Assembly (NCBI GenBank): GCA_963777505.1
Contig: CAVZQN010000008.1
Location: 64,001-128,000 of the forward strand
Origin: an uncultured bacterium
GTDB taxonomy: Bacteria; Acidobacteriota; HRBIN11; JAKEFK01
Direction of reading: 5' to 3'
Length of the DNA stretch: 64,000 nt
Positions 1 through 64,000 of this stretch are shown in pieces (the first letter of the stretch is position 1; the number at the start of each line of letters is the position of its first letter). Position numbers and translations under genes: made by a program. A model generated the notes under the pieces. The model was given only the letters and a program-made list of their open reading frames with translations, had not been told where the DNA came from and searched no databases.

Positions 1-870
1 GCCGAAGGATGCGATCATGTTTGTTCATTTTGTGCAATTCCATCTATGCGCGGACGTTATCGCAGCCGAACCATTGATTCGATCTGTTCCGAAGCGCGAG
101 ATTTGGCGGCACAGGGCATAAAAGAACTCGTACTGATTTCTCAAGACAGCACAATCTACGGATGGGATCTTGGATTAAAAGAAGGCCTGGCAATCCTGCT
201 TCAAGAACTTGCAAAAACCGAAGGTGTTGAATGGCTTCGAATCATGTACTGCTATCCAACAAGCTTGCGAAAATCTTTTTTGCAGGTCATGGCTGAAACA
301 CCACAAGTTTGTTCGTACATCGATATGCCATTGCAGCATGCAAGCGGGTCAATGCTTAAACGAATGCAACGCGGCGGAAATGCTGATCAATATCGCCTGA
401 TGATTGACAACATTCGAAAAACCATCCCAGAAGTAGCAATTCGTACTACTTTTATTACAGGCTATCCCGGTGAAACCGACGCGGATTTTAATGAGTTATT
501 TGATTTCGTTCGGGATGTCGAATTCGATCGTGTCGGAATATTTACGTACAGCGATGAAGAAGGAACGGCTGGTTTCGATCACGATTCAAAAGTTCCGCAT
601 CAGATTGCCGTGGAGAGACGTCGCGAATTGATGACTCTGCAAGCAGCAATATCCAAAAAACACAATCGCTCTTTAATCGGCAGAAAGTTCCGAGTCTTAA
701 TGGATAAAAATGAGAGTAATCATTCAAGTGGCCGCCTATTCAGCCAGGCTCCCGACATCGATGGAATTGTACGCGTAAAAGGAACCGAAGCTCTTTGCGG
801 TGAGTTTGCGGATGTTTTAATAACGGGTGCCGGCGAGTATGATCTGAACGCCAGACCAGTTCAACAATGA
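1..870 (+). CDS. rimO: Ribosomal protein S12 methylthiotransferase RimO (5'-truncated by window edge)
   Basis: Frame is open from base 1: AEGCDHVCSFCAIP (radical SAM CxxxCxxC), then MRGRYRSR, YIDMPLQH, RTTFITGYPGET, QAPDIDG and a TRAM-like C-terminus. Confidence 0.9.
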   Translation, partial: AEGCDHVCSFCAIPSMRGRYRSRTIDSICSEARDLAAQGIKELVLISQDSTIYGWDLGLKEGLAILLQELAKTEGVEWLRIMYCYPTSLRKSFLQVMAETPQVCSYIDMPLQHASGSMLKRMQRGGNADQYRLMIDNIRKTIPEVAIRTTFITGYPGETDADFNELFDFVRDVEFDRVGIFTYSDEEGTAGFDHDSKVPHQIAVERRRELMTLQAAISKKHNRSLIGRKFRVLMDKNESNHSSGRLFSQAPDIDGIVRVKGTEALCGEFADVLITGAGEYDLNARPVQQ

Positions 871-1839
871 TTACTGTCGTTATTTATGACAAGCAGACAA
901 AAAATCTGACTTTTCATGAAAACGTTGACTGGCGAAAAATTGAAACAAAGCCTGAAAACCTGTACTGGTGGGATCTCTTCAACTTAACTGAGGATGAAAC
1001 GCTAATCCTCAGCGAAAAATTCCACTTCCATCCACTGGCAATTGAAGATTGTCTCCAGGATGTTCACTACCCTAAGGTCGATTATTACGAATCCTACCTC
1101 TATTTAGTTGTTCATGGAGTTGATATCGATCTCTCTTGCACAGAAGGGTTCACTCCAAAGGAACTCGATGTCTTTCTTGGCGAAAATTATCTGATTACGT
1201 ATCACGAAAAAGATTCGCGCTCCATCAACGATGTGATGCGCCGCGCGCGTGAACGAGTTCCATTGTTCGAATTCGGTGTTGATTTTGTTCTGTATTCCAT
1301 CCTGGATGTGATGGTCGTTCATTATCTTCCGGTTCTCGAATCAATCGAAGATCAACTTGGAAGAATCAGAAGACAAAATTTTCACGAATCCAAAACCCGA
1401 GGTTCTTCGTGAGATCCTGCAATTAAAGAGAACTGTCATCCGTTTAAAGAGAACGGTCTTTCCGCAGCGTGAGGTGATCAATCATCTTTCACGCAATGAA
1501 TATCAATTTGTGCACAAGCGAACGCAGGCATATTTCCGCGATGTTTACGATCATTTATACCGGATGGCTGAAATGACAGAATCATTTCGTGACATGAGTA
1601 CTGCAATGGTGGAAGCTTATTTATCGACTGTATCAAACCGGATGAATGAAATTATGAAGGTGCTTACAACCATCACAACAATCTTTATGCCTTTAACGGT
1701 CATAACCGGTATTTACGGTATGAATTTTGATCATATGCCTGAGTTGAGATGGCACTATGGCTATTTTCTGGTACTGATTGTGATGTTGGTGGTCGCATTC
1801 AGTCTCATTTTCTATTTTAGAAGAAAAAAGTGGCTGTAG
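867..1839 (+). CDS. corA: Magnesium/cobalt transporter CorA, split by a +1 frameshift near 1359
   Basis: ORF 867-1412 (FHFHPLAIEDC, PKVDYY) joins ORF 1357-1839 (MNEIMKVLT, ITGIYGMNF, two TM helices) if one base is removed at caacttggaagaa. Confidence 0.88.
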
Positions 1840-1844
1840 GAGTA

Positions 1845-2553
1845 ATGTTTCCACTAAGGAGATACAATCCGCTCGCGAACATTTCCGGTGATGAACGTAA
1901 TCATCATCGTTATTAACATACTTGTCTTTTTATATGAGTTTGCACTCGGCGAACGGCTTGATGCATTCATCCGTGATTATGGATTAACGCCGGTCCGTTT
2001 TTTCTGGGGAATTCAAAATGATGTTACAGATGCGATCATTCCCCTTTTCTCATCGATGTTTTTGCATGGAGGTTGGCTCCATCTGCTCGGGAATATGTGG
2101 TTCCTTTATATTTTTGGCGACAACGTTGAAGATCGCATGGGACACGGCCGTTATCTTTTTTATTACCTTTTGTGCGGAGTAGGCGCTGCCCTTTCTCAGA
2201 CCTTTTTGTTTCGTACGTCAAATATTCCTATGGTTGGCGCCAGTGGAGCGATTGCCGGTGTTCTCGGTGGATATTTTTTGTTATTTCCTCACTCACGAGT
2301 TTTAACTTTGGTTCCAATTTTTGTGTTTTTGCAAATAATGGAAATCCCGGCCGTTGTTTTTCTCGTCATCTGGTTCTTTTTCCAATTTATTTCAGGAACC
2401 TTTATCTCATCCGAAGCAGGCGGCGGAGTTGCCTGGTGGGCTCACATCGGCGGGTTTATCTCAGGCATGATTCTCATCTTTCTTTTTAAAAAAAAGGAAA
2501 CACGAAGCGCCGGTCCAATCTACGTAGATGAGCCACCCCGTTTTCAGATCTAA
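1845..2553 (+). CDS. Rhomboid family intramembrane serine protease (+1 frameshift near 1860)
   Basis: Motifs FLHGGWLHLLGNMWFL, VGASGAIAG, AWWAHIGG. ATG at 1845 after GGAG gives the typical MFPLRDTI start once one base is removed. Confidence 0.88.
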
Positions 2554-2562
2554 TCCAGCCAC

Positions 2563-3699
2563 TTATTTTTCGAGCACCCGCAATAATTCCTCATACTTTG
2601 CAGACTCCATAAGAGGTTGAGGAATCCAGCCGGCTGCATTCACATACGTCAAGTAAAGAAAGAAAGGAAAAAGAAGAAATTGAAATGCTTTACGGTTCAA
2701 AAGATGATCCAGTGGGATCAACAAACAAAAAGGTGCGAGCATCAGCAGATGACGGTGAAGACCAAAATCAAAAATGAATAACGAAAAAATGTAAAAAACC
2801 AGACAATAAATAAACAAAGGGCGATTCTTTGTCAGAGCAAGAAGTCCGATTCCATAAATCGTATACAACATGTAATACATAGTCGTGCTATGGAAGTTCA
2901 CTTTTGAAGCATAGAGCCGGTAAACTTCTAAAGGGGGAAAACGAATAAACCCAACATGATCAGCATTCCATTTGAAATACGCAAAAAAATCTCCGAAGAA
3001 AAAATGGTACGCAATAAAAAGTCCCAGGATGCCAATGCCACTAATGGGAAGAAGAGCGAGTGGTTTCCACTTACGGTCTAAAAGATATAAAAGGCCGAAA
3101 ATTGGAATCAATAAAACACCTGTAATGCGTGTCAAAGTGGCAAGAATGATGCACAGCAAAAGCAGGCCAATCCGGTTTGAGTAATATGCAAGTAAGGCTC
3201 CGAAAACGAAACACAGGAACAGAGGTTCTGTCGCTCCAATCACATGACTAATCAACCATCTGGCTGGAAAAAAACAGAACAAAATTGCGGTCCACATTGG
3301 GGATATCACCAACCTTTGCGACCGCAACAAACGATAGAGCAAAATGATGCATGCCACTGATGAAACTTGCGTTGCAAGGACCATCGCCACTGGATAGTTT
3401 CCTCCAGTGAAAATAGTCATGAACCGGATCAGCAATGGGTATGCCGGTAGATGTGAAGCAAAATAAATGGGTGGAAGATAAGGTCGAAAGGGATGCTCAG
3501 CCGGAATGTTATAACCCACCTTCGCAATGTACATATACATTGGGCCATCCCAATGCCGATAAACAAGATCCATTTGATTGCGGAATGAAAAAAGTAATGC
3601 AACGGAAGATAGGATCATTACCAGAGCAATCCATATCTCTGGACGTTTTCTAATTGAGGAATTCTGAGCAATTAGAGTTTCAACGAATCCTGGATTCAT
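2563..3699 (-). CDS. Polytopic membrane protein, GT-C/mannosyltransferase-like
   Basis: N-terminal TM followed by RHWDGPMYMYIAKVGY, LPAYPLLIR, TEPLF and LTRITG, a pattern typical of PIG-V-like GT-C proteins; many TM segments. Confidence 0.55.
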   Translation of the reverse strand: MNPGFVETLIAQNSSIRKRPEIWIALVMILSSVALLFSFRNQMDLVYRHWDGPMYMYIAKVGYNIPAEHPFRPYLPPIYFASHLPAYPLLIRFMTIFTGGNYPVAMVLATQVSSVACIILLYRLLRSQRLVISPMWTAILFCFFPARWLISHVIGATEPLFLCFVFGALLAYYSNRIGLLLLCIILATLTRITGVLLIPIFGLLYLLDRKWKPLALLPISGIGILGLFIAYHFFFGDFFAYFKWNADHVGFIRFPPLEVYRLYASKVNFHSTTMYYMLYTIYGIGLLALTKNRPLFIYCLVFYIFSLFIFDFGLHRHLLMLAPFCLLIPLDHLLNRKAFQFLLFPFFLYLTYVNAAGWIPQPLMESAKYEELLRVLEK

Positions 3700-3846
3700 A
3701 GATAGCGATTTCAACTTCAGCTCAAGAACAGGCCAGTGTAGCACGCACTGATAAAAAGAAAACCTTTATGGTAGACTGTCCAAAGTTTTTGAAGTCCAAA
3801 CGAAAGTGAAGATTAAGGTGGGAGTTTTGGAAGAAATAATCCAATA

Positions 3847-6252
3847 ATGCCAAAACTCTATTTCTGTTTATTCTTTATTGCGTTTTCAGCCCTCACTCTT
3901 GAAGTTACACTTGCTCGCCTTTTAAGTAGTATTGCCTGGTATCATCTTGCGTTTTTCGCTTTATCCACTGCCATGCTAGGCATGACAGCGGGAGCAATCC
4001 GCGTTTATTTGAATCCGCAAAAATACAATTCCGCAAACCTTGAACCGATTCTGGCGGAGTCCTCTTTAAGATATTCACTCTCCATCCCTTTTATGTTGAT
4101 CATGCTTTGTCTTTTGCCGCTTGGATTTCATAAAACTGTCATGAGTTTGTTCACGATTTTAATTGCAACATTTCTTTGTTCACTTCCTTTTTATTTCTTT
4201 GGAATCATAACTACGACAGCTCTTACAAAATCCTCATTACCCATCGGAAAGCTTTATGCGTTCGATTTAATCGGAGCATCACTCGGATGCTTGTTTGCTC
4301 TGATTGGATTGGAAAATCTTGATGCACCAAGTCTCCTTTTGCTCTGCGCAAGTTTCGGCACTCTTGCGGGATTGTGTTTTTCTGAAACGTTACCGAAAGA
4401 GAAAAAAAATCGACTGATACTCTGTTACATCGTGTTGTTAGTCGGAACGATACTGAATGCTGCAACTCCATACGGCATACGGCCGTTGGTTGTGAAAGGA
4501 CTTATCGTTCCCGCCGAAAAAATTGTCTTGGAACGGTGGAATTCACTTTCAAGAGTCCTGGTATTTCAACAGACATTAAAAGTACCTCAACTTTGGGGAC
4601 CAAGCCCCGTCTTCCCTGATCAGAAAATTCTCGAACACATGATCAATATTGATGGCGATGCAGGCACTCACGTCAGGCCTTTTGAAACGATCAAAGATGT
4701 AATGCATCTGCGATATGACGTCGTCAATGTTCCTTACTATCTTCGCAGGAGCGGCGGCGCATGCATCATCGGAGTAGGAGGTGGGCGTGATCTTCAAAGC
4801 GCGCTCTTGTTCGGACATAAAAAGGTCGTAGGAATCGATGTCAATCCAATTTTCATTGATCTTCTTAAAAATGAATTTCGCGAATATGCCGGACTCGCCG
4901 ACCGTCCGGAAGTTCAATTGATTTCAGATGAAGCAAGAAGCTATCTAACCCGCAATCAGGAAAAATTTGCAATTCTTCAAATGTCTTTAATCGACACCTG
5001 GGCTTCGACAGGCGCGGGAAGCTTCTCTTTATCTGAAAACACACTGTATACAGTTGAGAGTTGGAAGATCTTTCTGAATCACCTTCAAAGTAACGGCATT
5101 TTTACGGTCTCGCGGTGGCACGATCCAAAAAATCTTGGAGAAACCGGACGCCTTTTCAGTCTCGCGATTGCTTCGCTTTTTAACGAAGGGATCAAAGATC
5201 CATCCAAACATCTGGCCTTAATTACAACCAATCAAATCTCAACGTTGCTGCTTTCACGATCTCCCTTTACTACTGATGAAATTCGCATGTTGAAAGCGAT
5301 TTGTTCGGAACTTCAATATACTCCGTCAATTCTTCCAGGAGATCCGATCGATCATCCAACGCTGCGCAAGATTCTTTCGGCAACCTCTAGGATTGACCTG
5401 GAACAAAAGATGAAAGATGAATCACTGAACTTCCTTCCTCCAACAGATGAAAGCCCATACTTCTTTAACATGTTGAAGATTGGGAGCATTGGAAATTTCT
5501 TAACCGATTGGGAAATTTTTGGACAGTTCCAGCATGGGATCTTAAAAGGAAACATGATTGCTACACTTACCCTTACGATGTTAACCGCAGGTTTATTTTT
5601 AATTGCACTTTTGACAATTATTTTCCCGCTGCTCTTTAAAACGAAGATCGAAAGAAAATCACCACTCGTAGTGCCGGGTGCTGCATATTTTGCTCTGATT
5701 GGTTCGGGTTTTATGCTGGTTGAAATCGCACTCGTGCAAAGGTTGTCAGTATTTCTTGGTCATCCAATCTATGCACTTGGGATCATTCTTTTTACACTGA
5801 TTTTGAGCACGGGAATTGGAAGCCTTCTGAGCGAGAAGATCGGTATTAACAAAATCTCCGTGCTGGTTCTTCCAATTTTGACAGCCAGCCTGATTATCGC
5901 GGAGCGTTTCCTGCTGAAATCAATCTTTCCAGTATTCATTCATCATGAAACCTTGCCAAAGATCGGAATCGCTATCGCTCTGCTTTTTCCATTAGGATTG
6001 TTATTTGGATGCTTTTTCCCGATTGGTATGCGTATGGTCAGAAATATTTCATCAAGCGAAACACCATGGTACTGGGCGTTGAATGGAATCTTTGGTGTAT
6101 TTTGTTCGGCGCTGGCTGTTTTTATTTCGATCTATCTGAGTATTTCTACGAATTTTTATCTAGGTGCATTCTGTTATGCTGCCCTGATTCCATGCCTCAT
6201 CATTTTGCAGAAAAAAATCAGACTGGTAGAGCACCAAACTGAACAGCAGTGA
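3847..6252 (+). CDS. Membrane protein with central spermidine-synthase-like SAM-binding domain
   Basis: TM-rich N- and C-termini around CIIGVGGGRD...GIDVNP, DEARSY and SLSENTLYTVE. Confidence 0.7.
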   Translation: MPKLYFCLFFIAFSALTLEVTLARLLSSIAWYHLAFFALSTAMLGMTAGAIRVYLNPQKYNSANLEPILAESSLRYSLSIPFMLIMLCLLPLGFHKTVMSLFTILIATFLCSLPFYFFGIITTTALTKSSLPIGKLYAFDLIGASLGCLFALIGLENLDAPSLLLLCASFGTLAGLCFSETLPKEKKNRLILCYIVLLVGTILNAATPYGIRPLVVKGLIVPAEKIVLERWNSLSRVLVFQQTLKVPQLWGPSPVFPDQKILEHMINIDGDAGTHVRPFETIKDVMHLRYDVVNVPYYLRRSGGACIIGVGGGRDLQSALLFGHKKVVGIDVNPIFIDLLKNEFREYAGLADRPEVQLISDEARSYLTRNQEKFAILQMSLIDTWASTGAGSFSLSENTLYTVESWKIFLNHLQSNGIFTVSRWHDPKNLGETGRLFSLAIASLFNEGIKDPSKHLALITTNQISTLLLSRSPFTTDEIRMLKAICSELQYTPSILPGDPIDHPTLRKILSATSRIDLEQKMKDESLNFLPPTDESPYFFNMLKIGSIGNFLTDWEIFGQFQHGILKGNMIATLTLTMLTAGLFLIALLTIIFPLLFKTKIERKSPLVVPGAAYFALIGSGFMLVEIALVQRLSVFLGHPIYALGIILFTLILSTGIGSLLSEKIGINKISVLVLPILTASLIIAERFLLKSIFPVFIHHETLPKIGIAIALLFPLGLLFGCFFPIGMRMVRNISSSETPWYWALNGIFGVFCSALAVFISIYLSISTNFYLGAFCYAALIPCLIILQKKIRLVEHQTEQQ

Positions 6253-6258
6253 CATACA

Positions 6259-7014
6259 TCAACCTACAAGGACTGCTCCGCCATTCACGTTAAGAATCTC
6301 ACCAGTAATAAAAGTTGCGAGGTGTGACGCAAGGAATAACACTGGACCAGCAATTTCCTCTGGCGTTCCGACTCTTCGTAATGGAATGAGCTGCACAATC
6401 TGTTTGTATTCCTCCTGATTCGAAAGCGAAGCCGCACTCATGTCAGTATCAACCCAGCCTGGCGCCACACAATTCACAAGGATCGATGGTCCAAGTTCTG
6501 ATGCCCAGGATTTTGTTAATGAAATAATTGCACCTTTTGTCGCAGCATAGTGCGAATGAAATGCTTCACCACGTTGCCCCGCTGTAGAAGAAATATTGAT
6601 GATGCGTCCCCTTCCTTGTTGCTTCATTTTCTGAACTGCATAACGCGTACAATAAACAAGCCCCGATAAATTCACTTCAAGCGTTTCTCGCCAGACTTCC
6701 TCGCTCATTTCATCGATCGGCGCATAGGTCCAGATTCCAGCATTGTTGACAAGTACATCAATTTTGCCAAATTGACTCGTCGCAGTTTCAATTAACTCCC
6801 GGCAATGCGCATCTTCAGCGTGATTGCCACGCACGGCAATCGCACTTCTACCTTCGGCTTGAATGAGGTTTACAACATTCTGAGCTTCCTTTTCGTTTTT
6901 GTAATAATCAAAAACAATGTCGGCACCTGCTTTTGCCATCAAAATTGCCGCAGCTTTGCCAATTCCGCGGGAGCCTCCTGTAATAACAACAACCTGACCC
7001 TTCAGAGATATCAC
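6259..7014 (-). CDS. SDR family oxidoreductase (FabG-like)
   Basis: TGGSRGIG, NNAG, YAATK and VNCVAPGWVDT. GTG start at 7014 follows a GGAG-rich RBS. Confidence 0.88.
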   Translation of the reverse strand: MISLKGQVVVITGGSRGIGKAAAILMAKAGADIVFDYYKNEKEAQNVVNLIQAEGRSAIAVRGNHAEDAHCRELIETATSQFGKIDVLVNNAGIWTYAPIDEMSEEVWRETLEVNLSGLVYCTRYAVQKMKQQGRGRIINISSTAGQRGEAFHSHYAATKGAIISLTKSWASELGPSILVNCVAPGWVDTDMSAASLSNQEEYKQIVQLIPLRRVGTPEEIAGPVLFLASHLATFITGEILNVNGGAVLVG

Positions 7015-7212
7015 TCCACTTCCTCCATATTTTTTGGTGATTGTGTGAGGCTGCTGTAAGTGAAAAGTCCTTGACAGCAATTGCCGTTGACACCCGCAAC
7101 CCATACTAGCCTAAGGCTTTAGCTTTTACAAATTGCGTTTTGACACCTTTCATTCACAGGTGACGATCGCATTCTTTTCGTTTGATCGTCGAGGCACAAA
7201 GAATCGGACTGA

Positions 7213-7228
7213 TGGCAATGGCTTTGCA
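7213..7228 (+). promoter_or_regulatory. Sigma54 (-24/-12) promoter for comEA-fimT
   Basis: TGGCAATGGCTTTGCA: GG-N10-GC, about 40 nt upstream of the comEA start. Confidence 0.6.
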
Positions 7229-7268
7229 TTTTGAAGAGGCATGAACACGCAACCAAGGAGGGTTGATG

Positions 7269-7565
7269 ATGAAAAAAGTCGTAACAAGTTTTGCGGTTTT
7301 TATGTTGGTATTTCTGGCTTGTTCTCAGATGGTTCTTGCTCAATCTGCGCCAGATCAAAAACCATCAGGGAAAGTTGTAAACATCAATACTGCAAGTCAG
7401 AGTGAATTGGAATCTTTACCTGGGATCGGTCCATCACTCGCTAAAAAGATTGTAGAGTTCAGGCAAAAAAATGGTGGATTCAAAAATCCAAGTGACTTGA
7501 TGGCAGTTCAAGGAATCGGCGAAAAGAAGTATGAAGAATTAAAGAATTTGATTTCAGTTAAATGA
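7269..7565 (+). CDS. comEA: ComEA family helix-hairpin-helix DNA-binding protein
   Basis: Signal peptide, then VNINTASQSELESLPGIGPSLAKKIVEFR...VQGIGEKKYE; AAGGAGG RBS. Confidence 0.88.
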   Translation: MKKVVTSFAVFMLVFLACSQMVLAQSAPDQKPSGKVVNINTASQSELESLPGIGPSLAKKIVEFRQKNGGFKNPSDLMAVQGIGEKKYEELKNLISVK

Positions 7566-7660
7566 GCACTCCATCCACTTCCACACGCTGATTCACCCAG
7601 GGCCGTCCAACCCTGCGGGAGGCTCCCTTCGGTGGATTCGAAGGGAGCCGGTCCCGAATC

Positions 7661-8296
7661 GTGGAGCAAACAATGATGGTGTCGATTCAATCTGATCTGA
7701 AGTTTCAGAAAGGAGCCACACTCCTTGAATTGTTAGTGGTTCTAACGTTGCTTGGAATTTTTCTTCTTGCACTCACTGCAGATTTATCAGGATCTGTTCG
7801 AAGAAAAGATTTCGAATTATTCGCCCGTGAACTAACAGTATTAATGGAACGGAGCCGCTGGAAAGCCTTAAATGAACGACGTTATGCTGGAATTGTCTTC
7901 AGTGTTCAAAACGGAATTTATCAAGCAGCCTTTCATGTAGATGGAAATGAAAATGGAATCCGTACAGCTGATGTGCGTGAAGGAATTGATCCTTTAATCG
8001 AACCACCGATTCGATTAACACGTGGATCAGGGGATATGCATGCTGGAATTTTAAGCAGCACAATTCCACAAATTCCGCCACGATCAGGTGTGATTGATCA
8101 ACCCGATGATCCAGTGAAATTCGGCCGTTCGGATATTGTGTCATTTTCACCAATGGGTGATTCCTCTTCCGGTACTTTGTATCTTGCTTGTGTCTCACAG
8201 AAACAAATGTATGCAATCGTCGTGTTTGGCCCAACTGCACGAATGAACATCTGGCGCTTCAGTAATTATCAGTGGCAAATGGTGGTAGATCGGTAG
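7661..8296 (+). CDS. GspH/FimT family pseudopilin
   Basis: Prepilin cleavage site QKG|ATLLELLVVL with a hydrophobic helix; SSGTLYL near the C-terminus. Confidence 0.75.
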   Translation: MEQTMMVSIQSDLKFQKGATLLELLVVLTLLGIFLLALTADLSGSVRRKDFELFARELTVLMERSRWKALNERRYAGIVFSVQNGIYQAAFHVDGNENGIRTADVREGIDPLIEPPIRLTRGSGDMHAGILSSTIPQIPPRSGVIDQPDDPVKFGRSDIVSFSPMGDSSSGTLYLACVSQKQMYAIVVFGPTARMNIWRFSNYQWQMVVDR

Positions 8297-8313
8297 GATC
8301 TCTCCAGGAGGTT

Positions 8314-8356
8314 GGGAGCGGACCTGTGCCCGCCCATAGTCCGCTCCCCTTTTTTT
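8314..8356 (+). terminator. Intrinsic terminator after fimT
   Basis: gggagcggac...gtccgctccc stem followed by T7. Confidence 0.7.
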
Positions 8357-8364
8357 AACCGCAG

Positions 8365-8865
8365 AGCACAACCGCCAAGACGCCAAGGACGTCAAGAAAA
8401 TAAAAATGCAAAATGATTGTAGGACATAAGGCAGGAATCAGAGGCTTGACTGATAGTTTGACTTCGATGGATAATTGGAGCAGCGATTGAGGTTCATCGA
8501 AATTTGGGTCCAGGTTTTTTGAATCATTTTACGAAAGCAGCCTTTTCATGAACTTAAATCGCCGTGGAATACCTTTTGAAAGATCAGGTATTGTTTCCCG
8601 TTTTGTATAAGGGTATTAAGATAGGGGAGAATCGGTTGGATCTGGTTATTGGCGAATTAATCATCGTCGAGCTTAAGTCGGTTGAAGCGCTAGTCCCTGT
8701 TTATATTGCTCAAGTAATTTCCTATTTAAGAGCGACAAAATACAAATTGGGTCTGTTAATCAACTTTAATGTCACAATCTTAAAATATGGCATCCGCTGG
8801 ATTATTTGTTCCGATTGAGATCTAAAAAGTAAATCTTGGCGCCTTGGCGTCTTGGCGGTTGAGCT
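8365..8865. mobile_element. Putative cassette: 8-nt-periodic inverted arms enclosing a GxxExxY gene
   Basis: Left arm agcacaaccgccaagacgccaagg (8365-8388) matches the reverse complement of 8842-8865 at 23/24 nt; repeat unit cgccaagR. Mobility is inferred, not shown. Confidence 0.55.
8446..8818 (+). pseudogene. GxxExxY family protein (PD-(D/E)XK-like), multiple frameshifts in 5' half; start approximate
   Basis: Reading across frames gives IIGAAIEVHRNLGPGF(L)ESFYE...RGIPF, then the intact YKGIKIGENRLDLVIGELIIVELKSVEAL...AQVISYLRATKYKLGLLINFN. Confidence 0.8.
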
Positions 8866-8889
8866 GTTATTTCGCTTTTGGAGGTATGG

Positions 8890-9877
8890 ATGAAGATTAC
8901 AGTCTTATTGATAGCATTTTTTTTTGTGGCAGTGGTTTGTTTTGCAGAGAGACCGGTGCATACGTATTCGATTGTCGGCTCGCGATCCAGAGACGGGACA
9001 GTTAGGAGTCGCCGTACAATCGCATTATTTTTCTGTGGGACAGAGAGTCCCCTGGGCAGAAGCAGGGATTGGTGCAGTTGCTACCCAATCCTTTACGGAA
9101 CTTACCTATGGTCCGTTGGGTTTGGAGTTGATGAAGGCTGGCAAAACAGCTCCCGTAGCATTGAAATCACTATTAGCAGCAGACCCTGGGATTGAAGTCA
9201 GGCAGGTCGCCATGATTGATGCTAAAGGAAATGTTGCTGCTCATACTGGCAAACAATGCATTCCGGATGCAGGTCATCAAATGGGCAAAAATTATTCTGT
9301 TCAAGCAAACTTAATGGCAAATCCGACGGTTTGGCCGGCAATGTCGGAAGCATTTGAAAAAGCCAAAGGTTCTCTAGCTGAAAAGATGTTGATCGCTCTG
9401 GAAGCCGCACAAGCGGCTGGTGGAGATATCCGTGGTGAACAATCTGCAGCAATCTTAGTCGTTGGCGCTGAAAAGACTGGTGTTTGGTGGAAGGATCGAA
9501 TCATTGATTTGCGAGTTGAAGATCATCCTCATCCATTAAAGGAATTGCGTCGTCTTCTGACAATTCAACAAGCTTATTACCATGAAGATCGGGGTGATGA
9601 GTACATTGCGGAAAAAAATCTTGAAGCTGCTTTTAGTGAATATGAAAAAGCTGCGAAATTGGCACCGGATAATGACGAATTAAAATTCTGGTATGCGTTG
9701 AGCATTTATACTGCAGGTGAAGAGAAAAGGGCGATGGAGTTGTTTCGAAACATATTCGCCAGAGACCGGCGTTGGTTGGACTTAATCGATCGACTGCCAG
9801 CAGCTGGCCTTCTTCTCAAGAATCAGCGCAGAAAATTAAAATTTTATTCCTGGAGAAATAGAGTTCTTGGCGGTTGA
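8890..9877 (+). CDS. DUF1028 family Ntn-hydrolase-like protein with C-terminal TPR (+1 frameshift near 8977)
   Basis: Signal peptide and HTYSIV join ARDPETGQLGVAVQSHYFSVG; AAGGDIRGEQSAA; DLRVEDHPHP. The extreme C-terminus may also be shifted. Confidence 0.8.
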
Positions 9878-9879
9878 GT

Positions 9880-10152
9880 TCACTGATTGTCTACGCTATC
9901 CATTACTTTTTCTTCTTCTTCCTGGCGGGCATGTTCTTCGCTACGAACTTCTTTAATGTCTTTTAATGCGTCAAACCCACGCTGCGGAGCCGAATTATTT
10001 TCACTGACACCGATTTCCTGAGATTCGGCAGGTTGTCTATCCTTTTGATGCTTTTGGAGTTCGTGTTCCGCTTCCATCTTGTCAAGTCTGCTCTCTCTTT
10101 TACAACCAACGACTAGCAGGGCGAGAACGGCTAAAACCAAAAGCTTACGCAT
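9880..10152 (-). CDS. Small lipoprotein, unknown function
   Basis: MRKLLVLAVLALLVVG|C lipobox. Confidence 0.65.
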   Translation of the reverse strand: MRKLLVLAVLALLVVGCKRESRLDKMEAEHELQKHQKDRQPAESQEIGVSENNSAPQRGFDALKDIKEVRSEEHARQEEEEKVMDSVDNQ

Positions 10153-10184
10153 GAGGAGATTCTACTCGAAATGGCGGAGGATTG

Positions 10185-10219
10185 AAAAAGCACGGTGCAA
10201 GGCTAAACCTTGCACCGTG
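10185..10219 (-). terminator. Intrinsic terminator after the DUF4331 gene
   Basis: Perfect 12-bp stem cacggtgcaagg/ccttgcaccgtg with a T-run on the minus strand. Confidence 0.7.
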
Positions 10220-10225
10220 AAAAGA

Positions 10226-11587
10226 TCACTGTTGTCTCTTGTTGTGCTTCGTATTCAACGGAGACTGTGGGATTCCGAGGTAAGGAAAAGAACTTGTAAA
10301 GGCCACATCATTTTGATCCACGCCATCGCCGAGGAGATTATTCGGCGCAACATTGAATCCATCGACGAGAACTCCTGCAACAACTCGCAACGAAATGTCG
10401 ACTGTGTCATCAGCAAGTCTTCGTCCGTTTGGATAACCTGCAAGGTCTCCCGCGATGACTCCAAGACGGTTTGGATTCTGTGTCGGTGGGATTGCCATAT
10501 TTAAGCGGATCATCTCGCCGGGAGTTACATTTGCCGGCTGATTCAACCCTGATACACCTGTTAGAAATACCGCAACAAGATCATTGCGCGGAGCAGGTGG
10601 AACTGAGATGCCATAGATTGCATTGATTGCACCAGGCAACGAAGGTGTTGTGACGTAATTGAGAAATTGCGTATCATTTTTGAGCTTGGATGAATTCCAT
10701 TTGTCTTTATCTTTTAATGGAATCACGAGTTCATTCACCAACGGCATACCGAGTCTGGATACCTGCACGCGTGGTCCGCTGTACTTTGGACCTCTCGGAC
10801 CCTGAACAGCATTTTTCGGCAAGTAGGATGTTGAATACACACCGATGATGGCATTAGGAGAATTTGGATTCGCTGGCACTCCACCATCGCTTGTAAGACG
10901 CGAGATTGGAACCTGCACAGCAATTGAATAAATGTTAAAGCCAGCAAGTGTGTCCACTCCACCACCAGCATTTCCAGGAACTTTGCGGATGGTTAACGCA
11001 TCAAATATCGCACCTAGATCAATGTAAAAAGGATCGTCGGCCGGACCCGCATAGGCTCTGATGTCGCCTGCCGTGATCACACTGCTGCTGATAGTATTTG
11101 CATAGCTCGGTGTTGTCTTTGGACCTACATTGGGAATTGGCACAGGAAGGTTGCTGCCCAACACTGTCGCTCTACCGTTCCGAACCTCTGTGAGTGTGTA
11201 TGTTTGTTGAAGTCCAGTACTGCCAGGTAGAAACGATATGAAGTTGTCCGGCGCCGCGATTGCTGTGTTGAACTGAAACCTGTAAATGATGTCATCTTGT
11301 GTATCGCCATCATTAATAATGTTGATTTCGTAAATTCCATCATCATCAAAGCGATAGAAATTAGGTCCCGCTGCTGGTTCAGCTAAAGGTACATAATTCG
11401 CAATTAGAGTAACTGTATTCGGATTATCTGGACTGACAAATGCATACACATCAGTACAGTCCATTCTTGGCATTCTACCGATGCCGGGTGCTTCGCTATG
11501 GCTGGATGCGAACAGATTTCCAACAAAAATAGCTAAAATGGCTGTTAAAGTCAGGATTTTCCTTAGGTTCGAGGGGATGCTGATCAT
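10226..11587 (-). CDS. DUF4331 family secreted protein
   Basis: Signal peptide, ASSHSEAP, DVYAFVSP, DDPFYIDLG, VSRLGMPLVNE and YPNGRRLADD. Confidence 0.85.
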   Translation of the reverse strand: MISIPSNLRKILTLTAILAIFVGNLFASSHSEAPGIGRMPRMDCTDVYAFVSPDNPNTVTLIANYVPLAEPAAGPNFYRFDDDGIYEINIINDGDTQDDIIYRFQFNTAIAAPDNFISFLPGSTGLQQTYTLTEVRNGRATVLGSNLPVPIPNVGPKTTPSYANTISSSVITAGDIRAYAGPADDPFYIDLGAIFDALTIRKVPGNAGGGVDTLAGFNIYSIAVQVPISRLTSDGGVPANPNSPNAIIGVYSTSYLPKNAVQGPRGPKYSGPRVQVSRLGMPLVNELVIPLKDKDKWNSSKLKNDTQFLNYVTTPSLPGAINAIYGISVPPAPRNDLVAVFLTGVSGLNQPANVTPGEMIRLNMAIPPTQNPNRLGVIAGDLAGYPNGRRLADDTVDISLRVVAGVLVDGFNVAPNNLLGDGVDQNDVAFTSSFPYLGIPQSPLNTKHNKRQQ

Positions 11588-11728
11588 GGTGACCTCCTTA
11601 AATTGTTGATCCGTTTTGATTCTGTATTTGCTGTCCTAGACTCTTACGAAGCAGAAGTTCGGTTTGGATTGGCCTGCCTTAGAAGTTCGCGAATTGCCTT
11701 CGAGAGAGCCGGGGATATAATTTCGTGC

Positions 11729-12292
11729 GTGAAGGGTACAACCAGCCCCAAACTGCAGGATGCACAAACGGATGCAGAGCTAATCGAAGACTGTCTTAAA
11801 GGAAATCAAAATGCATGGGAAACGCTCATCCGAAGATATCAAAATTTAATTTATTCTGTTCCTATTCGATACCATTTCTCGGCTCATGATTCGGCCGACG
11901 TTTTCCAGCATGTTTGCGTAACATTGCTCGAAAAGCTGAAGACTCTGAGGAATAGTCATACTCTCTCCTCCTGGCTTTACATTACAACAAAGCGCCATTG
12001 TTGGAAGATCGCAAAAAAACAGAAGATGGAAACTGAATTCATTGAAGACAATGAATTTTCGAACGAACCAGGAAGTGAAAGTCTTGTGCTTCAACACCAG
12101 GTTAAATCTGGCGTAGATCAGCTTTCAGAAAAATGCCGGGAACTCATTTCGGCGCTTTATTATTTGGACCCTCCACTCTCATATGATGAAATTACTGAAA
12201 AACTTGGAATTCCTTTTGGAAGCATTGGTCCGACACGAGCTAGATGCCTTGAAAAATTGAAAAAGATCCTAAGTGTAAAGATTTCAAATTGA
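11729..12292 (+). CDS. ECF sigma factor
   Basis: DAELIEDC...AWETLIRRYQNLIYS, DVFQ, LSYDEI...GSIGPTRARCLEKL. Confidence 0.88.
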   Translation: MKGTTSPKLQDAQTDAELIEDCLKGNQNAWETLIRRYQNLIYSVPIRYHFSAHDSADVFQHVCVTLLEKLKTLRNSHTLSSWLYITTKRHCWKIAKKQKMETEFIEDNEFSNEPGSESLVLQHQVKSGVDQLSEKCRELISALYYLDPPLSYDEITEKLGIPFGSIGPTRARCLEKLKKILSVKISN

Positions 12293-12357
12293 TGTATTTT
12301 TTTCGGGTTGGAGCATTCTTTATTAGAGGAAGGAGATACAGGTAGGTAGGTAGACTC

Positions 12358-12930
12358 ATGAAATGTCCGGAATTTATGAAGATTCTTGACCTCGTCGACA
12401 ACAGACTCGGCAAGGTTGAAACCCAAAAGATAAAGGGTCATATCAGCACCTGCGCCAAATGTACCGATCAGGCAGAATGGGCGCGCAAGACATTGTCATC
12501 CATGAAGAGTTCCGGCCTTGTGGATGCTCCAGAATATGCAATCCAGAAAGCGATCTCCATTTTCCCCAAAGAAAAAGTGAAACTTGCCGAATGGGTAATC
12601 GCAAAGCTGAATTTTGACAGTTGGATGTCTCCTCAAACAGCCGGAGTTCGCTCAGAAGATGCTGGACCACGCCAACGGATTTATCAAACTGAATCGTACA
12701 AAATTATCCTAATGAATGAGCCTGGAAGGTGGATCGGACAAGTTGTTTCCGAAAAACCGGGTGTAGAAGCTGCAGGATGTCTCGTTGAGTTGAGTTCAGG
12801 CAAAAAACATCTTGGATCAACAATCACGAATCAAAATGGTGAATTCATGTTTTCATCGAATCGCAATAACGACCTTCAGCTCAAAATTCATGGCCAGGCC
12901 GAAACCGTTGTAATTGGCAATTTGAACTAA
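12358..12930 (+). CDS. Putative zinc-finger (HxxxCxxC) anti-sigma factor
   Basis: GHISTCAKC near the N-terminus, directly downstream of the ECF gene; C-terminal TITNQNGEF beta-sandwich. Confidence 0.65.
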
Positions 12931-13000
12931 CTCTTCAAACGGGTTTGGTATCAATCCTCGCACTCTCCTTATACAATCAAATGAACCAAGGAGGCTAACC

Positions 13001-13432
13001 ATGCTCAAAGAATTTAAAGAATTCGCAATGCGAGGAAATGTATTGGATCTGGCAGTCGGCCTTATTATTGGAGCCGCTTTTGGAAAAATTGTTACGTCCT
13101 TTGTTAATGATATTTTAATGCCGCCCATAGGTATGCTTTTGGGACGCGTAAGTTTCAAAGATCTCTTTCTTAATCTATCAGGACAGAATTATCCATCACT
13201 TGAAGCCGCGAAAGCTGCAGGTGCTCCGACGATCAACTATGGAATGTTTATTCAAAACATTCTGGATTTTGTGATTGTCGCATTTGCTATTTTCTTGATA
13301 ATTAAACAAGTCAACAGCCTCAAGAGGCCTGCGGCTGCACCTGAAACGAAAGAGTGTCAATATTGTGCTTCGACCATTCCTAAAAAAGCTGTACGCTGTC
13401 CATCCTGTACATCAGAATTAAAAGCAGCTTGA
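13001..13432 (+). CDS. mscL: Large-conductance mechanosensitive channel with C-terminal CxxC-CxxC
   Basis: [44 protein letters not shown]. Confidence 0.95.
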
Positions 13433-13476
13433 AAAGATAATTCTTACATTTATTATTTGTTGATCAAACATAATCT

Positions 13477-13532
13477 GGAGGGCAGGCGGCCCTGCCTGCC
13501 AAACCTTAGGCGAGCAGTGACGCTCGCCCTCC
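13477..13532. repeat. REP-like inverted doublet
   Basis: GGAG-ggcaggc(ggccct)gcctgcc ... ggcgagc(agtgac)gctcgcc-CTCC. Confidence 0.65.
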
Positions 13533-13548
13533 GATAGGTAAGAAAAGT

Positions 13549-15387
13549 GTGAAACAAAATAAATTAATTCCAAGAGAAGTTATTTTCGGAAATCCTGAAA
13601 AGGCCTTTCCTTTGGTCGCTCCGGATGGCCGGCGGATGAGTTACCTCGCCCCTGTCAATAATGTTTTAAACGTATGGGTAGGAACAGTTGGAGGAAATGA
13701 TTTTCGGCCTATCACAAAAGATACCGACCGCGGGATTACACGTTATTTTTGGAGTGAAGATAAAAAGCACATCCTGTATTTGCAGGATGCCGGAGGTAAT
13801 GAGAACTGGCGGCTTTACAGTGTGGAGATCGAAACTGGAAATACCAGGGACCTAACTCCGTTTGAAAATGTGCAAACTCAAATTCTGGATCACAACAAGA
13901 ACTATCCAAATGAGCTTCTGTTAGCAATGAATCGCGATAACCCTGAATTGCACGATGTATATCATCTGAATCTTATCGATGGCGATCTGAGAATGCTTGA
14001 AAAAAATCCCGGAAATGTAATCGCGTGGGTCTCAGATGCCGAAATGAAAGTAAGAGGTGCAATGGCGGCCACACCCGAAGGTGGATTCGATATGCTTGTT
14101 CGAAAAAAAGCAGGCGCCGAGTGGGAAAAAATTATTGAATGGAATGCAGATGACAATATGAACAGCTCCCCTGTTGCATTTACACGAACAGGAAATTCAC
14201 TGTATCTTGCGGATTCTCGAAATGCCAACGCGGCCCGTCTTGTAAAACTGAACCTGGACTCAGGCGAATTACAGGTACTCGTTGATGATCCTGAATACGA
14301 CGCCGGTGAATTCATCGTGAATCCAGATAGTTATGAAGTTCAAGCAGCGTGTCTGACAAAAGATCGTGACGAATGGGTGATACTCGATGAAACGATTCGC
14401 GAAGATTTCGAAATCATTCAAAAACTAAATCGCGGAGATTTCTTTTTGTTGAATCGTGATAGCGCTGATAATACATGGCTTGTGGGATTCACTGTTGATG
14501 ATGGACCAGTTCCATATTTTTCGTACGATCGAAAAACAAAAACCGCAAAATACTTATTTACGAACAGGCCTGAATTAGAAGAATATCAACTCGCACAAAT
14601 GGAGCCGGTTACCTTTCAATCGAGTGATGGTCTCGCGATACATGGATATCTTACGTTGCCGCCAGATGTTGAAAAAAAGAACCTTCCGATGATTCTTAAT
14701 GTTCATGGCGGACCATGGCATCGTGATACCTGGGGCTACAATCCAGAAGCACAGTGGATGGCGAACCGTGGGTATGCATGTTTGCAAATTAATTTTCGAG
14801 GCTCCACTGGTTATGGAAAAAAATTCGTCAATGCAGGAGATCGTGAATGGGGCGGAAAAATGCATCAGGATCTTGTAGATGGCGTTCAATGGGCGATCAA
14901 TTCCGGAATTGCTGATCCTGAGCGGATCGCGATCTACGGTGGTTCCTATGGCGGATATGCCTCATTAGTCGGTGCCACATTTACACCAGATCTTTTCAGA
15001 TGCGCAGTTTCCATCGTTGGTCCAAGCAATCTCATTTCATTTATTAAAAGCATTCCACCTTATTGGTCTTCATTTCTCGCTGTATTGCATAAACGATTAG
15101 GCCATCCTGTAAATGAAATCGACTTTCTTATTTCACGTTCGCCTTTGTATAAAGTGGATCGAATAAGAATTCCAATGTTGATTGCTCAAGGCGCAAATGA
15201 TCCGCGTGTAAAACAAGCTGAATCTGAACAGATTGTGGATGCAATGCGAAGCCGCGGAGTCCCTCATGAATATTTGTTGTTTCCTGATGAAGGACATGGC
15301 TTCGTCAAGCCCGGAAACCGGTTGAAGTTTTATGCAGCAGCAGAAAAGTTCTTATCAACTCACCTTGGCGGACAATTCGAGGAATGA
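13549..15387 (+). CDS. S9 family peptidase
   Basis: VHGGPW, GGSYGG, QGANDPRV and FPDEGHG catalytic motifs. Confidence 0.92.
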   Translation: MKQNKLIPREVIFGNPEKAFPLVAPDGRRMSYLAPVNNVLNVWVGTVGGNDFRPITKDTDRGITRYFWSEDKKHILYLQDAGGNENWRLYSVEIETGNTRDLTPFENVQTQILDHNKNYPNELLLAMNRDNPELHDVYHLNLIDGDLRMLEKNPGNVIAWVSDAEMKVRGAMAATPEGGFDMLVRKKAGAEWEKIIEWNADDNMNSSPVAFTRTGNSLYLADSRNANAARLVKLNLDSGELQVLVDDPEYDAGEFIVNPDSYEVQAACLTKDRDEWVILDETIREDFEIIQKLNRGDFFLLNRDSADNTWLVGFTVDDGPVPYFSYDRKTKTAKYLFTNRPELEEYQLAQMEPVTFQSSDGLAIHGYLTLPPDVEKKNLPMILNVHGGPWHRDTWGYNPEAQWMANRGYACLQINFRGSTGYGKKFVNAGDREWGGKMHQDLVDGVQWAINSGIADPERIAIYGGSYGGYASLVGATFTPDLFRCAVSIVGPSNLISFIKSIPPYWSSFLAVLHKRLGHPVNEIDFLISRSPLYKVDRIRIPMLIAQGANDPRVKQAESEQIVDAMRSRGVPHEYLLFPDEGHGFVKPGNRLKFYAAAEKFLSTHLGGQFEE

Positions 15388-15393
15388 CATTAG

Positions 15394-15485
15394 ATTTTTC
15401 AACACAAAGACACAACGACTCGAAGAACACGAAATATTTATTTTTTTGTGAATATCGTGCCTTAGTGTCTTAGTGTTGAAAAAAT
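15394..15485. repeat. Empty 8-nt-periodic inverted repeat between convergent genes
   Basis: ttcaacacaaagacacaacgactcgaag ... atcgtgccttagtgtcttagtgttgaa. Confidence 0.7.
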
Positions 15486-15489
15486 TTAT

Positions 15490-16512
15490 CTATTTTTGTG
15501 ATCTTCCGCTGCCGATCCACCCAAGCCGCCAGAACATAATCAAAAGGATTGCTGCCAGCGCTGCCATAAAGCCTAAAACAATAAAATAACCCCAGCTTGA
15601 TCTTATTTCCGGCATGTTTTCAAAATTCATTCCGTAGATTCCGGCAATAAGCGTTAAAGGCAAAATGATTGCGGAAATGACAGTAAGCACCCGGGCAATT
15701 TCACTTGTGCGGCTTGCAGCTTTAGCTTGAACATTTCCGACAACACCATCCAGCATGTCGCGTGATGAATCGATTGCTGCGCGGATTGCGATTGCATTTT
15801 GGATCATGTCGCTGAATGACACTCGGGCTTCATCGCTGACAAAAGGACTCCGCTTTGAAACCAACTGCATCAAAACAATATGTAAACTTGCAGCAAGCTT
15901 TTTTAAAGTCAGAATATTCATTCCAGCGGTTGAGAATTTTGTAACCAGTGTTTTATGATCACCGGTTAGAACGTCAGACTCAAGCTTATCAAGATAATTA
16001 TCATTTGCTAAATTCAAATGCGCATAATCATATAAACAGCGCTGTAAAAACAGAAAAGCCAAAAATCCTGGAGTTTTTCCGGCAAAACTGAAGCTCTCCG
16101 CACAACTGTTTTTCACATATTCGACAGCATCCAAAGGATGACGATGGTATGTAATAACAAAATTTGCGCCTAAAACTAAAATCATTCGCGAGAATTTAAT
16201 TTCTGAAAGTCCATGAGAAGTATCCAGATGACGTTCAGGATTGTCGATTTCATATAAATAAAATGCGAGACAATCATGTCTTTCAACAATCCGCGGCAAA
16301 ATTTCAGGCTCTTCAAAGTGACTTATAAGGGTAAGATCAATCGCAAGGAGGCGTAAGACTTCATTCAACGGATCGATGTGTGCGTCTTCAATATCGATCC
16401 AGCAAAATACATTCGGATCATTTAATTCTTGTTCAACACGACTCGATTCGAAAGTTCTTGATGTTCTTGCGAGCGGGTTGAAACTGACACCGTGAAGTTT
16501 TGGTGCTGTCAT
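15490..16512 (-). CDS. CorA family divalent cation transporter (second paralog)
   Basis: IARVLTVISAIILPLTLIAGIYGMNF plus two TM helices. Confidence 0.85.
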   Translation of the reverse strand: MTAPKLHGVSFNPLARTSRTFESSRVEQELNDPNVFCWIDIEDAHIDPLNEVLRLLAIDLTLISHFEEPEILPRIVERHDCLAFYLYEIDNPERHLDTSHGLSEIKFSRMILVLGANFVITYHRHPLDAVEYVKNSCAESFSFAGKTPGFLAFLFLQRCLYDYAHLNLANDNYLDKLESDVLTGDHKTLVTKFSTAGMNILTLKKLAASLHIVLMQLVSKRSPFVSDEARVSFSDMIQNAIAIRAAIDSSRDMLDGVVGNVQAKAASRTSEIARVLTVISAIILPLTLIAGIYGMNFENMPEIRSSWGYFIVLGFMAALAAILLIMFWRLGWIGSGRSQK

Positions 16513-16564
16513 AATTCTCGCTATTGTAACGCAATTGTTCGTCTGCAAGCGTTATGAATACTGC

Positions 16565-16589
16565 GGGCGGGTCTTAGACCCGGCCCTAT
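16565..16589. repeat. Single REP-like palindrome
   Basis: gggcgggtc-tta-gacccggccc-tat. Confidence 0.45.
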
Positions 16590-16633
16590 AATTATGTTGC
16601 CGGGATGAGTTGAGAAAGACATAATTGTGGATT

Positions 16634-18308
16634 ATGCATTTTAAGATTTCCATTGTTTTTCTGATCTTTCTGGTCCTTCTAACTCAATCGAACATAATCT
16701 CCGCACAGGTCCCGCCAGGATTTACTGATACTCTGGTTGCTGGATCTTTGGAGCTTCCGACGGCTTGCGAATTTGCACCTGATGGACGTCTCTTCATTCT
16801 TCTCAAACGCGGTACTGTTCGAATCTTTAAGAATGGAGCACTTGTTCCAACAGCTGCATTGAATCTTCCTGTTACTGACAACAGCGAACGTGGCTTACTC
16901 GGAATAGCATTTGATCCTTCTTTTTTAACCAATGGATTTGTGTATCTCTATTACACAACTGCAAGCTCCGATCCTAAAAATCGTGTTTCGCGTTTTTTTG
17001 TGAATGGTGACACGATTGATCGCAACAGCGAAACAATTATTCTGGATGGAATTCGATCCGATGCAGGAAATCACAATGCAGGATGGATTCAATTCGGGAG
17101 AGATGGAAAGTTATACATTGCGACCGGCGATGGCGGATCCAATGCGAGTCTTTCGCAAAGTTTGTCCAGTATCAATGGAAAGATTTTGCGCATCAATAGC
17201 AACGGTACAATCCCTGAAGATAATCCATTTGCAGGACAGTCTGGCAGTCGAGGGGAAATCTGGTGTCTTGGTTTGAGAAATCCCTGGAGATTTACATTCG
17301 ATCCAACAACAGGTGCGATGTATATCGGTGATGTGGGTCAGAATCAATTCGAAGAAGTGAACGTTGGTGTACGCGGTGCAAACTATGGTTGGCCTAACGC
17401 AGAAGGACAATCAAACAATGGGAATTTTCGAAATCCGATTCACGTTTATGAACACAATGGCGGAAGCGCTTCGATTTCTGGTGGAATCCGGTATCGTGGA
17501 AACACTTTTCCTGATGAATATAGTGGCGCTTATTTCTACGGAGATTATGTCCTTGGATTTATCCGTTACTTAAGATTCAATTCATCAAATGAAGTGATTT
17601 CGGATAATGTGTTCTCACCAAACGTTGGAAACGTGGTGCATTTTGCTCAAGGTCCGGACGGCGCACTCTATTATGTTTTGATCGGCCAAAGGCAGGTTCG
17701 AAAAATTCAATTTGGCTCGGGAAATAACAGCGTACCAGTCGTTAGAACCACATCGAGCCGTAAATTTGGACCGTTACCGTTAACTGTGAATTTCTCTGCT
17801 GCCGGAACATTTGATCCAGATGGCGATCCTTTAACATTTCAATGGCAGTTTGGTGACGGCACGAGCGCAAACGGTCGGCAAACAAGTCATACATACCGAA
17901 CCGCTCAAAATTTTAATGCACGGTTGATTGTTATGGACTCAAGAGGCGCGCGAGTCACATCTCAAATTCTGAAAATTTTTGCCGGAGATCGCGCACCTGT
18001 TCCACAAATCACTGCACCCGCTGCAGGAACAACTGTCAGACCAGGACAAACCATTCGTTTCGCAGGTCGCGCAACCGATCCTGAAGATGGTGTGTTAAAT
18101 CCTTCAAGACTCACATGGACTGTTATACTTGCATCATAATGATCATACGCATCCGTTTCTTGGTCCGCTTATCGGGGTAGCATCCGGACAATTTACAGTT
18201 CCGGTTAATGATCATACTGATGGAAACGTCTTTTACAGGATCAGATTGAAAGCCACAGATTCACGCGGTCTTGCTATATTTAAGAAGTTAGATATTCCCA
18301 GGGAATGA
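16634..18308 (+). CDS. PQQ-dependent sugar dehydrogenase family protein with PKD domain (+1 frameshift near 18131)
   Basis: ERGLLGIAFDP, GNHNAG, GLRNPWRF, GDVG, NYGWP and PKD WQFGDG. After the shift it continues HHNDHTHP...RLKATDSRGL to TGA at 18306-18308. Confidence 0.85.
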
Positions 18309-18348
18309 AATGTCGCAGAATTCCTTCGCGATTAACTATGGAGTAACC

Positions 18349-18693
18349 ATGAGATATGTGTTCGTTGTGCTTTCTCTGCTTCTAATTGTTCCCGATCTTC
18401 CGGCAGCGCAAGAAACAATTACCGGTGAAGTTCTGGATTCGTTTTGTTATGCGACACGCGATGCAAAAGGAAAAGAACATGCGCAATGTGCCTCTTCCTG
18501 TATTAAAGCAGGCGTACCTGTCGCAATCCTAACTTCAAGCGGTACTCTTTACTGGCCATTGCGGCAGGATCATAAACCTGCAAATCCATTGTTTGAAAAA
18601 TTAGGGGGAGAAAATGTGAAAGTCACAGGAATGGTCTACGAAAAAAATAATACGAAGTTTATTGTCGTCTCAGCTGTAGAAAAAGCGAACTAA
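18349..18693 (+). CDS. Small secreted protein with Cys/His motif
   Basis: Signal peptide; GEVLDSFC...HAQCASSCIKAGVP; VKVTG. Confidence 0.65.
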   Translation: MRYVFVVLSLLLIVPDLPAAQETITGEVLDSFCYATRDAKGKEHAQCASSCIKAGVPVAILTSSGTLYWPLRQDHKPANPLFEKLGGENVKVTGMVYEKNNTKFIVVSAVEKAN

Positions 18694-18696
18694 GAA

Positions 18697-18771
18697 TTCA
18701 ACACGAAGACACCAAGACACAAGGATTTTTTTATTTAGTGCATCTTCGTGTCGTTGTGTCTTCGTGTTGAA
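18697..18771. repeat. Empty 8-nt-periodic inverted repeat between convergent genes
   Basis: ttcaacacgaagacac / gtgtcttcgtgttgaa form a perfect 16-bp outer stem; units acacNaag. Confidence 0.75.
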
Positions 18772-18773
18772 GA

Positions 18774-19700
18774 TTAAATTTCGAATTGAGCGGTTGTGGC
18801 GGCTGCTTCTCCCCCGATCCGGTCATGAACAGTGATGACCATCTGATAACGGCCAGCCGGATAATTTGAGGGGATTGTTAATTTGTAATTAAATTCCGCG
18901 GATTTATATTCAGGCTCACCACTTTCTTTAAATTCTTTAATCGCATCTTTCGAAAGTAATGGAACAATAGCGCCGGATGGATCGATCGTCTTTAGATCCT
19001 GAACAAGATGAATACGGGCAAAGCCTTCCGATTTATCATTGGCGAAGTTAAGCACTTGAAAAGTAACTGAAACAACAAGTCCCGCTTCATTTTTTTCCTT
19101 CGCAACGTTCATATTCACAATTTCCATATTTTTGATTCCAGGCATCTGCACAGGCGCAGGTTCAGGAGCCTTTGATTCTGCTTTGGGAGGCTGGTCTACT
19201 TGAATTCCAGCGGGACTGAATCGTACAAATTGTATTTTCCATTTCTCTTTTTCTCGCACAAGCTGATATTCAGCTGGAAGTTTTGAACCGTCTTCACCGG
19301 TGATCGTTCCTTTAAGAATTGTTGTTCCACTTGCTTGTTTTTGCCGATCCGATGACGAAAAGTCTTTCGCGCTTTTTAAGATAGGATAACTTTCAACTAA
19401 TCCGATAAAATCTTCTCTGCTAGTGACTTTTTGAAACTCTAATGAACAGTACGAATAAGCTCGATCAATATCATTGTTTCGCAGCGCTGTAAGTTGAGCA
19501 TTAACAGATTCAACTTCTTCTTTCCCAAGGGTTTTGAAGAAAAAATAAACGGCCACACCGAGGAGAGCGACCAATAACACACAGCCTGCCCCTCCAGCCA
19601 GAGCAAGAAACATAGGACTTCGTTTGCGCATCGATTGCGTGGACTGTGGGACTTCTGATTCGACATCAGATAACACCGGTTCTTGCGGCAAATCTGTCAT
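18774..19700 (-). CDS. Membrane-anchored protein, DUF4864-like domain
   Basis: One TM, then QLTALRNNDIDRAYSYCSLEFQ...F..LVESYP. Confidence 0.55.
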   Translation of the reverse strand: MTDLPQEPVLSDVESEVPQSTQSMRKRSPMFLALAGGAGCVLLVALLGVAVYFFFKTLGKEEVESVNAQLTALRNNDIDRAYSYCSLEFQKVTSREDFIGLVESYPILKSAKDFSSSDRQKQASGTTILKGTITGEDGSKLPAEYQLVREKEKWKIQFVRFSPAGIQVDQPPKAESKAPEPAPVQMPGIKNMEIVNMNVAKEKNEAGLVVSVTFQVLNFANDKSEGFARIHLVQDLKTIDPSGAIVPLLSKDAIKEFKESGEPEYKSAEFNYKLTIPSNYPAGRYQMVITVHDRIGGEAAATTAQFEI

Positions 19701-19810
19701 GGCAGGATTATAACATTCCAAACAAATACACAATCCATTGTGTAGGTTTCTACATCAATACGTGCCTTTGGGTACAACGCTAATACTACAAACAGCGTAC
19801 TAAAAAATGC

Positions 19811-19839
19811 TTGACAGGTGTTGGGGAGTCCCGTATACT
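19811..19839 (+). promoter_or_regulatory. Sigma70 promoter of the dcw operon
   Basis: TTGACA-17 nt-TATACT. Confidence 0.85.
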
Positions 19840-19844
19840 GCCGA

Positions 19845-19879
19845 TAGGAAAAAAAAGGACAAAAATGGTCGCAACAGGA
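19845..19879 (+). promoter_or_regulatory. Probable MraZ operator (four 10-bp-phased boxes)
   Basis: TAGGA/AAGGA/ATGGT/CAGGA with GG at 19847, 19857, 19867 and 19877. Confidence 0.55.
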
Positions 19880-19904
19880 GTTCCTTGGCTCGTTCAGGGT
19901 TAAC

Positions 19905-20369
19905 ATGGCCACCAAGCGAAGATTAAATTTACGCGGAAATCAGCTTGCCACAGTCGACGAACAGGGTCGATTGAAAATTCCTACAAAATTTAAGGACATT
20001 CTGGTGAAAGAATACGGGTATGAATATTTCCTCACCAGCCTCACTGGAGAATATGTTTTTGTGTACCCCCTTACGGTTTGGGAAGCTCAAGTAGAAGAGC
20101 GACTGATAAAAACCGCCCACCTTAATCCCCGCCGTACCAAGCTTTTAGACGTCGTAAATTACTACGGATCTGAAGTGACGATGGACAAACAGGGCAGGAT
20201 TTTAATTCCCCCAACGCTGAGGGACTCCGCGGCCATACAAGGTGAAGTTTGTGTTCTTGGAAAACTGGATCATTTGGATATTTGGAACAAAGTCCAATTT
20301 GAATCAAAGCGACTTCAGGGTGAAGGCCGCTTAACAGAAGACGATCTTTCACAACTTTTTGCAGAGTAA
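19905..20369 (+). CDS. mraZ: Transcriptional regulator MraZ
   Basis: VDEQGRLKIP and MDKQGRILIP repeats; first gene of the dcw cluster. Confidence 0.9.
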   Translation: MATKRRLNLRGNQLATVDEQGRLKIPTKFKDILVKEYGYEYFLTSLTGEYVFVYPLTVWEAQVEERLIKTAHLNPRRTKLLDVVNYYGSEVTMDKQGRILIPPTLRDSAAIQGEVCVLGKLDHLDIWNKVQFESKRLQGEGRLTEDDLSQLFAE

Positions 20370-20411
20370 CGAACCGCAAAGTCGCAAATTCTTTGCGTCT
20401 TTGTGGTTCGT
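20369..20411. repeat. Empty 8-nt-periodic hairpin at the mraZ stop
   Basis: acgaaccgcaaagtcgcaaa-ttc-tttgcgtctttgtggttcgt. Confidence 0.7.
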
Positions 20412-20502
20412 CATTATTTCGGAAAACATCCGAGACCCTAATCTGCGCCGGACGACCCCCTGTTCCGGCGCAGGAATAGTGTCCTGAACCAGCGGTTATG
20501 AA

Positions 20503-21501
20503 ATGCGGATTCACAGACCGGTTCTTATAAAGGAAGCGGTTACTTTGTTGAACTGCCGGAGCGGGGGATTGTATATGGACTGTACAGCAGGAATGGCGGG
20601 GCATTCCGAAGAAATTCTTAGAGCTTCTGCTCCCGATGGCCATCTCCTTGCATTGGATCGTGATGAGCAAGCCATTGCAATCGTCCGGCAAAAACTAGCA
20701 CCCTATCAAAACCGCGTAACAATTGTTCACTCGGATTACAGGAGAATTGGGAAAGTGTTGGAAGAGAGCTCATTCGGACAGCCTGATGGGATTCTGGCTG
20801 ATCTTGGAGTTTCTATGTTGCAATTCTCCGACCCCCAACGCGGTTTTAGCTTTCAAGAAGAAGGTCCACTCGACATGCGCATGGATCAGAGCCAGAGAGA
20901 GACTGCTGAAGATTTGATCTCTCGAGCATCTGAAGAAGAATTGACCGACATCCTGAAAGAATATGGTGAAGAACCAGCGGCAAAAAGAATCGCAAGAAGG
21001 ATTGTTCAGGAACGAAAAACTCAGCCGATACAAACAACAACTGAATTACGCAAGATTATAGAAAAAGTAATTCCGTTAAGACATCATCAAAGAATTCATC
21101 CCGCCACACTGACATTTCAAGCGTTGCGGATTGCAGTCAATCGTGAGTTAGAGGAATTAGACGAATTTTTGTTCGATGCATTTGATGCTTTAGTGAATGG
21201 AGGGCGGCTTGTCGTAATTGCTTTCCATTCTTTAGAGGATCGAATTGTAAAACAGGCGTTCCGCTTTTTATCGGCGGCTTGCCGTTGTTCTATAGCATTA
21301 CCTGTCTGTCAGTGTGGCGGCAAGCCGCTGTCCAAACTATTAACCTCATCGCCAGTGCGTCCAGGCGAAGAAGAACTCAATGAAAATCCACCGAGTCGCA
21401 GCGCAAAATTGCGCGCAATTGAAAAGATTGAGGGAACTGTTCCGCGCGAATTATGGCAGACATGGCTGAATGAACATCAAAACTGGAAAAGAAATCGATG
21501 A
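20503..21501 (+). CDS. rsmH: 16S rRNA m4C1402 methyltransferase
   Basis: HRPVL, DCTAGMAGHS, DLGVSMLQ, GPLDMRMD, FQALRIAVN and RSAKLR. Confidence 0.95.
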   Translation: MRIHRPVLIKEAVTLLNCRSGGLYMDCTAGMAGHSEEILRASAPDGHLLALDRDEQAIAIVRQKLAPYQNRVTIVHSDYRRIGKVLEESSFGQPDGILADLGVSMLQFSDPQRGFSFQEEGPLDMRMDQSQRETAEDLISRASEEELTDILKEYGEEPAAKRIARRIVQERKTQPIQTTTELRKIIEKVIPLRHHQRIHPATLTFQALRIAVNRELEELDEFLFDAFDALVNGGRLVVIAFHSLEDRIVKQAFRFLSAACRCSIALPVCQCGGKPLSKLLTSSPVRPGEEELNENPPSRSAKLRAIEKIEGTVPRELWQTWLNEHQNWKRNR

Positions 21502-21515
21502 GAACAAGTTTTAAC

Positions 21516-21570
21516 GGAGCGCGGGCGTCATTGCCCGCCAATGTTAGGCGGGCACCGAGGCCTGCCCTCC
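21516..21570. repeat. REP-like inverted doublet
   Basis: GGAG-c-gcgggc(gtcatt)gcccgc ... ggcgggc(accgag)gcctgcc-CTCC. Confidence 0.65.
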
Positions 21571-21580
21571 CAAATTTTGT

Positions 21581-21958
21581 ATGAATAACAGAGTTTACAT
21601 TCAGTCAAAAAAATTAAGGCAGCAGGAACCTTTACGGCAGCGCGATCCTGTACAATTTCGCACTCTTATGTTGATCCTTTTTACATGTTCTTTAATTGTG
21701 CTAGGAATCCTCTCCTATATATGGAGAGGTGTTGAAATCATCAGCATGGGTTATAAGATGCGCGCGATTTATTCTCAGCAAAGTCTTTTAAAGGAACAGC
21801 GTCAGAAATTAATCCTTGAAAAAGCAGCTCTTCGATCATTAAAAAGAATTGAACATATTGCTTCTTCTCAATTAAACCTGGTCAAACCAAATCCCGAGCA
21901 AATTATTATTCTGCGATCTTCTCAGCAGACACCGAAAGAGCGTAAGAATGTACAGTAA
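21581..21958 (+). CDS. ftsL: Cell division protein FtsL
   Basis: Single TM plus coiled coil, RIEHIASSQLNL; lies between rsmH and ftsI. Confidence 0.8.
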   Translation: MNNRVYIQSKKLRQQEPLRQRDPVQFRTLMLILFTCSLIVLGILSYIWRGVEIISMGYKMRAIYSQQSLLKEQRQKLILEKAALRSLKRIEHIASSQLNLVKPNPEQIIILRSSQQTPKERKNVQ

Positions 21959-24029
21959 TTCGTTTCGATCGCCCCGCGTTGCACCGGGATTATTCCGGAC
22001 ACGTTTTCAGCTCGGGATCCTTCTTTGTTTTGCATGGATCGGCATCATCGTGCTGCGCCTCATTTTCCTGCAAGTTTTTAAGCATGACCATTACGTCGCG
22101 CGTGCAAATAAACAACGCCAGAGTGTTGTCGCTCTTTATCCGGAACGAGGTCCGATTTTAGATCGGAAAAACAGGCAACTTGCGATCAGCATCGCTGAAA
22201 ATTCAATCTATGGCATCCCTGAAGAAATGAAAAGCCCGCTTGAAGCGATGCACAAAATAAGCAACATCGTTGAAATTGATCAGAAGGATCTTTTACAACG
22301 TTCTTCAACTAAATCATTCTTCTGGATCGCCAGAAAAATTCCAAAAGAGAAGGCAGAAGCAATCCGAAAGCTTGATTTACCTGGTGTTTACTTCACAACA
22401 GAAAGCAGACGGTATTATCCAAATAAGAATCTTGCGTCCCATGTACTCGGTTTCGTTGGCATGGATAACAAAGGATTATCCGGCGTTGAATATCAATATG
22501 AACATGTGATTACTGGAGTTCCCGGAAAACTGTTTGCACTTCGGGATGCAAAACGGAGACTTCTTCTTCCTGGCGGCGAAAATTCAATGGTGCCGCCTAC
22601 TGTCGGTAGATCGCTCCAACTTACAATCGACTCTTCTATTCAACATATCGTTGAAACGGAATTGAAAACCGCGGTGGAAGAACGCGCTGCAAGCGGTGGT
22701 TCAGTCATTATCCTGAAACCGCAAACAGGCGAAATTCTAGCAATTGCAAATGCGCCTGATTTTAATCCCAATGCATACAAGCAAAGCGAAGCAAAACAAT
22801 GGAAGAATCGAGCGATTACAGATTATTACGAACCAGGTTCCACATTTAAGCCTGTTATCGCTGCCGCAGCATTGGACCGCGGCCTGGTGAGTCCGGATGA
22901 TCAGTTTGACTGCCAGTGGGGATCAATTGTCCTGGCGGGAATTGTTATGAAGGACCACAAACCATTTGGTGTTCTTACATTTCGTGAAATTATCGAAAAA
23001 TCGAGCAATGTTGGCACTATTAAAGTTGGATTAAAGATTGGCCCGCAGGGACTCGTTCAATATGCACGTTCTTTTGGATTCGGACAAAAAACAGGGATTG
23101 ATTTACCGGGAGAAAGTTCCGGTATATTAAGATCCCCGAAAAAGTGGTCTGCCCTTTCAATTGGAGCGATTTCAATTGGACAGGAAGTAGGAGTAACACC
23201 ACTTCAGATTTTGCGGATGATCACCTCTGTTGGGAATGGTGGTTATCTTGTATCACCTCACACAGTTTCAAGAATCTCAGATAGTTCTGGTGATTTAAAA
23301 CCGGCTGTGTTCCCACAACCACAAGCACTGCCATTTAAACACACAACGTTAAGTACATTACAGGAATTTTTGGAAGGGGTTGTAGCCCACGGCTCGGGGA
23401 CTCTAGCGCAAATTCCCGGATATTCAGTAGCAGGTAAAACCGGAACAGCGCAAAAAATCGGCCCGTCCGGCACCTATGCTGATGGCGGATACATTGCATC
23501 CTTTGCTGGCTATGCGCCGGCAAAGGATCCGGCCATTAGCATGATTGTGGTGCTGTATAACCCAAAGAAGGAATTTTATGGAGGAAGAGTAGCTGCCCCT
23601 CTATTTCGGAAAATCGGACAACAGGTTTTGAAGTATCTGGACATTCCCCCTGACCAGAATACGGAAAATCCTGCATTTACAACAGCACAGTCCGCGTTCC
23701 CCCGCGTGACTGAAGCAAATTATCCGGAAGGTATTGAGTCGGTAGCATACACTTCTCCTCCTAATCAGCATCACAAGCTCGTCATTGCCCCTGACGACGG
23801 CATGGCCAACGAGCTTGTGATGCCTTATTTGTTTGGAAAAACAGCCAGTGAAACAATAGAAATTCTAAGTAAAACAAAAATCCCGTTCCGCCTTCTCGGT
23901 ACAGGCACAGTAATTAAACAATGGCCTATTCCGGGCTCGCTTTTAAAACTGGATGACATGATGATTATTACGCTGGCACATTCCAAAAATACTTCAACAT
24001 TTACGGACCGGAATGCTAGCAGCAAGTAA
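21948..24029 (+). CDS. ftsI: Class B PBP FtsI with PASTA-like C-terminus
   Basis: RGPILDR, YEPGSTFK, SSN and KTGTAQ. Confidence 0.92.
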   Translation: MYSNSFRSPRVAPGLFRTRFQLGILLCFAWIGIIVLRLIFLQVFKHDHYVARANKQRQSVVALYPERGPILDRKNRQLAISIAENSIYGIPEEMKSPLEAMHKISNIVEIDQKDLLQRSSTKSFFWIARKIPKEKAEAIRKLDLPGVYFTTESRRYYPNKNLASHVLGFVGMDNKGLSGVEYQYEHVITGVPGKLFALRDAKRRLLLPGGENSMVPPTVGRSLQLTIDSSIQHIVETELKTAVEERAASGGSVIILKPQTGEILAIANAPDFNPNAYKQSEAKQWKNRAITDYYEPGSTFKPVIAAAALDRGLVSPDDQFDCQWGSIVLAGIVMKDHKPFGVLTFREIIEKSSNVGTIKVGLKIGPQGLVQYARSFGFGQKTGIDLPGESSGILRSPKKWSALSIGAISIGQEVGVTPLQILRMITSVGNGGYLVSPHTVSRISDSSGDLKPAVFPQPQALPFKHTTLSTLQEFLEGVVAHGSGTLAQIPGYSVAGKTGTAQKIGPSGTYADGGYIASFAGYAPAKDPAISMIVVLYNPKKEFYGGRVAAPLFRKIGQQVLKYLDIPPDQNTENPAFTTAQSAFPRVTEANYPEGIESVAYTSPPNQHHKLVIAPDDGMANELVMPYLFGKTASETIEILSKTKIPFRLLGTGTVIKQWPIPGSLLKLDDMMIITLAHSKNTSTFTDRNASSK

Positions 24030-24031
24030 GA

Positions 24032-25507
24032 ATGAATCTAAAAACCCTACTTTCTGTACTGCAGAAGTACGAGATCTCAGAAGTTTCAGATCTCGATATT
24101 ACAGGCTTTGCTTACGATTCGCGTAAGGTAAAGCCGGGGAATCTTTTTGCGGCACTTCCCGGACTCCAGCATCATGGAAGCGAGTTTCAAGCTCAAGCCG
24201 AAAAAAATGGCGCAATTGCCATCTTAAGTGATCGTCTACTAAAATCTTCCCTTCCCATCATTACAGTAGAAAATCCACGTGCTGCGCTTGCTGCGCTTAG
24301 CAATGCTTTTTATCAATATCCTTCAACAAAGTTAAAACTATTCGGAGTTACAGGAACCAACGGCAAAACAACTACAACTTATCTACTCCAATCCATCCTT
24401 GAAGCGGCTGGATTGCGGACCGGTTTACTTGGAACTGTTGTTTACAGCGGAAAAGAGTTTCGCTCTGATGCAAAGTTAACGACTCCTGAATCTCTTGATC
24501 TTCAGGAAATGCTTGCAAAAATGGTTGCAGAAAAAGATGCGGCATGCGTGATGGAAGTTTCATCACATTCACTTGTAATGTCACGTGTTGCAAGCTGTGC
24601 GTTTGAAGCGGCAATATTCACCAACTTGACTCAAGATCATCTGGATTTTCACAAGACAATGGAAGACTACTTCGAGGCCAAAAAAATTCTATTCGATGGC
24701 CATACTTGCGCAGCAAAAAGTGCATTCATTAATAAAGATGATCCTTATGGCAAACGGATTCTGGCTGATCGCAAAGTTTCCGGACTCGATAGCTTTAGTT
24801 ACGGATTCAGCCCTGGATCATCATTCCGGATTCGCGATTGGAAAAGCACAGCACAAGAAAGCAATATGGTGATCCGTTACGAAAACAGAGATATCAAAAT
24901 CAAAACACCTCTTCTGGCTCGCTACAATGCATACAATCTCTGCGGTGCTTTTGCTGCTGCAACAATTGCTGGAATCGATCGGACCGCAATCTTGCAAGGC
25001 ATCGAAAACATGAAGCAAATACCGGGCCGTCTCGAAAAGATTGATCATGGTCAGCCATTCTTAGTTTTTATCGATTATGCACATACAGAAGACGCCCTCC
25101 GTCAAGTTTTGAGCACACTACGACCGTACACACGCGAGCGATTAATCGTTTTATTCGGATGTGGTGGAGAACGGGATAAAGGTAAGCGCCCTATGATGGG
25201 ACGAGCAGCCGGAGAACTCGCTGATGAAGTAATTTTGACTTCCGATAATCCAAGAAGCGAAAACCCGGCCACTATATTGCAGCAAATTAAAACGGGTGTC
25301 GAGAAAAGTGGAAATTCGAATCTGCATATTATTCCGGATCGAAAAGAAGCAATTGAGTTTGCTTTAAAACTCGCTGCACCTACAGATACGTTACTTCTTG
25401 CTGGAAAAGGGCATGAAACGTATCAGGTAATCGGAAAAGAAAAACAGCATTTTGATGAAAGAGAGATCCTGAAAGATGAATTAGGAAAGATGAAAGCTGA
25501 AAGTTAA
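24032..25507 (+). CDS. murE: UDP-MurNAc-tripeptide synthetase
   Basis: GVTGTNGKTT, MEVSSH, DYAHT, DNPR and AGKGHE. Confidence 0.95.
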   Translation: MNLKTLLSVLQKYEISEVSDLDITGFAYDSRKVKPGNLFAALPGLQHHGSEFQAQAEKNGAIAILSDRLLKSSLPIITVENPRAALAALSNAFYQYPSTKLKLFGVTGTNGKTTTTYLLQSILEAAGLRTGLLGTVVYSGKEFRSDAKLTTPESLDLQEMLAKMVAEKDAACVMEVSSHSLVMSRVASCAFEAAIFTNLTQDHLDFHKTMEDYFEAKKILFDGHTCAAKSAFINKDDPYGKRILADRKVSGLDSFSYGFSPGSSFRIRDWKSTAQESNMVIRYENRDIKIKTPLLARYNAYNLCGAFAAATIAGIDRTAILQGIENMKQIPGRLEKIDHGQPFLVFIDYAHTEDALRQVLSTLRPYTRERLIVLFGCGGERDKGKRPMMGRAAGELADEVILTSDNPRSENPATILQQIKTGVEKSGNSNLHIIPDRKEAIEFALKLAAPTDTLLLAGKGHETYQVIGKEKQHFDEREILKDELGKMKAES

Positions 25508-25545
25508 CTCACTTTCATCGTTCATCTTTCATCGTTCACCTTTCA
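25470..25545. repeat. Empty 7-nt-periodic inverted repeat spanning the murE stop
   Basis: 35-nt arms (29/35 complementary) built from tgaaaga/tgaacga units; the 6-nt loop contains the murE TAA. Confidence 0.8.
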
Positions 25546-25550
25546 AAACT

Positions 25551-26906
25551 ATGGTTCTATCAATGGAAACGGTACTTCGTGAAACAGCTGGAAGACTGCT
25601 TCGCGGCAAAACAGATTATTTTTCATCTTACGCGATCGATTCACGTAAGGTGCAACAAGGAAGCTTGTTTTTTGCACTTAAGGGCGAGCAGACTGATGGT
25701 CATTTGTTTGTAGAATCTGCGTTAAATGCCGGCGCTAAAGGCGCGATCGTTCAACACGATTCAAAATCGAATGGCACATTATTGCTCGTAGAAGATTCTC
25801 TAAAGGCGCTTTACGATCTTGCGGCCTTCGTCCGCAAACAAAGCGCGGCTAGATTTATCGGCATAACCGGAAGTGCAGGAAAAACGTCAACGAAAGAATT
25901 CACTGCAGCAATTTTGACGGAACGATTTCGAGTTTATAAAAGCGAAGGAAATTTGAATAGCCTCACAGGTTTGCCACTGAGCATTCTTGCTATTGAAGAT
26001 CAACAACGTGCGGTGTTTGAAGCTGGAATGAATCAGCCGGGCGAAATGGCTTCGCTTGGCAAACTGCTTCGTCCCGATATAGCGGTGCTCCTAAACGTAA
26101 ACCCTGTTCATATGGGTCAATTCAAATCTGAAAAAGACATTGCGATTGAGAAAGCTTCCCTGGCGGATTCATTGCAAAATGACGGAAAAATCATTTACAA
26201 CGCAGATGACGCTCTGCTTCAAGAACAGGTCAGCCAGCGGACTGCAAGTCATATCTCATTCGGCAGATCACAAAATGCGGATCTTCGAATTGAAGCATTG
26301 AAGTTAAAAGGTGTTCGTGGTTTGGAAGCGTCTTTTCTATGGCACGGCCAGAAGTTAAACGTTGAATCTTCGCTGAGCGGTCTTGGAAATGCCTACAATA
26401 TCGCAGCCGCAGCTTGCGTCGCACTGATCGAAGGACTTGATGTTTCAGAAATAGAAAATGCCATTCGGAAATTATCCCCTTATGCGCAGAGAGGCATTTT
26501 AATTCAGCTTGGCGGGATGCATATTTATGATGATACTTACAATAGCAATCCCCGCGCACTTGAAATCGCACTCCAGCTCATTGCAGCCAGTGAAGGGTAT
26601 AAAAGAAGAGTCGCTGTGCTTGGTGACATGCTTGAACTGGGTTCAAGTGAAATTGAATATCATGCCCAGGCCGGTCGAAGTGCCGCACAAAATAAAATTG
26701 ATGTTCTCATTGCAGCGGGCCCATTAAGCCGTCATCTCGCAGATGCAGCCAGAAAAAGTGGCGTAAGCGAAGTTCATTCCGCTGAAAATTCAACAGAAGC
26801 AGGAGAAATCGCAGCAAAAACGCTGCGGGCAGGAGACATTGTTTTGGTTAAAGGCTCTCGTGGAATGAAAATGGAAAGTGTTATTGAACGGTTGAGGAAA
26901 CAATAA
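25551..26906 (+). CDS. murF: UDP-MurNAc-pentapeptide synthetase
   Basis: GITGSAGKTSTKE, DDTYNSNP, LGDMLELG and VKGSRGMKME. Confidence 0.95.
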   Translation: MVLSMETVLRETAGRLLRGKTDYFSSYAIDSRKVQQGSLFFALKGEQTDGHLFVESALNAGAKGAIVQHDSKSNGTLLLVEDSLKALYDLAAFVRKQSAARFIGITGSAGKTSTKEFTAAILTERFRVYKSEGNLNSLTGLPLSILAIEDQQRAVFEAGMNQPGEMASLGKLLRPDIAVLLNVNPVHMGQFKSEKDIAIEKASLADSLQNDGKIIYNADDALLQEQVSQRTASHISFGRSQNADLRIEALKLKGVRGLEASFLWHGQKLNVESSLSGLGNAYNIAAAACVALIEGLDVSEIENAIRKLSPYAQRGILIQLGGMHIYDDTYNSNPRALEIALQLIAASEGYKRRVAVLGDMLELGSSEIEYHAQAGRSAAQNKIDVLIAAGPLSRHLADAARKSGVSEVHSAENSTEAGEIAAKTLRAGDIVLVKGSRGMKMESVIERLRKQ

Positions 26907-27986
26907 ATGCTGCATTGGCTTCTTTCTCCTGAACTGACCGGCCTTGCGTTGTTTCAGTACATTACGTTCCGTACTGCTGCATCTACGCTAACGGCGATGA
27001 TGATTACGCTCCTGTTTGGCGGCTGGGCGATCCGCAAACTGAAAGAATTTCAAATCAAACAACATATTCGCGAAGAAGGTCCGGCATCGCATCAAACAAA
27101 AGCCGGAACTCCTACAATGGGTGGATTGATTGTTATTGCGGGAATTCTTATCCCTACAATGCTCTGGGCCGATCTTTCGAATCCGTTTGTTTGGATCCTC
27201 TTGTTTGCATTACTTTCTTTTGGTGCAATCGGATTTATGGATGATTTCACAAAAGTTGCAGAAGGCCGGAATTTAGGAATTACTGCCAGACACAAATTCG
27301 CATTCCAGATTATTTGCAGTGCAATCATTGGTTTCTTTCTTTTATATCTTTCCAGAACAACCGATTACTACGATACTCGCCTTCATTTTCCCTTTGTTAA
27401 ATGGTGGCAACCTGATCTCGGTTACTTTTACGTCTTATTGGTAATCATAGTTCTTGTTGGCGCATCGAATGCTGTGAACCTAACTGATGGGTTGGATGGT
27501 CTCGCTATAGGTTCCGTATTAATTGCATCGGCGGCGTACACAGCACTTGCATACGTCGCTGGCCACTTTGTTTTTTCGGAATATTTACGAATCACTTTCT
27601 TGACGTATGCAGGCGAAACAACTGTTTTCGGCGGAGCAATGGTCGGAGCCAGCATCGGATTTCTCTGGTATAACTCATATCCTGCTGAAGTTTTTATGGG
27701 AGATACAGGTTCACTTTCGCTGGGCGGGTCAATCGGAACAATGGCCATTCTCATTAAGCAAGAATTTTTGTTGATTATAGTAGGCGGCCTTTTTGTTGTC
27801 GAAGCGCTTTCAGTAATCATTCAAGTTTCTTATTTTAAGCTGACAAAGAAGCGCGTTTTTTTAATGGCTCCACTTCACCATCATTTTGAATTAAAAGGAT
27901 GGAAAGAACCAAAGGTCATTATTCGTTTTTGGATCCTTGCATTTTTATTCATGCTGCTGAGTCTTACAACATTGAAATTACGATGA
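26907..27986 (+). CDS. mraY: Phospho-MurNAc-pentapeptide transferase
   Basis: GTPTMGG, NAVNLTDGLDGLA, FMGDTGS and MAPLHHHFE. Confidence 0.96.
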   Translation: MLHWLLSPELTGLALFQYITFRTAASTLTAMMITLLFGGWAIRKLKEFQIKQHIREEGPASHQTKAGTPTMGGLIVIAGILIPTMLWADLSNPFVWILLFALLSFGAIGFMDDFTKVAEGRNLGITARHKFAFQIICSAIIGFFLLYLSRTTDYYDTRLHFPFVKWWQPDLGYFYVLLVIIVLVGASNAVNLTDGLDGLAIGSVLIASAAYTALAYVAGHFVFSEYLRITFLTYAGETTVFGGAMVGASIGFLWYNSYPAEVFMGDTGSLSLGGSIGTMAILIKQEFLLIIVGGLFVVEALSVIIQVSYFKLTKKRVFLMAPLHHHFELKGWKEPKVIIRFWILAFLFMLLSLTTLKLR

Positions 27987-29353
27987 TTGAAGGAAAAAAA
28001 ATACTTGTAGCTGGGTTTGCAAGAACCGGCCAGGCGGTCGTACGGTTTTTACTGAATCGGAAGAACTGTAGTGTGTCTGTTTCAGATACACGTCCAGCAA
28101 GTGAATTCGGCAACTACCAAGAAGATTTTTCCGGAGTAGAATTCGAGTTCGGAGGTCATACGCCTGAAACTTTTCTAAAGGCAGATCTGATCATTTTAAG
28201 TCCAGGAATTCCTGAAACAATCTTACCCATTGTTGAAGCGAAGAAAAAAGGGATTCGCGTTATTTCAGAAATTGAACTCGCATACCACTTTTTGAAAGGG
28301 ACTTTAATCGGGATTACAGGAACGAATGGGAAATCTACCACAACGGAATTAACAAGCGCGATTCTTCGGTCCGGTGGTAAACGCGCAATGGTCTGCGGAA
28401 ACATAGGCACACCGTTAATTCAATTTTGCGAAGATTCAAAGCCCGAAGATTATTACGTCATTGAAATTTCTAGTTTTCAGCTTGAAACGATTGATGAATT
28501 CCGTCCACACATTGCTGCTTTGATTAATCTTGCTGAAGATCATTTGGATTGGTATCCATCTGTGGAGCCTTACTATTCTGCGAAGATGCGAATCTTTAAG
28601 AATCAAAAAGAAAATGATTTTGCGGTTGTGAATTACGATGATCCATACATTCGAGAACACGTGAATAACATTCAGTCAAATCATTTCTGGTTTTCGAGAA
28701 AAGAAAAGCCTCCTTCAGGGGTTTATGCATCTGAGGGGATCATTCGGTCAATTTCCGGCGGCCAGATCCTTGATTTTTCTCAAGGCCGTTTACAGGGAAT
28801 TCATAATCTTGAAAATACTTTATGTGCTGCATCCATTGCAATGCTTTGCGGTGTTTTTCCCAAGGCGATGCAAAACGCGATCAATCACTTCCAGGGACTC
28901 CATCACAGAATGGAACTTGTTAACGAGATATCGGGTGTTCGTTATTACGATGATTCAAAAGCGACAAACGTTGATGCCGTAATGAAATCGCTTGAAAGTT
29001 TTTCAGGCAATGTTTTTCTTATCATGGGTGGAAGAGATAAGGGTTGCGATTACCGCGTTCTTGAAAGTTTGGTGCGTGACCGTGTGAAGCAGTTGCTATT
29101 CATTGGAGAAGCCAAAGAACGCCTGGCAAAAGAACTCGGTGGTTTTGCACCTTTTGCTTTTTTTGAAACACTTGAACGTGCGATCGATCATGCTGCTAAT
29201 TCCGCCAACAAAGGCGACATTGTCTTGCTTTCGCCGGCTTGTTCGAGTTTTGACATGTTTAAGAATTACGAAGAACGAGGCAGGGCTTTTGCCAACGCAG
29301 TGATCGGCCTCCGAAATCGCTCCGTTACAGGAAACAATGGCTCGACAAATTAG
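27983..29353 (+). CDS. murD: UDP-MurNAc-L-Ala--D-Glu ligase
   Basis: GTNGKSTTT, EISSFQL, DDSKATN and LSPACSSFD; ATGA overlap with mraY. Confidence 0.95.
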   Translation: MIEGKKILVAGFARTGQAVVRFLLNRKNCSVSVSDTRPASEFGNYQEDFSGVEFEFGGHTPETFLKADLIILSPGIPETILPIVEAKKKGIRVISEIELAYHFLKGTLIGITGTNGKSTTTELTSAILRSGGKRAMVCGNIGTPLIQFCEDSKPEDYYVIEISSFQLETIDEFRPHIAALINLAEDHLDWYPSVEPYYSAKMRIFKNQKENDFAVVNYDDPYIREHVNNIQSNHFWFSRKEKPPSGVYASEGIIRSISGGQILDFSQGRLQGIHNLENTLCAASIAMLCGVFPKAMQNAINHFQGLHHRMELVNEISGVRYYDDSKATNVDAVMKSLESFSGNVFLIMGGRDKGCDYRVLESLVRDRVKQLLFIGEAKERLAKELGGFAPFAFFETLERAIDHAANSANKGDIVLLSPACSSFDMFKNYEERGRAFANAVIGLRNRSVTGNNGSTN

Positions 29354-30425
29354 TTCAGACAAATTGCTATTTACGGTAACTGTTGCACTTGTGATGTTCG
29401 GTCTTGTAATGATTTATTCCGCATCGGCCGTACTGGCAATTGAAAAACATGGAAATCCATTTTATTACGTATTTCGCCAGGGGATCTGGGTTCTTCTTAG
29501 TTTCATAGCGATGCTTGTCACAATGCATATTCACTATCGAACGTGGAATAATCGAGTTCTTGTTTTTAGTCTTCTCGTGATTTCAGCTGTTTTGCTTATT
29601 GCAGTTTTATTCATGCCGGCTATCGCAAACGTTCACAGATGGTTTCGAATTGGGCCCGCCTCCATTCAGCCTGCGGAGCTTGCAAAATTTCCAATGATCT
29701 TATTTTTGGCGTGGCATCTCGCAAAAAAACAAGGACAGATTGAATCATTTTGGCAAACGATCTTGCCTGCTTTTTTGGTATGCGGACAAATGGCTTTTTT
29801 GATTGTTATTGAGCCTGATCTTGGAACCGCATTAATGATCGTTGGTATTACAGTCGCATTACTTTTTCTTGCTGGAATGTCATGGAAATATTTCGCCGGC
29901 TTCGCAGTCGTTGCTATACCGCTGGCATATATTCTTATTTTTAGCGTGGATTATAGGCGGCAACGTTTGATTAGCTTCTGGAATCCGGAGGCCGACGCGC
30001 AAGACAGCGGCTTTCAAATACTTCAGTCATTAATTGCACTTGGAACAGGCGGAATAAAAGGAACCGGTCTTGCCAATGGAATTCAAAAACTTTTTTACCT
30101 TCCAGAACCTCATAATGATTTTATTTTTGCAATTGTAGGAGAAGAACTCGGGTTGATTGGCACAGTGGGACTCCTTCTAGCATTTATATTTTTTCTCTGG
30201 CGGGGGCTGAAAATTGCATGGAAAGCACCGGAACCTTTTGGGCAATTCCTGGCAGCAGGCATTACTGTAATGATTGTCTTGCAGGCATTGATCAATATCA
30301 GTGTTGTCATTGGTATTTTGCCAACAAAAGGATTGCCATTGCCTTTTATTAGTTCAGGCGGTTCTTCCCTGCTTGTAAGTATGACCGGAGTTGGAGTCTT
30401 ACTGAATATTTCCCAAAATACATGA
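29337..30425 (+). CDS. ftsW: SEDS peptidoglycan polymerase FtsW
   Basis: IQPAELAK, EPDLGT, LPEPHNDFIF and LPFISSGGSS. Confidence 0.95.
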   Translation: MARQISSDKLLFTVTVALVMFGLVMIYSASAVLAIEKHGNPFYYVFRQGIWVLLSFIAMLVTMHIHYRTWNNRVLVFSLLVISAVLLIAVLFMPAIANVHRWFRIGPASIQPAELAKFPMILFLAWHLAKKQGQIESFWQTILPAFLVCGQMAFLIVIEPDLGTALMIVGITVALLFLAGMSWKYFAGFAVVAIPLAYILIFSVDYRRQRLISFWNPEADAQDSGFQILQSLIALGTGGIKGTGLANGIQKLFYLPEPHNDFIFAIVGEELGLIGTVGLLLAFIFFLWRGLKIAWKAPEPFGQFLAAGITVMIVLQALINISVVIGILPTKGLPLPFISSGGSSLLVSMTGVGVLLNISQNT

Positions 30426-30437
30426 TGTGGTTTAGCT

Positions 30438-30513
30438 GTAGGGGCGGGTCACGTGCCCGCCCACGGAGTTGGAATCAGAATTAATGATCGCCGTGCACTA
30501 GGGCCGCTCCTCC
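30438..30513. repeat. REP-like element (one intact, one degenerate half)
   Basis: GTAG-gggcggg(tcacgtg)cccgccc ... gggccgctcCTCC. Confidence 0.55.
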
Positions 30514-30523
30514 AAGGAAATCT

Positions 30524-31600
30524 ATGCGTGTGTTGATAGCGGATGGTGGAACGGGAGGCCATATCTTCCCTGCGATTGCGGTAGCGAATGAACTGCAAAA
30601 GCGAACGGAAGTAGAAGCGATTTTGTTCACAGGTACGGCCGCTGGATTAGAAGGCGGAATTGTTCCAAAGCATGGATTTGAACTACGAATGATACGTGTT
30701 GGTGGCTTGATAGGAAAAAGTCTGATGACAAGGGTGAAAACGTTATTGCAGCTTCCAGGGGCATACTTTCAAAGCGCAAAAATTATTCGCGAATTTAATC
30801 CCTCAGTCGCAATCGGATTTGGTGCCTATGCATCTGGACCAGTACTTGTGGCAGCCTATAGAAAAAAGGTCCCCGTATTGCTTGTAGAACCGAATGCGAT
30901 TCCCGGATTTACGAACAAAAAAGCATTGAGTTTTGCAAGAAATGTTGCGGTAGCGTATGAAGACTCCTCGGGTGTTTTCAAAGGAAAAGCAGTCGTTACA
31001 GGAACACCGGTGCGTCCTTTAAGAGAGCTTTCGAAACAAACATCCAAGTTCACGGTAGGTATTTATTGCGGAAGCCAGGGTTCACGTGCCATTAACAATG
31101 TTGTAGTTGAAGCCTTGCCGGAACTTGTCGCGATGAAAGAAACGTTGCATGTCATTCATCAAACTGGCAGAGGAGATTTTGAGCGTGTTAAATCTATATA
31201 TGATACAGTCGCGCCATTTTTTGAGATAAAACCATTTGTTGAAGATGTTGAGGAGTTTTATAGCAGTTGCGATTTATTAGTTTGTCGCGCGGGAGCGATC
31301 ACTCTTGCAGAAATAACGGCGCTTGGGAAGCCTGCGATTCTTGTTCCACTTCCAACGGCTGCTCATAATCATCAGGAACAAAATGCGCGGCGTCTTGCGG
31401 AGGCTGGTGCTGCAAAAATGATTTTACAAAATGCGTTTTCATCTCGCATCCTCATTCAGGAAATAATATCGCTATCGAGTAGCCCAGAAATCTTGGAACA
31501 AATGTCAATTGAATCCAGACATTTAGGAAGACCAGAGGCTGCTCAAAAAGTAGCGGATTTAGCCATATCATTAGCTAAAAAAACAGAGGCACAGAGATAA
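30524..31600 (+). CDS. murG: Lipid II GlcNAc transferase
   Basis: GGTGGHIFP, GSQGS, CRAGAITLAE and HQEQNA. Confidence 0.93.
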   Translation: MRVLIADGGTGGHIFPAIAVANELQKRTEVEAILFTGTAAGLEGGIVPKHGFELRMIRVGGLIGKSLMTRVKTLLQLPGAYFQSAKIIREFNPSVAIGFGAYASGPVLVAAYRKKVPVLLVEPNAIPGFTNKKALSFARNVAVAYEDSSGVFKGKAVVTGTPVRPLRELSKQTSKFTVGIYCGSQGSRAINNVVVEALPELVAMKETLHVIHQTGRGDFERVKSIYDTVAPFFEIKPFVEDVEEFYSSCDLLVCRAGAITLAEITALGKPAILVPLPTAAHNHQEQNARRLAEAGAAKMILQNAFSSRILIQEIISLSSSPEILEQMSIESRHLGRPEAAQKVADLAISLAKKTEAQR

Positions 31601-31602
31601 GC

Positions 31603-33006
31603 ATGTTTGGGAAATTAAAGCGGATACACATGGTGGGAATCGGAGGAAGCGGCATGAGCGGAATTGCTGAAATTCTTCTGGATCTTGGCCACACAGTTTC
31701 CGGATCCGATATAAAAGAAACTGCAGTTACAGCAAGACTTACATCTTTAGGCGCTACGATTTACATCGGCCATTCTGCGGAAAATGTTGGAAATTCAGAT
31801 GTCGTTGTAATTTCGTCTGCAGTTTCTGTAGAGAATCCCGAAGTGATAACAGCACGAGCGAAAAAAATTCCTGTGATTCCGCGTGCTGAGATGCTTGCGG
31901 AATTGATGCGAATTAAATACGCCGTCACAATCGGCGGAGCGCACGGCAAAACAACCACAACATCAATGACCGGATTAATGCTTCATGATGCAGGACTGGA
32001 TCCAACGATCATCATTGGAGGCCGCTTACAAGCGTTTGGAAGTAATGCTCGCCCGGGTCGTGGCGAATTTATTGTTGTAGAAGCTGACGAAAGCGACGGA
32101 TCTTTTCTGAAACTTTCAGCGACAATCGCTGTGATCACAAACATTGACGCCGAGCATCTTGATCATTACAAAGACATGGATGATATCCGTCACTCATTTA
32201 TTGAATTTGCTAACAAAGTCCCTTTTTATGGAGCCGTCATTCTTTGCCTTGATGATGCTGAGAATCGCGCGATCCTTTCACACATTCAAAGAAAGATCGT
32301 TACGTACGGGTTATCACCTGAAGCAGACTTCCGTGCGGTTCCAGTTCAACTCAAAGGATTTAGTTCGGAATATGAAGTCTACCATCGTGATATGCGATTG
32401 GGCGTTGTGAAGTTGCATGTGCCAGGAGTTCATAGCATCGTAAACAGTCTTGCTGCTATTGCTGTTGCAAGTGAGCTTGGAGTTTCATTTGATACCGCGC
32501 GCGAATCACTTTCACACTTCCGTGGGGTAGATCGCCGGTTTCAACTTCGCGCAGAGGCAAATGATATTTTGATCATTGATGATTACGCACACCATCCATC
32601 TGAGATTCAAGCAACTCTTACAGCAGCAAGGCAAGGCTGGAATCGAAGATTGATCGCAGTGTTTCAGCCTCATCGTTACACTCGCTTGCATCACCTATTC
32701 AATGATTTCACGCATTGTTTCGATAAGGCTGACATTCTGGTACTAACAGATATTTATGCAGCGGGTGAAGAGCCATTACGAGATGTAACAATCGAACGGC
32801 TCGCGAAAGCAATGAACCATCCAAATTGCGTCTTGTATAAAGATGTAACAACCCTTCCTGAAAAAGTTCTATCCATGGCTCAGCCGGGAGATATTGTTTT
32901 GTTTCTTGGAGCAGGAAGTATTACTGCCGCCGCCGAAAAGACTGGAAAACTATTGTTGGAGAAATTTAGCACCGTTGCTGGCGGGGACGCGGGCGTTACA
33001 CGATGA
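31603..33006 (+). CDS. murC: UDP-MurNAc--L-Ala ligase
   Basis: GIGGSGMSG, HGKTTTT, EADESD, DDYAHHP and FQPHRY. Confidence 0.96.
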   Translation: MFGKLKRIHMVGIGGSGMSGIAEILLDLGHTVSGSDIKETAVTARLTSLGATIYIGHSAENVGNSDVVVISSAVSVENPEVITARAKKIPVIPRAEMLAELMRIKYAVTIGGAHGKTTTTSMTGLMLHDAGLDPTIIIGGRLQAFGSNARPGRGEFIVVEADESDGSFLKLSATIAVITNIDAEHLDHYKDMDDIRHSFIEFANKVPFYGAVILCLDDAENRAILSHIQRKIVTYGLSPEADFRAVPVQLKGFSSEYEVYHRDMRLGVVKLHVPGVHSIVNSLAAIAVASELGVSFDTARESLSHFRGVDRRFQLRAEANDILIIDDYAHHPSEIQATLTAARQGWNRRLIAVFQPHRYTRLHHLFNDFTHCFDKADILVLTDIYAAGEEPLRDVTIERLAKAMNHPNCVLYKDVTTLPEKVLSMAQPGDIVLFLGAGSITAAAEKTGKLLLEKFSTVAGGDAGVTR

Positions 33007-33866
33007 AAACCAAAACGAACCAAAAGCTGAAGGATTACACAACAATCGGAATCGGAGGGAGTGTTCCAACTGTGTATCTTCCGGAAACAGAGGCTGAATT
33101 GGTGGAATTGTTGCGTACTTTGAATCGCGAAAAACGCACATTTAGAGTTTTAGGAAATGGCAGCAATATTTTGGCGGATGATGCAGGAATTAATGAAGCG
33201 ATGATTGTGACAAAACACATGGAACGCATTTTCAATGTAGATGGCGAGCGCGTTACTGTAGATGCAGGATATCCGATGGCACAGCTTGCATATCAGACAG
33301 CATCAAAGAGTTTGAGTGGATTGGAGTTTGCCGTTGGAATTCCTGGAAGTATCGGTGGAGTTGTCCGCATGAATGCAGGCGCGCACGGGCAAACTATCAG
33401 CGAAGTCGTTCATTCTGTCGCTCTGCTACTTCACGATGGCCATACTGTTGTTGCGAACAATGCTGAACTGCAATTCAGCTATCGTTTTTCGGCTATTCCA
33501 GGCGATGCAATTATTACACGCGTTATTCTCCAACTTCGCACGGGAGATTCACGCGACATTCATAAACGCATCAGAGAAAACAATGACTGGCGCACGTCCA
33601 CTCAGCCACAAAGGGAAAAGAGTGCGGGATGCATTTTCAGAAACCCGGATGGTACTTCTGCGGGAAAACTCATTGAAGATTCCGGTTTGAAAGGCTTTTC
33701 AATCGGAGGCGCGATGGTATCAGATGTTCATGCAAATTTTATTGTTAACAAAGGCAACGCAACTTTTGCTGATACTCTGAAATTAATCGAACATGTCAAA
33801 AAAGTCGTCCGCGAGAAGAATGACGTATTGCTTGAAGAAGAAGTGATTGTCTGGAGGCACAACTGA
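33003..33866 (+). CDS. murB: UDP-N-acetylenolpyruvoylglucosamine reductase
   Basis: GNGSN, GIPGSIGG, MNAGA, SAGCIFRNP and HANFIVN. Confidence 0.95.
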   Translation: MKTKTNQKLKDYTTIGIGGSVPTVYLPETEAELVELLRTLNREKRTFRVLGNGSNILADDAGINEAMIVTKHMERIFNVDGERVTVDAGYPMAQLAYQTASKSLSGLEFAVGIPGSIGGVVRMNAGAHGQTISEVVHSVALLLHDGHTVVANNAELQFSYRFSAIPGDAIITRVILQLRTGDSRDIHKRIRENNDWRTSTQPQREKSAGCIFRNPDGTSAGKLIEDSGLKGFSIGGAMVSDVHANFIVNKGNATFADTLKLIEHVKKVVREKNDVLLEEEVIVWRHN

Positions 33867-34696
33867 TGCCGGTAAAAAAAATCCAGACCCAAAATGAAAA
33901 AGTTATCGATTACCAATACATTCGGAATTTAAAAAATCGTGAAGTTCGAAAAAGTCGATTCAAACGAACGTTATCTCAGCGTGCACTACGGATTATTCTT
34001 ATTTGTATTTTGGCAGTTCAGGGCGTGTATGTCGGATATCATGGACTTCAAGCGCTTAAATCTTCTTCATGGTTTTTCTTAAATCAAATCGAAGTAACAG
34101 GTACACATAAAACAAAACCTGAAGAAGTTGAAAAATATATTCGAACTGGCCAGCAGAATGCAGTATTTGCCGACTTAACACACATCAAGTTAGGGCTAGA
34201 AAATCACCCGTGGATCAAGAGTGCCGTAATATGGCGGGAGCTGCCGGGAACGATACGTGTTCATATTACAGAACGACACCCAATCGCATTGGTGTTGTCG
34301 GGAAATTTGTTTCTTGTCGATGCAGATGGCCGGGTTATAGACACTTTTGATCACGATCCAGAATATTCCTCGCTTCCCGTCCTTACTGGAATTGATGAAG
34401 TTTCCAATGAACATCAAATCCGGAACGCTCTTCAATTTGTTTCTGCACTTGCGGAAGATGTTTCAGTGTTGAGACAAGTATCTGAAATTAATTACTATGA
34501 TGGAGAAAACACAATTATTTATTTGAAAGGGTTCTCGTTTGGACTTTTAGTTTCGAAAGATGGTATTCTTCCGATGATTAAAAAGTTCATTGATTACTCC
34601 GAAGTAGTCAAAAAGAATTTTTCTGATGTAAAGGTTGTCGACTTGCGGTACCAGAGCCAGATCATTCTCAAACATACATACAGGGAGCAGCTTTAA
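33866..34696 (+). CDS. ftsQ: Cell division protein FtsQ
   Basis: TM plus POTRA (PWIKSAVIWRELPGTIRVHITER) and VDLRY; position before ftsA. Confidence 0.85.
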   Translation: MPVKKIQTQNEKVIDYQYIRNLKNREVRKSRFKRTLSQRALRIILICILAVQGVYVGYHGLQALKSSSWFFLNQIEVTGTHKTKPEEVEKYIRTGQQNAVFADLTHIKLGLENHPWIKSAVIWRELPGTIRVHITERHPIALVLSGNLFLVDADGRVIDTFDHDPEYSSLPVLTGIDEVSNEHQIRNALQFVSALAEDVSVLRQVSEINYYDGENTIIYLKGFSFGLLVSKDGILPMIKKFIDYSEVVKKNFSDVKVVDLRYQSQIILKHTYREQL

Positions 34697-35919
34697 TGGC
34701 GAAAAAAGACCGCTATATAGTCGGCCTTGATATTGGAACCAGCAAAGTTTGCATTCTTGTAGCCGAAATCCGTGATGATGGTGCACTGGATATCATCGGA
34801 ATGGGCAATGCTGAGTCACGGGGTCTTCGAAAGGGTGTCATTGTAAATCTTGATCCAACGGTCGAGTGTATCCGCAAAGTTGTTGAGGAAGCCGAATTGA
34901 TGTCGGGAATCAACATCGAAGAAGCGTTTGTTGGAATTGCCGGTGAACACATTATGGGTTCCAATAGCCGCGGCATGATCAGCATCAATTCAAAAGATCA
35001 CATCATTTCGCGTGATGATATTAATCGTGTGATTGAGGCTGCTAAACAAATTCCAATTCCAACTGACAAAGACATTCTGCATGTCTTGCCACAAGAATTT
35101 ATGGTAGATGGTCAGGATGAAATTGGTGATCCTCTCGGAATGAGCGGGAATCGATTGGAAGTCAACGTTCATGTTGTTACATGCGGAACAACTCAACTTC
35201 AAACACTATTAACGTGTGTTAATAAAGCAGGAATTGAAGTAGCTGATACTGTTTTGGAACAACTCGCGAGTAGCGAATCAGTATTAACTCAAGATGAAAA
35301 AGAACTGGGTGTTGCTCTTGTAGATATCGGAGGCGGCACAACAGATCTTGCAGTTTTTGAAAAACAAAGTCTCTGGCATTCACATATTCGTGCGATCGGC
35401 GGTGATCATTTTACAAGCGATATTGCGGTTGGACTGCGGACGCCGATCGGAGAAGCAGAGCGGATTAAGAAAAAATATGGGTGTGCGTTGGTGTCACTTG
35501 TCGAGGATGAAGAGACTGTAGAAGTCCCAAGTGTCGGCGGACGTAAACCACGCTTTATGTCAAGAGAGATACTTTGTGACATAATTCAACAGAGGGCCGA
35601 TGAACTATTCAATCTCATGAAAGACGAGATTGAAAGAATGGGCCTGACAAAATCCCTCAATTCGGGTGTAGTTTTGACGGGTGGCGGTTCATTGCTGGAA
35701 GGCATGACCGAAATTGCAGAACGTATTTTTGATCTGCCGGTACGCATCGGTAAGCCAACGGGTGTTGGAGGCTTGATCGATGTAATCAACAGTCCGGTTT
35801 ATTCCACCGCTGTTGGTTTGGTTATTTATGGATACAGAACGCGTGAAGTTCGTAGAGATCGCGTACTGACCCGTAGAAGGCCATGGCGTTTCAAAGATTG
35901 GTTTAACGAAATGTTTTAA
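34696..35919 (+). CDS. ftsA: Cell division protein FtsA
   Basis: [17 protein letters not shown] and VLTGGG. Confidence 0.96.
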
Positions 35920-35921
35920 AA

Positions 35922-35959
35922 AACCACGGAGACACAAAGAACTCTGTGACTCTGTGGTT
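35922..35959. repeat. Empty 8-nt-periodic hairpin between ftsA and ftsZ
   Basis: aaccacggagacacaaag-aa-ctctgtgactctgtggtt. Confidence 0.7.
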
Positions 35960-35978
35960 CAAATTGCTGGAGGTGATT

Positions 35979-37175
35979 ATGGAACTGTTTGACGATCTGC
36001 CGGAAATGCCCGGTCATCTGTCAAGCGTAAAAATTTCACTGGAGGATGAAGGATTGCAAGGCGCACGCATAAAAGTTGTTGGAATCGGGGGCGGAGGCGG
36101 GAATGCAATTAATCGCATGGTTGAAATGGGCCTGAAGGGTGCAGAGTTCATTTCTATCAATACCGATCTTCAAGCACTTCAATCGTCACAAGCACCTGTG
36201 CGGCTTCAAATTGGCGCAGGCCTGACAAAAGGTCTTGGCGCCGGTGCAAATCCTGAAATCGGAAGACAAGCAGCTCTTGAAGATGCAAGCAAAATTCTGG
36301 AACTGCTTGATGGAGCCGATATGATTTTCCTTACTGCAGGCATGGGCGGCGGAACCGGAACAGGTGCAGCTCCTGTGATTGCAAGTTTGGCAAATGAAAT
36401 CGGAGCGCTAACAGTAGCGGTTGTAACAAAACCATTTAGTTTTGAAGGAAAACGTCGCGCGCAGCATGCAGAGCTGGGTTTGAAAGAATTGCGAAGCTGC
36501 ATCGACACGATCGTTGTCATTCCAAATGATCGTTTACTTGAAACTGTGGAAAAAAATACGCCGTTTACAAAAGCGTTTTTAATTGCCGATGATGTTTTGC
36601 GGCAAGGTGTGCAAAGTATTTCGGAATTGATCCTGTTGCCTGGCCTTGTGAATTTGGATTTTGCAGATGTGAAGACAATCATGAAAGGCATGGGCAAAGC
36701 CGTAATGGGAACAGGAGTTAGCAGCGGCGAAACACGCGCTGTTGATGCTGCTAAACGCGCGATTAACAGTCCATTGCTTGAAGAAGCTTCTATGGATGGA
36801 GCACGCGGCATTCTGATTAACATCACTGCCGGCGAAACTCTGACAATTCATGAAGTGAATCAGGCATGTCAGTTGATTCGTGAGAATGCAGATCCATCTG
36901 CTGAAATCATTTTCGGAGCTACGATCGATTCAACAATGAAAGATGACGTCAAGATTACTGTCATCGCCACCGGCTTCGATCATGTTTCGGAAAAAGCGAT
37001 GCCATCATTGAGCGTTACTCGAAATGACGTACAGGGTGTTGCTCAACAGCCACCTCAGGAAAATGTTTCCTTTTATCGCAAAGCGGCTGGATCGCAAACT
37101 CCACAATCAGGCACATTTCCGTTCAGCGAAGATCGCGACGATTTGGATATTCCGACATTCAAACGAAAATCCTAA
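35979..37175 (+). CDS. ftsZ: Cell division protein FtsZ
   Basis: [22 protein letters not shown] and C-terminal LDIPTF; GGAGG RBS before ATG 35979. Confidence 0.97.
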
Positions 37176-37187
37176 AGGGCGAAGACT

Positions 37188-37231
37188 AACCGCGGAGTCG
37201 CAGAGTTTCCGAACTTAGCGTCTCTGCGGTT
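37188..37231. repeat. Empty 8-nt-periodic hairpin after ftsZ
   Basis: aaccgcggagtcgcagag-tttccgaa-cttagcgtctctgcggtt. Confidence 0.7.
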
Positions 37232-37235
37232 CCAT

Positions 37236-37712
37236 TCATTCAGTTCGTGTGAAGTCCATTGTCCAATTTGTTTCCCAGTTCTTGCCTCCATCCGCTGAAA
37301 AAGCTTGCTCCCAGTGGCAAGAGTTTGGCGTAATATCTGACCATATAAATCGAACGTAGATCGCTTTGCCTTCAAAGAATTCCTGATCGTAAAATTCTCC
37401 ACGTCCGTTTTTGAATTCACCGATCACCGGCACCTCTAGAGTGCCAGAGGCTGCGTTCGCCCAATAAAGACTCCATTGCTCCGTTTTGGGATTAAACAGA
37501 CGCACCGTCATTCCCTGGATTCGGCCAGACGGAGTCTCAGCTTGATATTCATCGACGTTCGCCAAACCACCCCAGATGGCTCTTACTACTACTGAGCCCT
37601 TAAACGCATCCCAGTCTGTGGATCCTTTGAGACGCTCTTTCAATTTCATGTTGTGAACTTCCCAGGATCCGATCAAAAAATCAAAATCTTTTCGTGGATC
37701 GTGATCAGCCAT
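37236..37712 (-). CDS. DUF1579-like beta-barrel protein
   Basis: DFDFLIGSWEVHN...WEQAFSADGGKNWETNW; AAGGAG RBS before ATG 37712. Confidence 0.7.
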   Translation of the reverse strand: MADHDPRKDFDFLIGSWEVHNMKLKERLKGSTDWDAFKGSVVVRAIWGGLANVDEYQAETPSGRIQGMTVRLFNPKTEQWSLYWANAASGTLEVPVIGEFKNGRGEFYDQEFFEGKAIYVRFIWSDITPNSCHWEQAFSADGGKNWETNWTMDFTRTE

Positions 37713-37868
37713 TTCTGTCTCCTTAAAGCAAAAGATCTTATTGGGTGATTGGTGTTCCGACAATGACCAATTTTGAAATTCTTTCAATAACCATTTTTTT
37801 CATAGGTCGAACTCCAAACCGGTTGGAGACTTTGCTGGTGGTGAATTTGTGGATTATTGACTGATGAC

Positions 37869-38948
37869 CTATTGGCTGCGCATCAGTTCGGCTGCAATTT
37901 CCGGAGGGACTGGATTGATCATGTAACCGGATCCTGCACTGAAGCTGCGATGGAACCCTTTCAATCTTGGAAATCTAGGAAAAAACTTGAAGTGCCAATG
38001 ATAATCATCATCAATTGTTGCCCAGTAATCGCGTTCTCCGCCCCAGACCCGATTCGGGCGTGTAAACAACAGCAAGCTGTATGATAAATTTCCCACATTC
38101 GATTTTATTGTTCGAAGATTTGTCTGAAGAGCGTCTGCAAGTTCACCTGCCAGCGAAGGATTCAAGTTTCTAAAATCGGAATTATGCTGACGCGGAAGAA
38201 TCCACGTTTCAAACGGATGGGAAGCAAAAAACGGACTGAGTGTTACGAAGTTTTCGGATTGCCGAACCCATCCTGAAGATTGTTTGCGTCGTGTTTCTTC
38301 CGTAATGATGTCACAGAAAAGGCAACGTTCCTTCATTTGAAAATGTCTTCGCGTGGATTCGAGTTCTCTCCGGATTCGCTCAGGAACCGAAGGTGACGCT
38401 GTCAATGTTGAATGAGGATGGGCCATAGTGCTGTTCGAGTTTGGTCCATAATTTTTGTAAATGTACAAATGTCCAAACCGTCCATCTTTGCTCAGATCCT
38501 TCATCCGTTCCAGATAGACACGTACGATGTCAGCAACTTCCGAAGAATTCAATTCATCCCAGTCTGCATGTGTTCGATGCTCAATAATAATTTCATGTGC
38601 GCCTACGGCATCCATAACGTCGTACATGGAAACTAACCTGCGGTTCAAATTACCTTCGATTCGAAAAACAGGATCACGGTTTGGAATGACTCGGATATTC
38701 CAATCGGTTGAAGCGCTGCCAAACTGATACTTTCCATTCACAAATTCCATAATGGATTGTTCAGTTGTTGATTCCTTACCGGGACAAAAATCACAGGGGG
38801 TATCAGATTTTTTCTTAGATTCATATTCACGATCCACAGCTTCCTTAATCCTGCGAATCGTATCCTGTGGTTCTGCAACGACGTTTACTATGACCCATTT
38901 GCGTGTAACTGGATCCCTTCGCATTTGTTTCATTTGTTTTTTGTCCAA
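37869..38948 (-). CDS. GalT-like hexose-1-phosphate nucleotidyltransferase
   Basis: RRDPVTRKWVI, CDFCPG, GAHEIIIE, HPH, CLFCDII, YHWH and INPVPPE. Confidence 0.8.
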   Translation of the reverse strand: MDKKQMKQMRRDPVTRKWVIVNVVAEPQDTIRRIKEAVDREYESKKKSDTPCDFCPGKESTTEQSIMEFVNGKYQFGSASTDWNIRVIPNRDPVFRIEGNLNRRLVSMYDVMDAVGAHEIIIEHRTHADWDELNSSEVADIVRVYLERMKDLSKDGRFGHLYIYKNYGPNSNSTMAHPHSTLTASPSVPERIRRELESTRRHFQMKERCLFCDIITEETRRKQSSGWVRQSENFVTLSPFFASHPFETWILPRQHNSDFRNLNPSLAGELADALQTNLRTIKSNVGNLSYSLLLFTRPNRVWGGERDYWATIDDDYHWHFKFFPRFPRLKGFHRSFSAGSGYMINPVPPEIAAELMRSQ

Positions 38949-38957
38949 CTGTAGGGG

Positions 38958-39629
38958 CTATTTCAGTGCAGGATCCGGAAACCCGGCTTCATTGAAGCCT
39001 TTGATCCTGATCACGCAACTATCACATTGACCGCAAGCTTTTCCAGATTCATCAGGATCATAACAACTATGAGTATCAGAATAATCAACACCCAGTGCAA
39101 CGCCTTTCTGTATTATTTGCGACTTGGTAAGCTTCAATAATGGCGCGTGAATTCGGAACTTCTGGCCTTCAACCCCTGCTTTAGTTCCGCGATTCAAAGT
39201 CTGTTCCAAAGACTCTATAAATTCCGGGCGGCAATCAGGATAACCGCTGTAATCCAGAATATTTGCGCCATAAAATAAATCGAAAGCGCCTTTGGTCTCC
39301 CCTATTGCCGCAGCAATAGACAAGAAAATCAAATTACGTCCTGGAACGTATGTTACAGGAATCACTTCTTTATCGGATCTTTGTTTTGGAACAACAAGTT
39401 CGGATGTAAGTGCCGAACCTCCGATTTGACGCAAATCGATTTGAAAATAAACGTGCTCTTTAACCCGAAACTGCGTGATAACCTTCTTTGCCTTTTCGAG
39501 CTCAACTCGATGCCGCTGGCCATAATCAAAACTTAAAGCAAAAACATCTGAAAATTCACGCAAAGCGATGGCTAAAACGGTAGTGGAGTCAATTCCACCG
39601 CTGAATAAAACGAGGCCGGCGGATGCCAT
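38958..39629 (-). CDS. queC: 7-cyano-7-deazaguanine synthase
   Basis: SGGIDS, YGQRH, TYVPGRN, YPDCR and CGQCDSC. Confidence 0.95.
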
Positions 39630-39646
39630 TTATGAAACAGGAAAAC

Positions 39647-40003
39647 CTATTGAACTCTCTTCATATAAGCGTAATACCAATTGTCTCCGGAACGGACTCT
39701 GATACGAAGGAATTCCTGATTCGCAATTCGGGTAATTTGAACTTGCGGGCTTGAGGAAGTCCCACGAGCGGGAATTACGATTGCTAGATCCTTTGCTACG
39801 ACCTGTCCATCTTTGCTGAGTTGAATAGTGGATCCATCAGCTCCGTCAACAATTTGAACGTTATAGAGGCCAGGTTCGACTGTAGTTCCAGCAAAATCTA
39901 CACGCTCCCTGATCCGATAATTCCCAACATCAGCTGAAAAAACACTGAATGCAGAGACACTCAATACGAATAGGGTTAGGACAGCAATTTTTCCAATCTT
40001 CAT
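39647..40003 (-). CDS. Hypothetical secreted protein
   Basis: Signal peptide; GGAGG RBS. Confidence 0.6.
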   Translation of the reverse strand: MKIGKIAVLTLFVLSVSAFSVFSADVGNYRIRERVDFAGTTVEPGLYNVQIVDGADGSTIQLSKDGQVVAKDLAIVIPARGTSSSPQVQITRIANQEFLRIRVRSGDNWYYAYMKRVQ

Positions 40004-40044
40004 ATAGCAACCCTCCTGCAAACTAAACTAGGATTTTTCTGGGA

Positions 40045-40416
40045 TTATTCAAATACCGGCGCGTTGTAGTCTATATTCTGAACCCAGTTATAGACGTAAA
40101 AAGGTGTGGTTATTGGAACAACATAATCAATTTTAACCCGAAGATTATGGTAGTTTTCGGCGTAAGTCTTCGCCGCATGAACATCTTCAACTTCTATATC
40201 TAATTCATTGTCATGCGCTACGTCGACTATATCTGACTTCAATTGGTCTAAGTTTCTTCCGTGAAGAAATTTACATTCTTCTCGAACTGCATCCTCAAAT
40301 GAATAAACCCGAATCATTACAGGAATGATCGTCCACGCCAGATAAAGCACTACCAGAAAGACGGCAAACCCGAAGATAGCACCAGCTTTTCCCTCGCCCT
40401 TTTGATTCAATGACAT
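40045..40416 (-). CDS. Pilin-like single-TM protein (DUF4845-like)
   Basis: NQKG|EG followed by a hydrophobic helix. Confidence 0.5.
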   Translation of the reverse strand: MSLNQKGEGKAGAIFGFAVFLVVLYLAWTIIPVMIRVYSFEDAVREECKFLHGRNLDQLKSDIVDVAHDNELDIEVEDVHAAKTYAENYHNLRVKIDYVVPITTPFYVYNWVQNIDYNAPVFE

Positions 40417-40504
40417 GCCCCGTGAGCCTCCTCTTATCAGAGTTCGAAACATCATAATCTTAGGGCTAAGTGATTGTCAAGAAAGGGTTAATTCTTTAGA
40501 AAGG

Positions 40505-41437
40505 CTACGAAAACGATTTCCCCTCTTGAACTCGATGGCCAATCGCAAAATCATGGGCAGTCATTCGAGGCCGATTTTCGGGCTGCACTTCCAAAACTTC
40601 AAGGACAGTTCCTTCCCCAGCGGCTACATAAATCGCGTCCTTCGTTAGACTGAGAATATTGCCTGGGGTTTGGTTTGTTGTTTCTCCAGAATCGCGGGTC
40701 GCCCAAAACTTCAGTCCCATATTTTCCAGTCTCGTAAAGGTTCCAGGCCACGGATTAAAGGCGCGAACTTGCCTCGAAATCCAGGCTGCGGTTTTGGTCC
40801 AGTTCACACGTCCGTCTTCCTTTTTGAGTTTAGGCGCATACGTCACTGCCGAAACGTCTTGCGGCATCGGGACAATTTCATTTTTCTCAATCAAGTTTAG
40901 AGTTTTTGTCAGAAGTGGTGCCCCAAGCTTCCCCAATTTTTGTGAAAGTGTTTCCGAAGTATCAAGAGAATCGATTTCACAAGTTTGTGTTAGATAAATA
41001 GGACCGGAGTCCATTGCAAGATCAACTTGCATTGTCGTTAGACCAGTTTCATTTTCACCGTTTAATATTGCCCACGGAATCGGCGCAGCCCCACGATATT
41101 TTGGAAGCAAAGAGGCATGAAGATTTACAGCACCTTTAGGGGCCAATTCAAGAACGTTGCGTCTCAAAATTTCTCCATACGCGACAACCACAAGAATGTC
41201 TGGCTTTAATGCAGTCATTTGATCGACAAATTCCTGAGTCTTTGTTGTTGAAGGCTGATAAACAGGAATACTGAATGACTCTGCAGTTACTTTAATTGGA
41301 GGTGCCTGCACTTTCAGATTTCTGCCAACAGGACGATCCGGTTGAGTAACCACTGCAAGTATTTCGTGATTCGAATGATGAATTGCTTCAAGACTCGGCA
41401 CGGCAAATGAAGGCGATCCCATAAAAATGATGCGCAT
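40505..41437 (-). CDS. fmt: Methionyl-tRNA formyltransferase
   Basis: FMGSPSFAV, VVTQPDRP and NLHASLLPKYRGAAP. Confidence 0.96.
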   Translation of the reverse strand: MRIIFMGSPSFAVPSLEAIHHSNHEILAVVTQPDRPVGRNLKVQAPPIKVTAESFSIPVYQPSTTKTQEFVDQMTALKPDILVVVAYGEILRRNVLELAPKGAVNLHASLLPKYRGAAPIPWAILNGENETGLTTMQVDLAMDSGPIYLTQTCEIDSLDTSETLSQKLGKLGAPLLTKTLNLIEKNEIVPMPQDVSAVTYAPKLKKEDGRVNWTKTAAWISRQVRAFNPWPGTFTRLENMGLKFWATRDSGETTNQTPGNILSLTKDAIYVAAGEGTVLEVLEVQPENRPRMTAHDFAIGHRVQEGKSFS

Positions 41438-41467
41438 TTAATCTATCTCACAGACAAAAGTTAAATT

Positions 41468-42286
41468 CTATGGTTTTTCCCGGCGGGATTGAATGATAGC
41501 TTCAATCGTCTTATAAGCGCGTTGTTGATGAGAATCCTCTAATATTTCGCGAACACGCGGAAAGTCAGCCACAATACTTTCAAAGTCCGTCAGCGATAGC
41601 TCCAATAAATCGGAAGGGAAATTCGTGATGATAGTTGCAGTCCGCGGTTTTCCTGTAAGCAAAGAAACTTCACCAAAAAATTCACCTTCACCAAGATTTG
41701 CAAGAGTAATCTGCTTACCAGTGGCATCGGATGTATTAACCCGAATTTCACCATTTACAATAATAAACATTGACTCGCCTGGATCTCCTTCTGATACGAC
41801 GATGCTTTCTTCTTCGTAATGTCTAAGAGTGAGATGGGAAACTACTTTCCGGAATTCATCCCTTGAAAGACCACGAAACAAAACTGTATCAATTGCCAAA
41901 AAAGGAACAGCATCCGCTTTTTCCTGATCAACTTCTTCGTTCGCATCTAACTCCAACACTGCTGGACCTCTTTTGTCCGATAGTTCCATTAAGTAATATT
42001 CAATTTCGGTCATCGTTGGACGGATGCGCAGAATTTTTTTATAAACAGCGATCGCTTTTGCGATCGAGCCGGTTTCGGTATACTGTGCCGCTAAATCACG
42101 ATATTCCTGAATCGCTTCATCTGAGCGATTCGCTTGGAGATAAGCATCAGCAAGGGCGTGTCGTAAATTTACATTCTTAGGCTGATTGACGATTCGATCA
42201 CGATAGATCGCAATTGCACGATCAAATTCTTTTAGAGCCAGGAAGTGCTCGGGCTCGTCAGAATCCTTCTTTTTCCCCGGTACCAT
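41468..42286 (-). CDS. TPR plus cyclic-nucleotide-binding domain protein
   Basis: N-terminal TPRs; GEGEFFGEVSLLTGKPRTATI. Confidence 0.8.
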   Translation of the reverse strand: MVPGKKKDSDEPEHFLALKEFDRAIAIYRDRIVNQPKNVNLRHALADAYLQANRSDEAIQEYRDLAAQYTETGSIAKAIAVYKKILRIRPTMTEIEYYLMELSDKRGPAVLELDANEEVDQEKADAVPFLAIDTVLFRGLSRDEFRKVVSHLTLRHYEEESIVVSEGDPGESMFIIVNGEIRVNTSDATGKQITLANLGEGEFFGEVSLLTGKPRTATIITNFPSDLLELSLTDFESIVADFPRVREILEDSHQQRAYKTIEAIIQSRREKP

Positions 42287-42296
42287 CCCTCGTCAA

Positions 42297-42806
42297 CTAC
42301 TCCGATTGGCCAGTTTGGGAAGACAAAAGGTCAGCTAAATCATTTTCGACGCTGACTTTAGGAGTCTCCACAATTCTCCCCACTTCTTTTCCATTCAAAA
42401 ATACAATAAAAGTCGGAACACTTACAATATTTAGTCCATGAATCAAATCAGCAGGTTCCTTTTTCTTACGATCGACATTGATATAAACAACCTCAATCGC
42501 TTTATTGTCCGCAAATTCCATTGTCTTTATGAAAGCAGGCACATGCTTTTTGCTGTCTTTGCACCAATCACCAAAAATTACTTTTACTTCAACAGGTTGT
42601 GAACATTTATAGATCGCCTCAAGATCATCTGGTTTCGGAACATATTCAACATAGTTATGGTTATAAATGGTTCGGCCTGACAAAATCTCTTGCTTTGATA
42701 TGATCCCAAGCCGAAGTGAATTATGATCGTCGCTTTTTTCTTCAATTGACATTGCAAAAACCGGCCAAAATATAAACAGGAAAATTAGAAACTTCATTAA
42801 GTCCAC
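42297..42806 (-). CDS. Exported thioredoxin-like protein (CxxS)
   Basis: FGDWCKDSK, VPTFIV and EVGRIVE. Confidence 0.75.
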   Translation of the reverse strand: MDLMKFLIFLFIFWPVFAMSIEEKSDDHNSLRLGIISKQEILSGRTIYNHNYVEYVPKPDDLEAIYKCSQPVEVKVIFGDWCKDSKKHVPAFIKTMEFADNKAIEVVYINVDRKKKEPADLIHGLNIVSVPTFIVFLNGKEVGRIVETPKVSVENDLADLLSSQTGQSE

Positions 42807-42896
42807 CCTGTTACTAATATATAAGTTTCATAATCAGATGCAGCAACTTATGCTATCATACAATCAAAGTTCGGACAGCCTATGCGATAAAAACAA

Positions 42897-43775
42897 ATGG
42901 AGCAATTCACGATCCGCCACGCTTCAAAACTACTTGGGATATCACCACGGCGGCTTCGTCATTGGGAGAAGATTCAGTTTATTCCGCGATCCATTAATTC
43001 GGAAAAAGGTAACTTCTACTCATTCCAGGATTTAATCAGTTTAAAAGCCGCTAAAGAACTGATTTCGGGTGGAATCTCACTACAACAAGTTACACGTTCG
43101 CTTGATTTAATTAAAAAGCGTTTTCCAGAAATAAAAACACTGAGCCAGCTAAAATTCTTTTCACAGAACAATAACCTCTGGATGCGATATAACGGCCTGT
43201 CATTTGATCCAGTCAATGGACAACTGTTGATGAATTTTGAAAATGAAGCTCCTCAAGAACCGGCGAGCTTCAAAGCTCCAAAAAAAGAAAAGACTCACCT
43301 TTATTGGTTTGAATATGGATTGCGTTGCGACATCGAAGGGAAATGGGAAATAGCAGTAAAAGCATATAGAAAGGCACTTCAACTCAATCCCACGCTCGCT
43401 GATTGTTGGAACAACCTGGCGACAATCTACTATCGAGTTGGAAAAAAGAAAAAGGCAATCCGTTTTTATCTGAATGCTTTAAAAATTAATCCATCTTACA
43501 AGCTGGCCTATTACAATCTTGGAAATATTTTCGAGGAAATACGAAAACTCCGGCTTGCAATCAAAATGTACTTAAAGGCGATTGAGTTGGATCCTGAATA
43601 CTATGATGCTCATTACAATCTTGCACTTGTATACGACAAAGTGAAATCGTATCCAGAGGCTTGTCATCATTGGGAACGCTATCTGAAATATGATTCATCC
43701 AGCCGTTGGGCCCGTTATGCGCGGGACAGAGTCCTTGAAATCAATAAAATCATCTCCCTTCAAAAAGAGAAGTAA
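42897..43775 (+). CDS. MerR-type HTH plus TPR protein
   Basis: FTIRHASKLLGISPRRLRHWEK...YSFQDL; C-terminal TPRs. Confidence 0.8.
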   Translation: MEQFTIRHASKLLGISPRRLRHWEKIQFIPRSINSEKGNFYSFQDLISLKAAKELISGGISLQQVTRSLDLIKKRFPEIKTLSQLKFFSQNNNLWMRYNGLSFDPVNGQLLMNFENEAPQEPASFKAPKKEKTHLYWFEYGLRCDIEGKWEIAVKAYRKALQLNPTLADCWNNLATIYYRVGKKKKAIRFYLNALKINPSYKLAYYNLGNIFEEIRKLRLAIKMYLKAIELDPEYYDAHYNLALVYDKVKSYPEACHHWERYLKYDSSSRWARYARDRVLEINKIISLQKEK

Positions 43776-43784
43776 TGCGCCCGA

Positions 43785-43824
43785 GCTCCCCTGCTCCTCC
43801 GCTCCCCTGCTCCTCCGCCCCTGC
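43785..43824. repeat. 8-nt periodic tandem repeat (single arm)
   Basis: gctcccct gctcctcc gctcccct gctcctcc gcccctgc. Confidence 0.7.
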
Positions 43825-43855
43825 GTCTGCTACTACGTCTATACTTTATTCACCA

Positions 43856-44935
43856 ATGAGACGCTTCATCGCTGACACCCACTCTGACACCCTCACCTGG
43901 ATGATCGATCAGGGTTGGGGATTGGATGATGATCGCCTTCAGGTAAGCCTCAACAAAATGCGAAAAGGTGGACACGATCTTCAGGTATTTGCATGCTTCA
44001 TCAGTCCTGCAGTCGGAAAAGAACGGTATATCAGCAGGACTCTTCAAATGGTTGATCTCTTAAAGAGTGAAGTAAGAAAGCATCAAAAGAATATCGCGTT
44101 GTGTGATTCAATCGCCCAAATCCGTAAGGCACGGCGAAGTGGAAAGAAAATTGCGCTTCTTGGAATTGAAGGAGGTCATGCTATCCAGAATGATCTTTCG
44201 ATTTTGCGTTGTTACAGAGACCTGGGTGTCATCTACATGACTCTTACCTGGAGCAATACAAATGATTGGGCGGATTCGTCTAACGATGAAGAACGCTGGG
44301 GAGGGCTAACGGAGTTCGGGCACGAGGTTGTTCGTGAAATGAATCGGATCGGAATGATCGTAGATATTTCTCATGTCTCAGACAAAGCGTTCTGGCATGC
44401 GCTGGGCACATCCACCCGGCCAATGATTGCTTCGCATAGCTCGGTCCGGGCTTTATGCAATCATCAAAGGAATATGACAGACAAAATGATTCAAGCACTC
44501 GCAAAAAAAGGTGGGGTGGTGTTCATTAATTTTTATCCAGCATTCATAAGTCAGAATTTTACTCAAGCTTATGAAAAATTAAATGAACGTTTGGAAAATA
44601 AATTCGTAAAGATTCGGAAGCGTTACAAAGACAAACCTGAATTGTCCGGTTATGAAGAAGACCAAATCATTCATGCTCAAAAAAGCTCTCTACCGCCAGT
44701 TACAATGAATGATGTCATTCGGCATATCGAACATGTTGTTAATATTGCAGGTGTTGAATCTGTTGGTCTTGGCTCTGATTTCGACGGAACACCTTTTATG
44801 CCGGCGGATATGCAAGATTGTACTTCCTTGCCGAAACTCTGCGATCAATTGCAAAAACGTAAGTTCAAGTCTTCAGAAATCGACAAAATTGCGAGCGGAA
44901 ATTTTCTTCGCGTTTTTTCGGAAACGGTAGGATAA
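43856..44935 (+). CDS. Membrane dipeptidase (M19 family)
   Basis: DTHSD, GIEGGH, VDISH, ASHSS and GLGSDFDG. The upstream in-frame extension is repeat-derived. Confidence 0.9.
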   Translation: MRRFIADTHSDTLTWMIDQGWGLDDDRLQVSLNKMRKGGHDLQVFACFISPAVGKERYISRTLQMVDLLKSEVRKHQKNIALCDSIAQIRKARRSGKKIALLGIEGGHAIQNDLSILRCYRDLGVIYMTLTWSNTNDWADSSNDEERWGGLTEFGHEVVREMNRIGMIVDISHVSDKAFWHALGTSTRPMIASHSSVRALCNHQRNMTDKMIQALAKKGGVVFINFYPAFISQNFTQAYEKLNERLENKFVKIRKRYKDKPELSGYEEDQIIHAQKSSLPPVTMNDVIRHIEHVVNIAGVESVGLGSDFDGTPFMPADMQDCTSLPKLCDQLQKRKFKSSEIDKIASGNFLRVFSETVG

Positions 44936-44946
44936 CCGCAAGCACG

Positions 44947-45309
44947 CTAAGGCTTCCAGTTAGTGATGGCTTCGTGGATGGCTTGTTCGGCAAGAACGCT
45001 GCAATGAATTTTTTCGGGTGGCAATCCGCCCATCATTTCTGATAGCTGTTCGTTTGTGATTAGTAAAGCCTTCGAAATATCCATGCCAATCAACATCTCT
45101 GTAACGAAAGATCCTGAGGCGATAGCGGCGCCGCAGCCATAGACCTTGAATTTCGCATCACGGATCACATTATCTTCAATCAACATGTGAAGCTGAAGCA
45201 TATCTCCATCTGCCGAACTCCGGACCCGTGCCTTTGCAGTTGTGTTTTCAATTTCACCAACATTTCTTGGATTTTTTATGTGGTCCAATACTTCCCGCGA
45301 GTATCGCAT
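44947..45309 (-). CDS. iscU: IscU/NifU-N family Fe-S scaffold (first Cys replaced by Asp)
   Basis: YSREVLDH..NPRNVG, FKVYGCGAAIAS and LPPEKIHCSVLAE. Confidence 0.85.
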   Translation of the reverse strand: MRYSREVLDHIKNPRNVGEIENTTAKARVRSSADGDMLQLHMLIEDNVIRDAKFKVYGCGAAIASGSFVTEMLIGMDISKALLITNEQLSEMMGGLPPEKIHCSVLAEQAIHEAITNWKP

Positions 45310-45310
45310 G

Positions 45311-45336
45311 TGTGATCTTTGCGCCTTTGTGGTGAA
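45311..45336 (-). repeat. Single 8-nt-periodic arm between nuoN and iscU
   Basis: Minus strand reads ttcaccacaaaggcgcaaagatcaca. Confidence 0.55.
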
Positions 45337-45338
45337 TC

Positions 45339-46844
45339 TTATTTGGCGGCGATAGCAGAACTTCCGATAAGCATTCCAGCAGATTCTTGCGAAAATTCAG
45401 CAAACGGTGACCAATAAAGTCCCATCATGAATGTTAGAATCGCAAGTACAGTCAGAACGATCATTGAGAGACGCGGCAGCGTAAATTTTTCCTTCGAAGA
45501 ACCATCTTCCAAAATCATCCGTTTAATCACGCCGCCATAGTATGCAAAGGATATAACGCTGTTGATTGCAGCCAGAATTACTAGCCAATAAAATTGCGCA
45601 TGCCATGCAGCCATAAACAAATAAAGTTTGCCAATAAATCCGCCGAGCGCCGGAATTCCAGTCAATGAAAGCAAAAATATAGTAAAGACAGAAGCAGCAA
45701 ATGGAGATCGCAGCATCAGCCCACGATATTCACTGAGTTCATCACTTTTCATTTTTGAAGAAACAGCAATAACAACAGCGAAAGCTCCTAAATTCATGAC
45801 GAGGTAAATCAAAGTATAAAAAAGGATTGATTGGATCCCGGCATCATTCAGAAGTACAAAGCCCATCATCATATAACCGACGTGTGCAATGGAAGAATAT
45901 GCAAGCATCCGCTTCATGCTTGTTTGCCAAAGAGCGACAACATTTCCGACAGTCATCGTGATTGCAGCAATCAGTGCCATGAATGTTGGCCAATGGAAAT
46001 TTCCAACAATCTCATAGTCCGGCGCGCCTTGAGCAAACACTCCATAAAAGAATCGGATCATTAATGCGAAACCTGCAGCTTTTGGTCCGATCGAAAAGAA
46101 AGCTGTAATGACAAGTGGCGAGCCTTGATAAACATCAGGACACCAGAAGTGAAACGGTACAGCTGCAATCTTGTATCCAATACCAACCAGCACAAGCGAT
46201 ACCATGATCAAAAGAAGTGCGGGATTTATATTTGTCGTAATAAGAGAGTCACGGATCTGGCTTAATTCATACGCCCCGGTGAGTCCATACAAATAGGAAA
46301 GACCAAACAACATGACTGCCGTTGAGACAGAACCATAAATTACGAATTTCAGTGAAGCTTCGGCCGAAAGCCGATCTTCTTTTAGAAACCCTGACAATAA
46401 ATAAGAAGGGATGCTAACAAGTTCTAGCGCCAGCCAGATCATCAGTAAATTATTTGCTGTAGCCAGCAGATTCATTCCGAGAACGGAAGCCAGGATCAAA
46501 CAATAAAATTCTCCGGCGTTATAGCGTTTGAGCTCATCAGAGTTCATCGCTAAAAGTACGACCAAAATCGTAGAGATCGCGAAAATAATTTTGAAGTAGA
46601 TTCCAAAGTGATCCACTGTCATCATGCGGAAGAAAATAAAGTTTGGCGCCAGGTCGTATTGGTTGAATGCAGCAATCATCGAAGCCGCGACTCCAATGAT
46701 GGAAATGATTCCTAGCGTGACATAGCTGCTGCGTTTACTGAAAGTTTCGGCTATCAGAACGATCAAAAAGGCTGCGGAAAGAATTAATTCGGGAATGAAA
46801 TATCGGAGACTATTGTTGATTTCAAGAATTACAGAAGGTTGCAT
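45339..46844 (-). CDS. nuoN: NADH-quinone oxidoreductase subunit N
   Basis: EASLKF, KIAAVPFHFWCPDVYQG, KRMLAYSSIAH and LSLTGIP. Confidence 0.92.
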   Translation of the reverse strand: MQPSVILEINNSLRYFIPELILSAAFLIVLIAETFSKRSSYVTLGIISIIGVAASMIAAFNQYDLAPNFIFFRMMTVDHFGIYFKIIFAISTILVVLLAMNSDELKRYNAGEFYCLILASVLGMNLLATANNLLMIWLALELVSIPSYLLSGFLKEDRLSAEASLKFVIYGSVSTAVMLFGLSYLYGLTGAYELSQIRDSLITTNINPALLLIMVSLVLVGIGYKIAAVPFHFWCPDVYQGSPLVITAFFSIGPKAAGFALMIRFFYGVFAQGAPDYEIVGNFHWPTFMALIAAITMTVGNVVALWQTSMKRMLAYSSIAHVGYMMMGFVLLNDAGIQSILFYTLIYLVMNLGAFAVVIAVSSKMKSDELSEYRGLMLRSPFAASVFTIFLLSLTGIPALGGFIGKLYLFMAAWHAQFYWLVILAAINSVISFAYYGGVIKRMILEDGSSKEKFTLPRLSMIVLTVLAILTFMMGLYWSPFAEFSQESAGMLIGSSAIAAK

Positions 46845-46846
46845 TT

Positions 46847-47161
46847 CTAACCTTGCATCTCCCGTACTTGAGGTACTTCCACGCTATGAAAATGTCTATA
46901 AATAGCAAAAACGATCGCGAGAGCGACTGCAGCTTCAATTGCAGCAAGCAGAATGACAAAGATAACGAAGACATGTCCGCCAAGCGCGTGAGTTACATAA
47001 TTTGAAAATGCAACAAAATTGATGTTTGCCGCATTCAGGATCAATTCAATTCCCATCAAGACAGCAATGCCATTTCTACGCGTGAGAACCGCACAGAGTC
47101 CGAGACAAAAAAGAATTGCCGCAATAATGAGATAGTGATACAGCCCTGGGGCAAGCATCAT
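46847..47161 (-). CDS. nuoK: NADH-quinone oxidoreductase subunit K
   Basis: LTRRN, LMGIELILNAANINFVAF and AAIEAAVALAIV. Confidence 0.92.
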   Translation of the reverse strand: MMLAPGLYHYLIIAAILFCLGLCAVLTRRNGIAVLMGIELILNAANINFVAFSNYVTHALGGHVFVIFVILLAAIEAAVALAIVFAIYRHFHSVEVPQVREMQG

Positions 47162-47673
47162 GTGGTCGTCCCTTTTGCGCGAGCAATCGACACCGCGCCA
47201 ACCAGAGCGGCCAGTAGAAGAATTGAGGCTACTTCAAATGGGAGCAGCCATTCCGTCATCAGCAATGTTCCAATCTGAGAAGTTGTTTCTTGAAATGCAG
47301 CAGGCTGCTGAACTTTCCAGGGGGTTTCAAAAATTAAATAAACTAAAAATCCAAACAAAATAAGCATTGCAATAACGGCCGGAATGAATTGGATGCGTCC
47401 TGTTCGAATATCCGCTTCAACCATACGCTGAGTCAGCATAATTCCGAAAAGGAGCAATACGAGAACGCCGCCTACATAAATCAGGACTTGAGTCGCGGCC
47501 AGAAAATCAGCGTGCAAAAAGAGAAACAATCCGGCAATTCCAAACAATGTAAACATTAACGAGAACACGGCTCGCATGATGTTTTTTACAAAGGTCACGA
47601 AAAACGCCGAAATAACGGTCAGTAGTGCAAAAAGATAGAACCCCGCAACATGCAGAATTTGCGTGATTTCCAT
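47158..47673 (-). CDS. nuoJ: NADH-quinone oxidoreductase subunit J
   Basis: ADFLAATQVLIYVGGVLVLLLFGIMLT and LPFEVASILLLAALVGAV. Confidence 0.92.
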   Translation of the reverse strand: MEITQILHVAGFYLFALLTVISAFFVTFVKNIMRAVFSLMFTLFGIAGLFLFLHADFLAATQVLIYVGGVLVLLLFGIMLTQRMVEADIRTGRIQFIPAVIAMLILFGFLVYLIFETPWKVQQPAAFQETTSQIGTLLMTEWLLPFEVASILLLAALVGAVSIARAKGTTT

Positions 47674-47755
47674 TAAAACTCCTGGATCAGGTGTATGAAA
47701 AGACAGCTTATTGTAATTCGAAGATATTTAAAATGGAAGACTGAAGAATTTACCA

Positions 47756-48193
47756 CTAACTTGCAGCAGTTTTCTCGGATGCGGGCTTGCCTGGCTTTAG
47801 CAAATCGGAAATCGTGATTGTATTAAGCTCATCTGTCACATGCTCTTGAATCCGTTGCCAGGCGGTTAGCATTTTACAGCTGGGCTCTAACAAACAGCGC
47901 GTGACTTCACTCAGGCACCTGTTTACGACAACCGGACCATCAATGGCTTCTATGACTTCAAGAAATGTAATTCCAGAAGATTCACGAGCCAGCATATAAC
48001 CGCCATGAGGACCACGAAATGACTTCACAAGATTGCGTTTTACAAGCTTGCGAAGAATCTTAAAAAGGAAATTGACAGGTATGAGTTGATCGCGGGCAAT
48101 TTCACTTACATAGGTGATTTTTTCTGCTGGCTGGATGGCCAGATATATAACTGCGCGAAGAGCGTAATCACCCTCAAGAGACAAAAGCTGCAT
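47756..48193 (-). CDS. Rrf2 family regulator with three Cys
   Basis: DYALRA, SFRGPHGGYML, EVIEAIDG and C-x6-C-x5-C. Confidence 0.9.
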   Translation of the reverse strand: MQLLSLEGDYALRAVIYLAIQPAEKITYVSEIARDQLIPVNFLFKILRKLVKRNLVKSFRGPHGGYMLARESSGITFLEVIEAIDGPVVVNRCLSEVTRCLLEPSCKMLTAWQRIQEHVTDELNTITISDLLKPGKPASEKTAAS

Positions 48194-48233
48194 GAAACGT
48201 TGAACTCTCCCCTAGACGTTACTGAGAAACATA

Positions 48234-48265
48234 CTCTCTGTCAATCTTTGTGATTCTGCGGTTTA
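48234..48265 (-). repeat. Single 8-nt-periodic arm starting at a stop codon
   Basis: Minus strand reads TAAaccgcagaatcacaaagattgacagag. Confidence 0.5.
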
Positions 48266-49690
48266 TTCACTTTTGCTGAGCCAATCGTTTGCAAAATCCA
48301 GAGCATCTTGTCGATTTCGCAATTTACCTTCAAGCTGAGATTCGCGAATCTCTTTTAACAGTTTACCCATTTTTGGACCTGGCTTCATTTGAAGAAACGC
48401 CATCAGGTCCCTACCCTTTAAGAGTTCGGGTGTATTCACTTTCGGATAATATTCGTCATAGTAATAGCGTATCAATTCGCGGACGAATGCAATGAATTCC
48501 GAATCACGAGCTGGATCAGATAGAGGTCCGCGCGCCGCGGATATATCACCATAAGCCATTAACAAAACGCCAATCCCTTCAGTTCCTGTGGCTCTGAAAA
48601 ATCTAAAGAAGGAATCTTCGGATCGATCTTCCTGATTGTATAAATTCAACGGACGAAGATGGTGTTCAATCAACGATGCAACGATTTGTACATCTTTTCG
48701 CGCAAATTTTAATTGTTTCAGTATCGCTTGCGCCAGATCAGAGCCGACATGTTCATGTCCATGAAAACGCCAACGACCGGGCTCACGTAGTTCGCAAGTT
48801 TGCGGTTTTCCTACATCGTGCAACAAAATTCCCCACTTTAACAGACGCTCCCGATCAAGCGTGCCTGGTGTGGACTGAAGGTACTCCCGGATTCGAGTTG
48901 CATGTTCCGGAAATACTTCTGGAATCAGACTAAAGAGAGATTCATGGTTTTCAAGGGCTAAAAGGGTATGTTCCCAAACATCCAGATGATGATAACCGCC
49001 CTGTTCGCAGCCTTTCATGGGAACCAATTCAGGAATCAATGAAAGGAAAAGTCCTGAATTTCCGATCGTTTTCCAAGCAGCGGAAGAATCAGGCTGCAAA
49101 AAGATCCGATCAAGTTCTTCACGAACTCTTTCTGCAGCAACCTCACGGATTAGTGGATGCAATTCGGAAATTTGTTGCAGAACTGAAGGATCAATTTGAA
49201 ACTTCAATTCCGCTTCAAGGCGAAATGCACGGAGCATCCGTAATGGATCATCTTTCATACAGTCTGGAGATACGGCACGGATAATTTTCTTTTCAAGATC
49301 CGATCGTCCATCAGTAGGATCAATTACTTTTTCCAAACGTCGTTCGGGGTAAAAGTCCTCCCATCGCAATGCGATTGAGTTGATTGTGAAATCGCGTTTT
49401 CGAAGATCTCCTTCGATCGTATGATTTCGAAATCCAGTAAAATCCCAATTGCCTTTATCTACAACAACGCGCGCAACCTGTCGTTCTTCATCCATAACAA
49501 AAGCTGGAACCTCAAGTTTTTTTCGAAATAGCTGTACTGCTTCAAAAACATTTTCAAACACAACAAGGTCAACATCATGAATGGGACGGTTGAGCAAAAG
49601 ATCTCGCACAGTACCGCCGCATAGATATGCAGCGATTGGGAGCTGCCTCACAACGGCATCAAAGGCTTGAAGGTATGAATCTTTTAACAA
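48263..49690 (-). CDS. CCA-adding/poly(A) polymerase family nucleotidyltransferase with HD domain
   Basis: GGTVRDLLL..DVDL, DLRKRDFTIN, DDPLRMLRAFR and LLHDVGKP. Confidence 0.88.
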   Translation of the reverse strand: MLKDSYLQAFDAVVRQLPIAAYLCGGTVRDLLLNRPIHDVDLVVFENVFEAVQLFRKKLEVPAFVMDEERQVARVVVDKGNWDFTGFRNHTIEGDLRKRDFTINSIALRWEDFYPERRLEKVIDPTDGRSDLEKKIIRAVSPDCMKDDPLRMLRAFRLEAELKFQIDPSVLQQISELHPLIREVAAERVREELDRIFLQPDSSAAWKTIGNSGLFLSLIPELVPMKGCEQGGYHHLDVWEHTLLALENHESLFSLIPEVFPEHATRIREYLQSTPGTLDRERLLKWGILLHDVGKPQTCELREPGRWRFHGHEHVGSDLAQAILKQLKFARKDVQIVASLIEHHLRPLNLYNQEDRSEDSFFRFFRATGTEGIGVLLMAYGDISAARGPLSDPARDSEFIAFVRELIRYYYDEYYPKVNTPELLKGRDLMAFLQMKPGPKMGKLLKEIRESQLEGKLRNRQDALDFANDWLSKSE

Positions 49691-49700
49691 GTGAGTTTAA

Positions 49701-50549
49701 TCAGGAGCGGGAGTGATAAGCACGGAGTTGTTCAATTTGATGAGCATCGCTGCCGGTGGTTTCTTGCAATCCGAAATGGAGTGCAAATTCTCTCAGCATT
49801 GATACAGCAAATTTTTCGACATCAGGTGTTGGAAATTCGCGAGAACCTTCCTGGCAATATGGATATACAACCTCCATTCCATCCATTCCCATTTCTTTCA
49901 AATTACCAATCATTGTATGCAGGTCTTTCATTCCAAGCGAAATACCATCGCGCGAATAATACGCAGGATGTGCAAGTACTGCGATCGCACCAGCCTGATG
50001 AATTAATGCAATCATCGATTCGGAAGAAGGTTTCACAATGATCGAATTTACTTGTATGTTTTCCTTCATCCATTTTTGTGCGGCACGATAGCGATCAGGC
50101 ACAGCAAAATCGTCAAATAGACCTTGATTGATCATGGAGTGAATTAAATGAGGATTCATAAATGTATGACAACGCGCGCAAATTTCATCCAGATCAATTA
50201 CTTTTCTTGCATAAAAGGCATTGATTGCATCAGCCTGCTCAGCTGCTCTTAACTTTCGCGCTTTTTGAATGCTAGCAAGATGTTCATTTAACGGTTGATT
50301 ATTAATATCAAGTCCAAACGCGAGCATATGCAATTCCTGATCTCCGTAGGTGCAATCTAATTCGGCACCAGGAATGACACGCATGTTGCTGCCTTTTGCA
50401 ATATCGAAAGCAATTGGATATGCGCCGATCGCATCATGATCGGTAATTGAAATTTCATCTAAACCCAGCTCGATACACGCCCGCACAAGTTCTTCAGGGC
50501 TCGGTTCCCCGTCGGAAAGGTAGGTGTGCATGTGAAAGTCGCGTTTCAT
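49701..50549 (-). CDS. PHP domain phosphoesterase
   Basis: DFHMHTYLSDG, ITDHD, LAHP and GSDAH. Confidence 0.88.
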   Translation of the reverse strand: MKRDFHMHTYLSDGEPSPEELVRACIELGLDEISITDHDAIGAYPIAFDIAKGSNMRVIPGAELDCTYGDQELHMLAFGLDINNQPLNEHLASIQKARKLRAAEQADAINAFYARKVIDLDEICARCHTFMNPHLIHSMINQGLFDDFAVPDRYRAAQKWMKENIQVNSIIVKPSSESMIALIHQAGAIAVLAHPAYYSRDGISLGMKDLHTMIGNLKEMGMDGMEVVYPYCQEGSREFPTPDVEKFAVSMLREFALHFGLQETTGSDAHQIEQLRAYHSRS

Positions 50550-50634
50550 AGTTTCAAGAAAAACGGAACATGATAGCACTAAACGCCATTTGCGCAAAAC
50601 CTTTGTTGCCCTTGTGTCAAGCGATGAGTTTATA

Positions 50635-51366
50635 ATGTCGGAATCTATGACAAGCTGGAAAAGGCAGTTCTTGAATTCTGTCAACCGCGTTTTAAGTTTC
50701 ACAGGAATTGAACTTCAGAGAACTTCTTCCGATCCAAAAGCAGAAAGCCTCCCTTTTTATATTTCCCAGGCAAAAAAAGCTGGAATGGATATTAACGATT
50801 ACCTGGAAAAAGTTGAAAATTGGGGAAATTCACAAAAGCTGCTGGAGACCGAAGTCTTTCCAGTCATTAAAAATGATTCAATTGTTTGTGAACTTGGACC
50901 CGGGACTGGAAGATTTTCAAGACATCTCGCGAAATATTTAACGAACGGAAAACTACACATCATTGATCATTCACCATGGCTTGAAAAATTTCTGCGAGAT
51001 TATTTTAAAGATTCAAATAATGTAATGATCTATGGAGGCTCCGGGCATTCATTACCTTTTAAGGATTCGAATTTCGATTTGATTTTTGCATCGGGAGTTT
51101 TCATCGAGATTAGTTTGCAATTGATCTATAGCTACTCAAAAGAATTCTATCGAACCTTGAAACCTGGCGGCTATTGCATTCTCGATTACTTCGACATCTC
51201 ATCTGAAGATGGGTGGAAACATTTAGAAAAGATGCAATTCGGACCGCACAGCGGTTTTACGTACCACACCACCGAAACAATCGACCGCATTTTCATATCC
51301 GCAGGATTTAAAGTCATGAAACGCCGCTTCACGGGCGCCAGTACTTACCTAATCCTGCGGAAATAA
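50635..51366 (+). CDS. Class I SAM-dependent methyltransferase
   Basis: ELGPGTGRF, FDLIF and LKPGG. Confidence 0.8.
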   Translation: MSESMTSWKRQFLNSVNRVLSFTGIELQRTSSDPKAESLPFYISQAKKAGMDINDYLEKVENWGNSQKLLETEVFPVIKNDSIVCELGPGTGRFSRHLAKYLTNGKLHIIDHSPWLEKFLRDYFKDSNNVMIYGGSGHSLPFKDSNFDLIFASGVFIEISLQLIYSYSKEFYRTLKPGGYCILDYFDISSEDGWKHLEKMQFGPHSGFTYHTTETIDRIFISAGFKVMKRRFTGASTYLILRK

Positions 51367-51372
51367 TTTGTC

Positions 51373-52403
51373 CTAAGAATTAATCGAATTCTTACTGACT
51401 GACTTTAGTGCTGCGATTTCTTCCGCTAATTCCTGTGCTTTCTTTTGATCCGAAGCTGAAGTGTCGGCGGATTTTTCCAACGTCTCGCGATGTTCCGCTG
51501 ATTTCTGCTCAATAGATTTCGCAATATCAGAAGCGGAAGATGCGAGTTCTGCAGTGGCCGCTTGCGCTGCTGCTGCGGCCGCCAAACCTGCTCCGCGCTA
51601 CTGTCCCTGCTGTAACTCCAACACCGACTGCTGCTGTTCCTACCGCAATTCCCGCATTCGCTGCGAACGTTCCTGCAGCAATACCCATAGCTACTGGAAT
51701 AGCACCTGCCGCAATTGCCACGTCCTTTGCCGCCGTTCCTGCTGCGATTCCTTCTCCCACTGCCGCACTGCCCGCTGCCGCTCCCGCACCAATTGCTGCG
51801 GCTCCAACACCTGCTGCTGCTGTTCCTGCTGCAACTCCCGCACCAGCTGCGGCCGCACCGGCGGCTGCACCCAACGCCTGTAGCTGCTGATACGGCTGTT
51901 CCAATCACAGCAGCGCCACCTGTTACAACGGATACGGCAGCTTGAGTTGCCGCTTGCGTGGCGGTTAATTTTGCAGAAAGAATTTCAGAAATCGTCTTAT
52001 CGGCTAATGCGGCCTTTTTCGTTTCTGCTTCTTGCGGTGCCCCTTTCTTTGAAGCGATCGCTTCATTCGCCGCACTAGAAATGCCTGTTGCCGCCGCCCC
52101 ACCTGCTGCCGCTGCAGCTGATCCAATTGACGCTGCGCTGGAACCAATACCAGCAGCGGCTCCCATACCAGCGGTTGCACTGGCAGCGACCACTGAAGTC
52201 CCGAATGCCATCCATGCAGCATCCCTCTCTTTTTCGTGTCTTTTTTCAGCCTCTTTTATTTGAGATTCTTCAAATAAATCCTTAGGTGCTGTAGAAATTC
52301 CACCTTGGAATGCTTTCGTTTTCGATTCTGATGACTTTGAAGAATCTTCTATTTTGTTTTCAACCGATCCAATGATTCCTTCCACTACTTTCTTAATCTG
52401 CAT
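51373..52403 (-). CDS. Ala/Gly-rich protein of unknown function, two frameshifts (about 51871 and 51595)
   Basis: Three overlapping minus-strand ORFs join into one ~340-aa protein; AGGAGG RBS. Confidence 0.7.
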
Positions 52404-52446
52404 TCTCTCCTCCTGTGCCGCTTTTCAGCAGTTCGATTCAATACAC

Positions 52447-52463
52447 TGCAACCGAAGTGCCAA
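52447..52463 (-). promoter_or_regulatory. Sigma54 promoter
   Basis: TTGGCACTTCGGTTGCA, a consensus -24/-12 element. Confidence 0.8.
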
Positions 52464-52599
52464 CGCCGTTGACGAGGAGTGAAGTCTGGAAAGACAGGTT
52501 TTAAGCAACTGTTGTTACTTTCTAGTTGGACAATAGTTGCTGAGGAGAATGGTGCAGGGAGGCGATGTAGGCCTCGCCTCCCTCTAAGATCGAAAGACC

Positions 52600-54468
52600 T
52601 TATTGCACGCAAACTTCTGCAACATTCAGTGAGGTAAACCTGGATTGATATCCGAAGGTTCCCGATTGAAGATTACCGCGGGGTGGAGTTGTTATGACTG
52701 GAGTACCATCGATCGAAACAATGATATTCGTTCCATCAAACTCTACATCGACCGTGTAGAAAGTATTCGCTGCAAAATCAAAATTAGTTTTTACTTTCTG
52801 ACGGCGGACTCCATTTTCTTTTTCTACTAATACGATTTTGCCAGTGCTCGACTTAATCTGAATTTCTAACGTGTTCTTTTTGTTAACGAAATGAGTCAGG
52901 ATCCACGCTTTGGTTGTAGTCGCGCCGGTAATTGAGATGACCGAACGGAATCTGCAAGTTAAACATCCTGTAAAAGTAAAAGGCGCAGTAACAACAGCCT
53001 TTTTGCCTGTTGGAGTACCAACCAGATTTCCTCCAGTTTCAACCCAGGACGGTTTAACGACAATCCAATCAAAAATTCCATTTTCAAAATCATCCACAAA
53101 GAGCCCACTGCAACTAACTCCTGCAACAATGATTGTGTAGCCACGGCTGCCGCTGCATCCACCCGCATCTGTGGCAGTCACTGTGAATGAAAAACTTCCG
53201 CTGACTGTTGGTGTGCCTGAAATAACACCTGTTGTTGGATGCAATGAAAGTCCTTGAGGTAATGCACCGTTACTGATGCTGAAAACGATTGGCGCAATAC
53301 CACCAGCAACTGAAACGCTTTCGGAATAGGGAGTCCCGAGAGTACCGTCAGGCAATGATGAAGGTGACACTACGATGGCAAGACCAGGCGGGACAAAACG
53401 TACGGCACCAGCACCTCGGCCCGGACCATTTAAATTAACGGCATGCGCTACTGCACCTGTTGCCGTAAAAGGAGCTTCAACAAATGCAGCCATTAGATCG
53501 GTTTGAGTCGTACCGCTATTTCCTGTAAGGATTGCTAGCTGTCCGTCACTGCTGATCCCAATATCTTCAAACCCAAGTGTTCCTCCAAGTGGCGGCAATG
53601 GAATCTGCTCAAAAGTAGAAGACGATGTAAATGGTGCAGCGACTGCAAACACACGAGCGAACGTAGCTGAAACGACAAGCGCTGTATTTCCATCAGGCGT
53701 GATGTTGATTCCATCCGGCGCCACCGCTAAAGGAATTGGAAGGAATTGAGGCGTGGAAGCGGCTGAAAATGGCGCAGTAAAAATTCTGATTCCTGAAGTA
53801 GAAAGATCCGTTACAAGCAATTTATCCCCTGCAGGATTGATTGCGATCGCTCCGCTTAAATTGTTGAAGCTCACCGGAATCGTGAACGCAATGCTTGTAT
53901 AAGGCGGATCAAGAACGGAAATACCTGCGGAATGATAGACGTATGCACGACTGTTCGCATCAAACACGATCGCTTGTGTTTGATAACTTTGAACGCCTCC
54001 CGGCAGTGTCACCTGCGTAATTGTGGATGACGAATCAAATGGCGCATGAATCACATTTAAGGTGACTGAAAAACCGATTGCCAGCGCATGTGAAAGACCT
54101 GGCGCAACAGCGATCGTACCTGTTCCGTTATAATTCGGCGCGGTATTAATTGTTGAAAGCAATGATGCATTCGATACATCAACCACAAATACGCGCGAGT
54201 TATTGAAATCAGAAACTAAAGCGCGATTACAGCCGAAATAAGAAACACCGTGCGGATCAGCGTTTGCCGGTAGTCCCGTCACATTCATTTGAGTGGGATT
54301 TGGCAAAGCGCTATCCGGAGTAGGAAAAACAATTGCTAAAGATCCATCTCCAGCAGTTCCAATAATCGCTTGACCCATTGCTACCACTGGAATCAAAAAT
54401 GCAAAAAGGCTGCAAAGAACAAGTGCTTTCGAAAAAACTTTTTGTGTAAGCCTTAGAATCCTGATCAT
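52600..54468 (-). CDS. Secreted beta-propeller-like protein with putative Ig domain and C-terminal beta-sandwich
   Basis: Signal peptide; repeated PPF/APF propeller blades; Ig motif LPQGLSL..TGVISGTPT..GSFSFTVTATD; C-terminal LFVDDFENG domain. Confidence 0.7.
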   Translation of the reverse strand: MIRILRLTQKVFSKALVLCSLFAFLIPVVAMGQAIIGTAGDGSLAIVFPTPDSALPNPTQMNVTGLPANADPHGVSYFGCNRALVSDFNNSRVFVVDVSNASLLSTINTAPNYNGTGTIAVAPGLSHALAIGFSVTLNVIHAPFDSSSTITQVTLPGGVQSYQTQAIVFDANSRAYVYHSAGISVLDPPYTSIAFTIPVSFNNLSGAIAINPAGDKLLVTDLSTSGIRIFTAPFSAASTPQFLPIPLAVAPDGINITPDGNTALVVSATFARVFAVAAPFTSSSTFEQIPLPPLGGTLGFEDIGISSDGQLAILTGNSGTTQTDLMAAFVEAPFTATGAVAHAVNLNGPGRGAGAVRFVPPGLAIVVSPSSLPDGTLGTPYSESVSVAGGIAPIVFSISNGALPQGLSLHPTTGVISGTPTVSGSFSFTVTATDAGGCSGSRGYTIIVAGVSCSGLFVDDFENGIFDWIVVKPSWVETGGNLVGTPTGKKAVVTAPFTFTGCLTCRFRSVISITGATTTKAWILTHFVNKKNTLEIQIKSSTGKIVLVEKENGVRRQKVKTNFDFAANTFYTVDVEFDGTNIIVSIDGTPVITTPPRGNLQSGTFGYQSRFTSLNVAEVCVQ

Positions 54469-54590
54469 ACTTCCTCCTATTTTCAAATCGCAGTCGAAAA
54501 GAAAAGTGCGCAACGAATTATTGCGTTGTCTGCCGGGTTGAAGAACTGCCAATCGGTATGAAAGACGCCATAACTTTCGACAGGTCTCGC

Positions 54591-54619
54591 TTGATCTTCG
54601 CTTTTTCTTCGCCTATGAT
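54591..54619 (+). promoter_or_regulatory. dnaE2 promoter with overlapping SOS-box-like direct repeat
   Basis: TTGATC-17 nt-TATGAT; CTTC-N7-CTTC at 54596-54610. Confidence 0.6.
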
Positions 54620-54667
54620 GTCAGTCGGAGGAACCGGCGAGGTAGAGTCTTTTTTCTACAGCCCCGT

Positions 54668-57600
54668 GTGGAAGAGTTGTATACGCATCTTCATATACAC
54701 AGCGCATTTTCTTTGCTTGAAGGGGCATTCAGCATCCCACAATTGTTGTTTCGCGCCCAGGAAATGCAAATGCCTGTGGTTACTCTTACAGATACAAACG
54801 GATTGTATGGTGCTATCACCTTTTATAAATTCGCAAAACAACTTGGGATCAAACCGATTATCGGTTGTTGTTTGAAATCGGAAGATGGCTCCGCAGTTTT
54901 AATCGCAAAAAATATATTAGGCTTCTGTCAGATTTCGCAGATTGTAACAGCCCGCCACCTGGTTGAAAAATTTTCGCTTCGCAAAGATCTCCAAAAACTC
55001 GCCTATACTTCCGATCCACAGATATTTGTAATTTCATCCGATGAAACTTTGCTTCAAGCTCTGGCGGCTAATTGTTGGGATTTATCTCACTTATTTGTTG
55101 AGCTTGTTCGGGCGAACGGTAAGGCTGAAGAAAAAAAACTCCGTAGATTGTGCGACCTTGCCAGTCACTTACGGATCGGCGTTGTGGCAACAAATGATGT
55201 TCATTTTTTGCATCCACCAGACCATTTACTTCATCGCATTCTGACTGCAGTTGGCAATTTATCTCACTGGATGGACTCTTCTCTACCCATCACAACGGAA
55301 GAATGCTGGCTTAAAACACCGGATCAAATGGAATCACTGTTTTCGGATTTGCCTGAAGCTCTGCAAAATACAGTTCTAATTGCAGAACAGTGTGATCTGA
55401 ATCTTGAACTCGGCAAATATACATTCCCTGAATTTCATCCACCCGATGGAAAACCTTCATCGGAATTTTTTGAAACGTTATGCCGCAATGGATTGCGTGC
55501 ACGTTACAACAAAATTCCAGCTGAAGCAGAAGATCGTTTGCGCCGTGAATTGGAAGTTGTTCGAAGACTTGGATTCGCAGAATATTTTCTGGTTGTCTGG
55601 GACATTTTGCGATATGCGCGTGAGCAAAATATCCATTGGGTCGGACGCGGCTCCGCAGCAAACAGCATTGTTTCCTATGCGCTTGGAATTACAAATGTAG
55701 ATCCGGTTCGATACAACCTGTTTTTCGAACGTTTCTTAAATCCTGAACGTAAATCTCCGCCTGATATTGATGTGGACTTCGGCTGGAAAGAACGCGATCA
55801 AATCCTGGCTTACGTTTATGAACGTTATGGGCATGATCGCGTCGCGATGATCTGTACATATGTTACGTTCAGCGCTCGCCTTGCGGTGCGTGAAATCGGT
55901 AAAGCGATGGGGTTACCTGATGAGGAAATTACAGCAGTATCTTCCAGGCTTCCTTATGGCGCCGACGCAAAAGCGTTGCTTCAAGATCCTTCGCAATTTC
56001 CAGAAGCCCGCGATTTGCCATTGGATCAAGAACCATTTCGGCAAATTCTCCGGCTTGCCGCACACATCGATGGATTTCCGCGGCATCTTTCAATTCATGC
56101 GGGAGGTATTGTTATTGCGCCTTATCCAATTACTCAAATGGTTCCGCTTCAACGGGCAGCCAAAGGATTAGTGGTCACTCAATATGACATGTACGGAGTG
56201 GAAGATATCGGATTGGTGAAAATTGATTTGCTGGCACAACGGTCACTGTCAGTGTTCGATGATGTAATAAAAATTCTGAAATCCAGAAATGGTTCTTCAG
56301 GTGCCTTAATTCAGAACCTTTACGATTATGACTTTCTGGAAAACGATTGCAGAGTCAAAGAATTAGTGCGGACCGGAAACACAATTGGTTGTTTCTACAT
56401 CGAATCACCTGCAATGAGACAGCTTTTGCAAAAATTGCGAGTTGATAATTTCGAAGATCTGACTGCGGCAAGTTCGGTGATCCGCCCTGGAGTCGCAGAA
56501 AGCGGAATGATGCAGCAATACATCCGCAGAAAAACTGGAGAAGAGCCTGTCTCATATCTTCATCCGAAAATGGAATCACTGTTGAGCGAAACCTGCGGAG
56601 TCATGATCTACCAGGAAGATGTAATTCGAGTCGCTCATGAGATTGCAGGAATGAGTCTGGGTGAAGCTGATTTATTAAGACGGGCAATGAGTGGGAAAGA
56701 ACGTTCACCGATAAAAATGGATGAGATGGAACGTCAGTTTTTGGAAAAAGCAACTGCGAAAAAAGTTGATCCTGATATTGCAAAAGAAATCTGGCGGCAA
56801 ATTTCGAGCTTCGCAGCCTATGCATTTTGCAAAGCTCATAGCGCATCGTTTGCACAACTTTCGCTTCAGGTCACATATTTACGCGCATATTATCCAGCCG
56901 ATTTCATGGCAGCCGTACTTACAAATCAAGGCGGCTTCTATACAACGATGTCTTATATCGAAGAATCACGACGCATGGGATTGCGAATTCTTCCTCCTGA
57001 CGTGCAAAAAGGTGAATTCTTTTACACAGCTGAAGGACCGCATGCGATTCGGGTTGGACTCATGCAAGTAAAAGATGTAGCAGCGAAACACTGGGAAGCA
57101 TTTCATGAAGAACGCGCAAAGGAACAATTCGAAAACTTTACAGATTTTCTGCTGCGTACACAATTTAATGAAGCCGAGCTGGAAAATCTAATTAAGTGCG
57201 GCGCATGCGATTCGTTTGCATTGAACAGGCCGCAAATGTTGTGGGTCCTGAAGGCCACATTTTCTTCCATCGTTCAACAGCGAAATCGTTCAAGTCTTAT
57301 CGGAGCTTCAATCATTCGTACTCCGAATGCGCCAAGATTGCGGGACTATACTGACGATCAAAAACTCAGGTGGGAGCTTCAATTGCTCGATGTGGGCGTA
57401 ACAAAACATCCATTACATTTGTTTAAACCATGGAAGCAAGTACGGAATTTTGTACCAGCAAAACATTTGAAAGATTATAAAGATGAATATGTTCAGCTGA
57501 TCGGATGGCTTGTCACAACAAAACCATCCAGCACACGCAAGAATGAACGGATGCTATTTGCAACGTTTGAAGATACTGAAACTTTATTCGAAACCACTCT

Positions 57601-57721
57601 GTTCCCACGCACCTACAACAAATGCGCCCACCTGTTGGTAAACAGAGGACCGTATCTGGTACAAGGAAATGTGAATGAAGACCACGGCGTATTCAGCCTG
57701 AATGTTGAGGAGTACGACTGA
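54668..57721 (+). CDS. dnaE2: Error-prone DNA polymerase III alpha, DnaE2-type
   Basis: PHP domain, GRGSAANS, PDIDVDF, FPRHLSIHAGG, FCKAHSASFA and an OB fold; 1017 aa with no tau-binding tail. Confidence 0.85.
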   Translation: MEELYTHLHIHSAFSLLEGAFSIPQLLFRAQEMQMPVVTLTDTNGLYGAITFYKFAKQLGIKPIIGCCLKSEDGSAVLIAKNILGFCQISQIVTARHLVEKFSLRKDLQKLAYTSDPQIFVISSDETLLQALAANCWDLSHLFVELVRANGKAEEKKLRRLCDLASHLRIGVVATNDVHFLHPPDHLLHRILTAVGNLSHWMDSSLPITTEECWLKTPDQMESLFSDLPEALQNTVLIAEQCDLNLELGKYTFPEFHPPDGKPSSEFFETLCRNGLRARYNKIPAEAEDRLRRELEVVRRLGFAEYFLVVWDILRYAREQNIHWVGRGSAANSIVSYALGITNVDPVRYNLFFERFLNPERKSPPDIDVDFGWKERDQILAYVYERYGHDRVAMICTYVTFSARLAVREIGKAMGLPDEEITAVSSRLPYGADAKALLQDPSQFPEARDLPLDQEPFRQILRLAAHIDGFPRHLSIHAGGIVIAPYPITQMVPLQRAAKGLVVTQYDMYGVEDIGLVKIDLLAQRSLSVFDDVIKILKSRNGSSGALIQNLYDYDFLENDCRVKELVRTGNTIGCFYIESPAMRQLLQKLRVDNFEDLTAASSVIRPGVAESGMMQQYIRRKTGEEPVSYLHPKMESLLSETCGVMIYQEDVIRVAHEIAGMSLGEADLLRRAMSGKERSPIKMDEMERQFLEKATAKKVDPDIAKEIWRQISSFAAYAFCKAHSASFAQLSLQVTYLRAYYPADFMAAVLTNQGGFYTTMSYIEESRRMGLRILPPDVQKGEFFYTAEGPHAIRVGLMQVKDVAAKHWEAFHEERAKEQFENFTDFLLRTQFNEAELENLIKCGACDSFALNRPQMLWVLKATFSSIVQQRNRSSLIGASIIRTPNAPRLRDYTDDQKLRWELQLLDVGVTKHPLHLFKPWKQVRNFVPAKHLKDYKDEYVQLIGWLVTTKPSSTRKNERMLFATFEDTETLFETTLFPRTYNKCAHLLVNRGPYLVQGNVNEDHGVFSLNVEEYD

Positions 57722-58185
57722 ATCTGAACGATCAAAGAGGAAACAGAAAGTGAAATCAAAAGCTCACAGAACGAAGGATTAGATCTTAGAAAAAGAACAA
57801 AGGATTTTGCGTTAAGAATCATCCGCCTATACAAAGCACTTCCCAAGACAAATGAAGCTCGAATTTTGGGCTATCAGGTGCTCAGAAGCGGAACTTCCAT
57901 TGGCGCCAACTTTCGAGAAGGGGTTCGAGCGCGTTCCTCAGCAGAATTTGTGAGCAAGATGGAAACTGCATTGCAGGAGTTGGAAGAAACAATGTATTGG
58001 TTAGAGTTATTGCAAGAAATTGGTGCTATTCAAGCATATCGATTGGAAAAACTCATAAAAGAAGCAGATGAACTAACAGCTATTCTTGTAACTTCCGTAA
58101 AAACAGTAAAACGCCGCCACTTGAACGTCAAATAGATCTGTCTTCAAAAGATCCTTTCCTCTTTCATCGTTCATCTTTCATCGTT
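57713..58185. mobile_element. Putative cassette: 7-nt-periodic inverted arms enclosing a four-helix-bundle gene
   Basis: 57725-57743 tgaacgatcaaagaggaaa matches the reverse complement of 58155-58173 at 18/19 nt. Mobility is inferred, not shown. Confidence 0.55.
57731..58135 (+). CDS. Four-helix-bundle protein (23S rRNA IVP/TIGR02436-like); start codon uncertain
   Basis: Frame is open from 57728: DLRKRTKDFALRIIRLYKALP...QVLRSGTSIGANFREG..ARS.AEF.SKM..ALQELEET.YWLELL...EADELTAIL. Confidence 0.88.
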   Translation: MKEETESEIKSSQNEGLDLRKRTKDFALRIIRLYKALPKTNEARILGYQVLRSGTSIGANFREGVRARSSAEFVSKMETALQELEETMYWLELLQEIGAIQAYRLEKLIKEADELTAILVTSVKTVKRRHLNVK

Positions 58186-58189
58186 AAAC

Positions 58190-58218
58190 AAAAAAGCCCT
58201 GGAATGAACCAGGGCTTT
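58190..58218 (-). terminator. Intrinsic terminator of the microprotein transcript
   Basis: Minus strand reads aaagccctgg-ttcatt-ccagggcTTTTTT. Confidence 0.8.
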
Positions 58219-58290
58219 AAAAGTTTCCCAGCATCTCCATGAGCCACAGGCTAAATAAGGAGGAACCGGCAGCTCAAAAGGAGTAAATAT

Positions 58291-58350
58291 CTATTTCTTC
58301 TTTGCCGGTGATTTTTTCTTGGCTGCCTTTTTTCCTTTCTTTTTTGCCAT
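58291..58350 (-). CDS. 19-aa Lys-rich microprotein MAKKKGKKAAKKKSPAKKK
   Basis: AAGGAGGAAATGA-ATG RBS, open to TAG, with its own downstream terminator; too short for the ORF track. Confidence 0.7.
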   Translation of the reverse strand: MAKKKGKKAAKKKSPAKKK

Positions 58351-58431
58351 TCATTTCCTCCTTTGGCTTTTCCCTGATCCACAAAAGATCGGGAAAGTTA
58401 AAATTAGTTACACTATATATAGTATAAAAGG

Positions 58432-59175
58432 GTGACTCAGGTCAATACTGTGAATGAAGAAAAATATTCGGTTGATAGTATTTGGGATCCAACGATCAAA
58501 ATTCAGCAATCGCGAAAAGGGTATCGTTTCGCGATTGATTCAGTTTTGCTTGCGCATTTTCTTCGATTAAATTCTGATGAAGAAGCGTTAGAAATCGGTT
58601 GTGGAAACGGAATTATTCTTGTTCTGCTTTCGCATTTGCAGAAATATAAACGACTGATTGGTGTGGAAATTCAAAATGAATTAGCCGAGCTTGCCCGCTT
58701 GAATATAAAAAACAATCACGCGGAAAAAGTGGAAATTATCGAGGCTGATGCTCTTGAACTTTCAGAAAGACTTCAGAAGAATTCATTCCATCTACTTTAT
58801 TCAAACCCTCCCTATCGAAAAGTCGGAACAGGCAGACTCAATCCATCAACAGAAAAAGCCCTCGCGCGTCATGAAGTGCGATTCAAGCTAAAAGATCTAC
58901 TGAATCTTGCGGAAGAATTTCTAATCGATCGCGGCCGGCTTAGTGTAATTCTTCCTTCGTTTCGTGAAGAAGATTGGATGAAGTTACTGGGAGCGACTCA
59001 ATATTTCGTTCAAACCCGGCAATATGTATATTCATTTCCCAATGCTCCGCCTGCCTTTATTTTGCTAACTGTTGCCAAACACGAATCGACAATCGACGAA
59101 AAGCACCCACTAACAATCTATACACAACCTGGAAAATACACACACGAAATGGCTGCATTGCTCACAAAGCAGTAA
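58432..59175 (+). CDS. tRNA1(Val) adenine-N6 methyltransferase family
   Basis: GYRFAIDSVLLA, EIGCGNG, GVEIQ, SNPPY and ARHE. Confidence 0.85.
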   Translation: MTQVNTVNEEKYSVDSIWDPTIKIQQSRKGYRFAIDSVLLAHFLRLNSDEEALEIGCGNGIILVLLSHLQKYKRLIGVEIQNELAELARLNIKNNHAEKVEIIEADALELSERLQKNSFHLLYSNPPYRKVGTGRLNPSTEKALARHEVRFKLKDLLNLAEEFLIDRGRLSVILPSFREEDWMKLLGATQYFVQTRQYVYSFPNAPPAFILLTVAKHESTIDEKHPLTIYTQPGKYTHEMAALLTKQ

Positions 59176-59221
59176 CCGAGAGCTTTCAAACCAACCCCCT
59201 TCGTGGTATATAACATGGCTC

Positions 59222-60034
59222 ATGTTTCAGAGTCTACGAAATCTATATCGGTACCGGACACTCGTTCACAGTATGGTTGTCCGAGAACTAAAAGCGCGTT
59301 ATCGCGGATCAATACTCGGCTTCTTCTGGTCTTTCATCAATCCGCTTTTGCTTCTGATGGTTTATACAATTGTGTTCAATTACATTCTTCCAAACCGTGG
59401 AGTTGAACTTCAACCTTATGCCTTGTTTTTGTTTTGCGGATTATTGCCGTGGACATGGTTTTCATCTGCCTTGCTCGAAGCCTCTAATGTCATTATTGCA
59501 GGCGGAACTTTAATTAAGAAGATTATCTTTCCTGCAGAAGTCCTCCCATTTGTTTCCGTAATTGCAAACATGATCCACTTTCTTTTGGGAACACCGATTC
59601 TTTTTGCATTCATCTTGATCTATAAAGTCCCATTAAGCTGGAATGCACTTTTCTTTCCTTTAATTATTTTTATTCAACTGATACTCACGCTTGGATTTTC
59701 ACTTTGGATTTCATCCTTAAGCGTGCATTTTCGTGATTTGCGTGACATTCTAGCAAACTTACTAACGCTCTGGTTTTTTTGCACGCCAGTTATTTATCCT
59801 TTTAATCTCTCGTTGATTCAGGATTCCCAACATTTGATCGCGCGTATTTTTAAACACGTACTCTATTTGAACCCTGTTTCTTATTTAATGGATGCGTATC
59901 ATCAATCTCTTTTTCACGGACATTTACCTGATTTTCGTCGTCTGGGAATCGTTTTTTTGGTGAGTATTGCGGTCTTTCTCTCTGGCTATTTTGTTTTCGA
60001 TAGATTGCGTGACACCTTTGCTGAGGAAGTTTAA
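59222..60034 (+). CDS. wzm: Polysaccharide ABC transporter permease
   Basis: RELKARYRGSILGFFWSFINPL, FRD and TPVIYP. Confidence 0.88.
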   Translation: MFQSLRNLYRYRTLVHSMVVRELKARYRGSILGFFWSFINPLLLLMVYTIVFNYILPNRGVELQPYALFLFCGLLPWTWFSSALLEASNVIIAGGTLIKKIIFPAEVLPFVSVIANMIHFLLGTPILFAFILIYKVPLSWNALFFPLIIFIQLILTLGFSLWISSLSVHFRDLRDILANLLTLWFFCTPVIYPFNLSLIQDSQHLIARIFKHVLYLNPVSYLMDAYHQSLFHGHLPDFRRLGIVFLVSIAVFLSGYFVFDRLRDTFAEEV

Positions 60035-60037
60035 GAC

Positions 60038-61327
60038 ATGAATGCTGTTGAAGTTGAAAATGTCTCGAAGTTCTACAAGCGGTCCGCACACAAGAGACAA
60101 TTTCAAACGCTGAAAAGCGCAATGCTGGGTGGGAATTTATTTGAGACTCTTACTCCGAAGGAAGCATATGCAGCGCTGAAAAACGTCAATTGTTCGATTC
60201 CCAAAGGCTCGATGTTTGGGATCATTGGCAGCAACGGTTCTGGTAAAAGCACATTACTGAAACTAATTGCAGGAATTTCAAAACCAACATTCGGAAAGAT
60301 TACAAGCCATGGAAAAATTTCAGCATTAATCGAACTGGGTGCAGGATTCCATCCGGAAATCAGTGGCGGGGAAAACATCTTTATTAATGGAATTATGTTG
60401 GGACTTTCACGCAAATCGATCACGGAAAGATATGACGACATTGTGAAGTTTGCTGAGCTTGAAGAATTTATTGATCAGCCGGTAAAAACATATTCGTCCG
60501 GAATGTTCATGAGGTTAGGGTTCGCGGTCGCGGTGAATGTTGATCCCGATATTCTTCTGATCGATGAAGTACTCGCTGTTGGTGACGAAGCGTTTGCTCA
60601 CAAATGTTTGGACAAGATTCTGGATTTCAAAAAACGGAACAAAACAATGATTCTTGTCACTCATTCCATGGCAATGATTGAACTTCTGTGTGATTCGGCA
60701 ATGTGGCTGAAAAAAGGGGAAATGATGAAGATCGGGGACCCGCGAATGGTCTGCGGTGCTTACTTGATGGATGTTGAAGGAAAAGAGGAAAAGGATTTGC
60801 AGGCACAACATCAGCAGCTCACTGAAACACTGGCAGCCACAGTTCAAGATCAAGAGGATGGTGTTCGCGAATCACGATGGGGTGGAGGGGAAATTCAAAT
60901 TACAAAAGTGCAGTTATTAGATTCCCAGGATCAGGAAAAGCATGTATACGCTACGGGTGAACCGATGCAAATCAAGCTGTTCTTATCTGCGAAGACGGCG
61001 GTAGATGATTTCGTTTTCGGTATTGGAATTTTCAATGGCGAAGGTGTTTGCTGCTACGGAACTAATACTCACATTGAAGAATATGAACCGGTTGAATTGC
61101 GTGGTTCAGCCGAGGTCACTTTTCATATTGATCAGCTCAATTTAGTTGAAGGAACTTATTATTTAGACGTTGCGGCTCATCGCCGTGATGAATACCCTTA
61201 TGACTACCACCGTCATCTGTATACTTTCAAAGTACGATCCCGCCAAAAAGATGTTGGAGTTTTCCGGCCAAATCATAGCTGGCAATTCTCCCCCAACATC
61301 AAGTTCAAGACCCGTAATACTCAATAG
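60038..61327 (+). CDS. wzt: Polysaccharide ABC transporter ATPase with Wzt C-terminal domain
   Basis: GSNGSGKST, LGAGFHPE, YSSGM and IDEVLAVGD. Confidence 0.9.
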   Translation: MNAVEVENVSKFYKRSAHKRQFQTLKSAMLGGNLFETLTPKEAYAALKNVNCSIPKGSMFGIIGSNGSGKSTLLKLIAGISKPTFGKITSHGKISALIELGAGFHPEISGGENIFINGIMLGLSRKSITERYDDIVKFAELEEFIDQPVKTYSSGMFMRLGFAVAVNVDPDILLIDEVLAVGDEAFAHKCLDKILDFKKRNKTMILVTHSMAMIELLCDSAMWLKKGEMMKIGDPRMVCGAYLMDVEGKEEKDLQAQHQQLTETLAATVQDQEDGVRESRWGGGEIQITKVQLLDSQDQEKHVYATGEPMQIKLFLSAKTAVDDFVFGIGIFNGEGVCCYGTNTHIEEYEPVELRGSAEVTFHIDQLNLVEGTYYLDVAAHRRDEYPYDYHRHLYTFKVRSRQKDVGVFRPNHSWQFSPNIKFKTRNTQ

Positions 61328-61331
61328 CACC

Positions 61332-61429
61332 GGATGCTAGATGCTGGATGGTAAGCACGTGCCAAGGAACTAATCAAGACTCAAGAATGTGAATCGTGCC
61401 GAGCATCAAGCATCCAGCATGAAGCATCG
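61332..61429. repeat. Empty 7-nt-periodic inverted repeat (gatgct type)
   Basis: ggatgct agatgct ggatggt ... agcatca agcatcc agcatga agcatcg. Confidence 0.7.
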
Positions 61430-61483
61430 AGTTGAACCTATGGCCTCTCATCCTTAAACTTAATCTGGAGCGTTCCTCCATTT

Positions 61484-61957
61484 ATGCAATCGAAAATCGT
61501 CCACCCGGCATATTTGCCTGTTTTGTGTGAGGAGTTACGGCGGAATGAAAGCCGTATTGTGTTTACAAATGGAGTGTTTGATTTGCTTCACCCAGGGCAT
61601 ATTCAATATTTAGCTGAAGCATCAAAGCTTGGAACGCATCTCATCGTTGCGTTGAATACCGATGAGTCTGTGCAAAGGATAAAAGGTTCTTCGCGGCCGA
61701 TTGTGAAGCTTGAAGATCGATTAGAAATTATGGCTTCTCTGGAGTTTGTTCACTTTGTTACATGGTTTTCGGAGGATACTCCCGCAGAAATAATTCGGAT
61801 GGTTCGTCCGGACGTCTTAGTTAAAGGCGGCGATTGGCAGCTTGAAGCCATCGTTGGCCGAGACACAGTAGAAAGCTATGGCGGACGCGTTCTATCGATT
61901 CCGATGGTGCCTGGTTACAGCACGACATCAATATTACGAAAGATTGCAGATTTATGA
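61484..61957 (+). CDS. rfaE2: Heptose-1-phosphate adenylyltransferase (RfaE domain II)
   Basis: VFTNGVFDLLHPGH, PDVLVKGGDW and GYSTT. Confidence 0.9.
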   Translation: MQSKIVHPAYLPVLCEELRRNESRIVFTNGVFDLLHPGHIQYLAEASKLGTHLIVALNTDESVQRIKGSSRPIVKLEDRLEIMASLEFVHFVTWFSEDTPAEIIRMVRPDVLVKGGDWQLEAIVGRDTVESYGGRVLSIPMVPGYSTTSILRKIADL

Positions 61958-64000
61958 TTTTTGATCTCATTACAAAATGTTTTCCAAAGCAAGACCTTGA
62001 CGGCGTACTGTCAGCTTTAGCTGATGATCAAATCGTTACGGTATCAGGACTGAAAGCAAGTTCAAAAGCTTTCTACCTAACACTGTTGCGGCCGGAAATC
62101 CGCATGCCAATCGTGGTCTTTACACCGGATGTGGCTCGTGCTGAAGCCCTTCATCAAGATCTTTTGTTTTTGGATCGTTGTTATTTTCCTGAAAAAAGTT
62201 CGGCTGAATCGCGGATTCTATATTTTCCAACTGCAGATTCTGAACCTTATCAAGCTGTAAGCCCGCATCCTCAGATCAGTCTGCTTCGCATGCAAGCACT
62301 GTGGCATCTAGCGGAAGGCAACGCAGAATTTCTGATCGTTCCCATTCAAGCAGCGGTACGAATGATGCCCGCTCCTGAACATTTAAAACGTTGCATTTAT
62401 CACATTGATAAAAGCTACTCTGAAGGACCATTTGCGATCGCAGAATTGCTGCGTAAATATGGTTTTACAGAAAAAGATCTGGTTACATCTCGTGGAGAAT
62501 TTTCGATGCGAGGTTCAATCCTGGATCTATTCTCCCCGGCTGAAGAATCTGCGGTACGAATCGAGTTTTTTGGAAATCGTGTCGAGTCGATGCGCACTTT
62601 TGATACCGCTTCTCAGCGTTCGATAGGAGAAATCGAGAATTTTACACTTCTTTCTCTTCGCGAATTGATTTTAACTAAAGATGAAATTGAAACCTGGGGT
62701 GAATTCTGCAGAACCCGATGGATGGATTTTTACTATCACGAAGAACTGGCTGATAAAACGGAACAGCTTTTACAAACCGGAAAATTTGAAGGTTATGAAG
62801 ATTTTGTAACAGCCTTTTTCCGGGATAAAGCTTCTCTGCTTGATTACTTACCTGGCGAGTATTGTTTAACTCTCGAAGAGCCTATTCAGATTGAACAAAA
62901 ACAAGCTGATTTTTTTGAGTTATATCGAAAGCGATATGAACAAGTCCATGAACAACGACATGTAGCTCTCGAACCTGAAGAAATGTTTTTCGAATGGGAG
63001 GAGCTTCAGAATCGTGCAAAAGCATCGCGCATGGAGTTCAGCGAATTGCTCACTGAACGACCGGCTGATCGAAAAATTTTTGAATATTCATTTCAAACCG
63101 CACGACAATATAACGGACAGGTCCAGGAAATCGTTCAGGATACACTTAGGCTTCGTGAATCCGGCATAACATCAATTTACATTTTCCCAACTCTTGGCAA
63201 AGCGGAACGCCTTACGGAAATTCTTCGCGAATATGATGTGCCCGTGGGCTTCTATCAAAATCCCCAGGAACATAAATCGGATGAAGCGTCTATCGGCGCT
63301 ACTCTGATTTGTATCGGACAGTTAACTCACGGCTTCAAGAATTATGAATCCCAGATTGCGCTATTCACTGAAGATGATTTATTTGGAGAATCGCGGCCTG
63401 CAATACAAACACGTGAACGAAAAGCTGCAGGAAAATTCCTGTCCGATCTGCGAGATCTGAAGATTGAAGATTACGTTGTGCATGTTGATCACGGTATCGG
63501 ACAATTCACCGGCCTGAGCACAATGCTTACAGAAAGCGGTGAAAAGGAATTTTTGCTTTTACGTTTTGCCGATGATGACAAGCTTTACGTACCCGTTGAA
63601 CGTCTCGATCTCGTTCAGAAATATATGGGTGCGTCGGATGCAAGTCCAAGATTGGACAAGCTTGGTACGATGGTTTGGCAAAAAGCAAAATCCCGCGCCA
63701 AAGCATCCATGAAGGATATGGCGGAAAAGCTTTTGCAATTGTACGCCTATCGCAAAACGGTCAAAGGTTATCAGTTCCCATCCGATGATGCATTTCAGCG
63801 CGAGTTTGAAGATGCATTCGAATTTATCGAGACCGCGCATCAGCTCAGTGCAATCGATGATGTGAAACTGGATATGGAATCGGATAAGCCGATGGACCGC
63901 CTCATCTGCGGCGATGTAGGTTATGGAAAAACCGAAGTTGGAATGCGTGCGGCTTTCAAAGCTGTAACAAATGGCAAACAGGTTGCTGTATTAGCGCCCA
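61954..64000 (+). CDS. mfd: Transcription-repair coupling factor (3'-truncated by window edge)
   Basis: Read from ATG 61954: GEFSMRGSILDLFS, YVVHVDHGIG, DKLYVPVERLDLVQKY and MDRLICGDVGYGKTEV. Absent from the ORF track because it has no stop in the window. Confidence 0.95.
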   Translation, partial: MIFDLITKCFPKQDLDGVLSALADDQIVTVSGLKASSKAFYLTLLRPEIRMPIVVFTPDVARAEALHQDLLFLDRCYFPEKSSAESRILYFPTADSEPYQAVSPHPQISLLRMQALWHLAEGNAEFLIVPIQAAVRMMPAPEHLKRCIYHIDKSYSEGPFAIAELLRKYGFTEKDLVTSRGEFSMRGSILDLFSPAEESAVRIEFFGNRVESMRTFDTASQRSIGEIENFTLLSLRELILTKDEIETWGEFCRTRWMDFYYHEELADKTEQLLQTGKFEGYEDFVTAFFRDKASLLDYLPGEYCLTLEEPIQIEQKQADFFELYRKRYEQVHEQRHVALEPEEMFFEWEELQNRAKASRMEFSELLTERPADRKIFEYSFQTARQYNGQVQEIVQDTLRLRESGITSIYIFPTLGKAERLTEILREYDVPVGFYQNPQEHKSDEASIGATLICIGQLTHGFKNYESQIALFTEDDLFGESRPAIQTRERKAAGKFLSDLRDLKIEDYVVHVDHGIGQFTGLSTMLTESGEKEFLLLRFADDDKLYVPVERLDLVQKYMGASDASPRLDKLGTMVWQKAKSRAKASMKDMAEKLLQLYAYRKTVKGYQFPSDDAFQREFEDAFEFIETAHQLSAIDDVKLDMESDKPMDRLICGDVGYGKTEVGMRAAFKAVTNGKQVAVLAP

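Follow-up and report, generated by a model that had tools for sequence, protein, structure and literature searches.

The small hairpin-forming elements scattered through the window, a 64,000-nucleotide stretch of DNA from an uncultured acidobacterium, are interpreted here, with about equal chances of being right or wrong, as selfish cassettes that act at the DNA level and are bounded by hairpin arms, together with gene-less derivatives of these cassettes; the mechanism by which they would spread is a proposal. A full element would have a pair of arms in inverted orientation, each made up of a few tandem words in a row, and between them a single small gene, encoding either a GxxExxY protein or a four-helix-bundle (4HB) protein. 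A search of the literature found no description of such cassettes.

Eleven elements composed of tandem 7-9-nt words were found between genes in the window (8357-61428): two filled cassettes, seven empty hairpins, and two single arms. Shuffled sequences exclude chance as the source of these elements, which an earlier note on this DNA had described. Arms with two CRCNRAG cores numbered 12 in the window, compared with a mean of 1.6 and a maximum of 6 in 200 dinucleotide shuffles, and strictly periodic inverted repeats numbered 3, compared with an average of 0.05 over 40 shuffles. Pfam bore out the names given to the genes for murE, murF, ftsA, ftsZ, and a DnaE-type polymerase. No transposase was found among the 18 window ORFs scanned with Pfam, and this result holds for those ORFs alone because the scan covered only them. 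An Rfam search of the window detected no rRNA and no other Rfam family.

The two filled cassettes proposed in the earlier note were borne out, one with a broken and one with an intact gene. The left arm of the GxxExxY cassette (8357..8397, forward strand) consists of AACCGCAGAGCACA followed by ACCGCCAAG ACGCCAAGG ACGTCAAG, with CGCCAAG words, and the right arm (8834..8867, forward strand) of three CTTGGCG words followed by GGTTGAGCTGT; the inverted repeat (8365-8388 / 8842-8865) is 96% complementary. The cargo between them (8465..8818, forward strand; PF13366, E = 3.0e-28) is a pseudogene containing one TGA and one TAA, and shares 50% identity over 119 aa, stops included, with an intact counterpart occupying that site in the related genome G001. 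Five genomes of the family (G000-G004) have a GxxExxY cassette at a common junction. The cargo family matches the profiles PF13366/TIGR04256; its residues E26, D66, E76, and K78 do not vary among 14 sequences, and the proteins are 53-66% identical across phyla. The structure model (pLDDT 92) and the D...(D/E)xK residues correspond to a restriction-endonuclease-like fold of the PD-(D/E)XK type, for which nuclease activity is predicted.

The 4HB cassette has a DnaE-type gene on one side and a methyltransferase gene on the other. Its left arm (57714..57743, forward strand), a row of 7-mers (TGAAAGA/TGAACGA), begins at the DnaE-type gene's stop codon, and its right arm (58155..58184, forward strand) reads TCTTTCA TCGTTCA TCTTTCA TCGT; the arms are 30 nt long, 80% complementary, and 411 nt apart. 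The intact gene between them (57749..58135, forward strand) encodes 128 aa matching PF05635 (E = 1.2e-24), TIGR02436 (E = 5.6e-30), and PDB entry 2RLD (E = 1.5e-22). The protein is without a catalytic fold, a point that we count against the reading as cassettes. The cassette was retained in all the related strains in public sequencing runs (contigs approximately 93% identical). The number of arm words varies between these strains, with indels at 58149-58161, and run X2 contains a loose end with four regular TCATCGT units.

Six of the seven empty hairpins in the window fold strongly as RNA (z from -5.5 to -9.6), the remaining one (61328-61433) giving only -2.6. The hairpin at 15395-15483, between convergent peptidase S9 and CorA genes, has ACACAAAG-type 8-mer arms (40 nt, 75% complementary; z = -5.5), and that at 18697-18771 has ACACGAAG / ACACCAAG 8-mer arms (30 nt, 87% complementary; z = -7.3). 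A hairpin with CGCAAAG-type arms (20370-20410; z = -9.6) precedes the dcw cluster and lies immediately 3' of a stop codon. Within that cluster, the murE-murF junction holds a hairpin with TGAAAGA-type 7-mer arms (25470-25545; z = -6.4), the left arm of which encodes the final MurE residues; the ftsA-ftsZ junction holds one with CACGGAG / CACAAAG words (35922-35959; z = -6.0), and a third, with CGCGGAG / CGCAGAG words, is located 3' of ftsZ (37188-37231; z = -5.5). The weakly folding hairpin (61333-61428) follows a Wzt-type ABC gene and has GGATGCT-type 7-mer arms (18 nt, 89% complementary) around a 60-nt loop, with a periodicity score of 0.91. One single arm (43785..43822) is C-rich, belongs to the GCAGGGGA family, and contains GCTCCCCT GCTCCTCC twice (TRF period 16/8, 100% matches); its words also flank the 4HB gene at C3:560176. 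The other (45317..45336) is a partnerless right-type arm, CTTTGCG CCTTTGTG GTGAA.

Across this genome, the claims that cargo lies in the loops, that filled and empty elements form one system, and that the elements lie inside operons were likewise supported. Periodic arms flank all three GxxExxY genes and four of the five 4HB genes, and two of these eight cargo genes are broken. Among 1898 tandem arrays, 159 have an inverted partner (at least 80% identity, within 1.2 kb), compared with 73 direct partners and 33 distant controls. The elements are almost totally restricted to intergenic DNA: coding sequence makes up 90% of the genome, yet 64 of the 65 periodic hairpins with a short loop lie between genes, and the hairpins begin at or close to stop codons. 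Gene-less copies that share these arms are numerous. The genome contains 692 motif arms, and the pattern ACCRCRGAGNCRCRGAG gives 84 matches, the reversed control giving none. The commonest GxxExxY-type words are CGCAAAG (126 arms), CGCAGAG (118), and CACAAAG (82), and no GxxExxY-type gene resident in this genome carries them. For each of the three commonest other word families, GCAGGGGA (27 arrays), AGATTTC (27), and AGAGGAT (25), the genome has a 4HB gene bearing those arms. Units bounded by arms increase in copy number: a 157-nt non-coding module inside a CACGGAG hairpin is in the same position in all six copies at six loci.

Arm type and cargo are linked. The repeat period was 8 in 41 and 9 in 30 of the 85 GxxExxY arm pairs, and 7 in 39 and 8 in 9 of the 51 4HB arm pairs; for period 7 (0/85 versus 39/51), Fisher's test gave p = 8.5e-24, with loci that are not independent. 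The match of period to cargo that the earlier note had proposed thus stands as a tendency but fails as a strict rule, given the nine 4HB pairs with period 8; in this genome, the 4HB gene at C3:560176 has 8-mer arms. Nor is period the common feature of the GxxExxY arms, which share a conserved core sequence, not merely a spacing. The architecture recurs across phyla: of the 79 GxxExxY loci that could be read, which span many named phyla, 64 had arms, with approximately three CRCNRAG cores at 8-9-nt spacing (8 nt 139 times, 9 nt 52 times) and an outer (T)TNACC end. At least two cores were found at 57 of the 64 armed loci, and three units per arm at 44. The cross-phylum sample comprised 80 loci that are the closest relatives of the query profile, and the conserved core may therefore apply to one subfamily only. 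In the 4HB arms, the words are usually 7 nt long and can have nearly any sequence; 26 of 40 4HB genes (10 genomes from approximately nine lineages) had arms, none with the GxxExxY core. Cargo mostly reads in the same direction as the neighbouring genes; among callable flanks, this held for 66 of 76 around GxxExxY genes and 36 of 45 around 4HB genes.

Within the phylum, the GxxExxY gene was found in 55 of 151 genomes and the 4HB gene in 79. The 31 genomes rich in the arm motif (at least five matches) carried the GxxExxY gene in 24 cases, compared with 31 of the 120 others (odds ratio 9.8); it was undetected in the other seven arm-rich genomes, including G062 (54 matches), G010 (36), and G082 (33). 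In addition, the arm motif had 80 matches in one Nitrospirota genome and 27 in one Acidobacteriota genome.

The orthologous junctions of relatives may be filled or empty or carry another hairpin, as the earlier note had anticipated, and the elements therefore turn over. The 4HB cassette is entirely absent from the corresponding junction in G001, and G002 has an unrelated hairpin there. The hairpin at murE-murF is of the CACAAAG 8-mer kind in G001 and of the REP type in G002. The ftsA-ftsZ hairpin is kept in both G000 and G001 as related copies. The dcw junctions are unlike one another among G000, G001, and G002. No case of matching arms filled in one genome yet empty in another was found among the junctions compared.

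We hold with middling confidence that the cassettes resemble both REPIN-RAYT systems and the intervening sequences of 23S rRNA, yet are members of neither. REPIN-RAYT systems comprise REP doublets and a REP-associated tyrosine transposase, the small gene lying between inverted repeat copies. The present elements share with them the single small gene between inverted copies, the many gene-less inverted doublets or hairpins of the same repeat dispersed in intergenic DNA, and the tendency of each repeat family toward its own resident gene. They differ in that the arms are rows of tandem words, that the cargo proteins are 53-66% identical across phyla, and that the cargo has a PD-(D/E)XK fold or a four-helix bundle instead of a Y1/HUH enzyme, the cargo genes giving no match to PF01797. 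Free-standing homing endonuclease genes of the PD-(D/E)XK type are very small nuclease-fold genes that spread horizontally and occupy precise intergenic sites. The GxxExxY genes may be likened to them in all three respects, as such genes are generally understood, but have no intron or intein context, and nothing there corresponds to the repeated-word arms. Miniature inverted-repeat transposable elements are likewise short non-coding units whose terminal inverted repeats are common to a gene-carrying form; unlike in those elements, no recognised transposase was seen here, and the loops of empty copies are mutually unrelated. No target-site duplication was evident beside the empty copies of one family, whose ends are undefined without a close empty allele; their inverted repeat continues into TTNAC / GTNAA.

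The 23S rRNA intervening sequences of Coxiella and Leptospira have an ORF (S23p) of the same family, PF05635. According to the relevant passages of PMC4990558, that ORF lies in the loop of a terminal stem of approximately 28 bp, similar to the 30-nt, 80% complementary arms here, and the sizes are also close (428 nt, compared with approximately 470 nt for the 4HB cassette). In contrast, our elements lie between protein genes and not in an rRNA helix, their arms are tandem 7-mers, and the same design serves a second, unrelated cargo family. Dispersed heptamer repeats such as TAACTGA and GGGAATC, described in passages of PMC4679880 and in PMC4692102 for cyanobacteria, Beggiatoaceae, Bacteroidetes, and Xanthomonas, are also intergenic tandem 7-nt words with many families per genome and a patchy distribution across phyla. 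Unlike our elements, they are mainly direct, with 169 direct sets and 1 inverted set in the Beggiatoa genome as given there. The terms '23S', 'helix bundle', and 'nuclease' do not occur in those passages of PMC4679880, and thus the heptamers are not linked there to 4HB or GxxExxY genes.

The likeness to 23S intervening sequences raises the possibility, which we consider unlikely, that the elements act only at the RNA level: RNase III would cut the paired stem and free the cargo mRNA, empty hairpins would be processing or stability signals, ordinary recombination would spread them, and the cargo proteins would be unrelated to the arms. The known PF05635 ORFs of the intervening sequences, the location inside operons, the co-orientation of cargo, and the strong RNA folding are all in keeping with this, as is the arm length, which resembles the 28-bp terminal stem of the Coxiella element, cut in vitro by RNase III according to those passages (PMC4990558). 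An RNA stem would be expected to tolerate G.U and purge A.C mismatches, yet G.U is not in excess on the sense strand (99 versus 79 for GxxExxY, p = 0.15; 43 versus 46 for 4HB, p = 0.83), and an RNA-only stem is thus unsupported. Furthermore, the CRCNRAG core and the outer ACC are conserved with the gene across phyla, although pairing as double-stranded RNA imposes no particular sequence, and 13 of the 65 short-loop hairpins lie between divergent genes.

It is rather improbable that the elements are REP-like repeats serving the host as mRNA stabilisers or protein binding sites, maintained by domesticated GxxExxY and 4HB proteins with no ongoing mobility. Such a role would suit the abundance of motif arms, their starts near stop codons, the persistence at ftsA-ftsZ, and the GxxExxY cassette shared at one junction by G000-G004, but not the orthologous junctions that often hold an unrelated element or none, the two broken cargo genes, or the patchy presence of both genes in the phylum; the cross-phylum identity of the cargo speaks for horizontal transfer, not for a role in the host.

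We give very little credence to the idea that these are variant REP sequences moved by the RAYT of the genome, with the small genes as passengers. Two Y1 genes, both flanked by inverted repeats, are indeed present (C4:954082-954855, 96.2 bits, and C4:1855994-1856728, 67.5 bits on NF047646; cut-off 80), and 26 of the 31 arm-rich genomes have such a gene, compared with 67 of the 120 others. However, GC-rich REP palindromes of a different type border the first (C4:954029-954880), and the arms of the second (C4:1855938-1856623) are 42-nt palindromes with tandem CCCGCTT 7-mers, a family unseen around the small genes. Dependence on a resident RAYT is also at odds with five arm-rich genomes without a Y1 match (PF01797, E <= 1e-5), namely G001 (45 matches; 96% complete in 8 contigs), G004 (105), G007 (48), G010 (36), and G025 (8), an absence that is unproven because the assemblies are 93-100% complete. 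Just as improbable is an integron-like arrangement, with hairpins as folded recombination sites for a recombinase encoded elsewhere and genes as cassettes between them. The gene does lie between hairpins instead of in a loop at 5 of 110 GxxExxY loci, cassettes cluster (three share a 16-kb stretch of C3, and several contigs of other genomes have two or three in a row), and inside-out hairpins occur in G027, G044, and G072, but most genes are within one hairpin rather than beside it, and the elements are scattered singly at housekeeping junctions, not arrayed. Local replication slippage and chance, without any system, could generate short tandem words and their varying numbers between strains, but this origin is hardly credible, being contradicted by the shuffle and reversed-pattern controls and by words that recur across dozens of loci and also outside the phylum.

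As for the selfish cassettes themselves, we counted against them that neither cleavage, excision, nor a circle was observed and that no target duplication was evident. The retention of the 4HB cassette in all the related strains, the seven arm-rich genomes with no detected GxxExxY gene, the commonest GxxExxY-type words lacking a resident gene, the 5 of 110 GxxExxY loci with the gene between hairpins, and the finding of no matching arms filled in one genome yet empty in another weigh in the same direction. Within one family, empty copies have common arms and unrelated loops, which simple copy-and-paste fails to predict. We presume that the GxxExxY nuclease would recognise its repeated core on both arms and cut there or at a cognate empty site, after which repair or rejoining may copy or move the unit. 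The 4HB protein may be a nucleic-acid-binding helper that depends on host enzymes. Pairing of the arms would render insertion harmless in operons and in 23S rRNA, because the arms would fold out of the transcript. As a whole, the system looks like a selfish DNA cassette of an undescribed kind, present in many bacterial phyla.

The earlier note had claimed about a dozen periodic-arm elements, and 11 with arms of tandem 7-9-nt words were found in the window: two filled, seven empty (hairpins with no gene in the loop) and two single arms (43785-43822 and 45317-45336). As described there, the filled elements carry genes for GxxExxY (PF13366, with a PD-(D/E)XK nuclease fold) and a four-helix-bundle protein (4HB, PF05635). 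The GxxExxY cassette (8357-8867) has CGCCAAG-type arms and a PF13366 gene broken by TGA and TAA. The 4HB cassette (57714-58184) has TGAAAGA/TGAACGA 7-mer arms and an intact 128-aa gene, whose product matches PF05635 (E 1.2e-24) and TIGR02436 and is related to the uncharacterised protein 2RLD (PDB; E 1.5e-22). Empty hairpins had also been placed inside the dcw cluster of cell-division and wall genes, the gene names of which were confirmed in the window by Pfam; four of the seven lie in or beside it, at 20370-20410, between murE and murF (25470-25545), between ftsA and ftsZ (35922-35959) and after ftsZ (37188-37231). In the murE-murF hairpin, the left arm (25470-25507) encodes the last 12 MurE residues, and in the ftsA-ftsZ hairpin the right arm contains the earliest position (35946) at which the ftsZ ORF could start. 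Shuffle controls exclude a chance origin of the window elements: 12 arms with two CRCNRAG cores (the core word of GxxExxY arms) were found, whereas 200 shuffles averaged 1.6 and never exceeded 6, and strictly periodic inverted repeats numbered three, against an average of 0.05 over 40 shuffles. The fold z-scores were -5.5 to -9.6 for six of the seven empty hairpins and -2.6 for the seventh. No Rfam family was detected in the window at the gathering score. GC-rich REP-like palindromes (GGGCGGG...CCCGCCC and GGGAGCGG...CCGCTCCC; 8314-8349, about 13478-13535, 16563-16587, 21520-21575 and 30443-30465) constitute a second, unrelated repeat type, and some junctions are shared between these and tandem-word hairpins.

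The same design recurs throughout the source genome (G000; 5.23 Mb, 14 contigs), in which the window is C8:64001-128000. This genome has five 4HB genes and three GxxExxY genes, one of each broken; periodic inverted arms surround four of the 4HB genes and every GxxExxY gene. Among 1898 tandem arrays with a period of 6-10, 159 have an inverted partner of at least 80% identity within 1.2 kb; direct partners numbered 73, and a distant control site gave 33. The pattern ACCRCRGAGNCRCRGAG was found 84 times vs 0 in the reversed control, and a looser two-core pattern (789 raw hits vs 148 in the reversed control) gave 692 GxxExxY-type arms. For each of the three most frequent word families not of the GxxExxY type, GCAGGGGA (27 arrays), AGATTTC (27) and AGAGGAT (25), the genome has a 4HB gene enclosed by arms of that family. 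Among GxxExxY-type words, CGCAAAG (126 arms), CGCAGAG (118) and CACAAAG (82) are the most frequent, and no resident gene was found for any of them in this genome. One 4HB and two GxxExxY cassettes are clustered within 16 kb (G000:C3:560176-576617), the latter two flanking a single 510-codon ORF on both sides, and runs of two or three cassettes at 2-4 kb spacing were seen on contigs of five other genomes of the phylum (G135:C7, G102:C223, G044:C17, G112:C26 and G096:C55). In addition, a 72-aa ORF lies within AGATTTC-type 7-mer arms on the minus strand of G000:C4:1768730-1769230 (310-528 of that stretch); it has no Pfam, NCBIfam or PADLOC match and may be a third cargo kind or a decayed gene.

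The proposed match between arm period and cargo held as a tendency but not as a strict rule. The sample comprised 30 GxxExxY and 30 4HB loci from 151 genomes of the phylum, to which were added 80 GxxExxY loci of named genomes across many phyla and 40 4HB genes from 10 of these genomes; the cross-phylum GxxExxY loci are the closest relatives (53-66% identity to the source-genome proteins), with distant subfamilies left out. Shifted control intervals scored at most 11 for the 30 GxxExxY loci and at most 12 for 29 scored 4HB loci, except one at 24. With an arm score of at least 15, arms were obtained at 85 of the 110 GxxExxY loci (period 7, none; period 8, 41; period 9, 30; other, 14, namely period 4 once, period 10 six times and period 11 seven times) and at 51 of the 70 4HB loci (period 7, 39; period 8, nine; period 9, three; other, none). 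The association gave a Fisher p of 8.5e-24, a value inflated by kinship of the loci. A strict rule is rejected by a 4HB gene of the source genome with 8-mer GCAGGGGA arms and by the nine period-8 pairs among the 51. Beyond period, GxxExxY arms have sequence in common. At least two CRCNRAG cores occur in 57 of 64 cross-phylum arm pairs, spaced by 8 nt 139 times and by 9 nt 52 times, and 44 of the 64 loci have three units per arm behind an outer ACC. The words of 4HB arms can be nearly any sequence, and the core was found in none of 26 4HB arm pairs.

The earlier note had proposed comparing orthologous junctions among relatives, and filled, empty and different elements were indeed seen at the same junctions. 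At the junction of the broken GxxExxY cassette, four relatives have a GxxExxY cassette with differing arm words (ACCACAGAG/TCGCAGA in G001, 10-mers ACACAGATGA in G002 and G004, and CGCCAAG in G003), and the proteins are just about 35-50% alike. The 4HB cassette is absent from the orthologous junction of G001, which measures 142 nt vs 476 nt before the same terminator, and G002 has an unrelated 8-mer hairpin there. Within the dcw cluster, the murE-murF junction carries a 7-mer hairpin in the source genome, an 8-mer hairpin in G001 and a REP-type hairpin in G002. A hairpin is present at murF-mraY in G002 and in neither of the other two; murD-ftsW has none in the source genome, a hairpin in G001 and a GC-rich palindrome without tandem words in G002; and ftsW-murG has a REP-type element, a hairpin and none, respectively. 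Four public runs, all of contigs with small shares, were compared, and two of them contain relatives of about 93% identity in which the 4HB cassette is kept; no empty 4HB allele was seen, and no contig in the four runs joins across the cassette. In these relatives the cargo gene aligns, and the arm regions (57709-57781 and 58149-58186) are unaligned or contain indels; one such strain has four regular TCATCGT units.

The empty copies of one family in the source genome have near-identical arms and AT-rich loops of 20-26 nt that show no sequence relation. In six of six copies at six loci (G000 C1:96398-96555, C1:689990-690146, C2:18627-18785, C3:207400-207554, C4:194037-194192 and C6:356781-356939), a 157-nt non-coding module, itself a long palindrome with a variable loop centre, occupies the same position in a CACGGAG hairpin, between the second and third words of one arm. 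The module had no Rfam match at the gathering score at four loci. Its constant position leads us to conclude that arm-bounded units multiply as units. The insertion point coincides with a fixed mismatch position of the CACGGAG hairpins, where two bases between words 2 and 3 are purines in the 5' arm and pyrimidines in the 3' arm and often are not complementary (AA opposite CC). By eye, the spacer bases between words showed no consistent inter-arm complementarity. Neighbouring arm pairs in the source genome have the purine arm first in 92 cases vs the opposite order in 28. Inside-out hairpins, with the pyrimidine arm first and the ACC/GGT ends towards the loop, resemble two element ends abutted; they were seen at locus L212 (G027:C6:157000-157400) and at L213, L214 and L215, and are common in three genomes. 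They are rare in the source genome, with six having loops of at most 60 nt vs about 69 in the usual order.

At least five ACCRCRGAGNCRCRGAG hits were present in 31 of the 151 genomes (a tally that includes the unpublished G035 and G058, neither among the 31). A GxxExxY gene occurs in 24 of these 31 hairpin-rich genomes vs 31 of the other 120 (odds ratio 9.8) and was not detected in the remaining seven. The pattern is abundant elsewhere, with 80 hits in a Nitrospirota genome and 27 in an Acidobacteriota genome. Plasmids were considered as carriers and rejected, with a relative in only eight of 72,556 records, mostly very large replicons. The source genome has two genes for REP-associated tyrosine transposases (RAYT, of the Y1 type). 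One (G000:C4:954029-954880) is flanked by GC-rich REP palindromes similar to those of the window, and the second has 42-nt palindromic arms in which the tandem 7-mers belong to another word family. A Y1 transposase gene was not detected in five of the 31 hairpin-rich genomes, including G001 with 45 hits, which is evidence against RAYT being the mover.

Stem mismatches read on the cargo sense strand showed no sign of selection on the RNA stem alone (G.U 99 vs A.C 79, p = 0.15, for GxxExxY; 43 vs 46, p = 0.83, for 4HB). By a crude gene caller, the cargo is co-oriented with its neighbours at 66 of 76 GxxExxY flanks and 36 of 45 4HB flanks, counting only the callable ones among 220 and 140 examined, and thus being co-transcribed with the host operon matters. 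Crude gene calls place 64 of 65 periodic hairpins with short loops between genes in the source genome, 90% of which is coding, and most start from 35 nt before to 36 nt after a stop codon. They fall between tandem, divergent and convergent genes in 40, 13 and 11 cases (background 1462, 582 and 341), with no depletion between divergent genes; a pure 3'-end or terminator role is unsupported, since these position types are much like the background.

For GxxExxY, PADLOC gave just weak Cas4 rows (E 0.003 and 0.007), the sequences of solved structures contained no match, ESM Atlas gave no usable match, and Foldseek against the PDB gave none at E <= 0.001, its weak top rows being Hjc resolvases and Cas4. 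The specific reading as a Holliday-junction resolvase is unsupported, the wide structural search pointing to a generic nuclease fold only. The 4HB protein gave no PADLOC rows. PF13366 is entered in a 2012 survey as 'unknown, multiple transfers' (PMC3424549). PF05635 is known in just two contexts, as kin to the retroelement accessory protein Avd and as the reading frame within rRNA intervening sequences (PMC10053308). In 23S intervening sequences that bear an ORF, RNase III cuts a stem of 28 bp (PMC4990558). Heptamer direct repeats have been reported, with no tie to GxxExxY or 4HB genes in the section of that report considered (PMC4679880). A literature search, with subscription journals and supplements outside it, found no description of the arm-cassette design.

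The evidence best supports selfish, DNA-level cassettes accompanied by non-autonomous derivatives, an account to which we give roughly an even chance. Such a cassette works like REPIN-RAYT and has the build of an rRNA intervening sequence, but by the defining tests of these systems it is neither. We infer that a GxxExxY nuclease works on the arms that enclose its gene, because gene and motif are conserved together and co-occur and the active site is intact. For the cassettes, neither activity nor an excision product nor a target duplication was observed, and the account is weakest on what the 4HB protein does. A bolder proposal, possible although we rather doubt it, is that a new class of tiny mobile elements has GxxExxY proteins as its enzymes, with 4HB proteins running a parallel system. 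Under this proposal, a 120-aa PD-(D/E)XK nuclease would recognise both hairpin-forming ends, each by three phased CRCNRAG words, and drive copying of anything between them, and the 4HB proteins, relatives of Avd, would operate in parallel on 7-nt words.

GxxExxY and PF05635 are two very large small-protein families with no known function, and both gain a concrete, testable genomic context, namely a conserved DNA partner and, for GxxExxY, a defined core motif. Intergenic short tandem repeats that had been unexplained are tied to parent elements with genes, and such elements are seen to invade and re-invade essential operons, dcw among them. If true, the bolder proposal would explain the excess of tandem 7-9-nt repeats that has long been noted between bacterial genes, account for the origin of ORF-bearing 23S rRNA intervening sequences, and account for two of the largest small-protein families of unknown function.
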